A stretch of 64,000 bases of DNA, taken from assembly GCA_964537395.1 (NCBI GenBank), contig CAZIBN010000002.1, positions 14,301 to 78,300 of the forward strand. The letters are read 5' to 3'. This DNA comes from an uncultured Elusimicrobia bacterium (GTDB taxonomy: Bacteria > Elusimicrobiota > Elusimicrobia > UBA1565 > UBA9628). The notes beneath the pieces are model-generated. The model was not told where the DNA came from. It saw nothing but the letters and a program-made list of their open reading frames with translations, and did no database searches. A program made the translations under genes and the position numbers. Below, piece by piece: positions 1 to 64,000 of the stretch; position 1 is the stretch's first letter; every line of letters starts with the position of its first letter.

Positions 1-960
1 ACCGGCGTGGCCCGACAATTCGTAGCGCTCGAGCTCCTCGGCGATCTGCAGCGCCAGCTTCAGGGCCTCGACGCCGCGCTCGCCGCTCGGCCAGGGCTTG
101 CGGTTGTGGCGGATGCAGTCGAGGAAGTGCTGATGCTCGGTGCGCAGGGGGTCGATCGAGGACAGCTTCGGGCTCAGGTACTCGACGTCCTTGAGGCTCT
201 TGATCACCGGGGTCTTCTTGCGGTAGACCTTGAGCGCGGTGTTGCCGTAGTCGAGGGAGATGTAGGAATCCTTTTGAAACGCTCGCAGCTTGCGGCTCTT
301 GGTGAGCGAGATGCGGCTCGCGGTCAGGTCGGCCACGCAGCCGGTCTTAAAGCGCACGCGCACGTTGGCGATGTCCTCGTGGCCGGACAGGAGGTTGGCG
401 CCCAGGGCCTCGATGCTCTCGACCTCGGAGCCGACGAGCGTGAGCAGGATGTCGAGGTCGTGGATCATGAGGTCCATGACGACGCCGATGTGGGACATGC
501 GCGGGTCGTAGGGGCCGAGGCGCTCGACCGTTATGTATCGGGGATCGCGGATGTGCTTGACGGCCTCGAGCACGGCGGGGTTGAAGCGCTCGATGTGGCC
601 GACCTGGAGGACGAGCTCCTTGGCCTCGGACAGCGCGAGCAGTTCCTTCGCTTCGTCCACCGACGACGCGAGCGGCTTCTCGATGAGGCAGTGCGCGCCG
701 GCCTGGAGGACGGCCTTGCCGACCTCGTAATGCAGCGGGGTGGGCACCGCGACGATGACCGCGTCCACGCGAGACAGCACGTCCTTGTAGTCGCGGACCG
801 CGACGGTGTTCGACTGCCAGGCCGCGAGCTGGGCCTTCCAGACGTTGGTGTCGCAGACGCCGATGAGCTCGACATCGGTGAGCTTGGACAGCGCGCGCGC
901 GTGATGAGTGCCCATCTTGCCCGCGCCGATGACGGCGACGCGGATCTTCGAGGTTGTCAT
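1..960 (-). CDS. Gfo/Idh/MocA-family NAD(P)-dependent oxidoreductase (3' end runs off the window)
   Basis: Absent from the ORF track because no stop lies in the window. My translation from the ATG at 960 reads MTTSKIRVAVIGAGKMGTHHARALSKLTDVELIGVCDTN..., with a Rossmann GxGxxG at the N-terminus. I checked the frame triplet by triplet and it is open to position 1. ATGA overlap with the lpxI stop (957-960). Confidence 0.8.
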   Translation of the reverse strand, partial: MTTSKIRVAVIGAGKMGTHHARALSKLTDVELIGVCDTNVWKAQLAAWQSNTVAVRDYKDVLSRVDAVIVAVPTPLHYEVGKAVLQAGAHCLIEKPLASSVDEAKELLALSEAKELVLQVGHIERFNPAVLEAVKHIRDPRYITVERLGPYDPRMSHIGVVMDLMIHDLDILLTLVGSEVESIEALGANLLSGHEDIANVRVRFKTGCVADLTASRISLTKSRKLRAFQKDSYISLDYGNTALKVYRKKTPVIKSLKDVEYLSPKLSSIDPLRTEHQHFLDCIRHNRKPWPSGERGVEALKLALQIAEELERYELSGHAG

Positions 961-1799
961 GAAATGGGCCCCTCCAGGGGAAATCCGGCGACGGCGATGC
1001 CGGCGGCGTCGGCATCAATCGCGAAGCGATTCCGGTCGAAGATCAAGGTTGACCCGGCTTCGATCGCGATGGCCCTTACGCCCGCGGCTTTAAAGCTGAT
1101 GAGCGTCTCGAGGCCGACCACGGGCAGGTCGAAACGGAAATCCTGCTTTGGTTTGGCGACCTTGACGACGACAAGGTTCGGTTCTCGGCCCTGGGTGCGG
1201 GCGAGAGCGGCCGCGCGCGCGACGCAGGCATCGGTGCCCTCCATGCCCTCGACGGCGACGATCGCCGCGCCCTGCACGACGACGGTCTGGCCGATGTCGA
1301 AGCCCGCGACGGCCTTGGCGGCGCGCCAGCCGATCATCGCGTCGGCGCGCTCTTCTGCCGTGAACGCCCTCTTGGTGAGCGCTCCGACAGGAGCGAGGAG
1401 GTGCTCGAGGTAAAGCGCGGAGGACACGAACTCAAGGCCGTCCTTCGCGAACTCATCGACGACCGCCTTCAGGATCGTGTCCGTGCGCTTGTCCTTCAGC
1501 GAGAGAAGGACCTTCGCCGCACGCCAGTCGGGCAGGACGCCGCCGAACAGGGACACGTGCTGGACCTTGCCCGCCATGACGACCTGGCGTACGCCCCCAT
1601 CCTTCAGGGCCTTGATAGGCGCGTCGATCTGGCCGAGCTTGAACCAGGTGAGCCCCCCGGCGACGGCCTTCAGCGCCGGGTCGGTGACCCCCGGTATGCC
1701 CAAAGCCACGATGGGCACGCCGCGGCGGTGCGCCTCCTCGGCGACGAGAAAGGGAAAACGGCCGGAGCCGGCGATCAGTCCGAGCGGCTCCGTGGTCAT
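957..1799 (-). CDS. lpxI: UDP-2,3-diacylglucosamine hydrolase, LpxI type (DUF1009)
   Basis: 280 aa. N-terminal GLIAGSGRFPFLVA, central QVVMAGKV, C-terminal AIAIEAGSTLIF are typical of LpxI. It lies directly downstream of lpxA in a lipid A cluster. Confidence 0.8.
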   Translation of the reverse strand: MTTEPLGLIAGSGRFPFLVAEEAHRRGVPIVALGIPGVTDPALKAVAGGLTWFKLGQIDAPIKALKDGGVRQVVMAGKVQHVSLFGGVLPDWRAAKVLLSLKDKRTDTILKAVVDEFAKDGLEFVSSALYLEHLLAPVGALTKRAFTAEERADAMIGWRAAKAVAGFDIGQTVVVQGAAIVAVEGMEGTDACVARAAALARTQGREPNLVVVKVAKPKQDFRFDLPVVGLETLISFKAAGVRAIAIEAGSTLIFDRNRFAIDADAAGIAVAGFPLEGPIS

Positions 1800-1802
1800 G
1801 AG

Positions 1803-2612
1803 TTAGAGAGCGGCCTCTTCGAGCTCCGTCGTGCCGACGGCCGGGCGCGTGAAGCCGCGCTTGCCCGCCGACTCGATGAAGTCGATCCATTCCTGGACTT
1901 CCTTGCAGGGCTTGCCGGCTTTAAGGCGGGCAAGCGCGTCGGCCTGCTGGAGGCCCGACAGGAATAATGTGCGGTAGGCCGCCTTCAGCTCGGTCCGGTT
2001 TTCGGGCGGCACGCCCGCGCGCTTCAGGCCGAGCAGGTTGAGCCCGCGCATCGTCGCGCGGTCTCCCTGGGTGTTGGCGAAGGGCAGGACGTCCTGGCCG
2101 TTCATCGAGCCGCCGCCGAGCATCGCGAGGCGCCCGACGCGGTTGTACTGGTGGATGGCGCACATGCCGCCGAGCACCGCGTAATCGCCGATGTGAACGT
2201 GGCCCGCGAGGAGCACCGCGTTGACGACGATGACGCCGTCCCCGACGACGCAGTCGTGCGCGATGTGCGAGCAGGCCATGAACAGGCAGCCGGAGCCGAT
2301 CTTGGTGAGGCCGCCGCCCTGGGCGGTGCCTCGGTTGATCGTCACGCACTCGCGCACCGTGTTCTTGTCGCCCATGACGAGGCGGGTCTTCTCGCCCGCG
2401 TACTTGAGGTCCTGGGGGGGCGTGCCGACGTAGCAGCCGGGATGCAGGACGTTGTCAGCGCCGAGCGTCGCGTGCTCGACGACGGTGTGCGCCCCGACCT
2501 TGGTGCGCGCGCCGATGATGGTTTCGGGGCCGATGATCGCGTAAGGGCCGATCTCGGCCGTGGGATCGATCTTGGCGGTGGCGTCGACGACGGCCGTGGG
2601 ATGGATGGCCAT
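1803..2612 (-). CDS. lpxA: Acyl-ACP:UDP-GlcNAc O-acyltransferase
   Basis: Start re-set to the internal ATG at 2612 (MAIHPTAVVD...). The track ORF to 2849 adds 79 R/G-rich residues overlapping fabZ. Hexapeptide-repeat left-handed beta-helix, HIAHDC motif and C-terminal helical domain. Confidence 0.9.
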   Translation of the reverse strand: MAIHPTAVVDATAKIDPTAEIGPYAIIGPETIIGARTKVGAHTVVEHATLGADNVLHPGCYVGTPPQDLKYAGEKTRLVMGDKNTVRECVTINRGTAQGGGLTKIGSGCLFMACSHIAHDCVVGDGVIVVNAVLLAGHVHIGDYAVLGGMCAIHQYNRVGRLAMLGGGSMNGQDVLPFANTQGDRATMRGLNLLGLKRAGVPPENRTELKAAYRTLFLSGLQQADALARLKAGKPCKEVQEWIDFIESAGKRGFTRPAVGTTELEEAAL

Positions 2613-2617
2613 GGTGG

Positions 2618-3100
2618 TTATGCGGCGGCCTTGTCGACGAGCGCGAACGTCATGGTCGCCTCGGCGACCATCTTGTCGCCCACGTACGACTCGCCCCTGA
2701 ACTTGCCCGCGCGGCCCAGCCGCAGGATCTCGATGTGATGCTTGAGCACGGTCCCGGGAAGCACGGGCGCGCGGAACTTGGCCTCGTCGATGCCCATGAA
2801 AAAGGCGATCTTGTTCTCGAAGCCGCCCTTGGAGAGAAGCATCGCGCAAGCGGTTTGTGCCATGGATTCAATGATAAGAACTCCCGGCATAACGGGTTGC
2901 CCCGGAAAGTGGCCCTCAAAAAATTGTTCGTTGGCCGTCACCATTTTTATTCCAATGCAGTACTTGTCTTCCTGAATCACTTCTATTTTATCCACGAGCA
3001 GAAAAGGATAGCGGTGGGGGATGGCCTTCTTGACTCCCATGATGTCGAGCGAGCGGACGGGCGCTCCGATGAACGGCGAGGGAATGGTTTCGGTGGTCAT
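2618..3100 (-). CDS. fabZ: 3-hydroxyacyl-ACP dehydratase
   Basis: 160 aa. Hot-dog fold signature PHRYPFLLVD ... FFEGHFPGQPVMPGVLIIE. Located between lpxC and lpxA. Confidence 0.9.
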   Translation of the reverse strand: MTTETIPSPFIGAPVRSLDIMGVKKAIPHRYPFLLVDKIEVIQEDKYCIGIKMVTANEQFFEGHFPGQPVMPGVLIIESMAQTACAMLLSKGGFENKIAFFMGIDEAKFRAPVLPGTVLKHHIEILRLGRAGKFRGESYVGDKMVAEATMTFALVDKAAA

Positions 3101-3101
3101 G

Positions 3102-3995
3102 TTATTGAGCCTCCAGGGCGGGCGTTTTGGGTTTACGCAGCTTCTTGGCTGCGGCGTCGAGGAGCTTGGCGAACTCGACGTTGTGGGCGTGGCCGAGGCG
3201 CTCGGCCTCGATCTTCATCTTGAACAGCGGGCGGCCGATCAAGGTCAGGTCGCCGATGAGGTCGAGCATCTTGTGGCGCACGAACTCGTCGGGGAAGCGC
3301 AGCCCCTCCGCGTTCGTGTGAAAGCGGTCCTTGCCGATGACGATCGCGTTCTCGAGGCTGCCGCCCTGGGCCAGGCCCTGGGACTTGAGGTAGGCGACCT
3401 CGTTCTCGAAGCAGAAGGTGCGCGCGCGCGCGACCTCGGCGAGGTAGCTCTCGCGCTCGACGACCATCGACAGGGTCATCTTCGGCATGAGAGGGTGATC
3501 GTGGATGAGCGTGGCGACGATCTCGAACTTGTCGGAGGGTGTGGCGCGGTACTTCGCCCCGTCCTTGGCCGTGTAGGCGATCTCGTGCGGCAGATGCAGC
3601 CAGCGCTTCGGCGCGTCGAGGGTCTTCAAGCCCGCCCGGATGAGCGCCTCGATGAAAGGCAGCGCCGAGCCGTCCATGATGGGAGGCTCATTGGCCGTCA
3701 CCAGGATGTCGACGTTGTCGATGCCCAGCCCCGTGCAGGCGGACAGCACGTGCTCGACGGTGTGGACCTTGGCGTCGCCGAGGCCCAGGTTCGTGCCGCG
3801 CACGGTCGTGAGCACGAAGTCGAGGCGGGCCGGGATCATCGGCGTGCCCGTGAGGTCGGAGCGGAAGAAGCGGATGCCCGTGTTGGCGGGCGCGGGACGG
3901 AAGGAGATCTTGGACTTGTTGCCGGTGTGCAGGCCGACGCCCTCGAGCTCGACCTCCTTGCCGATCGTGATCTGAAGCGGGTTCTCGTCGTTCAT
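3102..3995 (-). CDS. lpxC: UDP-3-O-acyl-GlcNAc deacetylase
   Basis: 297 aa. GVGLHTG, HTVEHVLSA and FVRHKMLDLIGDL motifs of LpxC. Not fused to fabZ. Confidence 0.9.
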   Translation of the reverse strand: MNDENPLQITIGKEVELEGVGLHTGNKSKISFRPAPANTGIRFFRSDLTGTPMIPARLDFVLTTVRGTNLGLGDAKVHTVEHVLSACTGLGIDNVDILVTANEPPIMDGSALPFIEALIRAGLKTLDAPKRWLHLPHEIAYTAKDGAKYRATPSDKFEIVATLIHDHPLMPKMTLSMVVERESYLAEVARARTFCFENEVAYLKSQGLAQGGSLENAIVIGKDRFHTNAEGLRFPDEFVRHKMLDLIGDLTLIGRPLFKMKIEAERLGHAHNVEFAKLLDAAAKKLRKPKTPALEAQ

Positions 3996-4006
3996 ATGTC
4001 GTTACC

Positions 4007-5065
4007 TCATTTCTGTGCGGACAGGCCGAGCTTTTTCTCGAGCTCCTTGACCTTGTCGAACAGCTCGGGCAGGCGGCTGAACAGCGCCTGGAGCTTGAAG
4101 GCTTCGCGGTGCGGGCGGCCGGGCGTGCCGAACAGGACGGTCTTGGCGGGCACGTCGCTCATGACGCCGGTCTGCGCGGTGATGATCGCGCCGTCGTTGA
4201 TCGTCAGGTGGCCGGCGACGCCCGCCTGGCCCGCGAGGATGACGTTGTTGCCGATCACCGTCGAGCCGGCGATGCCGGTCTGCGAGACCACGACGCAGTC
4301 GCGGCCGACCTTCACGTTGTGGGCGATCTGGACGAGGTTGTCGATCTGCGTGCCCGCCCTGATGATCGTCGAGCCGACGGCGCCGCGGTCGATCGTGACG
4401 TTCGCGCCGATCTCACACCCGGCCTCGATGACGACGTTGCCGATCTGCGGGATCTTCGTGTGCTTGCCGGTGGCCTTGTCGGTCAGGAAGCCGAAGCCGT
4501 CGGCCCCGATCACGGCGCCGGGGTGGATGATCACGCCGTCGCCGATCACGCAGTCGTCGCGGATGATGACCTGCGGGTAGATCAGGCAGTTGCGGCCGAC
4601 CTTCGCGTTGGCGCCGATGTACACCTGCGGCATGATGACCGTGTTCGCTCCGATCGCCGCCCCCCGCTCGATGACGACGAAGTCTCCGACGGAGACGTTG
4701 GGCCCGAGCGCGGCCTTGCCGTGGATGGAGGCCTTGGCGCTGTGCGTGGGGAGGATCTTGATCTTCCCGTTGTCATCGATGATCTTCACGAGCTTCGCGA
4801 AGGCGGCCCGCGGCTCCGTCACGATCACCTTGCCCTTCGCGGCGCAGGGAGTGTCCTTGAGATCGGGGGGCAGGAACAGGCAGCCGGCGGGCGCGGTCGC
4901 GGCGAGAGACGTGTACTTCCGGTTCTCGAGGAACACGGCGTCGGACGGGCCGGCATCGGCCAGGTCGGCGACGCTGGTCACCGTGTGATCGAGTTCGCCC
5001 AAGGCCTCGCCGCCCACGATGGCGGCGACATCCGTGATGGTGAGCGGCTTGGGAAGGGTTTTCAT
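4007..5065 (-). CDS. lpxD: UDP-3-O-acylglucosamine N-acyltransferase
   Basis: 352 aa. N-terminal LpxD-type domain followed by a long run of hexapeptide repeats. 4-bp overlap with the skp stop. Confidence 0.9.
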   Translation of the reverse strand: MKTLPKPLTITDVAAIVGGEALGELDHTVTSVADLADAGPSDAVFLENRKYTSLAATAPAGCLFLPPDLKDTPCAAKGKVIVTEPRAAFAKLVKIIDDNGKIKILPTHSAKASIHGKAALGPNVSVGDFVVIERGAAIGANTVIMPQVYIGANAKVGRNCLIYPQVIIRDDCVIGDGVIIHPGAVIGADGFGFLTDKATGKHTKIPQIGNVVIEAGCEIGANVTIDRGAVGSTIIRAGTQIDNLVQIAHNVKVGRDCVVVSQTGIAGSTVIGNNVILAGQAGVAGHLTINDGAIITAQTGVMSDVPAKTVLFGTPGRPHREAFKLQALFSRLPELFDKVKELEKKLGLSAQK

Positions 5066-6027
5066 TGGGCCGGGACGACTCCGCGCAGCTGCTTCAAGAT
5101 CTTGTCGGTCAGGTCGACGGCGGGATGGCCATAGAGGGTCGCGGATTTATCCACGACGACGCTGACGCCCTCGCGCTTGGCGACCTCGGAGATGGCCCGG
5201 TACAGGCGCGCGAGCACCTGATCGGTCTTGCGGCCCTCGGCGTCGAGCAAGCTGCGCTCCGCGCCGAGGCGTTCGCGGTCTAATTCGTTCTGAAGGCGGT
5301 CGATGTCGACCTGTAAAGCAACAATCCTGCCGTCGAGCTCGAGCAGGCGCTGGGCGAGCGTGGGCCCGGCCGGCACGACAGGCGCCGCCGGCGTCGAGAT
5401 GATGACGACGGGCGTGACTGGTGCGGGGGCCGGGACGACGACTGGAGCCGGCGGCGCCGGGGGAGGCTGCGGTTCGCCGCGGTCGCGCGTCGGGTTCAGT
5501 GGAGAGGCGCCCGGACGCTCGAGGTTGAGCGGGCCGTCGGTCAGGCCGGGAAGATTGATCATGAGCGGGGCGGGAGCGGTCTGCGTGGACGTCTCCGGAG
5601 GCGCGGCCGTCACGGGCGCGGCGGGAGGTGCGGGCGTCGGGGCCATGGGCTTGGCGGGCAGCGGAGCGGGCAGGACCACGGGTTCTACGGGGAGCGGCGC
5701 GGGGACGGGCACCGAGACGGTCGGCGTGGAGCGGGCGAGGTCCTCACGCTCGATCTTGATCGTGCCAAGCGCCTGACGCTGGCGCAGGAGCTCGGCCTTT
5801 TTCGTGTTGACGCGCTCCTCGGCCTGGCGGACGAGCTCCTCGAGGCCGTCGCGCGCGCGCGTGGCGTCGGGGCTGGCCGTGAACAGGCGCTTCATGTCCA
5901 CGAAGCCCACGCTGCCGCGCTCGGCGCGGTTTTCCTCGAGAGACAGCTCGATGGCGCGCGCGGTGGCCGCGGAAAGCAAAGACGAAACACAAAGGCACAA
6001 AGACACGAGCAAAGAGGTCGGTTTCAT
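5062..6027 (-). CDS. skp: Skp/OmpH-like periplasmic chaperone carrying a ~120-aa proline-rich insertion
   Basis: 321 aa. Signal peptide, coiled-coil OmpH-like N and C parts (...KAELLRQRQAL...; ...LQNELDRERLGAERSLLD...GVSVVVDKS), and the bamA-skp-lpxD position. Residues ~100-222 are P/A/V/T low complexity. Confidence 0.7.
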   Translation of the reverse strand: MKPTSLLVSLCLCVSSLLSAATARAIELSLEENRAERGSVGFVDMKRLFTASPDATRARDGLEELVRQAEERVNTKKAELLRQRQALGTIKIEREDLARSTPTVSVPVPAPLPVEPVVLPAPLPAKPMAPTPAPPAAPVTAAPPETSTQTAPAPLMINLPGLTDGPLNLERPGASPLNPTRDRGEPQPPPAPPAPVVVPAPAPVTPVVIISTPAAPVVPAGPTLAQRLLELDGRIVALQVDIDRLQNELDRERLGAERSLLDAEGRKTDQVLARLYRAISEVAKREGVSVVVDKSATLYGHPAVDLTDKILKQLRGVVPAQ

Positions 6028-8570
6028 TAGAATAGAGGTCCTAGGCCGAAGTTGATTTGATACAGGCGTTCGCCGTTGCGGTGGTTGAGGCCATAGCCGT
6101 AGTCGAGTCGGATCGGGAAGGCGGGGGTCACGAAGCGCAGGCCTAAGCCGACGTCGGTCTTGATGTTCGTCGTGCCCGAGCCGATGCGGCCGTTGACGTC
6201 GCGAACGCGGTCCCAGGCGCCGCCCGCGTCGGCGAAGATCACAAGCTTGACGATCGTTTTCTTGCGTTCGCGAGCGAGCGGGAAGCCGAACTCGACGTTC
6301 GCCACGCTGTAGATCTTGCCGCCCTGGGGGAAGCCGGCCTCGCCGGAAGGCGAGTAGCCGCGCAGGGAGTCTTGGCCGCCGATGAAGTAGCGGTCCTGGA
6401 CCGGCACATGCCGGGTCTTGTTGAACTGGGTCACGTAGCCGCCGCGGTGGTAGCCAGAGATCACGAAGGGCCAGTCCTCGATGCTGAAGAGAGTGTAATG
6501 GCCCTGGTTCGTGAGGCTGGGCTTGAAGAAGTGGATGTCACCCTGGAACGGTCCGCCCGAGAGCAGGGCGCCCACGCCGTGGCGGGTGCCGCGGGCCGGA
6601 TCCCAGATGCTGTCGCGCGTGTCGCGGGAGAATTCCGCGCCGAACGAGGACTGGATGCTGGTGCCCTCGGTGAGCGCGCCCCTGAACTGGTCCTGCACGT
6701 TCTCGATCGAGATCCGCGCCAGGCCGTAGGTCAGGTTGAGCTGATATTTGTCTTCCTCGAACCGGGGTCCGAGGCGGATCGAGCCTCCCATGCGCCGCTC
6801 GACATAGGCGGACAACGAGGTGTCGAACGGGTTGACCCGCCGGGTGTTGTAGACGTCGAAGCCGAGGCTCGTCGGGCTGTTGCCCACCCAGGGCGTCGTC
6901 CAGCTCACCGAGTAGTCCTGCACGCGCTTGCCGAACGACCATTGGATGGAGCCCTTCTGCGCGCGGCCGAACAGATTCAGATGCTGGAGGGACAGGGTGC
7001 CGATCAGGCCGTCCACCGACGAGTAGGCGGCGCCGGCCGTCAGGATGCCGGGCTTGCCCTCGGCCACGTCGAAGGTCAGGTCGACCTTGTCGGGATCCGA
7101 GGGCGTGGGCTGAAGATCGAGGTCGACGTCGTCGATGAAGCCGAGGTTGCGGATCTTCTCGATGCTGCGGCGCACGCGCGAGGAGCGGAAGATGTCGCCG
7201 GGCTTGATGACGATCTCGCGGCGCAGGACGAAGGTCTTGGTCGCCTTGTTGCCCTCGACGTCCACGTGGCCGACGTAGGAGATGGGGCCCTCGACGATCT
7301 CGAAGAGCACGTCCATGCGGTCCGTCTTGGGGTTCAGGGTTTTGACCGGGTTGATGCGGGTGCGCAGGCGGCCGCGGTCGGAGTAAAGCTCCTGGACGGC
7401 CCGTATGGTCTCCTCGAACTTCTCCTGGCTGAAGACCTTGCCCTTGCGGTACTCGACGGTCTTGGCGACCTCGCTCGAGGTGTAGATCAGGTGGCCCGTG
7501 AAGGTCGTCTCGCCGAAGCGATAGGAGCGGCCTTCGGTCACACCGAAGGCGATATTAATACGGGTCTTGTCGGCGCTGAGAGTGATGAGCGGGCTTGAGA
7601 TGGCGATATCGAGGAAGCCGTTGTTCTTGTAGTGCGCCTCGATCTTCCGGACGTCCTCGGGCAGGTCCTTCTCGAAGTAGACCTTCTTGCGGGCGTTCTT
7701 CATCAGCTTCAGCAGAACCTTGCGCTTGAAGGACTTGGCCCCGCTGAACTCGACGAGCTCGATGCGCGACTTCGCGCCTTCGGCTACCTTGAAGATCAGC
7801 TCCACCGTGGCGGTCTTGGTGTCGGTCTTGACCTCGGGCTCGACTGAGGCGTCAAGGAAGCCTTTCTCGTGATACTTCGCGATCAGCTTCCCTTGATCCT
7901 CGTCGAGCTTGGTCCGGTCGAAGGGGTCCTTGTTCTTGAGGGTGAGGATGTCGGAGAGCGCGCCGCGCGAGAGCTTCTTCTGGCCCGCGAAGGTGATCTT
8001 GCGGATCACGGGCTTCTCCCTGACGACGAAGTTGAGCAGAACCTGGCGGTCGGCGCCGGCGGCCTTGCGGAAGTGCTCGGGGACCTTCTTTTCGAGCAAG
8101 GTGATCTCCGCGCCGACACGCTCGAACAGGCCCAGGCCGAGCAGGGACTGGATATCCTTGTCGAGGTCGGGGCGGTCGTACAGGTCGCCCTTGCGGCCCT
8201 TGATGGCGCCGCGGATCGTGGAGAGCTTGGTGTTCTGCAACCCGTCGGCCTTGATGTCGCCGATGACCCAGGGGCGGGGCACCACTCCGGAGGCCGCCTC
8301 GACGGGTGCCGCCGTGGAAACGGAGGGGACCGCGTAGCCGGTCGCCAGGCCGGGCAAGGGCTGGGCCGTGGTCGAAACGGCCAAGGTTTCGGTCGAAATG
8401 GAGGGGGCCGTCGACAGGGAGGCTGTCGAGACCACTGGCGCGGCGGCTGCGGTTTCGGTCGAAACCGACGGCAACTCAGGAGAAGGCGATGTCACGGAGG
8501 ACACCGTCTGCCCCAGAGCCGACGACGACAGCACGGCCGCGGCGATAACGCTCATAAGGAAGCTTTTCAC
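6027..8570 (-). CDS. bamA: Outer membrane protein assembly factor BamA (Omp85)
   Basis: 847 aa. GTG start, signal peptide, S/T/A-rich linker, POTRA-like repeats, and a C-terminal Omp85 barrel ending QINFGLGPLF. 1-nt TAATG overlap with the skp start. Confidence 0.9.
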   Translation of the reverse strand: MKSFLMSVIAAAVLSSSALGQTVSSVTSPSPELPSVSTETAAAAPVVSTASLSTAPSISTETLAVSTTAQPLPGLATGYAVPSVSTAAPVEAASGVVPRPWVIGDIKADGLQNTKLSTIRGAIKGRKGDLYDRPDLDKDIQSLLGLGLFERVGAEITLLEKKVPEHFRKAAGADRQVLLNFVVREKPVIRKITFAGQKKLSRGALSDILTLKNKDPFDRTKLDEDQGKLIAKYHEKGFLDASVEPEVKTDTKTATVELIFKVAEGAKSRIELVEFSGAKSFKRKVLLKLMKNARKKVYFEKDLPEDVRKIEAHYKNNGFLDIAISSPLITLSADKTRINIAFGVTEGRSYRFGETTFTGHLIYTSSEVAKTVEYRKGKVFSQEKFEETIRAVQELYSDRGRLRTRINPVKTLNPKTDRMDVLFEIVEGPISYVGHVDVEGNKATKTFVLRREIVIKPGDIFRSSRVRRSIEKIRNLGFIDDVDLDLQPTPSDPDKVDLTFDVAEGKPGILTAGAAYSSVDGLIGTLSLQHLNLFGRAQKGSIQWSFGKRVQDYSVSWTTPWVGNSPTSLGFDVYNTRRVNPFDTSLSAYVERRMGGSIRLGPRFEEDKYQLNLTYGLARISIENVQDQFRGALTEGTSIQSSFGAEFSRDTRDSIWDPARGTRHGVGALLSGGPFQGDIHFFKPSLTNQGHYTLFSIEDWPFVISGYHRGGYVTQFNKTRHVPVQDRYFIGGQDSLRGYSPSGEAGFPQGGKIYSVANVEFGFPLARERKKTIVKLVIFADAGGAWDRVRDVNGRIGSGTTNIKTDVGLGLRFVTPAFPIRLDYGYGLNHRNGERLYQINFGLGPLF

Positions 8571-8589
8571 CGGATTGGCCAGTATATCA

Positions 8590-8627
8590 AAAAGGGCGGG
8601 CCCCCTTCCCAGGAGGCCCGCTTTTCC
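8590..8627 (-). terminator. Rho-independent terminator after the 8643..8999 gene
   Basis: GCGGGCC (8596-8602) pairs with GGCCCGC (8615-8621) around a 12-nt loop. On the minus strand the stem is followed by CCTTTTTGATA. It lies 16 nt after the stop. Confidence 0.7.
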
Positions 8628-8642
8628 TTATATGAACCCAAT

Positions 8643-8999
8643 TTAGGACTTGACGAACGCGCTATCGCTGGCTTCGGCATGAGCCTGGCTTCTCCCGGAA
8701 AGGCCGTCGAATGAGATCGAACCTGGGCCCGTCTCGACTTTAACGGGGGGCGGGACAGGCGTCGCCATCTTGAAGCGCGCTTCGCACCCTTTGCGCAGCC
8801 GCCCCGTCCGGGGCTTGCTCCGGGCTTTGAGGACGAAGGCATTGCCCTCGGGCACCAAAGTGAGGACGCACAGCTCGGCATCGAACTGGGTCATCTCCAC
8901 CGCGATCCCGGCGCTGCTGACCTCGACCGTGATGCCGCCCTCGGAGGCGTTCGCCCCGGACGCGCACGCCAGCATCGCCGCCGCCAAAATGATCCTCAT
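8643..8999 (-). CDS. Small exported protein of unknown function (possible lipoprotein)
   Basis: 118 aa. AAGGAG Shine-Dalgarno 6 nt before the ATG, signal peptide MRIILAAAMLACASG (a Cys sits at a lipobox-like position), its own terminator, and GC3-rich codons. I recognise no family. Confidence 0.7.
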   Translation of the reverse strand: MRIILAAAMLACASGANASEGGITVEVSSAGIAVEMTQFDAELCVLTLVPEGNAFVLKARSKPRTGRLRKGCEARFKMATPVPPPVKVETGPGSISFDGLSGRSQAHAEASDSAFVKS

Positions 9000-9110
9000 G
9001 ACGCTCTCCTTGGTCCGCCTGACTTCACCCTACACTACGGGCGGCGGGGAGAATAGGTTTCGTTTTGTGCGCGCTCTAAATCCGCAGCGGGCGGTTCAGA
9101 GGTTGCACCT

Positions 9111-9131
9111 AGGTATTGCGCCGCAATACAT
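9111..9131. promoter_or_regulatory. 21-nt palindrome AGGTATTG-N5-CAATACAT, candidate operator
   Basis: Arms TATTGCG and CGCAATA are perfectly complementary around one central base. The site ends 4 nt before the ATG of the HTH-like gene. A near-identical site sits at 15805-15825. Confidence 0.4.
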
Positions 9132-9134
9132 CGA

Positions 9135-9995
9135 ATGACATATACTACACGGATGAAGAAGCCCTATCCTTTCGCCGCCGTGCTGGCCCGCGTGCGCCGC
9201 GAGCAGGGCTTTGCCAACGCCCATTCGTTTTATAAGGCCCGTGACGGACGCCGGACCTTCGGCCTGTCTTTCGCCAACTACATGGCCCTCGAGAGAGGCC
9301 TGAGCCTGCCCAAGGCGTGGCGGCTGGTGGTGATACTCAAGGCGCTGGATCTCACCGATGCCGCTCCTCAATGGAAGGAGCTGGTCCGCTCCTACCTCAC
9401 CTGCCTGCTTGGCTCCGACGCGCTCCTCAAAGGCCTCGAGCCCGCTCCCGCGGTCTCGGCGGCGTTGACGAGCGACGAGGTCGGCCGCCAGGCTCTCAGC
9501 CAGCGCGCCGCGCAGCTCGAGCTCGGGCAGTGGCGTGTGCTCGCCGCGGATCCAACGGCTTATTACTGTCATGTCTATCTCGTCAACACGCCCGGGTGGT
9601 CGGGCGCGGACGAGATCGCCGATGCGCTCGCGCTGCCCGCGACGACGGTGAAAAAGGCCTTGAAGGCCCTCTCCACGGCGAAGATCATTGAGTTCGTCGG
9701 CGCCCGCGCACGCAGCCCCTTCGTCTACAAGTACCTTCAGACCTTGCCGCTGCTGCCCGCCACGGTCCATCTGAAGTCGCCTATCCTCAAGAGTCGCGAA
9801 GCCTTCGCGGCCGGACGCGGGCTGCTCGCTCTGCGCAGAAATGTGACGACGCGCATGACGAAGGCCGGCCTCGACCGCTATTTCCAGAAGCTGGCCGAGA
9901 CCGTCACCTTGTCGGGCGTTTACGGCGACGCGGAGAAGTCCGACGATTCCGATGTCTACTTCGTCGACGCGCGGATCTTCAAGATCTTCGACTAG
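9135..9995 (+). CDS. Putative HTH-type transcriptional regulator (resembles the TIGR02147/DUF4423 architecture from memory)
   Basis: 286 aa (or 280 aa from the second ATG at 9153). N-terminal helix-turn-helix-like segment FGLSFANYMALERGLSLPK and a second wHTH-like segment ADEIADALALPATTVKKALKAL. The family assignment has not been checked by a search. Confidence 0.55.
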   Translation: MTYTTRMKKPYPFAAVLARVRREQGFANAHSFYKARDGRRTFGLSFANYMALERGLSLPKAWRLVVILKALDLTDAAPQWKELVRSYLTCLLGSDALLKGLEPAPAVSAALTSDEVGRQALSQRAAQLELGQWRVLAADPTAYYCHVYLVNTPGWSGADEIADALALPATTVKKALKALSTAKIIEFVGARARSPFVYKYLQTLPLLPATVHLKSPILKSREAFAAGRGLLALRRNVTTRMTKAGLDRYFQKLAETVTLSGVYGDAEKSDDSDVYFVDARIFKIFD

Positions 9996-10053
9996 GAATC
10001 TGATGATCTACTACCGATTGCGCCGATCGGTCCGGCTCATCCATGTTCATTCA

Positions 10054-10076
10054 GCTACTAACAGATTGTTAGCAGC
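10054..10076. terminator. Hairpin in the convergent intergenic region
   Basis: GCTACTAACA-GAT-TGTTAGCAGC, with 9 of 10 stem pairs. There is no U tract, so its function is uncertain. Confidence 0.3.
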
Positions 10077-10102
10077 TCACTCCAGATGCTCCTGCCCCGG
10101 CT

Positions 10103-10145
10103 GGATGTAGATTGCAACGAGCTCGGGGCAACGGCATCTACATCC
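10103..10145. terminator. Long hairpin 19 nt downstream of the HEAT-repeat gene stop
   Basis: A perfect 10-bp stem, GGATGTAGAT (10103-10112) with ATCTACATCC (10136-10145), plus extra inner pairs. No U tract on either strand. Confidence 0.4.
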
Positions 10146-10163
10146 GACTGCTTGCTCAGTTTC

Positions 10164-10832
10164 CTAGCGAATCATCGCGCTGCTTTTCACGACCTTGATC
10201 GATTTCAACGCGGCCGCAGCGGCTTCGCGCACGCTTGCGTCCTTGTCTGCCGCCGCCGCCATGATGAGGTTGGCGATGATGGGATTCTCTTGGTTAAGGA
10301 GGCCGGTCGGGGTGTATTGCGTGATGGTTCCGAGCACTCGCGCCGCCTCAGCCCTCACCTTGGGCTCAGAGTCGGTCAGCGAAGGGATAAGCGTCGCGCC
10401 GATGGGGCTGACGAAGGCGTTGGGGACGTCCTTGATGCTCGAGATCATGCCGACGGCGCGTATGGCTCGGACGCGGACGGCTGGATCGCGATGGTCGACC
10501 ATCAGGTTGACCAGCTTGTAGATGACCCTGCAGTACTCGTCGTTGGTGATGTTGAGCTGGCCGACCGACGCGATGATGCGCTCCGCCGCCTCATCGGTCG
10601 TCGCTCCCAGGGAGGCGATCGTCAGACGCAGGACGTCCTCGCGGCTGTGCACGACCCGCGGTTCATCGTAGATATCCATCGGGACGGCGTTCACTGAGGG
10701 CTGGGCCTGGACGGCGTGCGTCTCGATCGCCGAAAGTGAGGCGGCGAAGTCCGAGTCCGTGGACGCATGAGCCCCGAGCGAGCTCAAAACGGTTCCGAGC
10801 GCCAGCATCGCGGCGAGAGGCTTGATGGTCAT
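10164..10832 (-). CDS. Exported HEAT-repeat protein
   Basis: 222 aa. Signal peptide, then repeated D-x-x-x-VR-x-x-A-x-x-x-LG/IK units (DPAVRVRAIRAVGMI, DSEPKVRAEAARVLGTI, DKDASVREAAAAALKSI). The start is 2 nt after the upstream stop. Confidence 0.7.
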   Translation of the reverse strand: MTIKPLAAMLALGTVLSSLGAHASTDSDFAASLSAIETHAVQAQPSVNAVPMDIYDEPRVVHSREDVLRLTIASLGATTDEAAERIIASVGQLNITNDEYCRVIYKLVNLMVDHRDPAVRVRAIRAVGMISSIKDVPNAFVSPIGATLIPSLTDSEPKVRAEAARVLGTITQYTPTGLLNQENPIIANLIMAAAADKDASVREAAAAALKSIKVVKSSAMIR

Positions 10833-10833
10833 G

Positions 10834-12159
10834 TTATTTCTCCTTACGGACTGCGTTGATGGCGTCCGTGGGCCATTCGTAATTGGTCCGGAGCCATTCG
10901 ATGTTCTTCATGGTCAGCACGCCCGTGTTCAGCGCCTGCTCGAGCTTGGCGACGAACAGCACGAGAGCACGGCCTTCCTCGGTCGAGTAATTGCGTCCGA
11001 GCAGGTCGTAGCTTTCCCAGGCGCCGGACGGGCCGGTGATCATGATCTTGTAGTGGCCGGGCACGGCGGGCCAGGCCTGGAGGCTGGCCTTGTAGCGGGG
11101 CAGGCTCATAGCGTTGATCCGCTCGTTTTCGGAAGAGCCGAGTTTCTCGATCCAGTCGTGCTCGGTTTGGAGCCGCTTGATGTCGCTGGCCCTCACTTTC
11201 CCTGCGTCGAGCGCGCGCTCGAGCTTGGCGGCGAATTGTGCAACGTCCCGGTCCTTGCTGGAGGCCAGCTGATCGCCGTAGACGCCGTAGGCGTCCCAGG
11301 CGCCCTTGGGTCCGGTGACCATGAGCTGATGGAAGCCGGGAACGGGAGACCAGGGCTGGAGCGTGACCCGGTGCGCGGTCAGCTTCATCGCGTTGATCTT
11401 CGCATAGCGGGGGCTGTCGAGGTCGGTGGGCCAGTTGTAAGAGTCCTTGAGGTCCTTGAGATCGGCGAGCTTGATCTTGCGCGCGTTGAGGGCGAGCTCG
11501 AGCTTGGAGACGAACTGCGCGACCTCCTTATCCTTGCCGAGGCCGAGGTTCGTGCCGAGCACGCCGTAGCTGTCCCAGGCGCCCTCGGGGCCGGTGACGG
11601 CGATGTGGTAGTAGCCGGGCACGCCGAGCCACGGCACGAGCGCTGCGGTGTAGCGGTCGAGCTTGACCTCGGCGACGCGGTCGAAGAGAGTGCGGGCGGG
11701 TACGCGAGCGGCGGCGGGCGCGGAGAGGTCCACGCTGACGGCTGGAGCGCTCTGCTCGCCGCTCAAAAGGGCTTGGAGCGTTCCGCCGTGCTCGCGGACA
11801 TCGGTCGAGCCGGCGCGAGTGAGGTCGCCGACGGCTTCGATCGCGGCGGCGACGCCGACGGCGGTCTGGGCTAATGGCGAAGCGTTTGCGGCGATGGGAG
11901 CGGTTTGCGCGGCCGCCACAGGTGCCGCCAGGGTGGGCGCGAGGGCCGGGACGGACATTAAACCCAGAGACGGCGTGGGCAGGACGCTCGCGGTCATGCC
12001 GGGCGTCATGGTGGGGGCTTGAATCACGGGAACGGGGCTTAAGGCGGCTCCGGCAGGAACAAGCGTGGGAATGCGCGTACCCGTGGTTACAACGGCGTGG
12101 CTGTCAGCCGGGAGGGCGGCGGCCAGAACGATCGATAGGGCGATGTTGATGTTTCTCAT
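10834..12159 (-). CDS. Exported protein: shared A/P-rich N-module plus three tandem copies of an unrecognised ~93-aa domain
   Basis: 441 aa. Signal peptide. Residues ~28-136 are paralogous to the 12289..13587 protein. Residues 166-441 form three repeats with conserved PW..VPG....[VI]TGP.GAW[DE].Y and A.F..KLE.AL. Confidence 0.8.
   Translation of the reverse strand: MRNINIALSIVLAAALPADSHAVVTTGTRIPTLVPAGAALSPVPVIQAPTMTPGMTASVLPTPSLGLMSVPALAPTLAAPVAAAQTAPIAANASPLAQTAVGVAAAIEAVGDLTRAGSTDVREHGGTLQALLSGEQSAPAVSVDLSAPAAARVPARTLFDRVAEVKLDRYTAALVPWLGVPGYYHIAVTGPEGAWDSYGVLGTNLGLGKDKEVAQFVSKLELALNARKIKLADLKDLKDSYNWPTDLDSPRYAKINAMKLTAHRVTLQPWSPVPGFHQLMVTGPKGAWDAYGVYGDQLASSKDRDVAQFAAKLERALDAGKVRASDIKRLQTEHDWIEKLGSSENERINAMSLPRYKASLQAWPAVPGHYKIMITGPSGAWESYDLLGRNYSTEEGRALVLFVAKLEQALNTGVLTMKNIEWLRTNYEWPTDAINAVRKEK
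10837..11664 (-). repeat. Three tandem in-frame coding repeats of ~279 bp (10837-11106, 11107-11385, 11386-11664)
   Basis: By-eye protein alignment of KLDRYTAALVPWLGVPGYYHIAVTGPEGAWDSYGV, KLTAHRVTLQPWSPVPGFHQLMVTGPKGAWDAYGV and SLPRYKASLQAWPAVPGHYKIMITGPSGAWESYDL, with period 93 aa. Confidence 0.8.
11752..12078 (-). repeat. Copy A of the paralogous N-terminal module (DNA-level similarity to 13213-13527)
   Basis: Long stretches align at nucleotide level, for example gatcgcggcggcgacgccgacggcggtctgg (copy A) against gatcgcggcggcgactacgacggcggtctgg (copy B), and cttgaatcacgggaac against tttgaatcactggaac. Confidence 0.8.
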
Positions 12160-12262
12160 GACGTCAGTGTATCTCCCGAATTTATTTGGAACCTGGGGCG
12201 GTGGGGAAGGCGCGCGGCGGCAAAGGGCCGTTCTGCGGGACGATAGAGAAGATGAGAACAGG

Positions 12263-12277
12263 TATCGTGGTACGATA
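12263..12277. promoter_or_regulatory. Palindrome TATCG-N5-CGATA, a divergent relative of the TATTG-N5-CAATA sites
   Basis: AGGTATCGtggtaCGATAgca lies in the 129-bp gap between the two halves of the exported-protein gene set, about 105-118 nt upstream of the ATG at 12159. That is the same distance as site 15805-15825 from the ATG at 15703. Confidence 0.25.
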
Positions 12278-12288
12278 GCAGCTCCGGA

Positions 12289-13587
12289 TCAGTCGATGGG
12301 TCCTCGCACGGGCCGCAGGCGGATGCTTTCGATATCGAGAGATAAGGGCATGACTTCGTAGCTCGATCCGGTTCCGTTGAGCGTGTCCGCGCGACCATCG
12401 CTCCCGATAGCCCGGGTGTAGTTGCTGTGCGCATGGCCGACCACCTCGACATCCTCGAACCCGTGCTTCTCACCCCAATCTTTAAGATTAAGGAAGGCCT
12501 CCCGCAGGGTCGGCATCTCTAATTTATCCGTCAAAACCCAAGTCGGATCGTAACGCACCGGCTCAGAGTCGCGATAAAGCGCCCTGACATGTTTGACGGT
12601 GACCCAGGGCTGCTTGACGCTGACGTTCTCCACTCCATAGCGTCCGACGAGCCCCTTGTATACGCCGGGGCCGTCTCTGTAGATGGTTTCTCGGATCGGC
12701 TGCGATTCGGCTATGGCCTGAGCGGTGAGGAACGGGTACATCGTGTCGCGGATGTAACTGCGGATCTCCGGAGGAATCCGCACGACGATGCCGCTGAGCG
12801 TATCCTGAAATTCCGGACGGGAAAATACGGATCTATTAAGGCCGGTCATCATCGGTCCGAGAAGAGGGATCAATTCCGGCGTGATGGTGTAGGCGTTCTT
12901 TGCGGTCGGATAATAGGCCACCTGCGTTACAAAGGCATTCACCTTGTCGACCGCGTCTATGCGCAGCCATCCATAGCTCATGTCCTCGCCCATGATCCGG
13001 AGAAGATCGGGCTGGTCCGCCTTCACGAGGGTCGCCGTGTGGTGCTTGCCGCTCAAATCCATGAACTTGATGTCCGTTCCGATCAGCGACGCCGCGATTT
13101 GGCGCTTAACGCTTTTCTCCGTAGAAAAGAATCGGCGGAGGCGGGCGTAAGAAGTGTTCGCGGGCGTTCGCGCGGAGACGGGTTCGGCCGGACCCTCGCC
13201 GGCGCTGGGCGCGCTTTGGCCGGAGAGAAGGGCCTGAATGCGGCCGCCGAGTTCGCGAGCGTCGGAAGTCTCAATGCGTGAGGGGTCGCCGGCGGCTTCG
13301 ATCGCGGCGGCGACTACGACGGCGGTCTGGCTCAGCGGCGAAGCGTTCGCGGCGACGGGAACGGGCCGCGCGGCCGCCGCCAGGGCGGGTGCGAGAGCGG
13401 GGGCCGGCATCGAGGCCAGAGACGGCGAGGGCAGAACGCTTGCGGTCAGGCCGGGCGCCATGACGGGAGTTTGAATCACTGGAACTGGGCTTAGCGCGGC
13501 GCCGAACGGAACGAGGGCGGGAACGCGCATAGTCTGAGAGTGCGCGGTCGAGATAAGGAAGCAGGAGACGAGGGTTATTGTTTTCAT
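12289..13587 (-). CDS. Exported protein: shared A/P-rich N-module plus an unrecognised ~300-aa C-terminal domain
   Basis: 432 aa. Signal peptide MKTITLVSCFLISTAHS. Residues 21-125 are paralogous to the 441-aa protein. The C-terminal domain matches no family I recognise (it contains VVGHAHSNY). Confidence 0.8.
   Translation of the reverse strand: MKTITLVSCFLISTAHSQTMRVPALVPFGAALSPVPVIQTPVMAPGLTASVLPSPSLASMPAPALAPALAAAARPVPVAANASPLSQTAVVVAAAIEAAGDPSRIETSDARELGGRIQALLSGQSAPSAGEGPAEPVSARTPANTSYARLRRFFSTEKSVKRQIAASLIGTDIKFMDLSGKHHTATLVKADQPDLLRIMGEDMSYGWLRIDAVDKVNAFVTQVAYYPTAKNAYTITPELIPLLGPMMTGLNRSVFSRPEFQDTLSGIVVRIPPEIRSYIRDTMYPFLTAQAIAESQPIRETIYRDGPGVYKGLVGRYGVENVSVKQPWVTVKHVRALYRDSEPVRYDPTWVLTDKLEMPTLREAFLNLKDWGEKHGFEDVEVVGHAHSNYTRAIGSDGRADTLNGTGSSYEVMPLSLDIESIRLRPVRGPID
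13213..13527 (-). repeat. Copy B of the paralogous N-terminal module
   Basis: See 11752-12078. Protein level: RVPALVPFGAALSPVPVIQTPVMAPGLTASVLPSPSL...ANASPLSQTAVVVAAAIEAAGD against RIPTLVPAGAALSPVPVIQAPTMTPGMTASVLPTPSL...ANASPLAQTAVGVAAAIEAVGD. Confidence 0.8.
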
Positions 13588-13589
13588 GG

Positions 13590-14378
13590 TTATCGGAGGC
13601 TGTTGTATTGCTTGAAGGTCAGGACTTCAACGGCTTGCTGCCAGCCTTGCCCGGGAGCGATGACCTTGGTGTCGCGGCCCCATTCGGCCATGCCCTTTAA
13701 CCGGATGTCGTCCATCGGGTTCTTGCCGTCGTTCTTGACGGCCTGAGCCGCATCGAGCAAAGTCGTGTAGTATTCGGCCTTGAGCGCGTTGAATTGAGCG
13801 AGCATTTCGGCGCCGGGGTTTATCCGCAGGCGCCCCTGGACGGCACCAGCGAGGAAGGGCAGTTTTTTGCGCACGGCTGCGTACAGCGCATCACCGCTGA
13901 TCTCGAGCTCGAAGGGGGCCGTTTTCATGTGGATGGTGCCGGCGAAGTCCGGGGCTCCGAGGTAAGTGGACATCATCTTATTGAGGAACTTGGCTTCGGC
14001 CAGGATCTGATCGAGCTTCGCGTTCTGGCCATTTCGATGTGCGGCCAGAATCTCGAGCGCTTTGGTGACTTTGTTGAGCGAGAGCTGAACCTGATCTTTT
14101 AGCTTGTACAGCGCTATTTTTCTGGCGTCATCGGTCTCCGCGCTGATCAGGACATCGATTTTAGTAAGGACGCCTTCGAGTTCAGCCTTGGCTTCCTTGA
14201 GGGATTCCTCGCCATCCGCATCCGGGGCCTGAGAAAGGCCGACCGCGGAGGCGGCGCTCAGCTCAGCCGCGCGGCTGGCCGACGCGAACGCTTCATCGAG
14301 ATCGGGTTGGCTCCAGGCGTTCTGCTCGGCGTGCGCAGTCGTGATCATGAGGCATGAGACGAGGAGTATTGTTTTCAT
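13590..14378 (-). CDS. Exported, predicted mostly helical protein of unknown function
   Basis: Start re-set to the ATG at 14378 (MKTILLVSCLMITTAHAEQ...), giving 262 aa. The track ORF to 14708 adds 110 R/P-rich residues overlapping the upstream gene. The signal peptide and start junction are duplicated from the next gene. Confidence 0.75.
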   Translation of the reverse strand: MKTILLVSCLMITTAHAEQNAWSQPDLDEAFASASRAAELSAASAVGLSQAPDADGEESLKEAKAELEGVLTKIDVLISAETDDARKIALYKLKDQVQLSLNKVTKALEILAAHRNGQNAKLDQILAEAKFLNKMMSTYLGAPDFAGTIHMKTAPFELEISGDALYAAVRKKLPFLAGAVQGRLRINPGAEMLAQFNALKAEYYTTLLDAAQAVKNDGKNPMDDIRLKGMAEWGRDTKVIAPGQGWQQAVEVLTFKQYNSLR

Positions 14379-14380
14379 GG

Positions 14381-15703
14381 TTATTTGAAGTAACGGTTCA
14401 TCAGGTCGGATAGGCGGTTTTTCTCGGCGAGGCTGCGATCGTCGAAAAAGAAGATGGACGCGAGCAGCGGCAGCAGCGGCACGGCTATGGCGCCGAGGGC
14501 ACTGAGGGAAGAAATATCGCTGAAGTAGCCGAAGATGGTCGCGAAGACCACTGCGAGGGAGCCGGCGAGGGAGGCGATCACCAGCGCGGTGGACGCGAAA
14601 TCGGCATGCTTGGATAATCGCACCTTCGCGGCCTGCAGGCGATCCCAACTCGGAAAACCGAGCCCGCCGTCGCGGATCGCGGCCAGGACGCGGGCTTGCA
14701 CAGCCCAATTCCAGTCCGAGTCGGTGACGGTGTTGCGGTAGTAGTCGTCGATGGAGCGCACATCGTGGGCGGTCACGCGGCCGTTGCCGGAGAAGTGGGA
14801 GACGGCTTTGCCGAGGGGGCCTGTGGTCGCCGTATTTTCACCGCGCTGCTTGAGGGCCAGCAGCCTTCCCGTCATGTTGTTCGTCCATCGCGACGGGGAA
14901 ATCGTTCCGTCTTCCATGCGGGCCTGCAGGGCGGCGCGCAGAAGATCGACTTCGGCCGCGCTCCACGGCCCGGGCTGCACCTGTGCGACGGCGCCAAGGC
15001 GCAGATCGATGACGCGCTCGGCGGAATCGGAAGCCTGCTCGGGATTGCCGGCGGCGTCGAGCCAGACGGTTTTGTCGCCGTCACGCTCGCTGCGCATCAA
15101 GGTCTTCGCGTCGAAGGCTCCGGCGGCGATCTTCGCGGGGAGGTCCTCGACGAAGGCGCGCCACGCGGCCTGGCGGACCTTTTCATACGCCGCGACGCGT
15201 TCCTCGAGCATCACCAGGCCGATAATGGTGCGGTCGTTGATGTAAACGCTCATCTCCCGCCCGTATTTGGCTTCGGACGCCACGTAAGGGAACTCCGAAC
15301 GTCCTATGCCCTTGTTCGTATCGAGGGCGACGCGCCAGACCTGCATGGCGAGACGTTCCTCGGTGAGTAGGGCGGCGGCGTTGAGCACCTTCAGCTTGGC
15401 CTCGGTCGGAAGCGCCGCGAACCGGGCTGGGTCCTCGCCGCGCAGAACGAGGGTTTCCACGAGAGGATTGAGAAGCTGAGGCGAGGAGAAGAGCGGAAGG
15501 CGGCCGTCCGCGCCGGGCGTGGCCAGGCGCGGGAGTGATAGCGAGCCGAGTTGAGAGACGCGCTCCAGGCCGGCGGCGCTGACGGCGCCCGAGATGGGGC
15601 CGGCCCAGGCGGCGGCGCCCGGCGTGGGCGCGGAGACTCGGACCTGGGCGAGAGCGGGCGAGGCGAGAAGTGACGACAGCACTACGAGGCTGAGTTTGAT
15701 CAT
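14381..15703 (-). CDS. Exported or membrane-anchored protein of unknown function (signal peptide plus two C-terminal hydrophobic helices)
   Basis: 440 aa. Signal peptide MIKLSLVVLSSLLASPALAQ. C-terminal TALVIASLAGSLAVVFATIFGYF and LGAIAVPLLPLLASIFFF. First gene of the unit. I recognise no family. Confidence 0.75.
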   Translation of the reverse strand: MIKLSLVVLSSLLASPALAQVRVSAPTPGAAAWAGPISGAVSAAGLERVSQLGSLSLPRLATPGADGRLPLFSSPQLLNPLVETLVLRGEDPARFAALPTEAKLKVLNAAALLTEERLAMQVWRVALDTNKGIGRSEFPYVASEAKYGREMSVYINDRTIIGLVMLEERVAAYEKVRQAAWRAFVEDLPAKIAAGAFDAKTLMRSERDGDKTVWLDAAGNPEQASDSAERVIDLRLGAVAQVQPGPWSAAEVDLLRAALQARMEDGTISPSRWTNNMTGRLLALKQRGENTATTGPLGKAVSHFSGNGRVTAHDVRSIDDYYRNTVTDSDWNWAVQARVLAAIRDGGLGFPSWDRLQAAKVRLSKHADFASTALVIASLAGSLAVVFATIFGYFSDISSLSALGAIAVPLLPLLASIFFFDDRSLAEKNRLSDLMNRYFK

Positions 15704-15804
15704 TACGCCTAGTGTAACGCCCGGCTCGATTTTGGGCCTGAGGCATTGGGGAGAGGTTTTGGCGGCAAGAGGCTTATCTGCGGCACATGAACAGAAGCCG
15801 CGTC

Positions 15805-15825
15805 ATGTATTGTGATGCAATACAT
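15805..15825. promoter_or_regulatory. 21-nt palindrome ATGTATTG-N5-CAATACAT, candidate operator
   Basis: Perfect 8-nt arms. Located about 102-122 nt upstream of the ATG at 15703. Shares 15 of 16 arm positions with 9111-9131. Confidence 0.4.
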
Positions 15826-15846
15826 TGTTTGGACGAAAAAAGAGAA

Positions 15847-15868
15847 GGCCCTCTCTTTCGAGAGGGCC
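15847..15868 (-). terminator. Rho-independent terminator of the inositol operon
   Basis: GGCCCTCTC-tttc-GAGAGGGCC, a 9-bp perfect stem 25 nt after the MIPS stop. On the minus strand it is followed by TTCTCTTTTTTCG. Confidence 0.85.
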
Positions 15869-15892
15869 TTCCTTATTAAGGCGCGTCCGGCG

Positions 15893-17284
<1,392 letters not shown>

Positions 17285-18433
17285 TGTGGTTGATTCTCCT
17301 GAGAAACAGCATGATCGCGAAAAACAGGGTGCCGCCGATGGCGGCGGCCCAGAGGAACTCGTACACCATGTCCACGAAGGCCAGGAGCACGAGCAGGTAG
17401 ATGAAGTCGCGCTGGGCGAGCGCGTTCTCGAGGCGGGACAGCTTGGATTCGAAGCCGTCGCCCTCGGGTTGCTCCACGACGCCGGCCTCGGGCCCCTTCG
17501 TGCTGCGGCGGGCGAGGCGGTGCTTCCAGGCGGTCCACGCCGAGGCGAGCACGCCCGCGTCGGCGATCGCTGCCAGGGCCAAGGTGTGCACGCCGTTGCC
17601 CGTCCGCCAGAAGCCGATGCCCAGGCAGGTGAACAGGGCCAGATGCACGAGGTTGTCGCCCCAGAAGTCGAGGTCGGAGCCGAGAGGGCTTTCCTGGAAG
17701 CGCACGCGCGCGAGTTCGCCGTCGCAGCCGTCGAGCACCGAGTGCAGCCAGATCAGAAGGGCGCCGATCACGTAGAAAAGGCGGGTGTCGCCCAGAAAGA
17801 AGCTCGCTCCGATCAGGCCGAGGATCGTGCTGAACACGGTCATCTGATTGGGCGTGACCGTGGTGTCGAGCAGGGCGCGGCTTGCGGCGAGCGAAAGGTG
17901 GCGGTCGAAGTGGCGGGCCATGAAGCCGTCCTGCGGCTTGGGCCCCGCGACCATGAGCCAATCCACGATCGGGCCCTGGGAGAGCGGCGCCTCCAGGCGG
18001 ATGCAGGAGCCTTCGGGCAGGGGCTGGCCGGTGCGGTAGATCGTATCCTCGCGGGTGAGAACGACCTGGACGACGCTGAGGACGGAGGCGTCGTTGTAGC
18101 TGACTGAGGTGGGAAAGCTCTGCCGGGCGATGAAGGCCAGGGTCTCGATGCGGATGAGATGGTCGGCGGAGATGCCGAGATAGGGCGGCTCGCATTCGGT
18201 CAGCGCCGCCGTTCCCTTGGTCACCCAGCGCACCTCGAGGCCGGGCGGCAGGCGCATGATCCCAATCTGGGCGTCGTCGGGCTTGGACATCGCGACGAAG
18301 ACGGACTTGATGCCCGCGCGAGCGAGGGTGAACAGCTGGCGCTCGATGACGAGCATGCCGCCGGCGCGATGCCAGAGGAGCTTGGGATGGGCGACCCAGA
18401 GGATGGCACGCGTGAAAACATTCTCCGCTGCGG

Positions 18434-19417
18434 TCATGACGCGGTCTCCCTCGCGCCGTAGGCCGCGCGGATTGAGGAAATGCAGAACGCTGCTTCGGCC
18501 AGATTCTCGCCGCGGTGCATTCCTCCGCATTCGGCCTCAAAAGACGGCCACATCGAGGCAAGCCATTCGGGGTGTGCGGAGCCTCCTGAGAGCTTTTCGG
18601 CAAAACGCGTGGTCTCTTCAACGCCCTCGGACTTAATGGTGAGAGAGTCGTCGCGCAATTCCGCGGTGCCGCGTTCGCCGGTGATGAAGGCATGATTGGA
18701 ACGCTCGCCCGAGCGCCAGGAGAGGTGCATGGTTCCGGACGCGGCGGGAGCCGCGAACAACGCGGTCGCAACGTCGTCCACGGAGCCGCGCGGATGAAGG
18801 ACGACGTCGACAATAGATATTTTAGGGCCCAGAAGACGTCGCATCAAATAGAGATTGTGCCAGCCGTGATCCACGAAAATGCCGCCGCCCGAGATGGCCG
18901 GGTCTTTGCGCCAGTCGTTCGGCGAAGCCGAAACGGACGGGCGCGTGCGAAGCACGCGAATATCAGCGTGACGAATGGGTCCAAGGCGGCCGGAGGCCGC
19001 AACCTCGAGAAGCCGGCTCCATTGAGGTGAATACGCCCAATTGTTGATGCTATACACACACACGTTCCGCGAAGCGGATTCCGTTTGGATCTGGGCGAAG
19101 ATTTCAGGATCCAATGTCAGGGGCTTCTCGCAGAGGACGTGGATGCCTGCACGAATTCCAGATAAAATTGCCGTTCCGTGATAGCTTGGCGGAGAGCAAA
19201 CGATGAGGGCGTCCAACGATCTCTCCGCCGACAGCAACGCTTCCACGGAGTCGTAGATGCGGGCGTGCGGCAGCGAACGGATCGCCGCTTCGCGGCGTAA
19301 TGGCGAGGGCTCGGCGACCGCATCCACGACGACGCTGAGAGAGCGCAAAGCCGATAAATGCGCGCCCTCGGCGATGGCCCCGAAGCCGACTAAGCCGACG
19401 CGACGGATCTTGTTCAG
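18434..19417 (-). CDS. Gfo/Idh/MocA-family oxidoreductase (inositol 2-dehydrogenase family), probable CTG start
   Basis: The track ORF starts at TTG 19348, but the Rossmann motif KIRRVGLVGFGAIAEGAH is encoded upstream in frame. The only plausible start is CTG 19417-19415, which forms a CTGA overlap with the upstream stop and has AAGAGG 8 nt upstream. EKP motif: LCEKPL. Confidence 0.7.
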   Translation of the reverse strand: MNKIRRVGLVGFGAIAEGAHLSALRSLSVVVDAVAEPSPLRREAAIRSLPHARIYDSVEALLSAERSLDALIVCSPPSYHGTAILSGIRAGIHVLCEKPLTLDPEIFAQIQTESASRNVCVYSINNWAYSPQWSRLLEVAASGRLGPIRHADIRVLRTRPSVSASPNDWRKDPAISGGGIFVDHGWHNLYLMRRLLGPKISIVDVVLHPRGSVDDVATALFAAPAASGTMHLSWRSGERSNHAFITGERGTAELRDDSLTIKSEGVEETTRFAEKLSGGSAHPEWLASMWPSFEAECGGMHRGENLAEAAFCISSIRAAYGARETAS

Positions 19418-20757
19418 AGTGAGCGCCTCTTCGCGACCACAGTCATCGCTTCAGCCATGAGGTCGAGACCATCAAGAGCTTGCTTCTCCGTGATCACGAG
19501 CGGCGGGTTGATGCGCAGCGAAGGATTGTATGCCATCGTCAAAACGCCGCGTTTTAGGCCTTCCTCAAAAATCTCCTTACAGATATTCTTGTCGAGGGGT
19601 TTTTTATCCTTCGGATTGACGAGATCGACACCAATCATCAAGCCGCGGCCGCGCAGAGAACCGATCAACGGCTGCTGCTGCTGGATCTTGGTGAGGCGCT
19701 GGAGCATCGCCGCGCCTACCGTCGCGGCGTTCTCGACGAGCTTGTCGCGTAAAATAATCTGCAAAGTCGTGTCGCAGGCCGCCGACGCCAGCGGATTGCC
19801 GCCATAGCTCGAAGACGACCCCGACGGATTGGACCACGGCTTAGACATCGAGATCTCGTTGGTGGTAACCACGCCCGACACCGGGAAGCCGCCGCCGAAG
19901 CCCTTGCCGATGGTCATCATGTCGGGGATGACCCCCTCATGATCGCACCCGAACATCTTCCCCGTGCGTCCGAAGCCCGTGATCATCTCGTCGGAAATAA
20001 ACACCGCCCCGATCTCCTGGGCGAGTTCCTGGACGCCCTTGAAGAAACCTTTCGGAGGAATCACGTTGCCGTTGGTCCCCTGCACCGGCTCGATGATGAT
20101 CGCCGCCACCGCGCCCGTCGTCTCGCGCTTGATCTTCTCGCGCAGGAATTCCAGCGAATGCGCTCCGCAATCGTGCGGCGCTGTCGCGCCGAACGGACAT
20201 TTCCGGGAATCGGGATAGGGAGAGAGATGCAGCCCGGGCGCCGTCGCCCCGTACCCGTTCTTGAAGCCGTCATTGAGCAGGCCCATGACTCCCTGCGTCT
20301 TGCCGTGGAACCCGCCCCAAAATCCGATGACCTCGAACTTCCCCGTCTTGCTTTTCGCGAGCCGCAAAGCAGCCTCGACCGCCTCCGCTCCTGAGCTGTA
20401 CAACTGGCAGCGGTTCAAGCCCTTCGGCGTCACGGACGCCAGGGTCTTGAGGAAATTGACGCGGTGCGGCGTGGTGAAGGAGCCGACCGCGGTCTTCGCG
20501 GCCTGCTCGCCGATCGCCTTCGCCCACTCCGGGTGGCCGTAGCCCAGCGAAGCGACGCCGATGCCCGCGACGAGATCCAGATATTCCTTGCCATCCACGT
20601 CGCGAAGCGACGCGCCTTTGCCGCCGTCGATGGCGAGCTGGGCGTACAACGCGATCGTCTGCAGCCCGGGAGCTATATACTCCTGCTCTTCTTGAAAGAG
20701 GGCTTTCGATTTCGGCCCGGCCGAATACGGGGCGTCCGTCAGCGTCTGAGAGGTCAT
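19414..20757 (-). CDS. Class-III pyridoxal-phosphate-dependent aminotransferase
   Basis: Start re-set to the ATG at 20757 (MTSQTLTD...), 447 aa. The track ORF adds 91 R/P-rich residues. Motifs SGAEAVEAALRLA, ISDEMITGFGRTGKMF and the PLP-lysine context MTIGKGFGGGFP. Confidence 0.85.
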   Translation of the reverse strand: MTSQTLTDAPYSAGPKSKALFQEEQEYIAPGLQTIALYAQLAIDGGKGASLRDVDGKEYLDLVAGIGVASLGYGHPEWAKAIGEQAAKTAVGSFTTPHRVNFLKTLASVTPKGLNRCQLYSSGAEAVEAALRLAKSKTGKFEVIGFWGGFHGKTQGVMGLLNDGFKNGYGATAPGLHLSPYPDSRKCPFGATAPHDCGAHSLEFLREKIKRETTGAVAAIIIEPVQGTNGNVIPPKGFFKGVQELAQEIGAVFISDEMITGFGRTGKMFGCDHEGVIPDMMTIGKGFGGGFPVSGVVTTNEISMSKPWSNPSGSSSSYGGNPLASAACDTTLQIILRDKLVENAATVGAAMLQRLTKIQQQQPLIGSLRGRGLMIGVDLVNPKDKKPLDKNICKEIFEEGLKRGVLTMAYNPSLRINPPLVITEKQALDGLDLMAEAMTVVAKRRSL

Positions 20758-20762
20758 GTCGT

Positions 20763-21605
20763 TTATCCTTTTTTGCCCGCGACCTGGCGGAGGCGAAGCC
20801 GGAGCCGGCGGGCGATCTGGACCGCCGCTTCGGAGCGCACGCGCGCGAAGCTCGGCCAGCTGTTGATGTCGATGATATAAATCTTTCCCTCGGGAGTGAT
20901 GATGGCGTCGCCGCCGAACACCTCGACCTTCACGGTCTTGGCGGCGAGCTCGGCCTGGGCGGCGAGGTCCTCGAGCTCGAAGGGCAGGCGGCGGGCGGTG
21001 GAAGGATCGTGGTAGAACCACGTGAACCACTGGCCGGGGCCGACGCCGTAGAACTTGATGAGGTCGCCGTCGGTGTGGCGCTGGATCGCGAGATCCTTGA
21101 TCTCCCGGCTCTCGAACTCGCGCCGGATCTTCTCGGCTTCGTCCCAGTCCTTGGCGAAGACCACGTCGTAGGCGCAGGTGTTATGCACGTCGCCGCGCTT
21201 GAGCCACCAGCCTCCGTCGGCCTCGAAGTCGGGCGCCTTCTTGTTGGCGTCGGCGGTGGAGCGGCGCACCACCGTGGACGGATACGAGAGGCCGGGCGTG
21301 TTCGCGAAAGATTCGAGCATGCGCGTGCGGTAGCAGCCGAGCACGGAGTCGGCGGGGTTGACCGTCACGACGCCGGTCTCGGCCTCGATCTTCTTGAGGC
21401 GCATGAGGCGCGGGTAGGTCTCGCACATCGGGACGATGAGATCGAAGCCTTTCCCGTCGGCGCGGTCGAATTCCTCAGGGGTCATCACCGTGACCTCGGT
21501 CTTGAGGATCGAGAGCTGGTCCATCACCGCCTTGAGGATCAGCGCGTCATCGGACTCGCGGCCGGGGGAGTTCTGGGTCTCGCGCAAAATACCAAGAGCT
21601 TTCAT
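20763..21605 (-). CDS. ATP-grasp domain enzyme (ligase or kinase; specificity unknown)
   Basis: 280 aa. ATP-grasp features WWLKRGDVH, LIKFYGV, and a C-terminal EVFGGDAIITPEGKIYIIDINSWPSF (Mg-ATP loop). 4-bp overlap with the upstream gene. Confidence 0.7.
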   Translation of the reverse strand: MKALGILRETQNSPGRESDDALILKAVMDQLSILKTEVTVMTPEEFDRADGKGFDLIVPMCETYPRLMRLKKIEAETGVVTVNPADSVLGCYRTRMLESFANTPGLSYPSTVVRRSTADANKKAPDFEADGGWWLKRGDVHNTCAYDVVFAKDWDEAEKIRREFESREIKDLAIQRHTDGDLIKFYGVGPGQWFTWFYHDPSTARRLPFELEDLAAQAELAAKTVKVEVFGGDAIITPEGKIYIIDINSWPSFARVRSEAAVQIARRLRLRLRQVAGKKG

Positions 21606-22312
21606 CGGTTCGTCTCCACGGTGAGAAATGTTTCGGCGGCATGTAAGTCTTCGGGCCGGTCCACGTCGAGAGATTTGGAGAGGATAACACCTTTAACGAC
21701 CGCGCCTGAGGCGACGAGATCTCGAAAAAAATCCCTAAGTCGAGAATGCCGTTCAGCCTGCGGAATATCCGTCGCGGCCTTCCGAGTCATGTAATAAAGG
21801 CCGCAAGTCACGGCGTCCTTACGCTTCGCGTCGGCGCCAAGGGCTGTTATGCGGCCATTCGCGTCCGCGTCGGCCCACAAGGGTTTCTCGTCGTCGACAT
21901 GCAACGTTAAAGCAAGTCCCGCGTCGGCGTTGGAGCCCCGGCATTCGCGTATGAATCGAGCGACATCGTCCGTCTTGATCAACGCGTCCACGGTGCTCAC
22001 GATGAATTCTCGATTCGTTGCCGTTTCCGCAAGCCGTTTGGAAACGAGCCGGAACGACTCGAACGATGAGGCCGTGTCGGCCGTCACGAAATCGAATTTG
22101 ACGTCGGGGAATGCTGAGGACAGATAAGGCGCGACTGCGTCGCCGCGCGAATTGGTCAAAACGACAATGTCTTTACACCCCGCCGAGCGCAATCCGACGA
22201 CCACCCAATGGATGAGCGGCTTCGCCGCTATATTTATCATCGGCTTAATCGTGCCCGGATGGCTCTTGCTCAGGCGCGAGCCCTCGCCGGCGGCGATGAT
22301 CGCGGCTCTCAT
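21602..22312 (-). CDS. Nucleotidyltransferase (NTP_transferase fold; candidate inositol-phosphate cytidylyltransferase)
   Basis: 236 aa. Intact signature MRAAIIAAGEGSRL...KPM, followed by an alpha/beta nucleotidyltransferase fold pattern. 4-bp overlaps on both sides. Confidence 0.75.
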   Translation of the reverse strand: MRAAIIAAGEGSRLSKSHPGTIKPMINIAAKPLIHWVVVGLRSAGCKDIVVLTNSRGDAVAPYLSSAFPDVKFDFVTADTASSFESFRLVSKRLAETATNREFIVSTVDALIKTDDVARFIRECRGSNADAGLALTLHVDDEKPLWADADANGRITALGADAKRKDAVTCGLYYMTRKAATDIPQAERHSRLRDFFRDLVASGAVVKGVILSKSLDVDRPEDLHAAETFLTVETNR

Positions 22313-22974
22313 CCGAGCGCCGCCTCGAGCTCAGTCACCGAGCGCAGCGTCCAATGCTGGCCTGCTTTTGGCGGCTTCGCCGCCGCTGAAATCAACGCGA
22401 TTTTCATGCCGACGCCGGCAGCGCCCGCCATGTCGCGCTTGACCGAGTCCCCGACCATCACGCACTCCGCAGGGGAGGCGTCGACCGCCTTGGTGGCGTG
22501 GAGGAAGATCGCGGCGTCGGGTTTGGTCACGCCGAGCACGCCGGAGTCGGCGACCACGGAGAAGAGCGGGCGCAACCCTTCGGCGGTCAGGATCCCATCG
22601 AGGTTGCCGTAGAAATTCGACACGATGCCGAGGCGGTAGCGCTTGGCGAGGCGCTCAAGCACGGGGGCCAGGCGCTGGAACTGGCCGCGGCAGTCGGCAA
22701 CAAAACGGCCGGCGATCGGGTCGACCAGGTCGCTGCGGTGCGGAGCCAGGATCTTGATCACATCTTCGACCTGGAGGCGCACGGTTTGCGCCAGGTCCAG
22801 GCCCTTCAACGCGTGCCGGATGTGAAGGTTGTCGTCGGAATCGTAGAAGGCGCGGTCAAAGAGATCCTTTGGGAAATCAAGGCCGGCTTCCTTATAAATG
22901 GGGTGGAAGCGCTCGAGCCAGGTGGTTCCATCGGCATCGAGGGTCCCCCCATAGTCGAACAACAGGGACTTCAT
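22309..22974 (-). CDS. HAD-superfamily hydrolase/phosphatase
   Basis: Start placed at the ATG at 22974 (MKSLLFDYGGTLD...), 221 aa. HAD motif I variant FDYGGTL, motif II IVSN, motif IV GDSVKRD. A perfect TATAAT lies 6 nt upstream. The track start 23046 adds 24 aa with no support. Confidence 0.75.
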   Translation of the reverse strand: MKSLLFDYGGTLDADGTTWLERFHPIYKEAGLDFPKDLFDRAFYDSDDNLHIRHALKGLDLAQTVRLQVEDVIKILAPHRSDLVDPIAGRFVADCRGQFQRLAPVLERLAKRYRLGIVSNFYGNLDGILTAEGLRPLFSVVADSGVLGVTKPDAAIFLHATKAVDASPAECVMVGDSVKRDMAGAAGVGMKIALISAAAKPPKAGQHWTLRSVTELEAALG

Positions 22975-22980
22975 TCTAAT

Positions 22981-22986
22981 ATTATA
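22981..22986 (-). promoter_or_regulatory. -10 box TATAAT, 6 nt upstream of the HAD ATG (leaderless-type promoter of the inositol operon)
   Basis: The minus strand reads aagTATAATattagaATGaag. There is no Shine-Dalgarno sequence. The -35 region is poor. Confidence 0.45.
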
Positions 22987-23039
22987 CTTCATAGCGTTCA
23001 TGCTGGCTGATGCGAACATCGCCGTGAATCGAGTAGGTC

Positions 23040-23068
23040 TTGACAATCTCAGGTAAACCTGTTATAAA
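23040..23068 (+). promoter_or_regulatory. Sigma70-like promoter (TTGACA-17 nt-TATAAA)
   Basis: TTGACA at 23040-23045, a 17-nt spacer, and TATAAA at 23063-23068, pointing toward pilM. Confidence 0.55.
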
Positions 23069-23086
23069 TCCGTGCCGCACAAAAAA

Positions 23087-23137
23087 CGCGCCGAGTCCGA
23101 CCTCCCGTGGAATACGGGGGGGCGTCGGCGCTTTTTT
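23087..23137 (+). terminator. Intrinsic-terminator-like hairpin plus U6 inside the pilM leader (attenuator or 3' end of a ~60-nt RNA)
   Basis: GCGCCGA (23088-23094) pairs with TCGGCGC (23125-23131). Inner stem CCCGT/ACGGG with loop GGAAT. TTTTTT at 23132-23137 and A6 at 23081-23086. It lies between the promoter and the pilM SD AAGGAG (23168-23173). Confidence 0.55.
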
Positions 23138-23177
23138 AATGGCCTGTTGCGGTCGTAGACTGGAAGCAAGGAGATAA

Positions 23178-24317
23178 ATGCCTAAGATCGATGTCAAGGA
23201 GAAGCTCGGGGCCCTGAAAGGGCTCGCGGAGATGTTCCTTGGCCCCAAGGACGTCGTCGGCATCGACGTCGGCTCATACTCGGTCAAGGTCGTCCTCTTT
23301 AAGGTTGAGGCCGGCGTGTGCCAGCTTAAAGCCTGGGGCCATCTGCCCCTGGGCGCGAAGGTGGACGCGGGCCCCGATGAAAAGAAGGCGGCCGTGGTCA
23401 ACGCGCTGCGCGCCCTCTTCATCGAGAAGGGCATCAAGGTGAAGGACGTCTCCACCGCTTTGTCGGGCAATGCGGTCATCGTGCGTTATGTCAAATTCCC
23501 CCGTTTGACGAAGCTCGAGCTTCTGTCGACCTTGGCCACCGAGGCCGAGCCGTTCATCCCTTTCGACATCAACGAAGTCCAGCTCGGATTCCATATCCTC
23601 AGCGAGATCGTCGAGGACGGACAGAAGAAGATGGAGACCGTGCTCGTCGCGGCAAAGCGCGAGCTCATCGTTTCCCGCCTTGAGATCCTGCAGGGCGCGG
23701 GGCTGACCCCCGCGATCATCGACGTGGACAGCTTCGCGCTCGAGAACGTCCACGAGAAGATCCGAGACGCGAAGGAAGGCCCGGGCGCGACGCTCTATCT
23801 TAATATCGGCCACATGGTGACGAACCTTTCCATCGTGGAGAACGGCGTCACGCGCGTCGTGCGCGATATGTTCATCGCCGGCAACACGATGACGAAGGCC
23901 ATCATGAAGGCTTTCCAGTGCGACGCGGCCAAGGCCGAGGAGCTCAAGCATTCCCGCGGCGTGTTCGTCGATCCCGCGGAGAAGGAGAAGGCCCTCGCCG
24001 ACGGCGACCGTGACGGCCTCGGCGTCTCGCAGGCTGTCGGCCAGGTCGCCCGAGACCTCGTCGCCGAGGTCCACCGCTCCGTCGACTTCTATCTTTCGCA
24101 AGGCCCGGACCGCTCGATCGGCCGCATCATGCTCGCCGGCGGCAGCGCGCGCCTGAAGAATCTCGACAAGCATCTTGCCCAGGAGTTGAAGGTCCCCGTC
24201 TTGGTGCTCAATCCTTTCTCGTTCGCGAAAGGCGGCGAGGCCGTGCCCGAAGGCCTGTCGCCCTCGTTCGGCGTGGCGGCGGGGCTGGCTCTGAGGCAGA
24301 ACAGGGATTGGGAATAG
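23178..24317 (+). CDS. pilM: Type IV pilus assembly protein PilM (actin-like ATPase fold)
   Basis: 379 aa. VGIDVGSYSVKVV N-terminus, IIDVDSFAL, GGSARL. Followed by pilNOPQ. Confidence 0.9.
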   Translation: MPKIDVKEKLGALKGLAEMFLGPKDVVGIDVGSYSVKVVLFKVEAGVCQLKAWGHLPLGAKVDAGPDEKKAAVVNALRALFIEKGIKVKDVSTALSGNAVIVRYVKFPRLTKLELLSTLATEAEPFIPFDINEVQLGFHILSEIVEDGQKKMETVLVAAKRELIVSRLEILQGAGLTPAIIDVDSFALENVHEKIRDAKEGPGATLYLNIGHMVTNLSIVENGVTRVVRDMFIAGNTMTKAIMKAFQCDAAKAEELKHSRGVFVDPAEKEKALADGDRDGLGVSQAVGQVARDLVAEVHRSVDFYLSQGPDRSIGRIMLAGGSARLKNLDKHLAQELKVPVLVLNPFSFAKGGEAVPEGLSPSFGVAAGLALRQNRDWE

Positions 24318-24321
24318 CGCG

Positions 24322-24864
24322 ATGATCAAGGTCAACCTTGTTCCCTCCGAGATCCTCGCCAAGGCCAAGTCGCGGCAGCTGCTGCTCCAGGCCGGCGCCG
24401 TCGGCAGCCTGTTAGCGCTGCTGCTCCTCGGCGCCTCCTTCGGCCATTGGTACGGCAAGCACGCGCTCGAGATCACGTTGGTCGAGAAAGAGGCCAAGCT
24501 CAAGCAGCTGGACCGCATCGTCAAGCAGGTCGAGGAGCTCGAGAAGGCCGCCGCCGCCGTGCGCGCGCGCCTCGGCGTCATCGAGGATCTCCTGCTTGGA
24601 CGCGCCTACTACCCCATCTTCATGTCCGAGTTCGCCCGCTCGGTTCCGGCCGGCGTCAAGGTGAACTCGATGGGCACCGCGACTGCGGCGCCCGGCACCC
24701 TCAAGCTTACGATCGCCGCCGTCGCGAACACCAATGAGGACATCGCGGCCTGGGTGAAGACCCTGGAGAAGAACGCGAAGTTCGCTTCGATCGAGTTCGG
24801 GGCCGTGTCCGTCGCCGGGACCACCTATAACTTCTCGTTGACGGCGACGTACACGAGCAAATAA
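24322..24864 (+). CDS. pilN: Type IV pilus assembly protein PilN
   Basis: 180 aa. MIKVNLVP start, a single TM helix, a coiled coil, and the expected position. Confidence 0.85.
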   Translation: MIKVNLVPSEILAKAKSRQLLLQAGAVGSLLALLLLGASFGHWYGKHALEITLVEKEAKLKQLDRIVKQVEELEKAAAAVRARLGVIEDLLLGRAYYPIFMSEFARSVPAGVKVNSMGTATAAPGTLKLTIAAVANTNEDIAAWVKTLEKNAKFASIEFGAVSVAGTTYNFSLTATYTSK

Positions 24865-24865
24865 A

Positions 24866-25411
24866 ATGGCCATGCAACTCTCGAAGCAGCAGCAGCAGTA
24901 TCTCGGCGCCGGCGCCGTGCTGTTCGTCGTTTTCAGCGTCGTCTATGTGAAGTTCTTTTGGCTACCCATCTCGGCCGCCAAGGCTGAGGCGACGGAGAAG
25001 ATCGAGAAGATCAGCCTCCAGATCAAGAAGGCCCAGGAGCAGGCGGCCCGGCTCGAGCGCCTGCAGGCCGAGATCGCGAGCCTCAACGAGCGTGCGGCCG
25101 AGGCGGAGAAGAAGCTGCCCAAGACGAAATCCGCTCCCGACATCCTGCTGACCATCTCCTCTCTCGCGCAGAAGAACCGGGTCGTCATCCAGAGCTTCAC
25201 GCCGGGCCCGATGAAGAGCCAGACCTATTTCATCGAGCTCGCCTACCCCCTTTCGATCAAAGGCTCCTATCACAACATCGGCCGCTTCCTGGCCGCCGTC
25301 GGCCTTGAGGAGCGTATCTTCAACGTGAGGGACATCAACTATCCGTCCGCGGACCCCGGCGGAGACATGACCGTGACCTTCACCTTGCTCTCGTACCAGT
25401 ATAAAGGATGA
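24866..25411 (+). CDS. pilO: Type IV pilus assembly protein PilO
   Basis: 181 aa. N-terminal TM helix, coiled coil, C-terminal ferredoxin-like part (YHNIGRFLAAV). Confidence 0.85.
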   Translation: MAMQLSKQQQQYLGAGAVLFVVFSVVYVKFFWLPISAAKAEATEKIEKISLQIKKAQEQAARLERLQAEIASLNERAAEAEKKLPKTKSAPDILLTISSLAQKNRVVIQSFTPGPMKSQTYFIELAYPLSIKGSYHNIGRFLAAVGLEERIFNVRDINYPSADPGGDMTVTFTLLSYQYKG

Positions 25412-25902
25412 TCACCGCCACCATCGTTTTACTCCTCGCGACGGCCGGCCTCGCCTCGGCGGGGCCGGCTCCGTCGCCGGCCGCCGTGGCGACGTCGACG
25501 AGCGCCGCGCGCTCGCCGATCGGGGTTTCGACGCAGACGGTCTCGAGCATCTACACGGGCGACCGCGTGCGCGATCCCTTTCTGCCGGCCGCGATGGGCG
25601 GGGCCCGATCCGTGCGCGTCGAGGACGCGAAGACCGACGGCCCCGAGATCGTGGACATCCATGGCATGACTTTGCGCGGCATCATGAAGGACACGAAGAT
25701 CGACTACGCGCTGTTCTCCTCCGAGGGCGGCGGCACCTACCTTTTGCGCGGCGGCAAGCTTTACAACGAACGCAATAAGCCGGTCCCCGGAATCACCGGC
25801 GCCATCAAGCTGAAGCAGAAGACCGTGGAGCTCATCACTCCCGATAAGGACGTGCAGGTGTTCCGGCTTGGCGAGGATGAGAAAGCGAAGGAGAAGCTGT
25901 AG
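25408..25902 (+). CDS. pilP: Type IV pilus assembly protein PilP-like
   Basis: 164 aa. Signal peptide, S/T/A-rich linker, RDPF motif and a beta-rich C-domain. ATGA overlap with pilO. Confidence 0.7.
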   Translation: MITATIVLLLATAGLASAGPAPSPAAVATSTSAARSPIGVSTQTVSSIYTGDRVRDPFLPAAMGGARSVRVEDAKTDGPEIVDIHGMTLRGIMKDTKIDYALFSSEGGGTYLLRGGKLYNERNKPVPGITGAIKLKQKTVELITPDKDVQVFRLGEDEKAKEKL

Positions 25903-25915
25903 CCGCGGAGAATCT

Positions 25916-27994
25916 ATGATCAATCACCAAATAAAGAAAGCCCTGTCCGCGGCCCTTGCCGTCGTGCTCGCCCTTCCCGCGGGCGTCATCCCGGCCTTCG
26001 CCGCTGACGCCGTGCCTGCTCCCGCCGAATTCCGTGGCATCGAGGTCGCCAACGATTTTGTCACGATCAAGCTCAGCACGGGAGTCCTCTACAACAGCTT
26101 TTTGACGCAGACTCCCCCGCGTCTCGTGATGGAGCTCCTCGACACCAAGCACGAAGGTCCGACCCAGTCCGTCAAGGGCAAGGGGGCGTTCCTCTCCGGT
26201 GTGCGCTCAAGCCAGTTTGAGAAGTCGCCGCGCCTGATCACGCGCGTCGTGATGGATCTCGTGAAGATGGCGGGCTACAAGGTCGGCACGACCAAGGACG
26301 GACTGACCGTGCAGATCGTGGGCTCGGTCGATGATGCTCCGGCCTCGGCCGTCGTGCCGGCGGCGGTCGCACCCGTCGCCGCCGCTCCCAAGCTTCCCAC
26401 GGTCAAGCCCGTCGTCGCCAAGCGCGCCGCGGCCGCCGTCGCCGCGGTTGAGGCTCCGGCTCCGGCTTTTGTCTTTGCGCCAACGCCGGTTGCGGCTCCG
26501 GCAGCGGTTGCGGTCGCCGGGCCCGAAGCCAAGGTGAAGCCGCGCGTCAATGTGACGGCCGTTCAAGCCATGCGCCGTGCCGGTCTTGATAAGACCATGA
26601 CTTTGGAGCTCGGGGCCGCCGCCCAGGCTTCCGACATCACGAAGACCAAGTTCGACCCCGTCGGCGATGCCGACGACGACCGCTCCCAGCGCGCGCCCGG
26701 CGGGCGCATCTTCCGCGACATCATGAGCCGCCTGCCTCGCGACATCGTGACGCTTGATTTCGACAACACCGACATCCGCGATGTCGTTCGCCTGCTCGCG
26801 GCCAAGTCGAAGGTCAACATCGTCTTCGGGGCCGACGTCTCGGGTTCGCTGACCTTGCATCTGACCGACGTTCCCTTCAACGAGGCCTTCCGCACCGCGC
26901 TGTCGATGATGAAGCTGACGACCGACCAGGTCGGCGACAACATCCTGCGCGTGATCACGCCCGCCGAGCTCAAGACGCAGCGCACGAGCTCGACGGCGAT
27001 CACCAAGGTCTATGTCCTTAATTACGCGAAGGCCGCCGAGGTCAAGACGACGATCGATTCCGTCCGCAGCGCCGAGGGCCGCAACGGCAGCTCGACGGCG
27101 GATACCAAGACGAATACCTTGATCGTGACCGATTCTCTCGAGGGGCAGCTGTCGACCGAGAACCTGATCTCTCAGATGGACCAGCGCCCGCGCCAGGTGC
27201 TCATCGAGGCCAAGCTCGTCGAGGTCAGCGCCGACTCCGGCCTCAACTATGGCGTGCAGTGGGACTACCAGGGCGTGCAGACCGGTAAGCTCGGCGGCCA
27301 GCAGGGGACCTCGCTCTTCGGTACGACCACCAGCCCGCAGAAGGCCAGCAGCCCCACCTTGCCGCCGCTCAACCAGAACGCGAACGTGATCGAGGGCGTG
27401 GGCGCAGCCGGAAGGGGCACGGGCGTGAATCTCGCCAACACCGCGTTCGGCGCGCTGACGTTCGGCCGCATCACGAACAACTTCATCCTCAACGCCACGC
27501 TGACCGCGGCGGCCACGGAGGGCAAGGCCAAGGTCCTGTCCGAGCCGAAGATCGCGACCCTCAATAATCAGGCCGCGAAGATCGACGTCACGACGCAGAT
27601 CCCGTACACGACCACGAACATATCCGCGACGGGCGCGCAAAGCATCACGGTCACGTACGTGACCACCGGCATCAAGCTGACGGTCACGCCGAGCATCAAC
27701 GCCGACGGGCGCATCACCCTGAACATCAACCCGGAAGTGAGCCAGCCCTCGGCCGCGGCCCCGGGTGCGGCCCCGGCCATCGACTCGCGCACCGCGCTGA
27801 CGACCGTGCTCGTGCGCGACGGCGAGACCATCGTCATCGGCGGCCTCATCAGCGATTCCTTCCGTGACTCGATCTCGAAGGTCCCGCTTCTTGGAGACAT
27901 CCCGATACTGGGCTGGCTTTTCAAGAAGAAGACGAAGACCCGGGTGCGCGTGGAGCTCCTCATCTTCGTGACGACGAGAATCCTGCCCGACTAG
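25916..27994 (+). CDS. pilQ: Type IV pilus secretin PilQ (AMIN domain, A/P linker, secretin)
   Basis: Start at the ATG at 25916 (GGAGA 5 nt upstream), 692 aa. Signal peptide, AMIN-like domain (PRLVMELLD...RVVMDL), secretin_N and secretin core (VLIEAKLVEV..., GGLI...VPLLGDIPILGWLF). Confidence 0.9.
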   Translation: MINHQIKKALSAALAVVLALPAGVIPAFAADAVPAPAEFRGIEVANDFVTIKLSTGVLYNSFLTQTPPRLVMELLDTKHEGPTQSVKGKGAFLSGVRSSQFEKSPRLITRVVMDLVKMAGYKVGTTKDGLTVQIVGSVDDAPASAVVPAAVAPVAAAPKLPTVKPVVAKRAAAAVAAVEAPAPAFVFAPTPVAAPAAVAVAGPEAKVKPRVNVTAVQAMRRAGLDKTMTLELGAAAQASDITKTKFDPVGDADDDRSQRAPGGRIFRDIMSRLPRDIVTLDFDNTDIRDVVRLLAAKSKVNIVFGADVSGSLTLHLTDVPFNEAFRTALSMMKLTTDQVGDNILRVITPAELKTQRTSSTAITKVYVLNYAKAAEVKTTIDSVRSAEGRNGSSTADTKTNTLIVTDSLEGQLSTENLISQMDQRPRQVLIEAKLVEVSADSGLNYGVQWDYQGVQTGKLGGQQGTSLFGTTTSPQKASSPTLPPLNQNANVIEGVGAAGRGTGVNLANTAFGALTFGRITNNFILNATLTAAATEGKAKVLSEPKIATLNNQAAKIDVTTQIPYTTTNISATGAQSITVTYVTTGIKLTVTPSINADGRITLNINPEVSQPSAAAPGAAPAIDSRTALTTVLVRDGETIVIGGLISDSFRDSISKVPLLGDIPILGWLFKKKTKTRVRVELLIFVTTRILPD

Positions 27995-28011
27995 ATGCTG
28001 GTCCCGGCCTA

Positions 28012-29385
28012 GTGCTCGCGGGCCTCGTCGGGAGCGTCGTCGCCTCGGGGCTTCTTCTGAGAGGCGCATGGGACCTGTGGGCTCAGTCCTTGGTCCTCAT
28101 CGCGCTTCTGTCGGCCTTTGCGGCCTGGCTGTGCCTCCGGCTGGCCGCCGGCTGGCTTCCTCGTCCCGATCCCAAGATCCTTATCTGGGCCGCGGCGCTC
28201 GCCGCCCTCTCCGCGCTGTCCGCGTGGGCGAGCCCGGTGCCGGCCTACTCTCGCCCGGCCTGGGCCGCGGCGGCGGCGGGGTTGGCGTTGTTCCCGTTGG
28301 TCTCCGTGCTCGGCTCCGAGGACCGCGCGCGGGTCGAGAGGTTTCTGCGTGCGGCCGCGTGGATCCTGGTCCTGCTCGCGGTCTATCAGCGCCTTCATGG
28401 CGAGGGACGCCCCGCCGCGACGTTCCTTAACCAAAACGCGTTCGCCGGCGCGATCCTCCTGCTGCTCCCCATCGCGGCGCGCGCCGAAGATTGGGCGCTC
28501 GCCGGTGGGTTGCTGCTGTGCCTGTGGTGGGCGCGGTCCGTCGGGGCCTGGCTTGGGCTTGCTGTCGCCTTGATCCTGCACCGGCGCGCGGTGGGCCTCA
28601 TCGCCTTTTGGCTTGGCTCCATCGCGGGCTTCATCGGGCTTGTCGCCGCCTACGCCAAGATCCAATCGCCGGAGACCTTGCACCGCCTGGAGTGGTGGAA
28701 GGCGGCCTGGCGCATGGCGGCCGAAGCGCCTTGGCTCGGCCTTGGGCCCGGCGCGTACGCTTATGCGCTGCCGTCGCACGCGCCGGTCAGGCCCGAGCTG
28801 TCCACCTTGTTCGCGCATCAGCATTTTTTCGAAACGGCGGCGGAGCGGGGCTGGCCGTACGCCCTGCTTTGGATCGTCGGCCTGGCCGTGCTGCTCAGGC
28901 CCGCTCCCGCCGCGCGGCGATTCGGCCCCGTGGCGGCGTTGATCCACGGGCTCGTGGATTATGCGCTGTCCGTGCCCGGAGTGTTCTGGCTTTTCTGCGC
29001 GTCGACGGCGCTGGCCGCTCCCGAGTCGGGCCGCTCCGTCAACGTCCCGCTTCGCTGGCGCCCGGTCCTATGCGCCATCGTCCTTGCGGTGGCCGCCGCG
29101 TCCGGGGTTTTCGTCTGGCGCGGCTGGTCGGCCGATCGCCTGCGCGCACAGGCGGTCGTCGCCATCCGCGAGGGCCGTCTCGACGAGGCGGAGGGGAAGC
29201 TTGTAGCCTCCGAGATCTTGTCGCCGCATCCCGAGGCCGCGCGCTTCCGGGCGGAGCTCCTGCTGGCGCGCGGCGGGCCGGCGGCGGAAGCCGCCCTGCA
29301 CCTGAAGCGCGCGATCGCCCTCGATCCTTATCGCGCCTCGAACCAGGCTTTATTGGAAAAGCTTTCGGAGGCGCGTGAGCGCTGA
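28012..29385 (+). CDS. O-antigen ligase/PglL-like (Wzy_C) membrane protein with a C-terminal TPR-like tail
   Basis: 457 aa, GTG start. About 10 TM helices. Periplasmic loop WLGLGPGAYAYAL...LFAHQHFFETAAERGWP, typical of the O-antigen ligase family. The C-terminal ~90 aa are soluble and helical. Confidence 0.6.
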   Translation: MLAGLVGSVVASGLLLRGAWDLWAQSLVLIALLSAFAAWLCLRLAAGWLPRPDPKILIWAAALAALSALSAWASPVPAYSRPAWAAAAAGLALFPLVSVLGSEDRARVERFLRAAAWILVLLAVYQRLHGEGRPAATFLNQNAFAGAILLLLPIAARAEDWALAGGLLLCLWWARSVGAWLGLAVALILHRRAVGLIAFWLGSIAGFIGLVAAYAKIQSPETLHRLEWWKAAWRMAAEAPWLGLGPGAYAYALPSHAPVRPELSTLFAHQHFFETAAERGWPYALLWIVGLAVLLRPAPAARRFGPVAALIHGLVDYALSVPGVFWLFCASTALAAPESGRSVNVPLRWRPVLCAIVLAVAAASGVFVWRGWSADRLRAQAVVAIREGRLDEAEGKLVASEILSPHPEAARFRAELLLARGGPAAEAALHLKRAIALDPYRASNQALLEKLSEARER

Positions 29386-31327
29386 ACGGCATCAAGTCGC
29401 TCCGGAGGCCGTCATCGCCGCGGTGCTCGCGGCCGCCATCGTGGCACTCCTCGGCGGCGCGTGGGCGCGCGGCCTGTCGGTGTTCTGGAGCGACCTCACC
29501 TATCTGCATCAGGGCTGGCGCGCCGCGCCCGCCCTGCTCGTCGCGGCCGGGCGCGCGCCTCTCTGGGAGCCGTCGCTTTACTTCGGCATGCCGATGGCGG
29601 GCTCCATGCAGGGCGGCCTTTTTTATCCGGCGACGGTCTTCTATTATCTGTTCGGCTTTGCGACCGCGACCGCATTATTCCAGGCCATGCATTTGTTCAC
29701 GGCCGGCTGGCTGTGCGCGCTGTGGCTTCGTTCCTGCCGCCTGTCCTGGGGCGCGAGCCTTGGCGGGGCCTTCCTGTTCGCCTTTGGGGGCGTGATGATC
29801 GCGCGCCTTCCCTTCTTAAATCATCTCGCGACCTTGGCGTGGGCTCCCGCGCTGGCGCTCTTCTTCAGACGCCCCGTGCCGCTGGCGTTGGCGCTCACCT
29901 TGATGGTCCTCGCCGGCTATCCCACCTTCATTCCCGGGTGCGCCGCCGCCGCGTGGATCGCGGCCTATGCGTCGCGCTCCAAAGGCTGGTCCTGGCGCGC
30001 CGGCGTTGTCGATTGGGCCAAGGCGGGGCTCCTCGCGGGCGTATTGGCCGCGGCCCAGCTTCTCCCCGGCTTCGAGCTTGCGTCCCGCTCCCGCCGTTCA
30101 TCCGGCGTCGGCCTGGCGGAGGCTTTGACTTGGGGATTCACGCCGGGCGATCTCCTCCAATGGATCGGGCCGCTGGCCCTCGGGATGAAGAATTTCCATC
30201 CGTCGATCGATTGGACTATGTGCGTGTACCTCGGGCTCATCGGCGCTGCGGCTGCGGCGTATGGTGCTTCTATTTTACCGCGACGCCGCGCGCTGATTCT
30301 TGGCGTGGCCATAGCTTCCGTCGTGGTTCTGACGCTCGGCGCGTCGACCGCTCTCTCGTCGATGCTGTGGCGTGTGCTGCCGCCGCTGCGCCTCGTGCGC
30401 TACCCCGGGAACCTGGCCTATATCGCGATGCTTCCCCTGTCCCTCCTCGCGGCGGCGGGCTTTTCGAATCGGCGGGCGGGGCCGATGCTCGTGCTCGCGT
30501 CGGCGCTTGAGCTTTTGGTGCTCGGCCGGTCTTCGACGCCGCTCGCCACCCGGAGCTTGTTCGTCGAGCCGGGCCCGCTCGTGCGGACCTTGCAGGAGAG
30601 CCAGGGGGACGCGCGCTACCTGATCTCGCCGAAGGCCCTGCAGGCGTCGAGGGGCACGGACATCCTCGACTGGAAGCAGCGCCTGTACGGCCTCACGAAC
30701 GCGCCCTTTCGTTTGCGCGCGGCCGCGAACTTCGGCGAGCCGCTGGTCCCCGCGCCGTCGTACGCGGTGATGGACGCCCTGCTGAGCCTGCCGAGCGCCG
30801 ACGCGGCGGCGGACTGGATGCCCTGGATCGGGGCGTCGCGCCTCCTGACCCCAGAGCGAGTGGATTCGGTGCGCTTGACAGCCGAAGGGCGCGCGCTGTG
30901 GGAAATCTCGAAAGTCCGCGGCCCGGTGTCGCTTGCCTACCAACTGACGTCTAAGGAGGGCTCCGCACTGCCCGCCGTATGGCCGCCGGCGGCACCGACC
31001 GCCGCGCGTTCGCCGCTCACGGTCCGCCGCGAGCGTGAGGACCGTTTTGACGTATCCGGTGATGGCGCGGGCTGGGTCTATGTGTCGGAGCCCCGATTCC
31101 CGGGGTGGAAAACAGTTCTATCCGTTCCGAGCGGTGAACGGGAGGTTGTTGTGGAACCGGCGCTGGGCGCGTTTCAGAAGGTCGAGACGCCGTCCGGGCC
31201 CTGGACCTTGCGCTGGCGCTATGAGCCCGGGCCGTGGCGTCTCGGGTTGCTGCTCGCGTGCTTGTCGTGGATAATGCTCGCGCGGTCTTGGTATCATCGA
31301 GCCGTCGTCTCTGGAGAGATCCGATGA
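29375..31327 (+). CDS. YfhO-like GT-C membrane glycosyltransferase (paralog 1)
   Basis: 650 aa. Polytopic. N-terminal motif GRAPLWEPSLYFGMPMAGSMQGGLFYP, as in the YfhO family. Large C-terminal periplasmic domain. Confidence 0.6.
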   Translation: MSAERHQVAPEAVIAAVLAAAIVALLGGAWARGLSVFWSDLTYLHQGWRAAPALLVAAGRAPLWEPSLYFGMPMAGSMQGGLFYPATVFYYLFGFATATALFQAMHLFTAGWLCALWLRSCRLSWGASLGGAFLFAFGGVMIARLPFLNHLATLAWAPALALFFRRPVPLALALTLMVLAGYPTFIPGCAAAAWIAAYASRSKGWSWRAGVVDWAKAGLLAGVLAAAQLLPGFELASRSRRSSGVGLAEALTWGFTPGDLLQWIGPLALGMKNFHPSIDWTMCVYLGLIGAAAAAYGASILPRRRALILGVAIASVVVLTLGASTALSSMLWRVLPPLRLVRYPGNLAYIAMLPLSLLAAAGFSNRRAGPMLVLASALELLVLGRSSTPLATRSLFVEPGPLVRTLQESQGDARYLISPKALQASRGTDILDWKQRLYGLTNAPFRLRAAANFGEPLVPAPSYAVMDALLSLPSADAAADWMPWIGASRLLTPERVDSVRLTAEGRALWEISKVRGPVSLAYQLTSKEGSALPAVWPPAAPTAARSPLTVRREREDRFDVSGDGAGWVYVSEPRFPGWKTVLSVPSGEREVVVEPALGAFQKVETPSGPWTLRWRYEPGPWRLGLLLACLSWIMLARSWYHRAVVSGEIR

Positions 31328-33174
31328 CCCGCCGGGACCTCATCGTCGTCGGGGCCCTCGCGGCCGCCGTGCTTGCGCTGACCGCCTCCGTGTGGGCTCA
31401 TCCCGGCCAGGCGTTTTTCAACCACGGCGACCTGTATGCCTACCATTGGCCGCTTCGCCATCATACGGCGGCGGCGCTGATCGAAGGCCGGCTCCCTTTC
31501 TGGAACCCGTACATCATGCTCGGTGCTCCCCACGCGGCGAATCCTCAGGCCGCCTTGTTCTATCCTGCCGGCATTCTCGGCTTTCTGCTGCCTGTCATGA
31601 CGTCCCTGGCCTGGGATCAGATCCTGCATCTGCTGTGGGCGGCGCTCGGCACATTTCTTCTCGCGCGCTTCGCACGGTTGCCCCGAGCCGCGGCCGCAGG
31701 CCTCGCGGCCGCTTACGCGCTCTCGCCCTTCCTGATCTACCGCGTGACCGCCGGCATCCCGACGCTTCTCGCGTCGATTTCCTGGATACCATGGGCCTGG
31801 CTTGCGTGGCTCGTCGGCTCCGCGCCGCTTTTGGCCGCCGTCTTCGCGCTCCAGTTCTTCTCCGGCCACCCGCAGTTCCTTGTCATCAACGCCGTCGGCA
31901 TGGGCGTGTTCGCCGCTTCAAAAACTTCTTTGCGCGCGACGAAGACGCTGCTTGCGGGCGCGGGAGGGGCGCTGGCCTTGGCCGCGGTGCAATGGCTGCC
32001 GACTCTCGAGCTGCTGCGCGGCTCCAACCGCTCGGCCTGGCCGGAGCAATTCCGGGCCGCCTACTCCCTGCGCCCGGCTGACCTTCTGATGTGGCTGTCT
32101 CCCGGCGCCCTTGGCACGCCGCTCAACGGCGGCTGGGGCGACGCGGTGTCCGTGTTCTATGAGAGCGGCGGCGTATGGCTTGGCTGCGTCATGCTGGCGC
32201 TTGCGGCCGGCGGCCTCCTGCGCGGGCGCTCGCGGCTGGGGCCGGTCCTTCTTGTCGTGCTCGGCGCCATTCTCGCGCTCGGCGCCAACGGCCCCATTGC
32301 CCCGCTTCTCAACGCACCGGGATTCTCCTATCTGCGCACGCCTTCGCGCTGGTCCTTCCTTTCCCTGTGGGGCCTCTGGCTTCTCGCGGGCGCTGGCGCG
32401 CGCGTGGTGTTCTCGGCCCCCTCGCAAAAGCGCGTGAAGGAAGCGCTTTCGCTCGTTCCGCTCATCGTGCTGGCGGAACTCGCCCTCTGGGACTCAGGAT
32501 TTCTCAAGTCCGCGAATGCACGCTCGTTCACGGCGGCGAGCCCTGCCGTGGTCGAGCGCCTGGCCGGCCGCTCCACGCGCATGCTCACCGATCCCGAGCT
32601 CGCCAATCCGAACAAGGCGGTCGCCTATCGGATGCGCAACGCCAACGGCTACGAGGCATTTTATCCCGGATCCGCCGCGCAGTGGGCTTATCTGGCAGAG
32701 GGTAAGCCGGCCGCGGACCCAAGCTGGGTGCTCGTCTCTCGATGGAAGTCGGAGGCGGCAACGCGAGCGGGCGTGTCCGCCCGCTTATCCAGGGAAGGCA
32801 TCGAGGAGCGGGCCGACGCCTGGCCGCTGGCCACCTTTCTTGACGCAAAAGGCGGACGCGTGACGCCCGATCCTCTTCTCGTGATCGACCGCCCCGAGAG
32901 TTGGCGGGTGACCGGGGCCGTGCCGAAGGGCGCCGTTGCGGTGGCGCTCGCTGAGACGCGTTGGCCGGGCTGGAGCGCCGCCTTGGATGGTCGCGCCGCG
33001 CCGCTCGCTCCGTGGGGCCCCGCTTTTCATCTCGTGAAGTTGGATCGGGGCGCCTCGGCGCTCGAATTAAGCTTCGATTTCTCACCGACGCGGTGGTTCT
33101 GGTGGGCCGCGCTGTCGGCGGCGGCCTGGGCGCTGTGGTTCGCGGCGCTTGCCCTGCGCATGGAGCCTTCATGA
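31324..33174 (+). CDS. YfhO-like GT-C membrane glycosyltransferase (paralog 2)
   Basis: Start at the ATG at 31324 (ATGA overlap), 616 aa. GRLPFWNPYIMLGAPHAANPQAALFYP. Same architecture as paralog 1. Confidence 0.6.
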   Translation: MTRRDLIVVGALAAAVLALTASVWAHPGQAFFNHGDLYAYHWPLRHHTAAALIEGRLPFWNPYIMLGAPHAANPQAALFYPAGILGFLLPVMTSLAWDQILHLLWAALGTFLLARFARLPRAAAAGLAAAYALSPFLIYRVTAGIPTLLASISWIPWAWLAWLVGSAPLLAAVFALQFFSGHPQFLVINAVGMGVFAASKTSLRATKTLLAGAGGALALAAVQWLPTLELLRGSNRSAWPEQFRAAYSLRPADLLMWLSPGALGTPLNGGWGDAVSVFYESGGVWLGCVMLALAAGGLLRGRSRLGPVLLVVLGAILALGANGPIAPLLNAPGFSYLRTPSRWSFLSLWGLWLLAGAGARVVFSAPSQKRVKEALSLVPLIVLAELALWDSGFLKSANARSFTAASPAVVERLAGRSTRMLTDPELANPNKAVAYRMRNANGYEAFYPGSAAQWAYLAEGKPAADPSWVLVSRWKSEAATRAGVSARLSREGIEERADAWPLATFLDAKGGRVTPDPLLVIDRPESWRVTGAVPKGAVAVALAETRWPGWSAALDGRAAPLAPWGPAFHLVKLDRGASALELSFDFSPTRWFWWAALSAAAWALWFAALALRMEPS

Positions 33175-34163
33175 GCCGAAAAAAAATAATATCAGGCGTC
33201 GTCGCCTTCGCCATCACGGGGTTCTTCCTGTGGCTGGCCCTGCGCAAGGTCGAATTCGCGGCTCTCGGCTCGGCGCTGTCGTCGGCGCGCCTGGTCTGGC
33301 TGATCCCGATGGTCGTCATCATCTATGTCGACCTGCTCGTACGGGCCGTGCGCTGGCGTGTTCTGCTTTCACGCACGCGCGACCTGCCAGCGCCGGTGTG
33401 GGACCTTTTCAAGCTTTCGGCGATCGGACTTGCTGTCAACAACGTCCTGCTGCTTCGCCTCGGCGAGCTCGCGCGCGCGGGCCTAGCGGCCCGGCGCCTG
33501 GGCATTCCCGTCGCCGCGTCGCTGGCGAGCGTGGCCATCGAGCGCGCACTCGACGTGGCCGCCCTTCTGACCATCTTCGTGCTCGCCACCCGGCTCGCGC
33601 CCGGCATCGTCCCGGCGCAGGTCGTGCAGGCGGCGATGCTGCTGCTCGCGGGCGCGATCGGGGCTTTGATCGTCCTGGCCGCGGCGGAGAGCTCGCTCGA
33701 GCCCGAGGGCTTCGCCGAGCGCCGCCTGCGCCCCTGGCCGCGCGTGCATCATTTCGTCGAACAGCTGGCGCTGGGCGCCGCGGTGCTGCGCTCGCCCGTC
33801 TCGGCGGCGAAGGCCGCGCTGCTGAGCCTCGTGCTGTGGTCCGTGGACGCGGCCTTGTATTGGGCGGCGGCACACGCGATGAGCCTCGGCGCCATCATGG
33901 ATTATCCTCGCGCGGTCCTGACCCTCTCGTGGGCGGGCGCGATCTCCGCGATCCCGGCCGCTCCCGGCGGGATCGGCACGTTCGAGGCTTTCGTCGCGTC
34001 GATCCTGCACACCTTCGGCGCCACGCCGGAGATCGCGCTGGCCTACGCGCTTCTGACGCACATGATCATGTATCTTCTGGTGACGGTGACGGGGCTCGTG
34101 TTCCTGTCGCGCGAGGGCGTGTCGCTCGCGCAGCTGGCCGAGCAGGTCGAGCAAAAAAAATGA
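33171..34163 (+). CDS. Flippase-like membrane protein (LPG_synthase_TM/UPF0104 family)
   Basis: Start at the ATG at 33171 (ATGA overlap), 330 aa. About 8 TM helices. N-terminal LWLALRKV...LLVRAVRWRVLL pattern of the family. Confidence 0.55.
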   Translation: MSRKKIISGVVAFAITGFFLWLALRKVEFAALGSALSSARLVWLIPMVVIIYVDLLVRAVRWRVLLSRTRDLPAPVWDLFKLSAIGLAVNNVLLLRLGELARAGLAARRLGIPVAASLASVAIERALDVAALLTIFVLATRLAPGIVPAQVVQAAMLLLAGAIGALIVLAAAESSLEPEGFAERRLRPWPRVHHFVEQLALGAAVLRSPVSAAKAALLSLVLWSVDAALYWAAAHAMSLGAIMDYPRAVLTLSWAGAISAIPAAPGGIGTFEAFVASILHTFGATPEIALAYALLTHMIMYLLVTVTGLVFLSREGVSLAQLAEQVEQKK

Positions 34164-35185
34164 AGCTGAATCTCCTGGCGATTCTGGCGTGCCCTGTCTG
34201 CGGCGGCGATCTCAAGTTCGCCGTCCTCGAGGCGTACCCGCGCCATGACGCCGAGATCGAGGAGGCGGTGCTCGCCTGTAAGCTGTGCGCCCGTGAGTAT
34301 CCGGTGACCGGCGGCGTGCCGCGCCTGCGTCCGCCGAGCCCTGTCGCGCGCGCGACCGCCAAGACGCGTGACGCGTTCGGCTGGGAGTGGCTGCGCTATC
34401 CCGGGTCTCTTCCCGGCGACAAGGAGACGTTCCTCGAGGAGACTTTGCTGCCGCCGCATGAGTTCGAGGGGAAGCTCGTCCTCGACGCGGGCTGCGGCAT
34501 GGGCCGCTACAGCGCCGTCGCTCTCTCTTTAGGCGCCGAGGTCGTGGCGGTCGACATGTCCGAGAGCCTGCAGCGGGTCGTGGCTCTCGCTCAAACGCAG
34601 CCCAAGCTCCACCCTGTCGAGGCCGACCTGCTCCATCCGCCTTTCAAGAAGGGCATCTTCGACGTCGCCTACAGCCAGGGCGTGCTGCACCACACCGCTG
34701 ACACGCACGCCGCGTTCAAGGCCGTAGCGGCGCTCATCAAGCCGAGAGGCCTTTTGTCCGTGTGGCTGTACGGCAAGGCTGGGCGGTACTCCGACTTCGC
34801 GTCGAACCCGCTCAAGCCCGGCCGCGACTGGATCGCGCGGTACCGCCGCCTGGCGTGGTGGATCGTCCTCCTCCGCCACATCCTCAGCGACTTCGTGCGC
34901 GTGTTCACGACGCGCATGCCCGTCTCCATCGTCTACGCGCTTTGCTATCCGCTGACCTGGCTCGGCGTCGTGCCCGGCATCAAGTGGTTCACCTATTCCG
35001 TGGATCCGCGCTATCAGGTCCGTCTCATCGAGAACTTCGATTGGATCTCGCCGCCCTATCAGTGGCACCACACGAAGGAAGAGCTTCTTCGCTGGTACAG
35101 CGAAGAGGGCTTTTCGGTCGTCAACGTCCTGCCGCACGGGCTCGTGCCCAAGCCCGGGGTCCTCGGCCGCAAGAACTCGAAATGA
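34160..35185 (+). CDS. Class I SAM-dependent methyltransferase with an N-terminal Trm112-like zinc ribbon
   Basis: Start at the ATG at 34160 (ATGA overlap), 341 aa. CPVCGG...CKLC zinc ribbon and SAM motif I VLDAGCGMGRYS. Confidence 0.75.
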   Translation: MKLNLLAILACPVCGGDLKFAVLEAYPRHDAEIEEAVLACKLCAREYPVTGGVPRLRPPSPVARATAKTRDAFGWEWLRYPGSLPGDKETFLEETLLPPHEFEGKLVLDAGCGMGRYSAVALSLGAEVVAVDMSESLQRVVALAQTQPKLHPVEADLLHPPFKKGIFDVAYSQGVLHHTADTHAAFKAVAALIKPRGLLSVWLYGKAGRYSDFASNPLKPGRDWIARYRRLAWWIVLLRHILSDFVRVFTTRMPVSIVYALCYPLTWLGVVPGIKWFTYSVDPRYQVRLIENFDWISPPYQWHHTKEELLRWYSEEGFSVVNVLPHGLVPKPGVLGRKNSK

Positions 35186-36297
35186 AGGCTCCGCGCACCC
35201 GGGTCGTCATGGTGAGCGCCGGCTTCTGGCCCGCCGTGGGGGGCGCAGAGCGGCAGGCGCTTGAGCTTTCGCGTGAACTGCGCGCGCGCGGCACGGACGT
35301 GATCGTGCTCACGCGCCGTATCGGCGGCGCCGCTCCCCGCGAGGACGTCCACGGCGTGCCGGTGCGGCGGCTGCCGGTGTTCGGGACCGGCGCGCTCGAC
35401 TCGCTGAGCTTTCTTTTCGGCGCGCTCGGCTGGCTGCTCAAGCATGAGGGCGGGTACGACGCGATCCACGCGCACCTCGCCGGCTCGCCCGCGCTCGCGG
35501 CGGCCCTGGCCGGGCGCCTGCTTGGGAAGCCCGTCCTTGTCAAGCTCGGCGGGGGGCGCGGCATCGGCGAGCTCGCGGCTTCTTCCCGCACGCGCCTCGG
35601 CCGTCTGAAGCTCCGTCTTCTGGCTCTTCTTAATCCCCGCTTTCTCGCCGTGGTCCCCGACCTTGCCGCCGAGGCGCGCGAGCATCTCGGCGGTGCGGCG
35701 ATCGAGGTCCTGCCCAACGGCGTGGACGTGAACCGCTATAAGCCCGTCTCTGCGCAGGAGAAGCAGGTCCTGCGCGCCCGCCTCGGCTGGACGGGAACGG
35801 TATTCCTTTACACGGGACGGCTTTCGTGGGAGAAGCGCCTGCCTTGGTTCTCGAAGATCTGGAACGAAGCGACGAAGGGCCGCGAAGCGACCTTGATCCT
35901 CGTCGGCGAAGGCGCCGAGGCCATCCCTCAGGACGGTCGCGTCCGCGTCCTGCCTTCCGTCGACGACGCGGCCGAGCTCTACGCCGCGGCCGATGCGTTC
36001 GTCCTGCCTTCGGTGTCCGAAGGCCTGTCGAACTCTCTGCTCGAGGCGATGGCCTCGGGCCTCCCGGTGATCGCGAGCGCGGTCGGCGGGACCGCCGAAA
36101 CGCTCGTAGACGGCGTCACGGGGCTGATGTTCGCGCGCGACGACGACAAGGCCGCGGCGGCCTGCGTGCGCCGCGTGCTCGACGAGCCGGAGCTGGCCGC
36201 GCGGCTGGGAGCCGGCGCCCGACGCGAGTGCCTGGAGCGCTACGCGCTGTCCCGGGTCGCGGCGCGCCTCGAGGAGCTGTACCGGGGAGCGCCGTGA
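35182..36297 (+). CDS. GT4-family glycosyltransferase
   Basis: Start at the ATG at 35182 (ATGA overlap), 371 aa. GGAERQ N-domain and C-terminal EGLSNSLLEAMASGLPVIAS...E motif. Confidence 0.85.
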   Translation: MKAPRTRVVMVSAGFWPAVGGAERQALELSRELRARGTDVIVLTRRIGGAAPREDVHGVPVRRLPVFGTGALDSLSFLFGALGWLLKHEGGYDAIHAHLAGSPALAAALAGRLLGKPVLVKLGGGRGIGELAASSRTRLGRLKLRLLALLNPRFLAVVPDLAAEAREHLGGAAIEVLPNGVDVNRYKPVSAQEKQVLRARLGWTGTVFLYTGRLSWEKRLPWFSKIWNEATKGREATLILVGEGAEAIPQDGRVRVLPSVDDAAELYAAADAFVLPSVSEGLSNSLLEAMASGLPVIASAVGGTAETLVDGVTGLMFARDDDKAAAACVRRVLDEPELAARLGAGARRECLERYALSRVAARLEELYRGAP

Positions 36298-36332
36298 GAT
36301 CGGACTTTGGTATCTTTCTCTTTTAAGAGAAC

Positions 36333-38261
36333 ATGTGCGGCATCTGCGGCGTCGTTTACGGTGACGGGCGGGCTCCCGATAAGGGGGTCCTCAAGCGCGC
36401 CAACGACGCGATCGCGCACCGCGGCCCCGACGACGAGGGCTATCACATCGACGGCCCCGCCGGCCTCGCGATGCGCCGGCTCGCCATCATCGATCTCAAT
36501 ACCGGCCACCAGCCGATCTCCTATGCCGATGAATCGCTGTGGGTCGTCCTCAACGGCGAGATCTACAACTACCTCGAGCTGAGGGCCGAGCTCGAGGCCA
36601 AGGGCCACAAGTTCTCGACCAAATCCGACACCGAGGTCGTCCTCGCGCTGTACCAGGACCTGGGCCCGAAGTGCGTGGAGAAGCTGCGCGGGATGTTCGC
36701 CTTCGCCGTCTGGGATAAGACGAAGAAGAAGCTCTTCATCGCGCGCGACCGCATCGGCAAGAAGCCTCTGTGCTACGCGCTCCGTCCGGACGGGACCTTG
36801 CTGTTCGGCTCCGAGCTGCGCTGCCTGTTCGCGCTCGATGCGACCCTGTCGCGCGAGATCGATCCCGTCGCGGTGGACATGTACCTCACCCTTCAATACA
36901 TCCCCTCTCCGCGCTCGATCTACTCCTCGGTCCGCAAGCTCCCTCCGGCCCACACGCTGACGTGGGAGAACGGAAAGATAGCGGTTGATCGTTATTGGGA
37001 TCTGCCCATCGGCCAGAAGCCGATCACCGACGACTTCGAAGAGGCCAAGGGGATTCTTCGCTCGACCCTGACGGAGGCGACACGCCTGCGCATGATCTCG
37101 GACGTGCCGCTCGGGGCGTTCCTGTCCGGCGGCGTGGATTCCTCGATCATCGTCGCACTCATGTCGGGGCTGTCGTCGAAGCCCGTGAAGACGTTCTCGG
37201 TCGGCTTCGACGAGGAGCGCTTCAGCGAGACGAAGTTCGCGCGGATCATCGCCGACCGTTACAAGACCGACCACACCGAGTTCATCGTCAAGACCGAGAT
37301 GGCCGACGTGCTCCCCAAGCTCGCCTGGCATTACGGCGAGCCCTACGCCGACGCCTCGGCCCTGCCGAGCTACTACGTCGCGCGCGAGACGCGCAAGTTC
37401 GTCACCGTGGCGCTCAACGGCGACGGCGGCGACGAGAACTTCGCGGGCTACATCCGCTACTTCGCGATGAAGGCCGCCCGCCTGACCGACGCGCTGCCGG
37501 GGCCCGTGCTGTCGGCGCTGCGCGCCGGCGCCGAGCTGCTCCCCGAGCACGACGCGCCCCTGGGCAATGTCTGGCGCGCCAAGCGCTTCCTGCGCTCGAT
37601 CCTCTCCGCCGACCTGCCGGGACGCCATCTCAAGATGGTCGGCTTCTTCTCCGAGGACGACAAGCCCGCTCTTTACAGCGACGCCTTCAAGGCGCGCCTG
37701 GGCTCCTCGATCGGCGAGGCCCTGCGCTACATCCGCGCGGCTTTCGACTCGTGCAAGGGCGAGGACTTCGTCAACCGCATGCTGTGCGTGGACTTCAAGA
37801 CCTATCTCCCCGAATGCCTGATGGCCAAGGTGGACGTCGCCACGATGGCGTGCTCGCTCGAAGGTCGTTCCCCGCTTTTAGATCACGTTTTCGTCGAGAC
37901 CGCCTTCCGCATGCCCGGCGACTGGAAGCTCAAGGGCCTGCGCGGCCACAAGTTCATCATGAAGGAGGCCTTCAAGGACCTTCTGCCCAAGGAGATCCTC
38001 GATCGCCCGAAGATGGGCTTCGGCATCCCGCTCGGCGCGTGGTTCCGCGGCGGCCTCAAGAATTTCTGGGAAGAGAACGTGCTCTCGAAGAAAGCCCTGG
38101 CGCGCGGCTACTTCAACGAGGCGACCTTGCGCGGCCTCTGGGCCGAGCACCAAAGCGGCAAGCGCGACAACGGCTATCGTTTGTGGGCGCTGCTGATGCT
38201 GGAGCTTTTTCACCGTCATGCCGACGAGGCGATCTCCGCGCCCGAGATCGCCGCACGGTAA
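36333..38261 (+). CDS. asnB: Asparagine synthase (glutamine-hydrolysing)-family amidotransferase
   Basis: 642 aa. N-terminal MCGI nucleophile, Ntn-amidotransferase domain, and PP-loop FLSGGVDSS. Confidence 0.9.
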   Translation: MCGICGVVYGDGRAPDKGVLKRANDAIAHRGPDDEGYHIDGPAGLAMRRLAIIDLNTGHQPISYADESLWVVLNGEIYNYLELRAELEAKGHKFSTKSDTEVVLALYQDLGPKCVEKLRGMFAFAVWDKTKKKLFIARDRIGKKPLCYALRPDGTLLFGSELRCLFALDATLSREIDPVAVDMYLTLQYIPSPRSIYSSVRKLPPAHTLTWENGKIAVDRYWDLPIGQKPITDDFEEAKGILRSTLTEATRLRMISDVPLGAFLSGGVDSSIIVALMSGLSSKPVKTFSVGFDEERFSETKFARIIADRYKTDHTEFIVKTEMADVLPKLAWHYGEPYADASALPSYYVARETRKFVTVALNGDGGDENFAGYIRYFAMKAARLTDALPGPVLSALRAGAELLPEHDAPLGNVWRAKRFLRSILSADLPGRHLKMVGFFSEDDKPALYSDAFKARLGSSIGEALRYIRAAFDSCKGEDFVNRMLCVDFKTYLPECLMAKVDVATMACSLEGRSPLLDHVFVETAFRMPGDWKLKGLRGHKFIMKEAFKDLLPKEILDRPKMGFGIPLGAWFRGGLKNFWEENVLSKKALARGYFNEATLRGLWAEHQSGKRDNGYRLWALLMLELFHRHADEAISAPEIAAR

Positions 38262-38270
38262 GCGGAAGTT

Positions 38271-38306
38271 ATCCCCAGCACTTTCAACGTTGGAAGTACT
38301 GGGGAT
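38271..38306. other. 36-nt imperfect palindrome after the asnB stop
   Basis: ATCCCCAGCACTTTCAACGTTGGAAGTACTGGGGAT has 16 of 18 symmetric pairs and a core CAACGTTG. No U tract on either side. Confidence 0.5.
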
Positions 38307-38337
38307 AAAAGGGTAAGGCGAAGCCTGGCATTGAGGG

Positions 38338-38357
38338 AACTGTTTCCGGAAACAGCT
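38338..38357. repeat. 20-nt repeat AACTGTTTCCGGAAACAGCT (16-bp perfect palindrome core) abutting the marC stop
   Basis: Core CTGTTTCCGGAAACAG at 38340-38355. The second copy, with one mismatch, is at 39018-39037. The non-palindromic flanks AA and CT are identical in both copies. Confidence 0.8.
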
Positions 38358-38967
38358 ACCCGAGCTTTAAGGCGGACAGGATCAGTTGGACGCCGATGGC
38401 GGCCAACAGCAATCCCATCAGACGCGTGATGATGTTGAGGAGGGTGGGGGAGAGCTTTTTGGCGCTGTCGGCCGCCAAGGTCAGCACCCAGTAGCTGATA
38501 AAAGCTACTAAGGCGATCGCCACGTAGAAGATGGCCTTCTGTGGGAGGTTGGTGGCGCGTCCGGCGAGCACGATCGAGGTGGTGATGGCGCCGGGGCCCG
38601 CCAGGAGGGGGACCGCCAGAGGCGTGATCGCGATGTCATCCTTGCTCATGCCCTCGGCGAACTCCTCGGGCGTCTCCTTCATCGGAGATTTTTGGGCGCG
38701 GATCATGTCGAGCGAGGACAGCAGGAGCACGAGACCGCCGGCGATCTGGAAGGCGGGCAGGGTGATCCCGAACAGCTTGAAGATCGCCGGGCCGAGGGCC
38801 GCGAACGCGCCCATGACGCCCGCGCAGGTGATGCAGGCCGTGCGTGCCATGCGGCGGCGCTGCTCGGCGGTGTCGCGGGCCGTCATCGCGAGGAAGGTCG
38901 GGACCGCAGCGAAGGGGTCCACGATCGCGAAGAGGGAGCCGAACGTCAGGAACGCGTATTCCATCAT
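38356..38967 (-). CDS. marC: MarC-family (UPF0056) integral membrane protein
   Basis: 203 aa. FGSLFAIVDPFAAVPTF N-terminal signature and 6 TM helices. It is the only minus-strand gene inside the plus-strand glycan cluster. Confidence 0.85.
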   Translation of the reverse strand: MMEYAFLTFGSLFAIVDPFAAVPTFLAMTARDTAEQRRRMARTACITCAGVMGAFAALGPAIFKLFGITLPAFQIAGGLVLLLSSLDMIRAQKSPMKETPEEFAEGMSKDDIAITPLAVPLLAGPGAITTSIVLAGRATNLPQKAIFYVAIALVAFISYWVLTLAADSAKKLSPTLLNIITRLMGLLLAAIGVQLILSALKLG

Positions 38968-39017
38968 GACCCGGTTATTTTAGCCTTTCCTTCCCGCCGT
39001 GCGCGTTGCTCCCGGTC

Positions 39018-39037
39018 AACTGTTCCCGGAAACAGCT
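39018..39037. repeat. Second copy of the 20-nt repeat (AACTGTTCCCGGAAACAGCT)
   Basis: 19 of 20 positions identical to 38338-38357. It lies in the divergent marC / DegT-like promoter region. Confidence 0.8.
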
Positions 39038-39053
39038 GGCACTGCTGCGAGCC

Positions 39054-39081
39054 TTCAAAATACGCCTAAATTTCCTACAAT
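39054..39081 (+). promoter_or_regulatory. Candidate promoter TTCAAA-16 nt-TACAAT, with the -10 ending 8 nt before the ATG
   Basis: TTCAAA at 39054-39059 and TACAAT at 39076-39081; ATG at 39090. There is no Shine-Dalgarno sequence, which suggests a leaderless mRNA. Confidence 0.35.
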
Positions 39082-39089
39082 CGACCATA

Positions 39090-40271
39090 ATGGACCGCGA
39101 AATCGGCGTCGGAGGCTTTGCCGTCAGCCCGTTGGCCCGGCGCTATGTCAACGAGGTCCTCGACTCCAACCGCCTATCCTACGGCCCCTTCCACCGCCGC
39201 TTCGAGGCCTCCTTCGCCGCGGAGCATGACTCCAAGCACTCCGTGTTCTGCAACTCGGGCACGAGCGCCCTCCAGATCGCCCTCCAGGCCCTCAAGGAGA
39301 AGCACGGCTGGGCCGACGGCGACGAGGTCATCGTCCCGTCCGTTACTTTCATAGCAACGTCGAACATCGTATTGCACAACCGGATGGTGCCGGTGTTCGC
39401 CGACGTGGACCCTCTCACGTATACGCTCGACCCCGCCAAGTTCGAAGCGGCGATCACCGCGAAGACCCGCGCCGTGATCCCCGTTCACCTCCTCGGTCTG
39501 CCGGCCGATATGGACCCGATCGCGGCGATCGCGCGCAAGCGCGGCCTGTCCATCATCGAGGACTCGGCCGAGACCATGTTCGCGCGCTATAAGGGGCGCA
39601 AGGTCGGCTCTCTCGGCGACATCGGCTGCTTCTCGACCTATATCGCCCATTACATCGTGACGGGCGTGGGCGGCCTGGCGACGACGAGCGATCCGGACCT
39701 CCAGATCCGGCTGCGAAGCCTGATGAACCACGGGCGCGACTCGATCTACCTCTCGATCGACGACGACAAGGGCGCGACGGGCCAGAAGCTCCATGAGATC
39801 GTGGCCAAGCGCTTTCAGTTCGTCTCGGTCGGCCACAGCTACCGCGCCACCGAGCTCGAGGCGGCCCTGGGCCTGGCCCAGCTCGAGGAGAAGGACGGCA
39901 TCGTCGCCGCGCGCACCGGCATGGCCAGGCGCCTGAGCGCCGGCCTTAAGGAGTTTTCGGACAGGCTCCAGCTGCCGTTCTGTCCGCCCGACCGCGACCA
40001 TACCTTCATGCTCTACGGCCTCGTGCTCAAGGACGCCGACAAGGCGCCGCTCGTGAACTTCCTCGAAGACCGCGGCGTTGAGACGCGCGATCTGCTGCCG
40101 TTGTTGAATCAGCCGGTGTACAAGAAGATGTTCGGAGATCTCGAGCCCAAGTTCCCGGTCGCGAAGGCCCTCAATCGCTCCGCGTTCTACATCGGCTGCC
40201 ATCAGTACATGACGGAAAACGACGCCGATTACGTCATCGCGCAGTTCCGCGAGTATTTCCGGACGCATTAA
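39090..40271 (+). CDS. DegT/DnrJ/EryC1/StrS-family PLP/PMP enzyme with His in place of the catalytic Lys (sugar 3-dehydratase-like)
   Basis: Start at the ATG at 39090, 393 aa. Motifs CNSGTSALQIAL and IIEDSAETMFARYKGRKVGSLGDIGCFS. The segment TYIAHYIVTGVGG aligns with the family FHxxKxxTxGEGG. The His codon cat is at 39648-39650. Confidence 0.75.
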   Translation: MDREIGVGGFAVSPLARRYVNEVLDSNRLSYGPFHRRFEASFAAEHDSKHSVFCNSGTSALQIALQALKEKHGWADGDEVIVPSVTFIATSNIVLHNRMVPVFADVDPLTYTLDPAKFEAAITAKTRAVIPVHLLGLPADMDPIAAIARKRGLSIIEDSAETMFARYKGRKVGSLGDIGCFSTYIAHYIVTGVGGLATTSDPDLQIRLRSLMNHGRDSIYLSIDDDKGATGQKLHEIVAKRFQFVSVGHSYRATELEAALGLAQLEEKDGIVAARTGMARRLSAGLKEFSDRLQLPFCPPDRDHTFMLYGLVLKDADKAPLVNFLEDRGVETRDLLPLLNQPVYKKMFGDLEPKFPVAKALNRSAFYIGCHQYMTENDADYVIAQFREYFRTH

Positions 40272-40272
40272 G

Positions 40273-41226
40273 ATGACGAAGGTTTCGGTCGTTATCGATA
40301 ACCATAACTACGGGCGCTTTCTCAAAGAGACGCTCGACTCGGTCCTAACGCAAGTTCTCGACGACGTTGCCGTTGAGATCCTTGTCGTTGACGACGGCTC
40401 CACCGATGATTCCCGAGAGATTCTTTCTGTATACGCCCCGCGCGTGAAGTCGTTGCTTCAGGCGCGGCAGGGACAGGCCTCCGCCTTCAATAATGGCCTC
40501 GCCGCGGCGACGGGCGATATCGTCTGCCTTCTCGATTCCGACGACGTTTTTTTGCCGGGGAAGCTGGCCGCCGTCGTCGAAGCGTTCAAGGACCCGAAAG
40601 TCGTCTGCGTCCAGAATTTTTTAAACGATACCGACGCGCACCTCGTCCCTTTGCCCCGCCGCTTCCCCGCGTGGCCCGCGCGCTACCTCCTGGACGACTA
40701 CATCGCCGGACGCACGGAGTTCACCGCGACCTCCGGGCTCGCCTTCCGCCGCGAGACTTTGCTCAAGCTCCTGCCCATCCCGAAAGACCTTTTTTATTAT
40801 CTCGACGACTTCCTGACCGCGCACGCGCTGTTCTTCGGCGAGATCGCCAACATCCCTCGGGTTCTGGGCCTGCACCGCATGCACGGCGCGAACTGGTGCG
40901 CGGGCGGCCTCGAGGACCCCGCTAAGATCGAAAGGGACTTCATCGATCGCGCCAATTACGGGACGCATCGCGATCGCTGGTTGGCCGACAAGGGCGTCGC
41001 CCGCTCGGCCGAGGCCGTCGACGCCGAACGCCTGGAGCTGTGGCGCCGCCGGGTCCTGCTCCAGAGCCTGCGCGCCCGTCCGCTCGAGGCGGCGCGCGTC
41101 TGGTGCGAGGGGCTTGCCGGCCTGCCGAAGACGCGTCACGCGCGCTTTCGCGCCGTGACGACGGCGCTCGCCGTCCTGTCTCCCACTTTATACCTCGCGC
41201 TGTACGACGCGTACTCCCGGCCATGA
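40273..41226 (+). CDS. GT2-family glycosyltransferase
   Basis: 317 aa. VSVVIDNHNYGRFL...VVDDGSTDDS...LDSDD motifs. Confidence 0.8.
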   Translation: MTKVSVVIDNHNYGRFLKETLDSVLTQVLDDVAVEILVVDDGSTDDSREILSVYAPRVKSLLQARQGQASAFNNGLAAATGDIVCLLDSDDVFLPGKLAAVVEAFKDPKVVCVQNFLNDTDAHLVPLPRRFPAWPARYLLDDYIAGRTEFTATSGLAFRRETLLKLLPIPKDLFYYLDDFLTAHALFFGEIANIPRVLGLHRMHGANWCAGGLEDPAKIERDFIDRANYGTHRDRWLADKGVARSAEAVDAERLELWRRRVLLQSLRARPLEAARVWCEGLAGLPKTRHARFRAVTTALAVLSPTLYLALYDAYSRP

Positions 41227-41921
41227 GCGAAGCCTTCGACCTGACGGTGGTGGTGCCGACGCTCAATGAAGAGGGCTCCCTGCGCCAGATCCTGCCGCGC
41301 TTGAAGGAGACCTTTAAGAGCCTCGGCCTGCGCGGCGAGATAGTCGTCGTGGACGGCCGCTCGACGGACAAGACCATCGCCGTGGCCGAGGCCGGCGGCG
41401 CGCGCGTGCTCACGCAGACCGGGCGCGGCCTCGGCGGGGCCCTGCGCGAGGGCCTTTGCGCCGCGAACTCTCCCTGGGTCGCCGTCGTGGACGCCGACGG
41501 CTCGCACCCGCCCGAGGTCCTGGCGGAGATGTGGGCCAGAAGGGGCGAGGCCGACCTGATCATCGCCTCGCGCTATATCCCGGGCGGCTCGGCCGTGATG
41601 GGCCCCGCGCGCCGTCTCCTGAGCGGCCTGCTCAACGTCGTCTCGCGATTCGTCCTGAAGCTGCCCGTGCATGACGCCTCGGGAGGCTTCCGCCTGTACA
41701 GCGCCAAGTTCGCCCGCGCGGCGAGCGCGGACACGGACGTGAACGATTTCACCATCCAGCAGGAGCTTCTCGTCGCCATCCTGTCGCGCGGCGGCAGGGT
41801 CCTCGAGATACCTTTTCGCTACGAGCATCGCATCGACGGCGTCTCGAAGGCTTCGGCCCTGCGCCTGGCCCCGGCGTACATCCGCATGCTGCTCAGGCTT
41901 CGCGGCCGGAGCCGCCAGTGA
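41223..41921 (+). CDS. GT2 polyprenol-phosphate glycosyltransferase (DPM1/Ppm1-like)
   Basis: Start at the ATG at 41223 (ATGA overlap), 232 aa. VVVPTLNEE, VVDGRSTDKT, VVDADGSHPP, ASRYIPGG, SGGFRLY. Confidence 0.7.
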   Translation: MSEAFDLTVVVPTLNEEGSLRQILPRLKETFKSLGLRGEIVVVDGRSTDKTIAVAEAGGARVLTQTGRGLGGALREGLCAANSPWVAVVDADGSHPPEVLAEMWARRGEADLIIASRYIPGGSAVMGPARRLLSGLLNVVSRFVLKLPVHDASGGFRLYSAKFARAASADTDVNDFTIQQELLVAILSRGGRVLEIPFRYEHRIDGVSKASALRLAPAYIRMLLRLRGRSRQ

Positions 41922-41962
41922 CCTCCGCGAGGCTGGCCGGACTTCGCCCATAGGGCTATACT

Positions 41963-43087
41963 ATGGATGAGCCCACCGCCATGCCTCCCACGAGAAACGC
42001 CGTCACCGACGCGGTCAACTTCCTGAGAAGCTACTTTTCCTCCAAGCCCAGCTATCTCATTTATTTCGTCACGGCGGTATGCAACGCGCGCTGCAAGCAT
42101 TGCTTCTATTGGGCCGAGATCGAATCGGCCAACGCCCGCACCGAGCTCAAGCTCGAGGAGATCGCCAAGATCGCCCGCAGCCTCGACCCGCTCATCTACC
42201 TCTCCATCGGCGGCGGCGAGCCGTTCCTCCGCTCGGACCTGACCCAGGTCGTCGAGGCCTACTACCAGAATTCATCCCTGCAGTACCTCAACATCGTCAC
42301 CAACGGATTCTACACCGAGAGGGTGATGAAGACGGTCGAGGCGCTGCTGATCAGCTGCCCGCGCCTCAAGATCAAGATCCAGGTCTCCATCGACGATTTT
42401 GAGAAGGCTCATGACGAATACCGGGCCGTCCCCGGCATCTACCGCAAGGCGCTCGATACGATCGGTCAGCTGTCGGAGCGATTCCGAAGCAAGGAGCCGC
42501 GGTTCACCCTCGATATCGCCACCTGCATCACGAAGTCGAACAAGGCGCATGTGGCCAAGCTGCACGACCATCTCCGCGGGGAACTCCAGTTCGATAATTA
42601 TCAGCTCCTTTATCCGCGCGGCAACGCCGAGGTGGCCGCGGAAAAAGACGTCACCCCCGCGGAGTATGAGGCCGCCGTGACGCTGATGGAGCGCCACGAT
42701 TTCCACCGCAACAACAACCCGATCCTTTCGGCCGTCAATCGCGTGGCCAAGCGCGGCATCCTGGATTTCCTTAAAGAGGACGCTCATCCCTGGGACTGCC
42801 TGGCCGGGAAGAAGTTCGTCTCCATCACCGAGAAGGGGATCCTGCAGCCCTGCGAGGTCCTCCATCAGATGACGCCCTCCTACGACTCGGACCTCGGGGA
42901 TCTGCGAAAATACGATTTCAGCGTGACCGCCGCCTTGGCCGGAGAAAAGGCGCGCGAGGTCGTCGATTACATCAAGAGGACCAAGTGCCGCTGCAGCTTC
43001 GAATGCGCCTCCAACTGCAACGTGGTGTTCGCCAAGAAGAACGCGGCCGGCGTGATCAAGGATTGGCTCATCGGCAAAACGGATTAG
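41963..43087 (+). CDS. Radical SAM enzyme with a SPASM-like Cys-rich C-terminus
   Basis: 374 aa. CNARCKHC (CxxxCxxC) near the N-terminus, the GGGEPFL glycine motif, and C-terminal cysteines CLAGKK...QPCE...KCRCSFECASNC. Confidence 0.8.
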   Translation: MDEPTAMPPTRNAVTDAVNFLRSYFSSKPSYLIYFVTAVCNARCKHCFYWAEIESANARTELKLEEIAKIARSLDPLIYLSIGGGEPFLRSDLTQVVEAYYQNSSLQYLNIVTNGFYTERVMKTVEALLISCPRLKIKIQVSIDDFEKAHDEYRAVPGIYRKALDTIGQLSERFRSKEPRFTLDIATCITKSNKAHVAKLHDHLRGELQFDNYQLLYPRGNAEVAAEKDVTPAEYEAAVTLMERHDFHRNNNPILSAVNRVAKRGILDFLKEDAHPWDCLAGKKFVSITEKGILQPCEVLHQMTPSYDSDLGDLRKYDFSVTAALAGEKAREVVDYIKRTKCRCSFECASNCNVVFAKKNAAGVIKDWLIGKTD

Positions 43088-43105
43088 CGCGCGCATTGAC
43101 CACCC

Positions 43106-44119
43106 ATGGCCGAAGAGCAGCTTAAAATATCCGTCGTCGTCGTGGCCTATAACGAGGAAAAGAACATCGGGGCCTGCCTTGATTCCCTGGCCCTCCTGGA
43201 CTATCCCTTGGACCGGCTGGAGATCGTCGTCGTGGACAACGACTCCGCGGACCGCACGCGCGATATCGTGCGGGAGTTCATGGCCCGGCTTCCCCGCATC
43301 CGGCTCGTCGTCAATCCGGTTCGCGGCATCGGGGCCAGCCGCAACGTGGGCCTGCGCGAGGCGCGGCATGATTTCCTTGCCTTCACGGACGCCGACTGCA
43401 CCGCGCCGCCCGATTGGCTGTCTCGATTGGAGAAGGCTTTCCGCGAGGCGCGCCTGGAGGATCCGAAGGTCGTCGCGGCGGGCGGCTCCAACACCGCGCC
43501 GGACGACGCGAACCGCTTCCGTCAGGCGATCGCGGTCGCGGTGCGCAACTTCTGGGGCAACCACGGCTCGGTGCAGGGCCGCGTCATCAAGGACCGCATG
43601 TATGTCGATCATCTCCCGACCTTGAACGTCCTCTATGACCGCTTGCGCGTCGTCGCCGAGGGAAGCTTCGACGAGCGCATGGGGAATATTTCCGAGGATG
43701 TGGAGCTGAGCTATCGCCTGCGCTGGAGGGGCTACAAGCTGCTGTACGTGCCCGACGCCGCCGTGCGCCACATCTGGAGAACGGATTATCGTTCGTGGAG
43801 CCGGAACATGATGGTCTACGGCAAAGGGCGCAGCTGGCTGATGAAAAAGGACCGGCGGTTCTTCCGCGTCATGAACATGGCGCCCGTGGGCCTGCTGCTG
43901 TGCGCGGCGGCGTCGCCCTTCGTCTCCTTCGTTCCCCTCTATCTGATCCCCGTCGTCCACGCCGCGCTGACGGCGTGCGTGAGCCTGGGCGCCTGCGCCA
44001 AGGCCGGGCGGATGGACCTGATTTTGACGGTTTTCAACATCTATCTCGTGACCCACTACTCCTACGGCCTCGGAGAGGTGATCGGCCTGATCGAGCCCCG
44101 GGGACGCATTGATGCGTAA
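43106..44119 (+). CDS. GT2-family glycosyltransferase with C-terminal TM helices
   Basis: 337 aa. ISVVVVAYNEE, VVDNDSADRT, FTDADC, and EDVELSYRL (QxxRW-region analogue). Confidence 0.8.
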   Translation: MAEEQLKISVVVVAYNEEKNIGACLDSLALLDYPLDRLEIVVVDNDSADRTRDIVREFMARLPRIRLVVNPVRGIGASRNVGLREARHDFLAFTDADCTAPPDWLSRLEKAFREARLEDPKVVAAGGSNTAPDDANRFRQAIAVAVRNFWGNHGSVQGRVIKDRMYVDHLPTLNVLYDRLRVVAEGSFDERMGNISEDVELSYRLRWRGYKLLYVPDAAVRHIWRTDYRSWSRNMMVYGKGRSWLMKKDRRFFRVMNMAPVGLLLCAAASPFVSFVPLYLIPVVHAALTACVSLGACAKAGRMDLILTVFNIYLVTHYSYGLGEVIGLIEPRGRIDA

Positions 44120-45773
44120 GCGTGTCGCGAAGACCTCTCCGTGGCTCTGGGCCCTGCTGGCCGCGGCGGCCTTGGCCGTGGGGCTGCGCTTCACGGCGAT
44201 CGGCTATGGTTTGCCTCACACCTACAACGCCGACGAGCCCCATGTCATCAATATGGCCGTGTCCTTCGGCGGCGGCAGCCTGCGCCCGCACTCGTTCAAG
44301 TATCCGACGCTGTGGCCGACCTTGCTCGCCGGCCTTTACGGCCTCTGGTTCGCGATCTGGTCGGTGTTCGGCCTGCGCAAGAGCCCGCTCGACTTCGCCG
44401 CGTTGTATGGCTTCGCGCCGACCGGATTCTATCTGATCGCCCGGATGGCATCGGCGCTGGCCGCGCTCGCGGTGGTCGTCGTCGTGGCGCGCGCGGAGCG
44501 AAGCGGGGAGAACTCCTCGCGCTGGCCGTACGGCGCTCTGATCCTGGCTTTCGCGCCTGTGCTTGTCGACCTCGGCCACAGCGCCAAGCCCGACATGCTC
44601 ATGCTCCTGTTCATCTCGGGCGCGTGGGCCTGCGCTCTGCGCTTTCAGTCGGGCGGGGCGCGGGGATGGCTGTACGCCGCGGCGGCGCTCGTGGGCGCGG
44701 GCTGCTCGACGCAGTACACGGCGGCCCCGGCCGCGCTGCTCGTGCCGCTGGCCTGGCTTCTGCGCGACGGCGGAAGGCCGCGGTTCTCGTGGCTCCTCGA
44801 GGCGGCCCTGTTCGCCGCGGCGGCTTTCTTCATGGGTTCGCCCTACGTCGCCCTCGATTTCAGCCGCTTCGCCGCGAACTGGACCGACTACGGCGAGCTG
44901 AAGAACGCGCGTCTGCACGACGCCGCGGCCATGGCGAAGGCCGTGGCCTACAACCTCTGGACCTTCGGGGGCGAAGGCTCGCCCGCGGGCGCGGCCGCCA
45001 TCATAGGCCTCGGCGTGCTGCTGTGGAAGCGCACGCGCCGCGCGCTGTTCCTCGCAGTCCCCATCGCGGCGTATTTCGCGCTGCTGACCGCGAGCTTCGA
45101 CGGCGGGTGGCAGCGCTACATGCTCGGCATCTTCCCAGCCCTGGCGCTCCTGTCGAGCGAGGGCCTGGCACTCCTCGGAGGCGCCAGCCCCTGGAGGCGC
45201 GCCGCGCTCGCGGCACTCGTGGTGGCACCCGGGCTCTTCGTCTCCTGGCGCCTCGTCTCCGACCTCACCTTGCCCGACACGCGCGCCCAGGCCGAGGTCT
45301 GGATGAAGGCCAACGTGCCCGCGGGCGAAACGATCCTGCTCGACCAGCCGCACGCCTCGCCGCGCGCGACCCCATCGATGGAGCAGTGCCTGCACCTCGC
45401 CGAGCGCACGGCCGCGGCCGGCTCTCCGCGCGCGCGGCTGTGGCGCGCGATGGCGCAGCGCCATCCGGGCGGCGGCTGGAGAATCTACCGCGTCCAGCGC
45501 TCGGCGGCCGACCTCTTCTCCTGGCCGAAGGAGGTTGCCGCATCGCAGGCCGACTCCGACTTTCTCGACGTGCGCCCCGGCCTCGATCCGGTGCGCGCCG
45601 TGCGCGCGGGCTGGGTCGTGACCTCGAGCTTCGGGGCCGACCCGCGCCGCGCGCGGGAGCTCGCCACCTTCTTCTCCGAGCTCGCCGCCGGCGCGGAGCT
45701 CGTGAAGGAATTCCCTTCGGTGCCGGGCAAGACGGCGGGGCCGTGGCTGCGCATCTGGAAGCTGCCGCGCTAA
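44112..45773 (+). CDS. GT-C fold membrane glycosyltransferase (GT39/ArnT/PMT-like)
   Basis: ATG at 44112 (the track uses TTG at 44109), 553 aa. About 11 TM helices, a first-loop YNADEPHV (DE motif), and a soluble C-terminal domain. Confidence 0.55.
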   Translation: MRKRVAKTSPWLWALLAAAALAVGLRFTAIGYGLPHTYNADEPHVINMAVSFGGGSLRPHSFKYPTLWPTLLAGLYGLWFAIWSVFGLRKSPLDFAALYGFAPTGFYLIARMASALAALAVVVVVARAERSGENSSRWPYGALILAFAPVLVDLGHSAKPDMLMLLFISGAWACALRFQSGGARGWLYAAAALVGAGCSTQYTAAPAALLVPLAWLLRDGGRPRFSWLLEAALFAAAAFFMGSPYVALDFSRFAANWTDYGELKNARLHDAAAMAKAVAYNLWTFGGEGSPAGAAAIIGLGVLLWKRTRRALFLAVPIAAYFALLTASFDGGWQRYMLGIFPALALLSSEGLALLGGASPWRRAALAALVVAPGLFVSWRLVSDLTLPDTRAQAEVWMKANVPAGETILLDQPHASPRATPSMEQCLHLAERTAAAGSPRARLWRAMAQRHPGGGWRIYRVQRSAADLFSWPKEVAASQADSDFLDVRPGLDPVRAVRAGWVVTSSFGADPRRARELATFFSELAAGAELVKEFPSVPGKTAGPWLRIWKLPR

Positions 45774-45783
45774 ATGGCCTGAT

Positions 45784-45793
45784 TTTCCGGAAA
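45784..45793. promoter_or_regulatory. Palindrome TTTCCGGAAA, 17 nt upstream of the GT2 ATG
   Basis: Identical to the core of the 38340-38355 palindrome. It lies in a 36-nt intergenic gap with no Shine-Dalgarno sequence, followed by TAAGAT (45797-45802). Confidence 0.35.
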
Positions 45794-45809
45794 TGATAAG
45801 ATTACGCCC

Positions 45810-46970
45810 ATGAACGAGACCTTGTCGATCGTCATTCCCGCGTATAACGAGGAAGACTCTGTCGACGATATTTTAAAGCGCTGCCTCGACGCCCGAGCCG
45901 TGCTGATGCGGGACGCCGGCCTTTCCGCCGTGGACGTCGTCCTTGTCGACGATGGCTCCCGCGACAAGACGCAGGAAAAGGCCCGGCGCTGGAACGAGGT
46001 CAAGCTCGTCGTCCATGAGAAGAACAAGGGCTACGGCGCCGCGCTGATGACCGGCTTCCGCGCCTCCTCCGGAGATTATCTGTCGTTCCTCGACGCCGAC
46101 GGCACCTGCGATCCGCTCGCCTTCGCCGGCCTCATCCAGGCGCTCCGGCGGGAGGATGCTGATATGGCCGTGGGCGCGCGCCTGCATGCCGCCTCCTCCA
46201 TGCCCGCCATCCGCGCCTTCGGCAATCGCCTCTACGCGCTGCTTCTGCGCAGCCTGACCGGGGTGCGCATGACCGACACCGCGAGCGGCATGCGCGTGTT
46301 CAAGCGCGCCCTCCTGCCGCGCCTCGCACCCCTGCCGACGGGCCTGCACTTCACGCCGGCGATGACCGCGCGTGTCGCCTGCATGGGCGCCACCCTCGTG
46401 GAGCATCCGATCCCCTATTCCGACCGGGTCGGCCAGTCGAAGCTCTCCGTCCTGCAGGACGGCGTGCGCTTCCTCCGCGTGATCCTCGGCACCGTCTTCG
46501 CCTATTTCCCGATGCGGGTGTTCGCCCCTTTGGCCGCCGTATGCCTCGTGGTCGCGGCCGGCCTGGCCTACACGCCCGCGAGCGTCTACCTCCGCGGCTT
46601 CGGGCTCGAGGACGACATGATCTACCGTCTGCTCACGGTGCTGACCTTGTCCGCGTGCGGCACGATCTTCGCGGCGATCGGCCTGCTCGCGCAGAAGGCC
46701 TCGAACACGGCCCTCGGACGGCCCGCCTCGTGGCTCGATCGTCCGCGCGTGCGCGAGACGGCGGGCGCGGCCGGCGGCGCGCTGTGGCTGATCGGAGCCG
46801 GGGTCAACTGGCCGACCGTCGTCGAGTACGCGCGGACCGCGCACATCACGCGCCACTGGGGCTGGGTGCTCGCCGGCGCGATCGCGGTCATCTGCGGCAC
46901 CGTGCTCGTCTCGCTCTCGATCGCGCTCGGCGCCTTCGCGCACCTTCCGACGCGGGAGGACGCTCCGTGA
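45810..46970 (+). CDS. GT2 polyprenol-phosphate sugar synthase-like protein (GtrB/ArnC-like) with four C-terminal TM helices
   Basis: 386 aa. LSIVIPAYNEE, LVDDGSRDKT, LDADGT, then a hydrophobic C-terminal third. Confidence 0.75.
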   Translation: MNETLSIVIPAYNEEDSVDDILKRCLDARAVLMRDAGLSAVDVVLVDDGSRDKTQEKARRWNEVKLVVHEKNKGYGAALMTGFRASSGDYLSFLDADGTCDPLAFAGLIQALRREDADMAVGARLHAASSMPAIRAFGNRLYALLLRSLTGVRMTDTASGMRVFKRALLPRLAPLPTGLHFTPAMTARVACMGATLVEHPIPYSDRVGQSKLSVLQDGVRFLRVILGTVFAYFPMRVFAPLAAVCLVVAAGLAYTPASVYLRGFGLEDDMIYRLLTVLTLSACGTIFAAIGLLAQKASNTALGRPASWLDRPRVRETAGAAGGALWLIGAGVNWPTVVEYARTAHITRHWGWVLAGAIAVICGTVLVSLSIALGAFAHLPTREDAP

Positions 46971-47953
46971 GCTTCTGGGACCGCAAGAAGGTCCTCGTCA
47001 CCGGCGGCGGCGGCTTCATCGGCAGCCACGTCGTCGAACAGCTGCTGAGAAGGCACAGGGAGGTCCGTGTCACCGTGGCCGGGCGCATGAGCAAGGAGAA
47101 CAAGCGCAATCTCTCCGAGGTCCTGCGCAATCCCTATCTGCGCATGATCAAGGGCGACCTGCGTAATCCTATTTTCTGCCGCCGCGCCTGCAAGGGCCAG
47201 GACGTCGTGCTCAACGTCGCCGGCGTCGTGGGCGGAGTGGGCTACAACAGCAAGCACCATGGCAGCCTGTTCCGCGACAACATGACCTTGCAGCTCAACG
47301 TGATCGAAGCCGCGCGGCTGGAGAACGTCGCGCGCTATCTTGTCGTGAGCACGGCCTGCGTCTATCCGCGCGTCTGCGAGATCCCGACTCCTGAGAGCGA
47401 GGGGTTTCGCGATGCACCGGAACTGACCAACCGCGGCTACGGCTGGTCCAAGCGCATGGGCGAGTATCTCGGCCAGGCCTACGCCGAGGAATTCGGCATG
47501 AGTGTGGCTATCGTCCGGCCGTACAACGCGTACGGCCCGCGCGACCACTTCGACCCCGAGAAATCCCACGTCATCGCCGCCTTGGTCCGCCGCGTCTGCG
47601 AGGGGGAGAGCCCGCTGAAGGTCTGGGGCGACGGCAAGACCACCCGCGCGTTCCTCTACGTGGACGACTTCGCGCGCGGCCTGCTCGACGTGGCCGAGAA
47701 GTATCCGAAGGCAGACCCGGTGAACATCGGTTCGTCGCAAGAGGTCTCGGTCAAGGACCTGGCCAAGGCGGTTTTGCGGGCGGCCGGTGCCGAGGAAACC
47801 AAGCTCATATTCGATCCATCAAAACCCTCGGGACAGCCCCGAAGGGCATGCGACACGACGAAGTCCCGCAAGGTCCTCGGCTTCAAGGCCGAGATCGGCT
47901 TGGACGAAGGCCTGCGGCGCACGATTGCCTGGTACCGGGAGAACCTGCAGTGA
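46967..47953 (+). CDS. NAD-dependent sugar epimerase/dehydratase (extended SDR)
   Basis: GTG start at 46967 (GTGA overlap), 328 aa. VLVTGGGGFIGSH and the catalytic YGWSK. The track ORF from 46541 is an off-frame-like extension overlapping the previous gene. Confidence 0.8.
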   Translation: MSFWDRKKVLVTGGGGFIGSHVVEQLLRRHREVRVTVAGRMSKENKRNLSEVLRNPYLRMIKGDLRNPIFCRRACKGQDVVLNVAGVVGGVGYNSKHHGSLFRDNMTLQLNVIEAARLENVARYLVVSTACVYPRVCEIPTPESEGFRDAPELTNRGYGWSKRMGEYLGQAYAEEFGMSVAIVRPYNAYGPRDHFDPEKSHVIAALVRRVCEGESPLKVWGDGKTTRAFLYVDDFARGLLDVAEKYPKADPVNIGSSQEVSVKDLAKAVLRAAGAEETKLIFDPSKPSGQPRRACDTTKSRKVLGFKAEIGLDEGLRRTIAWYRENLQ

Positions 47954-48690
47954 GAGGCAAGCGGCTGTTGGTCCTGCTCACCTTCAACGAGATCGAGGCC
48001 CTGCCCAAGATCTTCGACCGCCTTCCGCTCTCCGCGGCCGACGAGGTGATGGCCATCGACGGCGGCTCCAAGGACGGCACGGTCGAGTTCCTCGAGTCCA
48101 AGGGCTTGAAGGTCGTCACCCAGCCGCGCCGCGGCCGCGGCGTCGCCTTTCGCCTCGCCCTCGAGCTGACGGACGCGGAGACGATCTGCTACTACAGCCC
48201 CGACGGCAACGAGGACCCCGCCGATATCCCCAAGATATTCGAGAAGATCGAGGCGGAAGGCCAGGACCTCGTCGTCGCCTCGCGCATGATGAAGGGCGCC
48301 TACAACGAGGAGGACATCCACTGGTTCCGACCGCGCAAATGGGTCAACCAGCTCTTCACCTTGGCTGCCAACCTGCTCTGGAACCGCGGCCCGTACGTCG
48401 AGGACACGATCAACGGCTTTCGCGCCGTGCGCGCTGAGTCGCTGCGGCGCTGCGCCTGTGATGCCGACGGCTTTCCCATCGAATACCAGATGTCGATCCG
48501 CATGATGAAATTGAATTTCGTGATAGGGGAGATGCCGACGCACGAATACCCGCGTCTCGGCGGCCAGAGCACCGCTGAGTCCTGGCCCACCGGGGTCATC
48601 TTCGTCAAAACCCTCCTGCGCGAGATGTCGATGGGACGCCGCGTGACCGCGGCCGATGACGAAAAGGTAGAATTGACCCCCCATGGCTGA
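47950..48690 (+). CDS. GT2-family glycosyltransferase (DPM1-like)
   Basis: GTG start at 47950 (GTGA overlap), 246 aa. LLVLLTFNE, AIDGGSKDGT, YSPDGNEDP, ASRMMKG. Confidence 0.65.
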   Translation: MRGKRLLVLLTFNEIEALPKIFDRLPLSAADEVMAIDGGSKDGTVEFLESKGLKVVTQPRRGRGVAFRLALELTDAETICYYSPDGNEDPADIPKIFEKIEAEGQDLVVASRMMKGAYNEEDIHWFRPRKWVNQLFTLAANLLWNRGPYVEDTINGFRAVRAESLRRCACDADGFPIEYQMSIRMMKLNFVIGEMPTHEYPRLGGQSTAESWPTGVIFVKTLLREMSMGRRVTAADDEKVELTPHG

Positions 48691-51274
48691 CCTACGCCGC
48701 GAACAGCGCGCAGACGCGGAAACCTTCGCCCACCGGGCGATCATCACCTGGCTTCCGCTCCTCTACCTGCTCATCTCCTCGCTCTTCTTCCTGCGCACCT
48801 ACGATTCCGCGCAGGTGAAGATCTCGATGATGCAGATGGGCGGCCTGGGCCTGCTGACGATGTGGCTCGTGCGCCTGGCCGTCGCCGGCCGCCACGCGCT
48901 CAATCGGGAAGACCTCGTCTGCCTTTCGCCTTTCCTCGCCTACCTCTTCTGGGGCGTGTTCTCCTACATGAAGGCGCCGTATCATATGTCGTCCACCGAT
49001 TTTTTCCTGCGCCACTTGTTCTATATGATCGCGGCGCTGATCACGATCTACGAGTTCGACGAGGCCGCCATCGCGCGCCTGTTCAAGGTCATGATCTGGA
49101 CCGCGTGGATCGCGATCGGCTACGGCGCCCTGCAGTTCGTGGACAATTCGATGTTCCCGGTCGGGCCCGGCAAGGGCATCGACCCGTTCGTCTGGCGCGG
49201 CGCGTTTTCCGACCGTGTGTTCTCGACGTACGGCAACCCCAACTTCTACGGCGACTACCTCGTCATCATGTTCCCGATCCTGCTCACGCAGTGGTTCAAG
49301 ACGCGGAGGTGGAGCCTGGTCGTCCTCATCGGCCTGCTCCTGCTCAGCCTCATCAAGACGGGGACCAAGGGCGCGTGGCTCGGCTTTGCGATGGTGTGCT
49401 TCGTCTTCGGCGTGATCGCCCTTGTGTTCTTTCCCGAGCAGAGCAAGCCTTACCGTAAGCGCCTGCTGGGCGTCGTCGGCGGCCTGGTGCTGGCCTTCGT
49501 CGGCTACACGGCCAAGGATCTGAGCGGACGCGTCGTCTCGATCAACTTCCGCCTGTTCACCTGGGAAGCGACCTGGGAGATGATCCGCACCAATCCCTGG
49601 ACCGGCTCGGGCGTAGGTTCCTTCCCGCCGCTTTACCCGGCCTTCCGCCGCCCCGCGATCTTCCACATCGAGGGCAAGCACAACACGGAGACCGATCACG
49701 CCGAGAACGAGTATCTGGAGCAGTTCTTCGACAACGGCATCCTGGGCTTCGGCATCTTCATCTGGCTCATCCTGAGCACCTTGGTCGTGGGCTTCCGCTC
49801 GCTCGGGCAGCTCACGACGACGGCCATGCTCAAGGACGGGCGCCCGCCGCCGCGCGCCTTCGACCTGATCGGCGTGATCGTCTCGTTCATGGGCATGCTC
49901 GGGCACAACTGCTTCGACGTGAGCCTGCGCTTCGTGTCATCGGGCGTCTACCTGGGGCTGCTGTCGGGCCTCATCGTCAATGTCGCGCGCGGCAAGGCGC
50001 TCTATGAGCTCCACGCGCGCGAGGCGGCGCCGGCCGCCGACCCCGCCGAAGCGTCTTCGCTGTGGGCGACGTTATCGGAGATGCTGATCTGGCCGCTGCG
50101 GCTCGCCGCGGCCGGCGGCGTTCTCTATCTCGCTTTCTTCAAGGATTGGTCCCTGTTCAAGATGCTCCCGTTCGCGGGCATGTTCGGCGAGTTCTGCATG
50201 CTCCAGGGCCCGCTTTCGCGCGTGCCGGGCGGCGGCGAGCTTCTGCAGTGGTGGCTCGCCTGGGGCGTCTTCGGCGGCTGCATGCTCTGGCTCGGCTGGG
50301 TCATGATCCGCCTGTGCATCCTCTCCGAGAATCCCGTCGTTCCGTTGATCGTGCTCGCGATGCTCGCGCCGCTGTACCAGTTCTGGGGCTACTTCAAGGC
50401 CGATATCCACCACAACGTGGCCATCTACTTCTCCAAAGAGCGCCAGTGGGAGCCCGCCGTCGGCAACTATCTGATCGTCAACAAGCTCAACCCTGACTTC
50501 GTGATGTCGAAGTACTTCTTGGGTAATGTTTTTAACGACCGCTTCAACATGACGAAGGCGTATCTGCCGAACTGGGGCGACACCGGGAACGTCCCGCACG
50601 ACGACTACGAGCGCGCGATGTACTGGTACGAGGAAGTCCGTAAGCTCGCGCCGAACTACGTGCAGATGCATCATCAGATCGGCAACCTGCATCTGCGCCG
50701 CGCCGAATGGGCGACCAACAACGGCCGCCCCGAGGAAGCCCAGAAGTATCTCGATCTGGCGCTCATGCGCTTCAAGTTCTACAACCAGATCGACCCTGTC
50801 TTCGCGCCGAACTTCTACCGCACGGCGCAGATCCACATGATCCGCAAGGAGTACGCCCTCGCGGTGAAGACCTACCAGGCCCTCATCGACGCGCAGGGCT
50901 GCGCTGTGGAGCCGTCCTTGCTCGCCAAGCCGTGGCTGAGAAGCACCATCCTCTCGTATCAGAGCTACGAAGAGCTGGACGGCCTGTGGGCCCATCACCA
51001 TGTCGGTCGCGCCCGGCCGCGGGAGTCCGCGGAGGCCTACACGAGCATGGCCAACGCCCTGTTCATGGACAACCTCTTCCTGGAGGCTGAGCAGGCATAT
51101 CGTATCGCGCTCTCCTACGACCAGAACTTCGACATGGCCAAAAAGAACCTCGAGGTCACCTATCGCCGTGCGCAGGCCGACGGCCGTCTCAAGCCCTTCA
51201 TCGTGCCGGCCGGCACGGTGATCATCCCCGGCAAGCCTGTCCCGACCGGCTGGACGATCGCTCCCAAGAAGTAG
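48683..51274 (+). CDS. O-antigen ligase/polymerase-like (Wzy_C) membrane protein fused to C-terminal TPR repeats
   Basis: 863 aa. More than 12 TM helices. Loop NPWTGSGVGSF...TDHAENEYLEQFFDNGILG, typical of the family. The C-terminal ~300 aa carry TPR-like repeats. Confidence 0.65.
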   Translation: MADLRREQRADAETFAHRAIITWLPLLYLLISSLFFLRTYDSAQVKISMMQMGGLGLLTMWLVRLAVAGRHALNREDLVCLSPFLAYLFWGVFSYMKAPYHMSSTDFFLRHLFYMIAALITIYEFDEAAIARLFKVMIWTAWIAIGYGALQFVDNSMFPVGPGKGIDPFVWRGAFSDRVFSTYGNPNFYGDYLVIMFPILLTQWFKTRRWSLVVLIGLLLLSLIKTGTKGAWLGFAMVCFVFGVIALVFFPEQSKPYRKRLLGVVGGLVLAFVGYTAKDLSGRVVSINFRLFTWEATWEMIRTNPWTGSGVGSFPPLYPAFRRPAIFHIEGKHNTETDHAENEYLEQFFDNGILGFGIFIWLILSTLVVGFRSLGQLTTTAMLKDGRPPPRAFDLIGVIVSFMGMLGHNCFDVSLRFVSSGVYLGLLSGLIVNVARGKALYELHAREAAPAADPAEASSLWATLSEMLIWPLRLAAAGGVLYLAFFKDWSLFKMLPFAGMFGEFCMLQGPLSRVPGGGELLQWWLAWGVFGGCMLWLGWVMIRLCILSENPVVPLIVLAMLAPLYQFWGYFKADIHHNVAIYFSKERQWEPAVGNYLIVNKLNPDFVMSKYFLGNVFNDRFNMTKAYLPNWGDTGNVPHDDYERAMYWYEEVRKLAPNYVQMHHQIGNLHLRRAEWATNNGRPEEAQKYLDLALMRFKFYNQIDPVFAPNFYRTAQIHMIRKEYALAVKTYQALIDAQGCAVEPSLLAKPWLRSTILSYQSYEELDGLWAHHHVGRARPRESAEAYTSMANALFMDNLFLEAEQAYRIALSYDQNFDMAKKNLEVTYRRAQADGRLKPFIVPAGTVIIPGKPVPTGWTIAPKK

Positions 51275-51281
51275 GCCGCGC

Positions 51282-52310
51282 CTAGGCGCCGGCGGCGCGT
51301 TTCGCGCGCAGGAGCGCGTTCTCAGTCGCGATCAGCGGATCGATGAGGTCATAGACGGCACGCTTCTCCGCGCTTGCCAGGACGCGATGGTGGCGCACAG
51401 TGAGCCAGGACTTGCGCGCCTCTTTTGCCGCGGCCAGAAGCGGCGCGGGTACGAGCGTCGCTTTGTAAACGGGCATGCTCTTCGCCTCGTCTCCGAGTTC
51501 CTTGAGCAGGAATTCCCGGGCCTTTGCGGGCTGGAGATTCTTGACGAGATAAGAGGCGATCTCGCGCACGATCTTCTTTTTCTCGGCGGCGAGTATGTCG
51601 GGCGGCGTGCCGCCGGCGACGAGCGCGGCCATGCCTTCGGGGTACTCCTCGAGCCACTTGTGCGTGACCTGGCCCTCATGGATGCGGCGGACCGCCAGGC
51701 GCTCGTAGATCACACCCACCTCGACGCCGTCGGCGAGCATGCGCGCATAGAGCTCGTTGTCGAGGATGACCATGTCCGAGCGGTAATGGCCGTACTTTTT
51801 ATACAGCGCGCGCGGGATCGCGAGATTCGTCGTGAGGTACGGCAGGAACTCCTCACCGACGGCGTAGTGACCGGGGACCTTGCCTTCCTCGATATTCATC
51901 CCGGGCGGGAACGCGGTGCCGATCAGGCGATCGTAACGGTGCAGCCAGCCGTCCGAAAAAACAAATCCGGCCTGCGGGCGGGCCTTGAAGAATTCGGCGA
52001 ATTTCTCCAGACGATTCAGCGTCCAAAAGTCATCGGAGTCTATGTTCGTGATCCACGTCCCCGTCGCCATCTCCAGGGCCATGTTGCGGCAGGCCATGTT
52101 CCCGATGTTCTTCGGGACGCGGGTATACTTGAAGCGCGGATCCTTGGTCCAGCCCTTGATCATCTCCGGCGTCTCGTCCATGGACCCGTCGTCGACGATC
52201 AGGACCTCGTAATCGCCGCAGGTCTGGCGCAGGACGGTGGACAGGGCCCCGGGCAGCATATGCGCCCGGTTGTAGGTGGGGAGGACGATCGAAAAGAGAG
52301 GCTCGCCCAT
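51282..52310 (-). CDS. GT2-family glycosyltransferase
   Basis: ATG at 52310 (the track uses GTG at 52313), 342 aa. FSIVLPTYNR, IVDDGSMDET, IDSDD. Confidence 0.8.
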   Translation of the reverse strand: MGEPLFSIVLPTYNRAHMLPGALSTVLRQTCGDYEVLIVDDGSMDETPEMIKGWTKDPRFKYTRVPKNIGNMACRNMALEMATGTWITNIDSDDFWTLNRLEKFAEFFKARPQAGFVFSDGWLHRYDRLIGTAFPPGMNIEEGKVPGHYAVGEEFLPYLTTNLAIPRALYKKYGHYRSDMVILDNELYARMLADGVEVGVIYERLAVRRIHEGQVTHKWLEEYPEGMAALVAGGTPPDILAAEKKKIVREIASYLVKNLQPAKAREFLLKELGDEAKSMPVYKATLVPAPLLAAAKEARKSWLTVRHHRVLASAEKRAVYDLIDPLIATENALLRAKRAAGA

Positions 52311-52909
52311 CACGCCAGCAGAGCCTCGATCTTGCCGCTGATCTCCTTGCCGACGGGGTTGGCGTCGGGGCCGAAGCGGGCGACGACGAGCCCGTCCTTA
52401 TCGACGAGGAACTTGGAGAAGTTCCAGGGGATGTCGCCGTTGAATCCGGCCTCGGTCGTCAGGTACTTATATAAAGGATGGATCGCAGGGCCTTTTACGC
52501 TGATCTTCGAGTAGAGGTCGAAGGAGAGCGCGAACTTGGTCATGCAGAAGCTTTTGATGTCGGCGTCGGTGCCGGGCTCCTGAGCGCCGAACTCGTTGGC
52601 GGGGAAGGCCGCGATGCGCAAGCCCTTGCCTTGATACTTCTGGTACAGCGCCTCGAGGTCGGTGTATTGCGGGGTGAAGCCGCAAAGCGAGGCGGTGTTG
52701 ACGATGAGAAGAGGGTGGCCTTTGTATTTGGAGAGCTTGGTCGGCTTTCCGTCGATGCTCGTCATCTCGAATTCGTAGATGCGGCCCTTCGTTTTCTCAG
52801 CTTGCATCGTGTTCACCTCTGTTTTTTGGGAGAAGGTCGCCCCGGCGGCGAACACCGCCGAGGACAGGGCTAGCTTCGCCTTGCGCAGGATTTCCTTCAT
52901 GCCGGGCAT
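52310..52909 (-). CDS. gpx: Glutathione peroxidase (Cys-type), exported
   Basis: Core NTASLCGFTPQY...FPANEFGAQEPG...WNFSKFL, with an N-terminal signal-like segment. Start chosen at ATG 52909 (AAAGG 6 nt upstream). Alternative starts are 52900 and 52933. Confidence 0.85.
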   Translation of the reverse strand: MPGMKEILRKAKLALSSAVFAAGATFSQKTEVNTMQAEKTKGRIYEFEMTSIDGKPTKLSKYKGHPLLIVNTASLCGFTPQYTDLEALYQKYQGKGLRIAAFPANEFGAQEPGTDADIKSFCMTKFALSFDLYSKISVKGPAIHPLYKYLTTEAGFNGDIPWNFSKFLVDKDGLVVARFGPDANPVGKEISGKIEALLA

Positions 52910-52910
52910 T

Positions 52911-53567
52911 CTACCTTTCGTGCCGCTCTTCAAGCCACGGATCGGCCCGATTGTGGTAGCCTCGCGTCTCCCAGAACCCGGGCTTGTCGGCAGAGGCGAG
53001 CTCGAGGCCCCGCAGGAACTTCCCGGATTTCCACGCGTACAAGGTCGGTATCACCATGCGCATCGGCCCGCCGTGCTCGAGCGGCAGCGGGCTGCCGTCG
53101 AGCTCGTAGGCGAGGAGCGCGTCGGCCGTCGAGGCCTCGAGCAAAGAGGTGTTCGTCGTGTACTGCTCGGCGCAGTGCTGGATCACGAAGGCGGCGGCGG
53201 GCTTGGGGCGCACGAGCTTGAGCAGGTCGATCATCAGCACGCCGCCCCATCTCGCGTCCATCTTCGACCAGGTCGTGACGCAGTGGAAGTCGCTGACGCT
53301 GTCCGTCTTGGGGAGGGCCTGAAACTCCTTCCAGTTCAATGCGATCGGGTTCTCGACCTCACCCCACACCTTGAAGCTCCACTCCTTCTCGTCGAAGGGG
53401 GGATGGACGCCGAGGTCCAGCACGGGGAAGCCTTTGCTCCACGTCTGCCCCGGAGGCAGGCGATCGCGCCTCTGGGATTCGGATCGGGCGGCCTTGTCCT
53501 TCCTGAACCGCTCCAGCATCTTCGCCTTGGCGGCGATCATCTTCTCGTTGTACTTTGGAGTATCCAT
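52911..53567 (-). CDS. Molybdopterin-dependent oxidoreductase (sulfite oxidase/MsrP-like catalytic domain)
   Basis: 218 aa. DFHCVTTWS, LLAYELDGSPLPLEHGGPMRMVIP and GFWE motifs of the Oxidored_molyb family. No obvious signal peptide. Confidence 0.7.
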   Translation of the reverse strand: MDTPKYNEKMIAAKAKMLERFRKDKAARSESQRRDRLPPGQTWSKGFPVLDLGVHPPFDEKEWSFKVWGEVENPIALNWKEFQALPKTDSVSDFHCVTTWSKMDARWGGVLMIDLLKLVRPKPAAAFVIQHCAEQYTTNTSLLEASTADALLAYELDGSPLPLEHGGPMRMVIPTLYAWKSGKFLRGLELASADKPGFWETRGYHNRADPWLEERHER

Positions 53568-53641
53568 TGGTCCAGTGGTGTCAGGCTTATACTTACGCTA
53601 ATTGCTCGGGGCTTGAACCGGTGCGAGTTGAGTCGAATGCT

Positions 53642-54184
53642 CTATGGCTGAGAGGTGATCCAGCGGGCCGCGGACAGTATGTCGCGGCAAACGACCGTAG
53701 GCTTCGCTTTATAGGCCTTGTCGCGCCCGCCGTAGCCCGTGCGGACGAGGGCCGACGCGCAGCCGGCGCGGCGCGCGCACTCGATGTCCGACGTCTTGTC
53801 TCCGATCATGAAGGAGCCCTTTATGTCGAGGCCGAATTTCTGTTTGGCGGCCAGCAGCATGCCCGTCCCGGGCTTGCGCCACGGATGGCTGCTGTCCGGC
53901 CCATGGGGTGAGAAATAGATCGCGTCCCACTTCGCTCCCGCCTTGCCCAAACGACGCTTGAGCTCGGCATGGATCGAGCGCACGGTCTTCAAAGAGAAGT
54001 AGCCGCGGGCAACGCCGGACTGGTTGGTGACGATCACGATCTTAAAGCCGGCCTCGCGCAGAAGCTTGAGCGCCCGCGGCGCATTCTTGAAGACCTTGAG
54101 CCCCGCGATCGAATCCAGATGATCCGCTTCGCGGATCAGGACGCCGTCGCGATCGATGAATACAGCTTTTGAGCGGGGCTTCAT
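53642..54184 (-). CDS. gmhB: D-glycero-D-manno-heptose 1,7-bisphosphate phosphatase (HAD-IIIA)
   Basis: 180 aa. FIDRDGVL, VTNQSGVARG, RKPGTGML, GDKTSD. TAAAAT -10-like box 6 nt before the ATG. Confidence 0.8.
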   Translation of the reverse strand: MKPRSKAVFIDRDGVLIREADHLDSIAGLKVFKNAPRALKLLREAGFKIVIVTNQSGVARGYFSLKTVRSIHAELKRRLGKAGAKWDAIYFSPHGPDSSHPWRKPGTGMLLAAKQKFGLDIKGSFMIGDKTSDIECARRAGCASALVRTGYGGRDKAYKAKPTVVCRDILSAARWITSQP

Positions 54185-54213
54185 AATCAGATTTTAGCTT
54201 TTACGACCTTCCG

Positions 54214-54235
54214 GAACTCGCACCGGTGCGAGTTC
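54214..54235. other. Perfect 22-bp palindrome GAACTCGCACCGGTGCGAGTTC abutting the deacetylase stop
   Basis: Checked to be self-complementary. It overlaps the stop codon (54235-54237) by 1 nt. Its 13-mer ACCGGTGCGAGTT recurs at 53617-53629, downstream of the gmhB stop. Confidence 0.7.
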
Positions 54236-55248
54236 TAAGCAATTGAAGTAACTATAGGCCTGACACCGAGGTGGCGGCGGGTTCCCTGCAGGAGGTTGCG
54301 GCCGAGGCTGAAGGTCATGCGGAATTTCTCGAAGGAGTCGCGGTCGTCGGTGCCGAAGCGGAGCATGGTGTAGGGGTTGGAGCCGGTATTGACGAAGCCG
54401 GCGACCGTGGTCAGACCGCAGAGGAAGCCTGAGGACTTCAGCATCGCGGTCGTTTTATCGGAGAAGTCGTCGTAGTCGCCGTTGGGGTAGCAGAACAGGT
54501 CGCAGGGGCGCCCGATGTTTTTTTCCACGAGGGCCTTGGATCGCGCCAGCTCTCGGAGCCCTTCCTCCTCACCGAGAAGCGTGACGATGGTGTGGGAGTG
54601 CGTGTGGCTGCCGATCTCCATCAAGCCCGTGTCCGCCATCTCCTTGGCCTGAGCCCAGGTCAGGGGACGGTAATTCCCGGGCGCGTTGGCGTCGAGGATC
54701 AGCTTTCGACCCAGCTCGGCCTCGACGGGGGCGATCAGCGCCTCGCGCGGGACAGGGAGCAGGGACTTGGCGGCGCGTTGAAGCTCCTTGAGGCGCTCCC
54801 GGCGGGCGGCGGGATCTCCGGGGGCGCCCGCGAAGGCGTGCTCGAGGCGGTCGGGCCACAGCGGGACGCGCTCATCGACGAACTGGGTGGCGAGGAACAA
54901 CGTCGCCGGGGCCTTGGCCTCGCGCAGGGCGGGGAAGCCCAAGGTGTACACCGACTCGTAGCCGTCGTCGATGGTGAGGGCGACGGCATTGTCGGGAAGA
55001 GGCGGGCCGCCGGACAGCGAGGCCGCGACCTGGCGCAAGGTCACGAGGGCGCAGTTCTCTTTAAGAAAGGCCAGCTGACGGCGGAAAGTCTCCTGCTGAA
55101 GCCGGTTGCCTTGATAATTGACGATCCCGTCGGACGGCCGGTCCGTGAAGCCGTGATACATCAAAACGACCGCGTTGCGGCGCCGCAGCCATCTGAGGGG
55201 ACGATCAAGGCCGAGGGCGAAAGCGGCTTTAAGAAAAGAAGATTTCAT
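54235..55248 (-). CDS. Polysaccharide deacetylase (NodB/CE4 family)
   Basis: Start re-set to the ATG at 55248 (ATGA overlap), 337 aa. LTIDDGY, HTHSH and FCYPNG motifs. The track ORF adds 126 R/G/P-rich residues overlapping the GNAT gene. Confidence 0.8.
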   Translation of the reverse strand: MKSSFLKAAFALGLDRPLRWLRRRNAVVLMYHGFTDRPSDGIVNYQGNRLQQETFRRQLAFLKENCALVTLRQVAASLSGGPPLPDNAVALTIDDGYESVYTLGFPALREAKAPATLFLATQFVDERVPLWPDRLEHAFAGAPGDPAARRERLKELQRAAKSLLPVPREALIAPVEAELGRKLILDANAPGNYRPLTWAQAKEMADTGLMEIGSHTHSHTIVTLLGEEEGLRELARSKALVEKNIGRPCDLFCYPNGDYDDFSDKTTAMLKSSGFLCGLTTVAGFVNTGSNPYTMLRFGTDDRDSFEKFRMTFSLGRNLLQGTRRHLGVRPIVTSIA

Positions 55249-56249
55249 GGGAACATCAGGTCGTGGTCGCTGTCGATGCCCTGCGAAGGCAACGGCATCG
55301 AGAGCATCCCGGCCGCGGCCGCGTCGGCCCCGTGCCAGGCGTAGCGCAGCGTGCGGCCGCGGCGCAGGATGGGAGCGGCCGCCGCGAGCAGGGCCTCGTC
55401 GTTGCCGGCCATCCACAGGTCGTCGGCGTCCTGATCGAGCGCCCAGCGCGCGAAGGCCTTGACCATCGCGGCACGAGCGGGCGTGGGGCCCGGGCCGACT
55501 ACGAGCAGATGCGCGCGGCGCCGGCCGAGGCTGTTGAATAAACGGAACACCGCGCTGACGCCGCCGGCTTCGGCCAGGACCTGCTCCTCGCGCCGCGGAT
55601 GCTCGAGCAGGCGCCAGCGGACCCAATCCGCGTCGCGCACGACGCGCGTTGGGGCCGAGACGTCGTCGAGGCGTTCGGCGAGGCCGCCGGCGTCGAGCGG
55701 CAGCGGCCTGATCTCCAGAAGGGGCGCGCCGAAGGTCAGCGCCTTAAGCATGGCGCGGGCCGCGAGGCCCAGGGCCGGGCCCGCCGCGGCGGCCAGCGGG
55801 CCGTAGCGGCGGCGCAACGGGCCGGAGAGCTCGAGCGGCAGGCTGCGCACGCTCGTGTCGGAGCGCTCGGTCCAGCCGAGCTTGAGGAACACCTTCATCG
55901 AGAGGTCGTTGCAGAAGGTGATGCGCCGCGGACACAGGGCCATCCATGCTTCGGTCAGCGTCTTGCCGTGCCCCTTGCCCTGATACTCGGGAAGTATCGA
56001 AAAGTCGACGAACCAGATCGCCGTTTCGACCTTGCCCCCGTGCGCGAGCTTGACCGGGATCGCCCCCGCGTGGCCGACGACGCGCTCGCCCTCGACGAGG
56101 ACCAGGGGCTCGATGCCGGGAAATCGTCCCACCCGGTACAGCCACTCCCAGTGCTCGGCGAGAAAGGCCGCCCGGTCCGGAAAGGCGTCGGCGTAGAAGC
56201 GGCGCAACGCGCCGTTCTGTACGCTCGACGCCTTCCGGATATCGGGCAT
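55245..56249 (-). CDS. GNAT-family acetyltransferase with a long C-terminal extension
   Basis: 334 aa. GNAT motif A ILPEYQGKGHGKTL in the N-terminal half. The C-terminal ~170 aa are unassigned. Confidence 0.6.
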   Translation of the reverse strand: MPDIRKASSVQNGALRRFYADAFPDRAAFLAEHWEWLYRVGRFPGIEPLVLVEGERVVGHAGAIPVKLAHGGKVETAIWFVDFSILPEYQGKGHGKTLTEAWMALCPRRITFCNDLSMKVFLKLGWTERSDTSVRSLPLELSGPLRRRYGPLAAAAGPALGLAARAMLKALTFGAPLLEIRPLPLDAGGLAERLDDVSAPTRVVRDADWVRWRLLEHPRREEQVLAEAGGVSAVFRLFNSLGRRRAHLLVVGPGPTPARAAMVKAFARWALDQDADDLWMAGNDEALLAAAAPILRRGRTLRYAWHGADAAAAGMLSMPLPSQGIDSDHDLMFP

Positions 56250-56256
56250 CGTTTAG

Positions 56257-57639
56257 CTAGTGGCCGACGGGAGCCGAGCCGTCCTCGAGGTATTCGCGCA
56301 CCTTATAGCGCGACGCGCTCCAGATGAACACGCCCGAGAAGCCGAGCATCAGGACCGCGAAGAACCAGAAGAACGCCGCGCCCTGGAACTTGTTGATCTC
56401 CGAGACATAGGCGGTCAGCATGTTGCCGGCGAACACGGTCAGGAGCCAGAAGCTCATGATCGTACTCTTCATCGCGCGAGGCGCCTGGGTGTAAGCGAAC
56501 TCGAGGCCGGTGATCGAGACCATGATCTCGGCGACCGTGATCAGGAGGTACGGGATGAACTGCCAGCCGATGGAGGGCACCCCGCCCGCGTCGATCGCCG
56601 ACTGGATCATGGCCGCCGCGGCGAAGGAGCTCGCCGCGATGACCATGCCGCCCGACATACGGCGCAGAGGCGTCATCGCCCAGCCCGTGAGCTTCTCGAC
56701 GCCGGGGTATATGCCTTTGGAGAAGATCGGGATCAGCACCATGACCATGATCGGGTTCAGGGCCGAGATCTGCGAGGCCTCGAACTTGATCCCGAGGAAG
56801 TCCAGGTTCATCTGCTGGGCTTGGAGCACCCACGACGAGCCGTGCTGGTCGAACAGCGCCCAGAACACGGAGACCGTCGCGAACACCTTGAAGATGCCCA
56901 TCGCCGCGCGCGCGCCCTCGACCTCGTCGGGGGCGTAGCGGCTCTCGGCGGCGCTGAGGAAGTCGCCGCCTTCCTTGCGCTTGCCGTTGATGGCCGCCCA
57001 TGCGATCGGAACGAAGCCCGCCTTTCCAGTCTTGCCGGTCGGAGGCACGTTGACGAACTGCTTGCGCCCCGCCCAGAACACCACGGTGGCGACGGCCATC
57101 AGGATGCCGGGGATGCCGAACGCCCAGGAGGGGCCGTACTTGACGAGCACCCAGGGCGTGAGCAAGGTCGAGAAGAAGGAGCCGAAGTTGATCGCGAAGT
57201 AGAAGACATCGAAGATCTTCGGGACGAGCTCCTTGTTCTTGTCGGTGAACTGGTCGCCGACGTGGGCGGAAACGCACGGCTTGATGCCGCCGGAGCCGAG
57301 CGCGATCAGGCCGAGGCCGAAGTAGATCCCGGTCTTCGTCTCGAACAGCGCGAGGACGAGGTGGCCCAAGCAGTACACGATCGACAGCGTCATGATCGTC
57401 CGGTATTTTCCCCAATAGCGGTCGGAGAGCCACGCGCCGAGCAGCGGCGTGAAGTAGCAGGCCGAGACGAAGTAGTGGTAGACGGCCGTCGCCTCGTTCT
57501 TGGGCATCGCGAGGTGCGAGACCATGAACACGGTGAGGATGGCGCGCATGCCGTAGTAGCTGAAGCGCTCGCAGAGCTCGTTGCCGACGATGTATTTGAT
57601 CTGAGGCGGGAAGCCGGCCGTCTGGGTCGTTGTCATCAT
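56257..57639 (-). CDS. Proton-dependent oligopeptide transporter (POT/PTR2 family)
   Basis: 460 aa. GNELCERFSYYGMRAIL (ExxERFxYY) and GAWLSDRYWGKYRT motifs. 12 or more TM helices. Confidence 0.85.
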   Translation of the reverse strand: MMTTTQTAGFPPQIKYIVGNELCERFSYYGMRAILTVFMVSHLAMPKNEATAVYHYFVSACYFTPLLGAWLSDRYWGKYRTIMTLSIVYCLGHLVLALFETKTGIYFGLGLIALGSGGIKPCVSAHVGDQFTDKNKELVPKIFDVFYFAINFGSFFSTLLTPWVLVKYGPSWAFGIPGILMAVATVVFWAGRKQFVNVPPTGKTGKAGFVPIAWAAINGKRKEGGDFLSAAESRYAPDEVEGARAAMGIFKVFATVSVFWALFDQHGSSWVLQAQQMNLDFLGIKFEASQISALNPIMVMVLIPIFSKGIYPGVEKLTGWAMTPLRRMSGGMVIAASSFAAAAMIQSAIDAGGVPSIGWQFIPYLLITVAEIMVSITGLEFAYTQAPRAMKSTIMSFWLLTVFAGNMLTAYVSEINKFQGAAFFWFFAVLMLGFSGVFIWSASRYKVREYLEDGSAPVGH

Positions 57640-58517
57640 ATGAGTCCGAACTCCTTGAGCGCTTTTTTCAGCGGGGGGCGATTTTCAGCAGACAGAACGG
57701 TGAGCGGCAGGCGGGGCTCGGGGCGGCAGAGGCCCATCATGGCGAGCGCGGCCTTCACGGGGATCGGATTGGTCTCGACGAACAGGGACTTGATCAGGGG
57801 GAAGAGCTTGAGATGCAGGGCCGCGGCGCGCTTGTAGTCGCCCTTGAGGGCCGCCGCGCACAACGCCTGGGTCTGCTTGGGCGCGATATTGGCGACCACA
57901 GACACGACGCCGCGCGCGCCGACGGCCATCATCGGCAAGGTAAGGGAGTCGTCGCCGGAGAGCACCGTGAAGCCGGGCTTGGTCAAAGTCAGTATTTCAG
58001 ACACCTGGTCGAGCGAGCCCGCCGCCTCCTTCACCGCCATGATGGTGGGAAAATCTTTCGCGAGGCGAGCCAAGGTCTTCGGCTGTATGTTGACGCCGGT
58101 ACGGCTGGGGATGTTGTACGCGATGATCGGCAAGCGCGACTCGCACGCGACGGCGCGGAAGTGCTGGTAGATCCCTTCCTGGGTCGGCTTATTGTAATAC
58201 GGGGCGAGCACGAGCAGGGCGTCGGCGCCCAGGCTCTCGGCCTCGCGCGCGGACTCGACGGCCTTCCAGGTCGCATTCGCGCCCACGCCGGCGATGACGG
58301 GGATCTCGCCGCGGGACTCGTCGCAGGCGATCTCGATGGCGCGGCGGTACTCCTCGTGCATCAAGGTCGCGGCCTCTCCCGTCGAGCCGCAGGGCACCAG
58401 GCCCCGGGTTCCGCCCTTGAGCTGGCGGTGGATCAGGTGGCGGTAGGCGTCCTCGTCGAGGCGGCCATCCCGGTCGAACGGCGTGACGAGCGCGGCATAG
58501 GAGCCTTCGAACTTCAT
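57636..58517 (-). CDS. dapA: 4-hydroxy-tetrahydrodipicolinate synthase
   Basis: 293 aa. GSTGEAATL, YNKPTQEG, YNIPSRTG and the catalytic Lys context AVKEAAG. Confidence 0.9.
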   Translation of the reverse strand: MKFEGSYAALVTPFDRDGRLDEDAYRHLIHRQLKGGTRGLVPCGSTGEAATLMHEEYRRAIEIACDESRGEIPVIAGVGANATWKAVESAREAESLGADALLVLAPYYNKPTQEGIYQHFRAVACESRLPIIAYNIPSRTGVNIQPKTLARLAKDFPTIMAVKEAAGSLDQVSEILTLTKPGFTVLSGDDSLTLPMMAVGARGVVSVVANIAPKQTQALCAAALKGDYKRAAALHLKLFPLIKSLFVETNPIPVKAALAMMGLCRPEPRLPLTVLSAENRPPLKKALKEFGLI

Positions 58518-59293
58518 ATCGATACCTCTCCGGAAAAGATGATTTTGCCCGGGCCTTCCAGGCGGGGGCCGTTGTCGAAAGAAACGGAGAGGGTGTCGCC
58601 GCCGCGGACCACGACGCGAACGGGGGAAAGATCGAAGCCGAGGACGCGGGCGACGAACGCGGCCGCCACGATTCCGGTGCCGCAGGCTAAAGTCTCGGCT
58701 TCGACGCCCCGTTCATATGTGCGAACCAACAAAAAATTTTTTCTTATCTCGACAAAATCGATGTTGGCGCCCGCGCGTCCGAAGGCCTTATGGAACCGAA
58801 GCGCCCGTCCGAGTTCTCCGACGTTTATTTTTTTAACGTCCGGGACGAACACGACCGCGTGCGGGACCCCGGTATCGACGTAATGAGCCTGGAGCGAGTG
58901 CCCCGGCGTTTTGACGTTGATGCCGAGGCGCAGCTTTTTTGGCGCCGGCATCGACACCGCCGCTCGTCCCTTGCCCGTCAGGCGCGCGCTCAGCGGCCCG
59001 CGGTTGGTCTCGAGCGTGAACTCCGTGCCCTTGACCCAGCCCCGCGCCGCGGCCCACAGGGCCGCGCAGCGGGAGCCGTTGCCGCAGAAGGCCGCGGAGC
59101 CGTCGGCGTTCCAGTAATCGAGCCGAACACTCGCTTCGCGATGCTTCATCACGATCAATCCGTCGCCCCCGACGCCGAAGCGCCGGTCGCACAGAACCCG
59201 CGCGAGGGCGGCCCCGGATCTCCCTTTGGGCAGGCCGGAGAGCAGGACGAAGTCGTTGCCGGCGCCCGAGAGCTTCCAGAAGGGGATCTTCAT
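58514..59293 (-). CDS. dapF: Diaminopimelate epimerase
   Basis: Start re-set to the ATG at 59293 (ATGA overlap), 259 aa. SGAGNDFVL, FCGNGSRC and ACGTG catalytic cysteines. The track ORF adds 152 R/P-rich residues. Confidence 0.9.
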   Translation of the reverse strand: MKIPFWKLSGAGNDFVLLSGLPKGRSGAALARVLCDRRFGVGGDGLIVMKHREASVRLDYWNADGSAAFCGNGSRCAALWAAARGWVKGTEFTLETNRGPLSARLTGKGRAAVSMPAPKKLRLGINVKTPGHSLQAHYVDTGVPHAVVFVPDVKKINVGELGRALRFHKAFGRAGANIDFVEIRKNFLLVRTYERGVEAETLACGTGIVAAAFVARVLGFDLSPVRVVVRGGDTLSVSFDNGPRLEGPGKIIFSGEVSI

Positions 59294-60261
59294 TTCGAGG
59301 CCGTCTCCGCGGTGAGCGTGTCGCGCAGGCGGCGGGCCGCGCGGGCGGAGAAATCGAGGCGCGCGGGCGCGGTCAACGGAGACAGCTCGAGGACGGCTTT
59401 GGCCGGCAGGCCGCGGGCGAGCTGGGCGCGGACGCGCGTCCATAGCGCGGCGGCATCGCCGGGAGATTCTTTGAGCACCAGGTCCGCTTCGAGGAGGGCC
59501 TCTCCGGTACGGCCCGCCTCGATGAGCCACAGGGCCTTGGCGCGTCGCGCCCCGACGCCCGCGCCCTGCGCCAAGGCGTCGTCGAGGGCCGCGAAGGCGC
59601 CAGTCATGTCGCCCTGCGCGCGGCGCGCCAGCGCGATCATGATATGGCCCTCGGGATTCTTCGGCTCGAGAGCGATCGCACGTGCGAGCGCCAGGTCGGC
59701 GGTCGCCCAGTCGTGCTGGGCGAGCAAGGTCTCCGCGTAGGAGCGCCACACGTCCGCGCGTCCGTCGAGCGCTTCGAGAGCGACCTCGTAATGCGACGCG
59801 GAGCGGTCGAGGAAGCCGGCGCGGTGGTCTATCTCCGCGAGGCCCAGGTGGGCGCCCCAGTGCCTGGGTTCGTAGATGAGAGCCTTCAGATAGAAGACGC
59901 GGGCCTGCTCGTTAAGGCCGATGCGGTGGAGGATGTCTCCCTGGCGTGTGTGCAGGTCCACGTTCTTGGGAAAAAGCTTCACGCCGAGCTGGTAGTAGCT
60001 CAGCGCCTCGTCCGTGCGCCCGAGCGCGGTGAGGTTGTCGCCCATGAGGACGTAGGCCTGCCTCAGGTCGGTGCCGCGCAGGGTCTGGATGAAATCCGGG
60101 CTCAGCGCCGCGATCACCTCGGCGGGCTTATTCGCGTCCGACAGCTCCTGCACGGGGCGGATCTTCCGGTCCGACGGTTCGCCGAACAGGCGCCAGGCGC
60201 GGGCCGGTCCCGCGAGCAGCAGCAGCGCGGCTAAGACGAGGGGGGGCGCCGAAGCCCTCAT
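59290..60261 (-). CDS. Exported TPR-repeat protein
   Basis: Start at the ATG at 60261 (ATGA overlap with the patatin stop), 323 aa. Signal peptide, then several TPR-like helical pairs. Confidence 0.7.
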   Translation of the reverse strand: MRASAPPLVLAALLLLAGPARAWRLFGEPSDRKIRPVQELSDANKPAEVIAALSPDFIQTLRGTDLRQAYVLMGDNLTALGRTDEALSYYQLGVKLFPKNVDLHTRQGDILHRIGLNEQARVFYLKALIYEPRHWGAHLGLAEIDHRAGFLDRSASHYEVALEALDGRADVWRSYAETLLAQHDWATADLALARAIALEPKNPEGHIMIALARRAQGDMTGAFAALDDALAQGAGVGARRAKALWLIEAGRTGEALLEADLVLKESPGDAAALWTRVRAQLARGLPAKAVLELSPLTAPARLDFSARAARRLRDTLTAETASK

Positions 60262-61211
60262 TTGTGGTTTCCCGGCGCCCAACCGTCCGACAGCTTGGGG
60301 ATGGAGGCCAGTATCAGGCTCTCCTTCGCCGCCTCAAGGCGCGAGGACGCGGCGACGACGCCTTTCTCGATGGCCTCGACGATGCGATGATCCTCGAACA
60401 TGCCGATGTCGCCGACAGGCGGCTCGATCAGGAAATCGGCCTGCTTGCGCTGCTCGCGAGACAGGTAGGAGCCGCGGATGTCGATGACCTGCAGGAGGCT
60501 CTCGAGCACGTTCTCCGGCCGCGATGTCGTGTAGTCCGTCTCGGTCACGCTCGCGATCGTCCACTCGGCGCCGAGCAGGCGCGCGGCGTCGACCGGGATG
60601 TAATCCACTACGCCGCCGTCGACGAGGAAGCGGTGGCGGTACTCGAGAGGCCGGAAGATCCCGGGCAGGTTCATGCTCGCGCGTACGGCCTTGGCCACGT
60701 CGCCGTCGCGGAAGATGATGGCCTCTCCGGTGTAGACGTCCATCGCCACGCAGGCGAAAGGCTTGAGCGTCTGATCGAAGCGGATGCTGCCGATGCTCTT
60801 TCGCAGCATGATCTCGGTGTTCTCCGAGGAGAGGAGCTTGTCGAACAGGAGCAGCGAGATCAGGCGCGCCGACGACAGGTCGTTGCCGCTGCCGACATTG
60901 ATCGCGACGGCGAACTCGTACAATTTCTTCACCGGCATCCCCGACGCGTACAGGGCGCCCATGACCGCTCCCATCGAGGTGCCCGCGACCGTGTCGATCG
61001 GGAAGCCGGCGTCCTCGAGCGCCTGGATCACGCCGACGTGCGCGACGCCGCGCAGAGAGCCTGCGGACAGCACGAGGCCGACCTTGGGGCGGCGGTTCGC
61101 GGGGGCTTGCCGCACCTCGCGCCAGAGATGATCACGCAGCAAGGCCTCCGCCGACATGTCCGGGGCGGCGTAAGCGGGAGCTGCGAGCAGCAGCGCCAGC
61201 AGGAGCTTCAT
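60258..61211 (-). CDS. Exported patatin-like phospholipase
   Basis: 317 aa. Signal peptide, oxyanion SAGSLRG, nucleophile GTSMG, and the catalytic Asp in VDGGV. Confidence 0.85.
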   Translation of the reverse strand: MKLLLALLLAAPAYAAPDMSAEALLRDHLWREVRQAPANRRPKVGLVLSAGSLRGVAHVGVIQALEDAGFPIDTVAGTSMGAVMGALYASGMPVKKLYEFAVAINVGSGNDLSSARLISLLLFDKLLSSENTEIMLRKSIGSIRFDQTLKPFACVAMDVYTGEAIIFRDGDVAKAVRASMNLPGIFRPLEYRHRFLVDGGVVDYIPVDAARLLGAEWTIASVTETDYTTSRPENVLESLLQVIDIRGSYLSREQRKQADFLIEPPVGDIGMFEDHRIVEAIEKGVVAASSRLEAAKESLILASIPKLSDGWAPGNHK

Positions 61212-62491
61212 TGCGGTAGTTCCCGTCCCACGGCGCGTTCGAAGCGCGCGCGGGCCAGGATGTGCTCCGTGATTGCGGCAAGATGGGCGAGCCTCAGCTC
61301 CAGGACGCCATCTCGGGCTCTCAGGCGCGACAGCGCCGGACCGGGCTTGCCGACGGCCTCATCGTAAAGTGCCTGGACCTTTTTCCACCGGCTCTCGCGG
61401 TGAGGCCATTCCTCCTGCCACCAACGCAAAGTCTCGGCGGCCTGGCGAACCTCGAGGCGCACCCGGTCCTGAAGCCCGGAGCGGGCGAGCTCGCCTTGGC
61501 GCTGCTCGGCGCGCTTCTGCTTGAGCTGGCTCCAGTAGTCATAGGCGAAGGGAACCTTGATGCCGATCGACACGTCCCAGTTGTTGTTCTTGACCGGAAA
61601 GCGCGTGGCAGTCAGCTCGTAGTCGCCGGCGAGGATCACGGTCGGGCTGCGGCGGCCGAGCGCCAGGTTCACGCCGATCGCGTCCATCTGCACGCGATAG
61701 GTCTGCGACTGGAGCTCGGGGCGCAGCTCCATCGCCCAGATCACGGCCTTCTCCACCTCGGCCTTCACTGGACGGGTCTCGAGGACGCCCTGCACGCGGA
61801 AAGGGGTGTCGAGCTCGAGGCTCAAGGTATTGAGGAACTGCAGGCGCGCGCTGTCGAGCGCGTGCTGGGCCTCCGAGGCGCGCGTGCGCGCGGAGCCGAG
61901 CGTCGCCTCGACTTCGATCCGCTCCCACGGCCCCAGGTCGCCTTTCTCCGCGGCGAGCTCGACGGTCTTGAGATGCAGGTCGAAGGTGCTCACGCGTTCC
62001 TGCGCCAGCAGAAGGCGGTAGAAGGCCTCCTTCGCGTGCAAGGTCACATCCATCTTGACCGAGTCCCGGTTGGACCGGGCCTGCTTCTGCGAGGCCTGCG
62101 CCAGGCGCAGCGTGTTCAGCGTGCGCCGGCCCTCGTAGATCGGCATGTTGAAATAGGCGCGGCCGGAGTAGATGCTCTCGCTCGGCCCTCCCGGGAACAG
62201 GAGCAGGCTGCGGAATTCGGGGGAGAGCGCGAACGGATAGCGCGCGTCATACTTGGTCGCGCTTCCCTGCAGGCCGACCTCGGGCAGGAAGCGCAGCTTC
62301 GCCTCGGTGACGCGCGCGTCGGCGATGATGACGTCCTGCTCGGCGGACTGAAGCTTGGGATCGTTGCGCAGCAGCCGCACGGTCTCCTCGAGCGTGTACA
62401 CGCGCTCGGTCGATGCGTTCGCCGCCGATGCGGCGAAGGGCGCACCGGCGAGAGCGAGGCATAACGTGGCGGCGATAAGTCGGTTGAACAT
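61208..62491 (-). CDS. TolC-family outer membrane efflux protein
   Basis: 427 aa. Signal peptide and two OEP-type repeats with long coiled-coil heptads. No partner pump gene in the window. Confidence 0.75.
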   Translation of the reverse strand: MFNRLIAATLCLALAGAPFAASAANASTERVYTLEETVRLLRNDPKLQSAEQDVIIADARVTEAKLRFLPEVGLQGSATKYDARYPFALSPEFRSLLLFPGGPSESIYSGRAYFNMPIYEGRRTLNTLRLAQASQKQARSNRDSVKMDVTLHAKEAFYRLLLAQERVSTFDLHLKTVELAAEKGDLGPWERIEVEATLGSARTRASEAQHALDSARLQFLNTLSLELDTPFRVQGVLETRPVKAEVEKAVIWAMELRPELQSQTYRVQMDAIGVNLALGRRSPTVILAGDYELTATRFPVKNNNWDVSIGIKVPFAYDYWSQLKQKRAEQRQGELARSGLQDRVRLEVRQAAETLRWWQEEWPHRESRWKKVQALYDEAVGKPGPALSRLRARDGVLELRLAHLAAITEHILARARFERAVGRELPQ

Positions 62492-62508
62492 AGGAGGGAC
62501 GAAAAAGG

Positions 62509-63072
62509 TCAGACTTTGAACGATTTGGTCAGATGGTCGAGCTCGAGCTTGAACGCCTTCAGGTCGTCGCGGGCGCTTCCGGCGCCCTCAGGCAGGCGCT
62601 TGGCGATCTCATCGAGCTTTTCGGACAGACGCTGGACGAGGTTGCGGTCCTTCTGGAGCAGGGCCTGGAGAGCCGCGGCCATGCCGTTGAACTCCTCCTG
62701 AAGCTCCATGAGCTCGTCGCCGGTGCGCAGGGCGACGCGGTGCGTCAGGTCGCCGGTGCTCAGCGACTGGCAGCTCTTTTCAAAGCGGTAGATAGGACCG
62801 GCGAACCGATGGGAAACGTAAAGAGAGATCAGCAGCATAAGACCGAGGTAAAGGGCGATCTTAACAAGCAGAACGGTATTAAATTGCACGACGCGGTCGG
62901 TGACCGACGGGCACTCCGTCAGCATCACCCGCATCAGCGAGTAGTACACGTCGCCGCCCACGATCATCGAGGCGACGAGCACGCTCAGGAACACCATCCC
63001 GATGTACTTAAGCTGCAACGCACGCTTGACGAGGACGGTTTTACGCTGGAACCGCGCTTCTTCGTCGGGCAT
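62509..63072 (-). CDS. Membrane protein with two TM helices plus a HAMP domain and no output domain
   Basis: 187 aa. HAMP signature HRFAGPIYRFEKSCQSLSTGDLTHRVALRTGDELMELQEEFNGMAAAL, followed by a short coiled coil. Confidence 0.7.
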   Translation of the reverse strand: MPDEEARFQRKTVLVKRALQLKYIGMVFLSVLVASMIVGGDVYYSLMRVMLTECPSVTDRVVQFNTVLLVKIALYLGLMLLISLYVSHRFAGPIYRFEKSCQSLSTGDLTHRVALRTGDELMELQEEFNGMAAALQALLQKDRNLVQRLSEKLDEIAKRLPEGAGSARDDLKAFKLELDHLTKSFKV

Positions 63073-63087
63073 CGTTCTCCGGTCAGG

Positions 63088-64000
63088 TCAGAGCAGATCG
63101 TCCGAGAATTTGAGCCACTCGGGCGTCACGGTCTTGAGCTTGGCGGTCGCGGCTTCGAGGCTGACGGCGATCACGGCGTCGCCCTTGAGCGCCGCCATGT
63201 GGCCGAACTTCCCGGCATGGACGAGGTCCGCGGCCAGGACGCCGACGCGCGTGCCGAGGATGCGGTCGAAAAGGGTGGGCGGCCCGCCGCGCTGCATGTG
63301 GCCGATGACGGCGGAGCGGGTCTCGATCTTGGTCTCGGCCTCGATGATCTTGGTCAGGCGCTCGGCGACGCCGCGGGCCTTGAGGATCATGTGCCCGAAC
63401 TCGTCGAGCTCCTCTTCCTGCTTCTCGCCGGGGATGTCCACGGCCTCGGAGGCGACGACGATCGCGACCTGGCGCGCCGCGTGCGCGGCTTTGAGCTTGG
63501 CGCACATGTCCTTGACGTCGACGGGGCGCTCGGGCACGCAGAGGTAGTCGGCGCCGCCGCCGATGGCGGTGTAGAGCGCGACCCAGCCGGCGTGGCGGCC
63601 CATGACCTCGAGGACCATGATGCGGCGGTGGGAGCGTCCGGTGTCTCGCAAGCGTTCCACCGCTTCCATCGCGAGGGTCGCAGCCGTGTCGAAGCCGAAG
63701 GTCGCGTCGGTCGCGTCAAGGTCGTTGTCCATCGTCTTCGGCACGCCCACGACGTTGACCTTGTGCTCCTTGAAGAGCTTGTTGGCCACGCCGAGAGTGT
63801 CCTCTCCGCCCATGGCGACGAGCGCGTGCAGGTTCAGCTTCTTGAAAGTCTCCAGGACTCCGGCCACGCCGCCCTCTTTCTTGTAGGGGTTCGTGCGCGA
63901 CGTGCCGAGCATCGTGCCGCCGCGGCCGATCATCTCGCGCACGTCGTCGGGGCCGATCGGCTTGGCCGTGCCGTTGATCATGCCTTTCCAGCCTTCCTGG
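63088..64000 (-). CDS. 6-phosphofructokinase (PfkA family; phosphoryl donor not assignable by eye), 5' end beyond the window
   Basis: The track ORF starts at an internal Met (63981), but the frame stays open to 64000 (...EGWKGMINGT...). Motifs MGGEDTL, PKTMDNDL, MGRHAGW, GHMQRGG. Confidence 0.85.
   Translation of the reverse strand, partial: QEGWKGMINGTAKPIGPDDVREMIGRGGTMLGTSRTNPYKKEGGVAGVLETFKKLNLHALVAMGGEDTLGVANKLFKEHKVNVVGVPKTMDNDLDATDATFGFDTAATLAMEAVERLRDTGRSHRRIMVLEVMGRHAGWVALYTAIGGGADYLCVPERPVDVKDMCAKLKAAHAARQVAIVVASEAVDIPGEKQEEELDEFGHMILKARGVAERLTKIIEAETKIETRSAVIGHMQRGGPPTLFDRILGTRVGVLAADLVHAGKFGHMAALKGDAVIAVSLEAATAKLKTVTPEWLKFSDDLL

Follow-up and report, generated by a model that had tools for sequence, protein, structure and literature searches.

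Several described systems resemble parts of the locus considered here, an island of ~7 kb (about 8600-15870) within the window, i.e., the whole stretch of 64,000 nucleotides of uncultured Elusimicrobia DNA that was analysed. CDI, Rhs, and MafB-like loci combine a conserved N-terminal part with alternative C-terminal parts, exchange cassettes, and carry a small coupled downstream gene, as the island does; however, the island has no recognisable toxin or dedicated secretion system, only two cargos, one of which consists of a small domain in three copies, and a HEAT gene that is common to both cargos and not cognate to one. As with local regulators of the MarR/TrmB type, a 17-bp dyad with co-varying arms precedes the regulator gene, REG, and each cassette operon, and weak winged-helix signals fall on one REG segment. 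Nevertheless, REG, with 280 aa, is about twice the size of MarR and passes no family cut-off, and the operator lies ~111 nt upstream of target starts, as part of a rigid module whose CYCAGG-N20-TACACT arrangement is unusual. HEAT/PBS-lyase-like repeat proteins are represented by G5, which exceeds the HEAT, HEAT_2, and HEAT_EZ cut-offs but differs from them in its signal peptide, its short length (about 4-5 repeats), and its fixed place beside N-module genes. ClyA/Xax/Ahl toxins share with G1 an all-alpha build, a similar size, a hydrophobic hairpin, and tandem paralogues, whereas the hairpin of G1 is C-terminal and no significant structural or sequence match was obtained. Finally, Toastrack and Band-7 recur as partners of PSP systems, and PSP/Lia neighbourhoods (PMC11237479) are comparable to the island in that the products are directed to the envelope, a regulator is encoded locally, and Toastrack (in relatives) and SPFH (in L010, a locus with a G1 homologue) are neighbours, but the island lacks PspA, PspC, and LiaF, all of its products are predicted to be exported, and the Toastrack gene of the window is truncated.

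The island is flanked by BamA-Skp-LpxD-LpxC on one side and by the Ino1 operon on the other, which agrees with its earlier placement between outer-membrane biogenesis genes and an inositol operon. The five minus-strand genes listed in the preliminary description are present as ORFs of the lengths given there, and are designated G1 to G5 below, together with the elements around them.

8596-8621: terminator after S118.
8643..8999, minus strand: S118, 118 aa, exported or lipoprotein-like.
9113-9129: REG-side dyad operator, GTATTGCGCCGCAATAC, between REG and the divergent S118, centred ~32 nt before the REG start.
9153..9995, plus strand: REG, 280 aa from its probable start, within an ORF open from 9135.
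10103..10145: perfect 10-bp inverted repeat, GGATGTAGAT ... ATCTACATCC, with a 23-nt loop, read directly from the sequence.
10164-10832, minus strand: G5, 222 aa.
10834-12159, minus strand: G4, 441 aa.
11410-11688, 11131-11409, and 10837-11130, minus strand: three G4 repeats of 93 aa.
11740-12075, minus strand: G4 N-module.
12155..12281, minus strand: control module 2, 5' of G4, filling the 129-nt gap; model score 75 bits, E 2e-22.
12289-13587, minus strand: G3, 432 aa.
13204-13527, minus strand: G3 N-module, A/P-rich.
13590-14378, minus strand: G2, 262 aa, starting at an internal ATG within a longer ORF.
14381-15703, minus strand: G1, 440 aa.
15700..15827, minus strand: control module 1, 5' of G1; sequence model score 86 bits, E 1e-25.
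15843..15872, minus strand: Ino1-side hairpin, intrinsic-terminator-like, with a 13-bp stem (8 GC pairs), a T-run, and the tail CTTTTTTCGT.

Two transcription-unit-like blocks, G1-G2-G3 and G4-G5, are present in the window. The intergenic gaps reported before (2, 2, and 129 nt) are correct, except that the one between G4 and G5 is 1 nt (10833) and not 2 nt. Since the 129-nt gap between G3 and G4 is a second promoter-operator module, the five genes form two units, and the notion of one tightly coupled set has to be abandoned. Junctions within the blocks read TAA-CC-ATG, as between G1 and G2, or TAA-C-ATG, and G5 starts 1 nt after G4 with an AAGGAGA ribosome-binding site; such 1-2 nt stop-start junctions imply that neighbouring genes are probably co-translated. 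Moreover, a duplication of 5' ends (repeat D7) is seen between G2 and G3: over the first 54 nt of G2 and its junction, identity with the G3 start amounts to 85%. The hairpin directly 3' of Ino1 sets the inositol operon apart from the island, and the inverted repeat between the convergent G5 and REG genes, which has no T-run and was not called by the terminator scan, may act as a two-way terminator. Orthologues of the island genes occur on at least 10 contigs with dN/dS values of 0.25-0.40 (versus 0.11-0.20 for the flanking BamA and Ino1 and for REG), and the genes can thus be regarded as real.

All five proteins begin with a predicted Sec-type signal peptide, recognised by sequence inspection and a hydropathy scan, which bears out the export proposed earlier. 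Each shows a basic n-region, a hydrophobic core of 10-15 aa (Kyte-Doolittle 2.2-2.75), and a predicted SPase I cleavage motif with small residues at -3 and -1 (ALA/Q, AHA/E, AHS/Q, SHA/V, and AHA/S in the set), and the sites are conserved in orthologues. By our own estimate, five exported products in a row would arise by chance with a probability of about 3e-4, if ~20% of a diderm proteome is exported. A lipoprotein reading of G2 and G3 ('LVSC') was discarded, since the Cys is at residue 9 and leaves too short an h-region for a lipoprotein signal; no lipobox is present, and this Cys is not kept in orthologues (Trp in P0009, absent from the L001 and L012 G2 genes).

Both control modules follow a common layout of ~130 nt, in which a dyad of 17 bp, with its centre 111-112 nt 5' of the first ATG, is followed by CYCAGG-N20-TACACT-N6/7-ATG, with the promoter elements (CYCAGG, TACACT) assigned by eye. 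In module 1, the dyad operator GTATTG-N5-CAATAC (GTATTGTGATGCAATAC, 15807-15823; centre 112 nt before the G1 start) precedes the conserved box TCATGTGCCGCAGATAAGCC and then CTCAGG-N20-TACACT-N7-ATG of G1, and in module 2 the dyad CTATCGTACCACGATAC (12262-12278; centre 111 nt before the G4 start) precedes the box CCGCAGAACGGCC and CCCAGG-N20-TACACT-N6-ATG of G4. To our knowledge, the 20-nt spacing between CYCAGG and TACACT matches no known consensus. With the sequence model, these two full modules were found and no other in the 64-kb window, the REG operator giving a partial match, and 13 modules in 11 distinct related loci have identical spacing and a signal-peptide ORF after every one. The palindrome at 9113-9129 and 15807-15823, through which regulator and island had been linked, gives 2 matches versus 0.01 expected; its arms co-vary (T:A to C:G), and the REG-side dyad is at the same position in relatives. 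The link is confirmed and is much stronger than could be noticed at first.

REG is a conserved regulator-like protein with dyad-symmetric sites before its own gene and before its putative target operons; its start at 9153 is supported by orthologues that begin MKKP and by TATACT 6 nt before it. It scores 18.3 bits against TrmB (cut-off 25.6), and its central segment, residues ~137-201, repeatedly gives weak winged-helix matches (MarR/ZitR at E 0.018, and likewise Rrf2, GntR, and HTH_24), all sub-threshold. The divergent S118 has no match in Pfam, PF13349 included, and is 28-44% identical solely to the N-terminal part of relatives' proteins that pass the DUF4097 cut-off at full length; to judge from this similarity, it is a remnant of the Toastrack (DUF4097) lipoprotein filling the same slot in relatives.

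The earlier statement that no family besides HEAT can be recognised stands: searches of Pfam, NCBIfam, PADLOC, PHROGs, and PDB sequences assigned none of G1-G4 to a family, and the island proteins showed neither an enzyme-like family nor a conserved catalytic motif. G1, which has relatives in 3 of 185,579 GTDB species, all of them Elusimicrobiota, is the most widely distributed island family. Its confident AF2 model (pLDDT 86, pTM 0.71) consists of an all-alpha ectodomain with one beta-hairpin and, at the C-terminus, a hydrophobic helical hairpin (nucleotides 14438-14605), whose helices, at about residues 367-390 and 399-422, correspond to the two that had been noticed at the end of the first protein; a short basic tail follows. 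The topology of G1 is ambiguous, because the hairpin is basic on both flanks, and an N-domain in the periplasm goes against the positive-inside rule. Behind its signal peptide, G2 is helical in the N-half and mixed in the C-half, and its best PDB sequence match, ATP synthase b (E 0.48), is coiled-coil noise; an assignment to PspA/Snf7 (ESCRT-III) was rejected at 16.9 bits against a cut-off of 27.3, the match being absent or weaker in three orthologues.

G3 and G4 share an N-module with 68% identity over 112 aa, close to the ~105 aa proposed before, and their C-terminal parts are indeed unrelated. Just two cargo types attached to this module were found among 15 billion proteins searched. The C-domain of G3 is an orphan of about 290 aa without conserved catalytic residues (HAH in G3 becomes LAR in the orthologue); an exhaustive HMMER search of 1.84 billion proteins with G3 gave 6 matches and no recognisable family, P0025 is one distant stand-alone exported relative of the domain, and among 5.8 billion clusters G3 has 1 orthologue and G4 has 7 clusters. 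The three copies of a novel domain described for the fourth protein are the G4 repeats, which have a 279-nt period and 37-40% identity, and one of them was modelled by AF2 as alpha-beta3-alpha-alpha (pLDDT 79). Foldseek searches of the G1 and G4 repeat models against PDB and BFVD, a check recommended at the outset, gave no significant match. The last protein is a HEAT-repeat protein, as had been recognised: G5 exceeds the Pfam cut-offs for HEAT (48.8 bits versus 23.5; E 3.9e-13), HEAT_2 (46.5 versus 27.7), and HEAT_EZ (39 versus 27), and matches PDB alpha-solenoids, designed alpha-solenoid proteins among them, at E 2e-8.

In the databases searched, the island families are confined to a narrow clade of uncultivated Elusimicrobiota, where the genes are syntenic between relatives. 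As the families went unrecognised in the searches run and synteny is found, neither of the outcomes that had been named as counting against the preliminary description, i.e., well-known families or lack of synteny in every relative, was obtained. Relatives carry the sets G1-G4-G5, G2-G4-G5, G2-G4-G5-F/G1, G1'-G1-G3-G5, G1'-G1, or G1 alone, and, on this comparison of sequences, the five genes are no fixed set but families interchanged between relatives as cassettes. Tandem G1'/G1 paralogue pairs occur in L002, L005, and L018, L001 and L012 lack G1, and L010 has G1 in an unrelated context, without REG or any other cassette, so the five proteins need not act together. G2-G4-G5 remain together across both REG types and keep 70-84% identity even where REG falls to 63% and G1 to 49%. 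G5 comes after an N-module gene across loci, with 75-86% identity behind either G3 (L005) or G4 (the window, L001, L012, L015, L016, and L017), a putative partnership deduced from about 7 loci, related by phylogeny, in which the two occur together; the place of G5 in L007 is taken by a protein with an FGE-sulfatase domain. Thus, the polymorphic cassette suggested before holds in that subsets and orders vary and G3 and G4 are alternative N-module bearers, but not in its variability, with two cargo types and a HEAT gene that does not co-vary.

We tentatively favour, with slightly less than even confidence, a mosaic island of lineage-specific Sec-exported envelope proteins, built of interchangeable cassettes and most likely controlled by REG. 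A mosaic in which each family is absent somewhere would also arise if the Ino1-BamA interval were a recombination hot-spot that tolerates insertions of unrelated accessory genes with export signals in common and no joint function. The isolated G1 of L010, the other unrelated exported genes that fill the same slots in relatives (C14 peptidase, FGE-sulfatase, PAP2, HExxH, and Toastrack), and the relaxed dN/dS of the island relative to its flanks are in line with such a hot-spot; nevertheless, we hold it to be unlikely, given the same rigid REG-tied control module at the head of every cassette block, the stop-start junctions that imply co-translation, the co-travel of G2-G4-G5 across REG types, and the constant company of G5 and an N-module gene. 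Less probable still is a polymorphic effector system, in which the N-module would serve trafficking, the G3 C-domain and G4 repeats would be toxic or effector cargo, and G5 would confer immunity. Its hallmarks are there, namely one conserved N-module with two unrelated C-terminal parts, cassette exchange, a small gene tightly coupled downstream, and a G3 C-domain that also exists as a stand-alone exported protein, yet the same G5 stands behind either cargo without co-variation, only two cargo types were found, of which that of G4 is a small alpha/beta domain repeated three times in tandem, dN/dS values remain well under 1, and a conserved catalytic set of the His/Cys/Asp type was not seen. Moreover, the lack of any toxin-like domain and of T5SS, T6SS, T7SS, or other dedicated secretion genes in any locus examined disfavours a classical polymorphic toxin system.

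An analogue of Psp/Lia envelope-stress systems, in which REG would sense envelope damage and induce exported protective proteins around a Toastrack lipoprotein as signalling platform, has a similarly low probability in our view. The Toastrack gene adjoining the REG operator in L001, L012, L017, and L018 (S118 being the truncated copy in the window), the SPFH/Band-7 gene adjoining the G1 homologue in L010, both of which are recurrent PSP partners (PMC11237479), and the weak Snf7-like match of G2 suggested it. However, that match does not reach the cut-off and is not seen with orthologues, the signal peptide of G2 sets it apart from the cytoplasmic PspA-type proteins, PspC, LiaF, and two-component genes are absent, and the Toastrack copy of the window is degenerate, yet the island is intact; Toastrack has also been argued to be intracellular (PMC11237479), whereas here it has an export or lipoprotein signal. 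It is very improbable that G1, together with the paralogue G1' that stands in tandem with it in relatives, forms pores or acts on membranes in the way of the alpha-helical ClyA/Xax/Ahl proteins, with the other genes accessory: although G1 is an all-alpha protein of ~440 aa with a hydrophobic helical hairpin and paralogue pairs, and the lower ranks of the Foldseek list against PDB include AhlB and SmhB, these matches lack significance (E 7-9, TM 0.12-0.16, rmsd above 40 A), and the hairpin, which is placed right at the C-terminal end and has a basic tail, is more like a membrane anchor than a buried toxin head. In addition, a Sec signal in a diderm delivers to the periplasm only.

According to the favoured reading of a regulator-controlled mosaic island, REG would bind the dyads, repress its own gene, and switch the cassette operons, whose TACACT-N6-ATG spacing suggests leaderless transcripts. 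The products would cross the inner membrane via Sec, G1 being anchored by its C-terminal helical hairpin with the all-alpha domain in the periplasm, while G3 and G4 could present alternative C-terminal domains via the N-module that they share, which consists of a spacer rich in Pro and Ala and of a conserved helix. Because G5 always follows an N-module gene whichever the cargo, it may be the binding partner common to the N-module proteins, and the set could serve in the periplasm or at the outer surface as a structural or adaptor module without enzymatic activity. Reshuffling of its composition between close relatives would fit proteins that face phages, predators, or envelope stress.

A more far-reaching claim, that G1-G5 together with REG make up an envelope system that is peculiar to Elusimicrobiota and has not been described before, with new folds, a periplasmic HEAT adaptor, leaderless promoters, and a new regulator class, is in our opinion rather unlikely. 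If true, the ectodomain of G1, the repeat of G4, and the C-domain of G3 would be new folds, a periplasmic HEAT adaptor would dock interchangeable proteins through a common N-terminal helix, and REG would represent a new class of 280-aa dyad-binding regulator that, from a fixed upstream operator, switches leaderless promoters on.

The five consecutive minus-strand ORFs reported in the preliminary description are present at 10164-15703, in a window with a GC content of about 65%:

14381-15703, minus strand: G1, 440 aa
13590-14378, minus strand: G2, 262 aa, starting at an internal ATG within a longer ORF
12289-13587, minus strand: G3, 432 aa
10834-12159, minus strand: G4, 441 aa
10164-10832, minus strand: G5, 222 aa

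As read from the sequence, all five proteins carry the signal peptides ascribed to them, with a Lys/Arg-containing n-region, a hydrophobic core, and a small-x-small site, and predicted cleavage, marked by a hyphen, at ALA-Q, AHA-E, AHS-Q, SHA-V, and AHA-S from G1 to G5. A lipoprotein reading of the "LVSC" motif in G2 and G3 was discarded, since the Cys is not conserved. The other protein features noted earlier were also found, including two hydrophobic helices near the C-terminus of G1, an A/P-rich N-terminal part common to G3 and G4 (the N-module; 68% identity over 112 residues, with no similarity beyond), three repeats in G4 (93 aa each, 37-40% identity), and HEAT repeats in G5, which scores above the Pfam HEAT cut-offs.

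The genes lie, as described, between outer-membrane biogenesis genes (BamA-OmpH/Skp-LpxD-LpxC) and an inositol operon, to which they do not belong, because a strong terminator (15843-15872) is located 3' of Ino1. This operon (15893-21605, minus strand; 1122-7973 in the related loci L002 and L003) comprises Ino1, a CDP-alcohol phosphatidyltransferase, a GFO/IDH/MocA oxidoreductase, a class-III aminotransferase, an NTP-transferase, and a HAD hydrolase; the first four form the flank of G1-G5, and the gene content points away from plain phosphatidylinositol and towards an inositol head group or solute that is aminated or modified in some other way. On the other side, BamA has an N-terminal extension of about 85 aa before its POTRA domains (8250-8510, residues ~20-105), rich in Ser/Thr/Ala/Pro/Val with repeated VSTE/STA motifs, and envelope proteins of this organism seem often to have a low-complexity spacer behind the signal peptide (BamA, G1, G3, and G4). 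Elsewhere in the window, the plus-strand region 28000-36300, with a GC content of 0.68-0.70 and a strong negative AT skew (-0.3 to -0.42), encodes large polytopic membrane proteins in succession (by eye, O-antigen-ligase-like or YfhO-like) and then one methyltransferase-like and one glycosyltransferase-like ORF; it is probably an envelope glycan locus.

The five genes had been regarded as one tightly coupled set with 2-nt gaps at three junctions. Such gaps occur at G1/G2 and G2/G3 (TAA-CC-ATG in both), but the G4/G5 gap is of 1 nt (TAA-C-ATG), and the 129-nt gap between G3 and G4, correctly measured, is filled by a second control module that divides the genes into two units. A clear Shine-Dalgarno sequence (AAGGAGA) precedes G5 alone, and the translation of G2 and G3 appears to depend on stop-start coupling. 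The control module begins with the palindrome already recognised as common to the gene set and its neighbouring regulator, namely GTATTGTGATGCAATAC (15807-15823) upstream of G1 and the near-identical GTATTGCGCCGCAATAC (9113-9129) directly before REG, a plus-strand, 280-aa regulator-like gene; two matches are observed versus 0.01 expected by chance. In alignments with relatives, the stretch of ~130 nt that runs from the palindrome up to the start codon is conserved throughout, in the order dyad, box TCATGTGCCGCAGATAAGCC, CYCAGG, exactly 20 nt, TACACT, 5-7 nt, and ATG, and the module between G3 and G4 consists of the dyad CTATCGTACCACGATAC (12262-12278) and CCCAGG-N20-TACACT-N6-ATG. When 13 modules were combined into a sequence model, a scan of the 64-kb window recovered precisely these two full copies (E 1e-25 and 2e-22), with a partial match at the REG operator; each related locus yielded one or two copies. 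The dyad centre lies 111-112 nt before the ATG of a signal-peptide ORF in 13/13 modules, and the dyad arms covary, from TATTG/CAATA to TATCG/CGATA.

An RNA leader was disfavoured by the lack of Rfam matches in the window and by RNAalifold, which returned only the dyad and a weak hairpin in the control modules, without supporting covariation; the module is therefore treated as a DNA-level promoter/operator. By our own reasoning, the spacing in CYCAGG-N20-TACACT does not suit sigma-54 or standard sigma-70, and both readings were discarded. The TACACT-N6-ATG layout suggests leaderless mRNAs. The mRNA of REG may also be leaderless. Its ORF opens at 9135, annotated as the start, and all orthologues begin at MKKP, corresponding to 9153, which is probably the true start, 18 nt downstream; TATACT is placed 6 nt before this position and the dyad centre ~32 nt upstream. 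Winged-helix matches of REG are repeated but sub-threshold (TrmB, MarR/ZitR, Rrf2, GntR, and HTH_24), all of them on residues ~137-201. From these features, REG is proposed to bind the dyads, regulate itself, and control the two units G1-G2-G3 and G4-G5. Divergent from REG, the 118-aa ORF S118 (8643-8999, minus strand) is a truncated relative of Toastrack/DUF4097 lipoproteins (28-44% identity, N-terminal part only) that has lost the C-terminal half in the window; the same slot holds a 234-265-aa Toastrack/DUF4097 lipoprotein in L001, L012, L017, and L018.

Gene content of the window and related loci (a slash marks a control module or operator, and >< convergent genes; G1' is a tandem paralogue of G1, and F an HExxH exported family)
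Window: G1-G2-G3 / G4-G5 >< REG / S118
L016: G1-G4-G5 >< REG, then BamA
L015: G1-G4-G5
L001, L012: G2-G4-G5 >< REG / F-Toastrack, without G1 and G3
L017: G2-G4-G5-F / G1 >< REG / Toastrack
L018: F / G1 fragment-G1 >< REG / Toastrack
L005: G1'-G1-G3-G5, without G2 and G4
L002: G1'-G1 >< REG
L003, L014: G1 >< REG
L007: REG / G4-like gene, then FGE-sulfatase protein
L010: SPFH-G1, without REG

The genes are syntenic in related loci, which carry subsets of G1-G5 but no fixed five-gene set, and by this distribution they are a mosaic. G3 and G4 behave as alternative bearers of the N-module, both being present only in the window among the fetched loci. The cassettes may plausibly recombine at their 5' ends, given that G2 and G3 begin alike (repeat D7, 85% identity over the first 54 nt, counting the TAA and 2-nt spacer ahead of each gene) and that the G4 orthologue P0003 of one relative has a G3-type signal peptide. 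The dN of BamA is 0.10 for the window versus both L001 and L003, whereas that of REG is 0.07 versus L001 and 0.29 versus L003, and that of G1 reaches 0.56 versus L003 (L001 has no G1); moreover, G2-G4-G5 are still 70-78% identical in L017, which carries an L003-type REG and G1. Therefore, neither the evolution nor the exchange of the island is tied to its core flanks. G5 follows an N-module gene in 7/7 loci with G3 or G4, at 75-86% identity whatever cargo (the part C-terminal to the N-module) precedes it. Its position is taken in L007 by a gene with a similar N-terminus and an FGE-sulfatase domain (4373-5242), whose exported product begins MKTMTLKPLAVL...ASSDDAF..SL, resembling the start of G5 (MTIKPLAAML...ASTDSDF..SL), and which may represent another module swap behind a common signal peptide and N-terminus.

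Several other products accompany these cassettes. Family F (334-336 aa; L001 3848-4858, L003 8878-9882, L012 793-1776 on the minus strand, L017 3468-4478, and L018 1-936) is exported and lies next to the REG operator or within the cassette operon of relatives, being absent from the window; with its invariant HExxH motif (IHELTHA) and weak SprT-like match, it is probably an unclassified zincin metallopeptidase. Profile-profile tests revealed no relation of G2 to F or to G1. P0007, a 255-aa G4 relative on a 1049-nt ENA contig, has a single chimeric repeat that fuses the first part of repeat 1 with the last part of repeat 3, by either in-frame deletion through inter-repeat recombination or assembly collapse. 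The most distant G1 homologue found (L010, 3807-5915; 42% identity), from a New Zealand groundwater Elusimicrobia MAG, is directly downstream of a 702-aa SPFH/Band-7 protein, with no REG, dyad, or other cassette nearby.

Orthologues of G1-G5 occur on at least 10 metagenomic or MAG contigs, and one G1 homologue on a complete Elusimicrobiota MAG chromosome (CP096137.1). A profile-guided scan of 185,579 GTDB species, with one genome per species, retrieved G1 relatives in three records only, all of them Elusimicrobia/Elusimicrobiota MAGs, and none for G4; the phylogenetic distribution proposed for study is that of families confined to a narrow clade. The contig CALRXP010000130.1 (L005/L009) is labelled "Candidatus Endomicrobium trichonymphae", a label that looks doubtful; it has 64% GC and island proteins 63-78% identical to those of the window. 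Pairwise dN/dS values of 0.25-0.40 for G1-G5, versus 0.11-0.20 for REG, BamA, and Ino1 in the same comparisons, indicate genuine genes under purifying selection about two to three times more relaxed than in the neighbours.

The impression that G1-G4 belong to no recognisable family was borne out by Pfam, NCBIfam, PADLOC, and PHROGs, which yielded HEAT in G5 as the sole match among G1-G5, REG, and S118, and PDB searches with single sequences and profiles gave no match at E < 0.01 for G1, G2, G3, G4, or REG. A word-indexed search of 5.8 billion clusters found 15 relatives of G1 (down to 38% identity), one orthologue of G3, and seven close relatives of G4, none with a Pfam domain. Exhaustive phmmer of G3 against 1.84 billion representatives returned six proteins, namely the orthologue, P0025 (a distant stand-alone exported relative of the G3 C-domain, 35%), and four N-module carriers, including P0027, a distant three-repeat G4-like protein. 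Neither His nor Cys is conserved in the G3 C-domain, where "GHAHS" in the window copy corresponds to "GLARS" in the orthologue. AlphaFold2 produced a confident model of G1 from 15 homologues (pLDDT 86, pTM 0.71), which is all-alpha apart from one beta-hairpin and has a long TM hairpin at the C-terminus, and a usable model of a single G4 repeat from 18 repeat copies (pLDDT 79; alpha-beta3-alpha-alpha). The structure comparison suggested at the outset matched neither to a known fold: Foldseek gave nothing better than E 0.27 for both models against PDB or E 0.08 for G1 against the viral predicted structures of BFVD (best E 0.08-0.9, TM <=0.36). A literature search on DUF4423/TIGR02147 and Elusimicrobia exported proteins found nothing relevant. 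G5 is the only component that belongs to a known family; neither a curated family nor a solved structure was matched by G1, G2, the G3 C-domain, the G4 repeat, the N-module, or REG.

The reading we tentatively favour, at somewhat less than even probability, is that G1-G5 could form an envelope module with a structural or adaptor role rather than an enzymatic one, switched by REG and varying between relatives. REG would switch the units G1-G2-G3 and G4-G5; G1 would have an inner-membrane anchor and a helical domain facing the periplasm; and the N-module, a Pro/Ala-rich spacer with the conserved segment ASPL-QTA--VAAAIE--GD, could be a tether or docking element that G3 and G4 have in common. The helix of the N-module lies at residues ~80-125 of G3 and ~88-135 of G4. 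G5 is proposed as the shared partner of the N-module because it follows an N-module gene in all seven loci regardless of cargo. Differences in composition between close relatives would be natural for proteins that face phages, predators, or stress. The description of the locus as a mosaic island of exported orphan proteins linked to REG is far more secure than this functional reading.

The mosaic gene set would also suit a hot-spot that collects unrelated accessory genes, although the control module common to the blocks, the stop-start coupling, and the fact that G2-G4-G5 travel together make this improbable. Less probable still is a polymorphic effector with its immunity protein: the N-module common to G3 and G4 is consistent with it, but G5 does not covary with the cargo, only two cargos exist in the data searched, no toxin domain or secretion system was found, and dN/dS stays below 0.4. 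We consider equally unlikely an analogue of the Psp/Lia envelope-stress response, to which the Toastrack lipoprotein adjoining the REG operator in relatives and the SPFH neighbour in L010 point, both being known partners of PSP systems (PMC11237479); PspA, PspC, and LiaF are absent, and a Snf7-like match of G2 was sub-threshold and not reproduced. Finally, the fold class and tandem paralogues of G1 fit an alpha-pore-forming toxin, yet the Foldseek matches to AhlB and SmhB are insignificant and this identity is very improbable.

Beyond these alternatives, the proposed envelope module has a familiar organisation, a variable island of exported, partly modular proteins beside a local, putative dyad-binding regulator, and islands of orphan or hypothetical exported proteins are common in bacterial genomes. 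It is unusual in having a control module that is rigid and present in duplicate and in how cleanly its cassettes behave, and the locus is well defined and testable, within a narrow clade. Little is known about the cell envelope of Elusimicrobiota, nearly all of which are uncultivated. In this phylum, the locus adds four protein families and probably several folds without described relatives, together with a sharply defined cis-regulatory module that could define a whole regulon from the genome sequence alone and teach what promoters look like in Elusimicrobiota. Should the HEAT protein dock the N-module proteins as alternatives, the locus would offer a simple natural example of periplasmic or surface modules that can be exchanged; otherwise, it would merely join the other variable islands that encode hypothetical exported proteins.

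Follow-up and report, generated by a model that had tools for sequence, protein, structure and literature searches.

A glycan gene cluster whose core follows pilQ across the Elusimicrobiota and that may glycosylate a type IV pilus component

The window analyzed here is a stretch of 64,000 nt from an uncultured Elusimicrobia bacterium (UBA9628; GCA_964537395.1, contig CAZIBN010000002.1, positions 14,301-78,300 of the forward strand). The type IV pilus alignment and secretin operon pilM, pilN, pilO, pilP, and pilQ (23178..27994, + strand) was followed on its 3' side by 19 glycan genes (g1-g19) covering ~24 kb. In the profile search the operon matched PilM_2 at 181 bits and Secretin at 177 bits, together with Secretin_N and AMIN, and its gene order was unchanged in all relatives examined. 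All listed genes were high-GC3 ORFs on the + strand, except g8 and g19, which lie on the - strand. ATGA/GTGA overlaps were present at seven junctions, and 8-bp overlaps at two, as an initial annotation had described; the gap between pilQ and g1 was 17 nt, and g1 and g2 overlapped by 11 bp. Gene starts were refined to 31324 for g3, 34160 for g5 (an ATGA start), and 39090 for g9; the long ORFs at 33149-35185 and 34762-36297 were rejected as out-of-frame extensions of g5 and g6. The initial annotation had also proposed a glycan cluster with periplasm-facing transferases beside pilQ, and we found two Wzy_C proteins, two divergent YfhO-like proteins, and one PMT_2 protein there. Its calls of AsnB, a Trm112-methyltransferase fusion, GT4, DegT, SDR, radical SAM, and further GT2 enzymes agreed with the profile matches.

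The first gene after pilQ, g1 (28012..29385, +), encoded a 457-aa membrane protein of the O-antigen-ligase superfamily, with a Wzy_C (PF04932) match of 41.3 bits against a cut-off of 31.7. Its loop motifs R..WW, G.GPG, and AH (of FAHQHF) were at least 95% conserved among 49 orthologues, and its family was small, with 425 representatives at E<1e-3 out of 1.84e9. The second Wzy_C protein, the 863-aa IctB-like g18 (48683..51274, +), scored 60.4 bits against the same cut-off and carried the Wzy_C Arg/His loop residues in the sequence 'HAENEYLEQFFDNG'. Both proteins had been thought to bear TPR tails. This was correct for the long tail of g18 (TPR_2/TPR_1), whereas the short C-terminal tail of g1 was merely TPR-like, Pfam TPR being seen in distant orthologues but not in the window copy. 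Identity of g18 was 59-89% among orthologues and 43-89% across the phylum, values that point to a protein far more conserved than serotype-variable Wzy polymerases. It was present as a single copy in 8/8 genomes tested and lay on the g2 contig in G090 only; g18 is a phylum-wide single-copy gene whose linkage to the core is confined to the window's family. Neither PglL_A (PF15864) nor Wzy_C_2 (PF11846) was found in g1 or g18 at E<=0.01.

Downstream of g1 were g2 (29375..31327, +; 650 aa) and its paralogue g3 (31324..33174, +; 616 aa), which we describe as divergent YfhO-like GT-C glycosyltransferases. The window copies of both gave no Pfam or NCBIfam match, so the label was drawn from orthologue matches, paralogy, fold, and architecture together. 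YfhO (PF09586) was matched by 11/25 g2 orthologues (best E 3.5e-6), and distant pilQ-linked homologues reached 19.7-25.7 bits against a cut-off of 28.5. By BLASTP, g2 and g3 were 27% identical over 631 columns (E 4e-13) and shared the loop-1 motif 'DL.Y.H'; D40 of g2, in loop 1 just after TM1, was nearly invariant. The AF2 model of g2 (pLDDT 72, pTM 0.73) consisted of an N-terminal helical bundle, a beta-rich domain, and a final TM helix, with the TM region extending to ~390, the beta-rich domain at 489-616, and the last helix at 621-645; g3 is a multi-TM protein with a C-terminal TM helix and the same layout. Foldseek matched the model best to AftD (E 2e-7), AftA, Pmt4, DPY19, and ArnT, and the modelled structure thus indicates a GT-C fold. 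YfhO itself has a large extracytoplasmic domain between its last two TM helices (PMC5836110). The third enzyme of this type, g14 (44112..45773, +), matched PMT_2 (PF13231) at 29.9 bits against a cut-off of 26.1, and an 'NADEP' acidic motif followed its TM1. Of the two YfhO-like proteins and one GT39/ArnT-like enzyme proposed earlier, g14 was confirmed by its own Pfam match, and the YfhO-like label of g2 and g3 was supported by way of orthologues, paralogy, fold, and architecture.

Three GT2 enzymes in the window, g15, g11, and g17, resembled the CsbB/GtrB-like partners of such transferases. g15 (45810..46970, +; Glycos_transf_2 108 bits) is a GtrB/CsbB/ArnC-like candidate undecaprenyl-phosphate-sugar synthase with ~4 C-terminal TM helices (segments within 224-371), and, at 42-56% identity, it stayed linked to the core throughout the order. 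g11 (41223..41921, +), a Dpm1/AglJ/PpgS-like protein with no TM segment, is a candidate polyprenol-phosphate-sugar synthase, and g17 (47950..48690, +) is a second soluble Dpm1/AglJ-like GT2. The proposal of three such synthases was upheld at the level of family likeness, with every NCBIfam score below its cut-off: AglJ (TIGR04182) 104, Dol-P-hexose transferase 68, and PpgS 47 bits for g11; AglJ 97 and ArnC 70 bits (over 7-291 of 316) for g15; and AglJ 84 and Dol-P-hexose transferase 55 bits for g17. The remaining transferases comprised the GT4 enzyme g6 (35182..36297, +; Glyco_trans_1_4 109 bits, Glyco_transf_4 78 bits), which adjoined the core even in distant families and scored 72.6 bits, below cut-off, with the NCBIfam GlcNAc-PG synthase model; the soluble GT2 g10 (40273..41226, +; Glycos_transf_2 109 bits); the MftF-like GT2 g13 (43106-44119, +); and, convergent with the other genes at the end of the cluster, the GT2 g19 (51282..52313, -; Glycos_transf_2 106 bits), found also in G090, G072, G078, and L034.

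Several genes were of sugar-tailoring type. g5 (34160..35185, +) fused a Trm112-like zinc ribbon to a SAM methyltransferase (Trm112p 31.8 bits, Methyltransf_11 61.9 bits). g7 (36333..38261, +) was an AsnB-type glutamine amidotransferase (Asn_synthase 325 bits; 624 bits with the XrtA/PEP-CTERM amidotransferase model TIGR03108, below its cut-off of 817), and g12 (41963-43087, +) had Pfam and NCBIfam matches to radical SAM/SPASM. The DegT-family enzyme g9 (39090..40271, +; DegT 312 bits) had His215 aligned with the catalytic, PLP-binding Lys of perosamine synthase 3BN1, and this His was conserved in two relatives, which also fixed the start at MDREIG. g9 is a candidate ColD/E1-type PMP-dependent sugar 3-dehydratase in which His takes the place of the Schiff-base Lys. 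The SDR epimerase/reductase g16 (46967..47953, +; Epimerase 197 bits) was GDP-L-fucose-synthase-like (NF047922 Fcl 200 bits), with GDP-L-fucose synthase (164 bits) and GDP-mannose 3,5-epimerase as its best PDB matches. Of these, g9 (ColD-like), g16 (Fcl-like), and g7 (AsnB) are sugar genes of a typical O-antigen kind.

A flippase candidate was g4 (33171..34163, +), an MprF-type membrane protein of 330 aa (LPG_synthase_TM 147 bits; 45.7 bits with TIGR00374 'flippase-like domain', cut-off 43.2). Bifunctional MprF combines LPG_synthase_TM with a C-terminal lysyl-PG synthase domain; g4 had LPG_synthase_TM only and no synthase domain. No GtrA-family (PF04138) flippase was matched in the whole genome (95% complete) at E<=0.01, and g4 therefore remains the in-cluster candidate flippase for lipid-linked sugars. 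On the window's contig (C2), Polysacc_synt, Wzz, ABC2_membrane, and Bac_transf (the initiating phosphoglycosyltransferase) were without match. The 35-nt spacer between the GT4 and AsnB genes (36298..36332) is the site of a ~497-aa Wzx (Polysacc_synt) gene in close relatives: Wzx was present at this junction in L001, L002/3, L005, and another 11 loci, whereas the window, L004, L037, L040, L041, and L043 were without it. The spacer was nearly identical in L004, an independent assembly. These comparisons indicate at least two losses of the in-cluster Wzx in the crown group of the window, the window's own lineage included. The lack of Wzx, Wzz, and ABC export genes noted earlier was thus true of the window but was not a design feature of the cluster, as relatives keep Wzx there.

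The 24 kb had been presented as one supercluster; comparison of the loci instead showed a mosaic of an ancient core (g1-g7) and a variable, recently shuffled distal half of differing origins. In a relative with 80% g2 identity, a methyltransferase occupied the site of g12-g14 (41963..45773), which are a lineage-specific insertion that replaced this 231-aa methyltransferase. Orthologues of g14 (75-81% identity) resided in an ArsC-GT2-PMT_2 locus of four relatives. The ArsC locus of the window's own genome (C88) was without g14, which is single-copy, and the PMT_2 gene came from such an ArsC-linked locus. The MarC-family membrane protein g8 (38356..38967, -; MarC 184 bits), the sole - strand gene inside the cluster, was present in the close clade only and absent from the order-level loci G090, G072, G092, G144, and G078.

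We then compared the position of the core across the phylum. At the order level, pilQ and g1 were encoded on the same strand, with pilQ upstream, in 60 loci; the median implied gap was 8 nt, and the gap was 0-20 nt in 48/60. Of the loci whose upstream sequence exceeded 5 kb, just three were missing pilQ. The core order was pilQ, Wzy_C, YfhO-like (x2), and LPG_synthase_TM/GT4. Outside the order, all 13 regions, from 13 genomes of nine other Elusimicrobiota families (f9, f11, f13, f15, f19, f22, f23, f28, and f29), had, in this order, pilMNOPQ, 0-4 genes, 1-2 Wzy_C genes, and a YfhO-like gene. Next came, in some regions, a Dpm1-like GT2, followed by a second YfhO-like gene in 11/13 and GT4 in 9/13. 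In 20/26 genomes the best g2-like match had a secretin gene 0.1-10 kb upstream in the same orientation, the six exceptions being mostly contig ends. In two genomes (G045 and G065), a pilin gene and pilD were part of the same gene string, the pilin gene lying 6 kb upstream. Thus g1, g2, and g3 were kept with pilQ over at least 12 families, and the link to the pilus was much stronger than could have been known from the window.

The rest of the genome was searched for wzx and wzz, as the initial annotation had suggested, and three Wzx-like genes, Wzz/Wzc, Wza, and two Bac_transf genes were found elsewhere. Contig C39 carried a complete classical Wza/Wzc/Wzy_C/Wzx/PGT locus, and the genome held 11-13 Wzy_C paralogues. 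LpxC was encoded in the window (3159-3974), and the organism therefore makes lipid A. The window had no pilin gene. Seven pilin-like ORFs were present in the genome, all on contigs other than that of the window, and 0/7 shared a contig with a Wzy_C paralogue. That the cluster is not a standard O-antigen locus was supported by the absence of Wzx, Wzz, and PGT genes from it, but its O-antigen-type sugar genes spoke against the claim.

The cluster resembled several known systems in part. In CsbB-GtcA-YfhO and GtrB-GtrA-Gtr*, undecaprenyl phosphate is loaded with a sugar by a GT2 and carried across the membrane by a flippase, and on the outer side a GT-C enzyme passes the sugar on (PMC5836110; PMC11127046). 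The counterparts of the synthase are g15, g11, and g17, and those of the GT-C enzyme g2, g3, and g14; in family f15 a g11-like (Dpm1-like) GT2 lay between two YfhO-like genes, as csbB lies beside yfhO (PMC5836110). However, MprF-type g4 stands where a GtrA-family flippase would be, the diderm host has no teichoic acids, resemblance to YfhO is remote, and the genes are in a pilus operon; membership in a Gtr-type three-component system in the strict sense was rejected for want of a GtrA-family match in the 95% complete genome. Pilins of Pseudomonas aeruginosa are glycosylated by the Wzy_C protein TfpO/PilO and the GT-C enzyme TfpW, and this protects against phage (bioRxiv 10.1101/2020.04.19.049825; 10.1101/150227). 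Here too Wzy_C and GT-C enzymes are encoded in pilus gene clusters and would use periplasmic lipid-linked sugar donors, a likeness at the family level read from the genes. In contrast to tfpO and tfpW, which follow pilA, g1 follows pilQ and not the major pilin gene, and we rejected a TfpO/PilO assignment by gene position; furthermore, both enzyme classes occur here side by side, accompanied by synthases, a flippase candidate, and a sugar pathway of their own. PglL (PMC3643930; PMC9239064) shares the Wzy_C catalytic domain and possibly the use of protein acceptors with g1 and g18. These lack PglL_A and Wzy_C_2, by which domain criterion a PglL-type O-oligosaccharyltransferase was rejected, and have TPR or TPR-like tails missing in PglL. 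g18 was comparable to cyanobacterial IctB in being a single-copy, well-conserved Wzy_C protein, and its 'NPNF' is close to the cyanobacterial 'NPNL' signature (PMC4594306). Its best NCBIfam match was IctB (TIGR00947), at 80 bits over 37-400 of 425, but this is far below the equivalog cut-off of 366, and g18 has an extra TPR tail of ~300 aa. Classical Wzx/Wzy loci share GT4/GT2 enzymes, nucleotide-sugar tailoring, Wzy_C, and, in close relatives, Wzx with the cluster; we rejected such a locus for the window, which differs in having no Wzx, Wzz/Wzc, Wza, or initiating transferase, all of which are on C39.

Since the pairing with pilQ was kept across the phylum, the enzymes probably glycosylate the pilus or something made with it. 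At about even confidence, we propose that the cluster encodes a periplasmic glycosylation line that uses lipid-linked donors and is coupled to assembly of the type IV pilus, pilins being the likeliest acceptor. g9 (ColD-like), g16 (Fcl-like), g7 (AsnB), g5 (methyltransferase), and g12 (radical SAM) would tailor nucleotide sugars in the cytoplasm, and g6, g10, g13, and g19 would assemble a lipid-linked oligosaccharide. The Dpm1/CsbB-like g11, g15, and g17 would load undecaprenyl phosphate with single sugars. Donors may be flipped to the periplasm by g4; in relatives a Wzx would act, and here one may do so in trans. In the periplasm, g2, g3, and the imported g14 would transfer single sugars, and g1 and g18 would transfer or join undecaprenyl-diphosphate-linked units. 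By analogy with glycosylated pilins, the acceptor would most likely be a type IV pilus component. Whereas the gene families, the GT-C fold of g2, the conserved loop residues of g1, the mosaic history, and the linkage to pilQ throughout the phylum were established here, the donors, the role of g4, and this acceptor are what we infer. The multi-branch extracytoplasmic glycosylation system proposed at the outset was borne out in that parts of several branches and two Wzy_C proteins are present, but not as a single system. We consider the chances roughly equal, for and against, that the core is an old Elusimicrobiota extracytoplasmic glycosylation module transcriptionally welded to pilMNOPQ, with the extras accreted in the family.

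Shared descent, and not function, could account in part for a gene order conserved in a single phylum, and the ColD-like, Fcl-like, and AsnB genes, the Wzx of relatives, and the variable distal half make the cluster look like an O-antigen locus in an organism that makes lipid A. The pilus-coupled line is also weakened by the lack of a pilin gene in the window, of PglL-specific domains in g1 and g18, and of an initiating phosphoglycosyltransferase in the cluster. The main rival, distinctly less probable than the pilus-coupled line yet still a serious one, is an LPS/O-antigen-like or capsule-like envelope glycan locus whose side chains are decorated in the periplasm in a Gtr-like manner. In that case g1 or g18 would be a WaaL-type ligase or Wzy-type polymerase acting on lipid A-core or polymer, addition of branch sugars after export would fall to the YfhO-like and PMT_2 enzymes, and the position by pilQ would reflect envelope co-regulation instead of a pilus acceptor. 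The organism's lipid A fits this, as do the in-cluster Wzx of close relatives and a distal half that differs among relatives as O-antigen loci do; g9 and g16 suggest a GDP-3,6-dideoxyhexose, a typical O-antigen sugar, and three-component periplasmic O-antigen decoration is established (PMC11127046). Against it, the cluster has no Wzz or initiating transferase, a complete classical locus already exists on C39, and the remaining cluster stayed intact after repeated loss of its Wzx. Moreover, g1-g3 were kept with pilQ in at least 12 families, whereas Wzy/WaaL are normally hypervariable in LPS loci. It is very improbable that the neighbourhood is functionally meaningless, with unrelated glycan modules inherited together after pilQ: the distal half was indeed assembled from pieces of different origin, but the 8-nt median gap over 60 loci and the same order in at least 12 families speak against chance, and the core order held despite extensive downstream rearrangement.

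Tight coupling of the core to pilQ instead of pilA would also suit the making or modification of a secreted or surface polysaccharide or glycolipid needed for pilus function, or glycosylation of the secretin or alignment proteins rather than pilins. Such a product could be an anchor or retraction trigger, of which Myxococcus EPS is an example, and the g1 TPR tail might dock on PilQ or its partners. TPR modules do occur on or beside the Wzy_C proteins. A separate protein of ~203 aa, for which 1-2 TM segments were predicted, was encoded ahead of the Wzy_C genes in families f13 and f15, and the one scanned, from G005, was a TPR protein. GT4 and the MprF-like flippase could make and flip a glycolipid. 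We nevertheless regard this as improbable, though less so than chance, since PilQ is the sole export component in the core and YfhO-type GT-C enzymes are known to decorate polymers or proteins, not to make free polysaccharide.

A more specific form of the pilus-coupled line is possible, and we put it forward tentatively. In it the line is built into the pilMNOPQ operon, and pilins or the secretin are modified during assembly by the TPR-tailed Wzy_C enzyme and a tandem pair of YfhO-type GT-C enzymes. Dpm1/CsbB-like synthases would supply the polyprenol-phosphate sugars, and an MprF-type flippase would bring them across the membrane. If true, these would be the first YfhO-type protein glycosyltransferases and the first MprF-like flippase for polyprenol-linked sugars, and the pilus glycosylation system would be conserved across a whole phylum. 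In two genomes (G045 and G065), a pilin gene and pilD were part of the same gene string, the pilin gene lying 6 kb upstream.

The 24 kb of glycan genes downstream of pilQ, which the initial annotation had treated as one supercluster, was found to be a mosaic, best annotated as two units, a conserved core and an accessory part that has been shuffled. Genes were mapped as GC3-supported ORFs. The pilM-N-O-P-Q genes (23178-27994) were followed, also on the + strand, by seven core genes: g1 (Wzy_C, the O-antigen-ligase superfamily, 28012-29385), g2 and g3 (YfhO-like, 29375-31327 and 31324-33174), g4 (LPG_synthase_TM, 33171-34163), g5 (Trm112-methyltransferase, 34160-35185), g6 (GT4, 35182-36297), and g7 (AsnB, 36333-38261). 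The distal half comprised g8 (MarC, 38356-38967, − strand), then on the + strand g9 (DegT, 39090-40271), g10 and g11 (GT2, 40273-41226 and 41223-41921), g12 (radical SAM/SPASM, 41963-43087), g13 (GT2, 43106-44119), g14 (PMT_2, 44112-45773), g15 (GT2 with C-terminal TM helices, 45810-46970), g16 (SDR, 46967-47953), g17 (GT2, 47950-48690), and g18 (Wzy_C+TPR, 48683-51274), and finally g19 (GT2, 51282-52313, − strand). Pfam and NCBIfam confirmed the families first read from motifs, the label of g2 and g3 resting on other evidence, and the overlapping junctions were as described (4, 8, and 11 bp). Two long ORFs (33149-35185 and 34762-36297) extend g5 and g6 at their N-termini out of frame. A promoter and terminator scan gave weak intragenic matches only and was uninformative on transcription units. 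The sole − strand gene inside the cluster, marC (within 38338-39037), was confined to a close clade, which fits a small inserted unit. The source MAG belonged to Elusimicrobiota (3.69 Mb, 95% complete). All homologues of the cluster genes with an informative organism label were named Elusimicrobia or Elusimicrobiota, and a few records read only "MAG: bacterium".

The core was tightly linked to the pilus operon. At the order level, 60 loci had pilQ and g1 ahead of g2 in the same orientation, with an implied gap from pilQ stop to g1 start of median 8 nt. Among loci whose sequence reached far enough upstream, just three lacked pilQ. Beyond the order, the best g2-like match was compared with secretin matches in 26 genomes; in 20 of them a co-oriented secretin gene preceded it by 0.1-10 kb, and the exceptions were mostly contig ends. 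Small-genome gut Elusimicrobia had no g2-like genes. Thirteen regions were fetched from nine further families (f9, f11, f13, f15, f19, f22, f23, f28, and f29). All thirteen carried pilM-N-O-P-Q, then zero to four other genes, then a single Wzy_C gene or a pair (in some cases with TPR), and then a YfhO-like gene. A second YfhO-like gene was present in 11/13, a GT4 followed the YfhO-like genes in 9/13, and LPG_synthase_TM was found in three (f23, f28, and f29). In two regions (G045 and G065) the string opened with pilC, a pilin gene, and pilD. A Dpm1-like GT2 followed the first YfhO-like gene in some regions, and in family f15 its position between both YfhO-like genes resembled csbB-yfhO. No description of the pilMNOPQ-Wzy_C-YfhO-like arrangement was found in the literature. 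In family f15 (G005, locus L099, 4582-9264), extra genes separated pilQ from the Wzy_C genes, namely a type I dehydroquinase, a 754-aa exported protein with FlgD_ig and Por_Secre_tail-like ends, a UPF0164 protein, and a 203-aa TPR protein with about two predicted TM segments, the gene for the last recurring in f13 and f15 genomes.

The window copies of g2 and g3 had zero Pfam or NCBIfam matches, and a g2 profile gave no meaningful match among the sequences of solved structures, where the fold search alone succeeded. The YfhO-like label was nevertheless justified by several lines of evidence. The two genes are paralogues (27% identity, E 4e-13), and 11 of 25 g2 orthologues matched Pfam YfhO (best E 3.5e-6). 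The AlphaFold model of g2 (pLDDT 72, pTM 0.73) begins with a membrane module of helices, continues into a beta-rich domain, and closes with a single TM helix, an arrangement also reported for YfhO, whose large domain precedes the last TM helix (PMC5836110). The best PDB matches of this model were all GT-C enzymes (AftD, E 2e-7; AftA; Pmt4; DPY19; ArnT), and an Asp right after TM1 of g2 was nearly invariant. A seemingly natural 997-aa fusion of g3 and g4 in the gene table of relative L005 (11953-14946) was a frameshift artefact, because ahead of the g4 portion the join passes through Arg/Gly-rich sequence read out of frame; an in-frame fusion occurred in 0/57 loci.

The distal half had a different history. 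Across the order, g1-g7 remained linked together with g15 and g16. The g14 orthologues of four relatives (75-81% identity) were at a different locus, ArsC-GT2-PMT_2-g14-SDR-GFO...GT2-PMT-like-WecA. Contig C88 of the window's genome carried that ArsC locus without g14, which was single-copy in the genome; this second GT-C locus (6528-12653) encoded ArsC, PMT_2 (402 aa), a GT2, a PMT-like 653-aa protein, a WecA-like Glycos_transf_4, and a DAO oxidase. One relative, at 80% g2 identity, had a 231-aa methyltransferase between g11 and g15, so g12-g14 represent a lineage-specific replacement; another, at 59%, had different genes downstream of DegT. For g18, identity was 59-89% among the Elusimicrobiota homologues listed and fell to 43% at phylum distance. 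One copy was present in each of 8/8 genomes tested, and among these, only the window's own family had it close to g2.

The initial annotation had also noted that no Wzx, Wzz, or ABC export genes were present, and we found no Wzx, Wzz, or ABC2 membrane match on the window's contig. As a property of the system, this claim did not hold. In the relatives L001, L002/3, and L005 a Polysacc_synt flippase (Wzx) gene of ~497 aa sat exactly at the GT4/AsnB junction, whereas the window and L004, an independent assembly, had 35 nt between GT4 and AsnB, with a nearly identical spacer. The state of the junction was recorded at 70 loci, made up of the window, L004, L005, five genome regions, and 62 species-representative loci, and a g2 tree was built from the 62 with a long enough g2 match. 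Wzx was present in the early branches of a well-supported 29-row clade containing the window and missing in 6/12 crown members, requiring at least two losses, while in the more distant order-level genomes G090, G072, G092, and G078 AsnB came directly after GT4. Judged from this distribution, the missing Wzx is a recent and recurrent loss from a site of earlier insertion; its absence in one genome cannot be taken as a pathway property. Assembly error was ruled out by the same junction in independent assemblies (L004, L037, L040, L041, L043, and G090) and by the spacer of L004. A Wzx on contig C4, considered as the relocated in-cluster gene, had just 37% identity to the relatives' in-cluster Wzx and a mini-locus of its own (10589-15407: radical SAM/SPASM enzyme, methyltransferase, Glyco_trans_1_2, and Wzx); it is probably a paralogue.

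In the rest of the genome, a profile search found three Wzx-like genes, one Wzz/Wzc, two Bac_transf, and one ABC2_membrane. No initiating transferase was found in the cluster. Outside the window, C39:11481-25794 was a complete classical polysaccharide locus encoding a BBP2_2 beta-barrel porin, Wza (Poly_export+SLBB), Wzc (Wzz+GNVR+P-loop), Wzy_C, a 303-aa membrane protein, DUF4838, Wzx (Polysacc_synt_3), GT4, a Bac_transf PGT, and GT2; a WecA-like gene was on C88. LpxC was encoded in the window (3159-3974, − strand, 299 bits), indicating that the organism makes lipid A. Wzy_C paralogues were unusually expanded (11 proteins above the Pfam cut-off plus 2 weaker in 3.7 Mb), several lying within 600-900-aa reading frames. 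Genome-wide, no pilin gene adjoined any Wzy_C paralogue, the contigs being short, and the pilin sequences had no obvious Ser/Thr-rich tail, which was uninformative.

On comparative evidence, these enzymes are consistent with extracytoplasmic glycosylation from lipid-linked donors. Undecaprenyl phosphate would be loaded by GT2 synthases, and a flippase would carry the charged product across the membrane; because no GtrA-family protein was found in the whole genome, g4 is the only in-cluster candidate for this step. The GT-C enzymes g2, g3, and g14 would then attach single sugars, and the Wzy_C enzymes g1 and g18 would process diphosphate-linked units. Given the deep and tight coupling of the core to pilQ, our best guess, held at about even confidence, is that the acceptor is pilus-related; TfpO and TfpW, precedents from the two enzyme classes, act on pilins. 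The main rival, in which the product would be LPS or an O-antigen-like glycan decorated in a Gtr-like way, is less likely in our view. It is favored by the Wzx inside the cluster of relatives, by the variable distal half, and by sugar genes of O-antigen type. Among these, g9 had His in place of the DegT aminotransferase Schiff-base Lys when aligned with perosamine synthase 3BN1, a replacement kept in relatives that, at the sequence level, is the ColD/E1 signature. The closest matches of g16 were GDP-L-fucose synthase and GDP-mannose 3,5-epimerase, and a GDP-3,6-dideoxyhexose route via g9 and g16 is plausible.

In the few proteobacteria where pilins are known to be glycosylated, the modification alters pilus properties and blocks pilus-specific phages. 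If the pilus-related reading is true, a glycosylation module would be fixed in the pilus assembly operon across an entire, mostly uncultivated phylum, and pilin modification could be ancient and integral to the machine instead of a strain-level add-on. The cluster contains no new enzyme class; its novelty lies in the operon context, in having YfhO-like enzymes in a diderm, and in the candidate MprF-type flippase. It thus supplies candidates for the role of YfhO-like GT-C enzymes in diderm bacteria, and for an undecaprenyl-phosphate-sugar flippase where no GtrA-family protein exists.

Two database records among the relatives deserve mention. In CP096137.1 (L001), an Elusimicrobiota MAG classed as "complete" (3.8 Mb), many genes of the cluster were split or truncated (pilN was 128 aa, g1 was uncalled, and the Trm112-methyltransferase and GT4 were each in two pieces), which suggests frequent frameshift errors in this assembly. 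The g2 orthologue of CALRXP010000062.1 (L038), labelled "Candidatus Endomicrobium trichonymphae", was 76% identical to that of the window and nested in the window's crown clade of MAGs, mostly from groundwater; the taxonomic label looks wrong.
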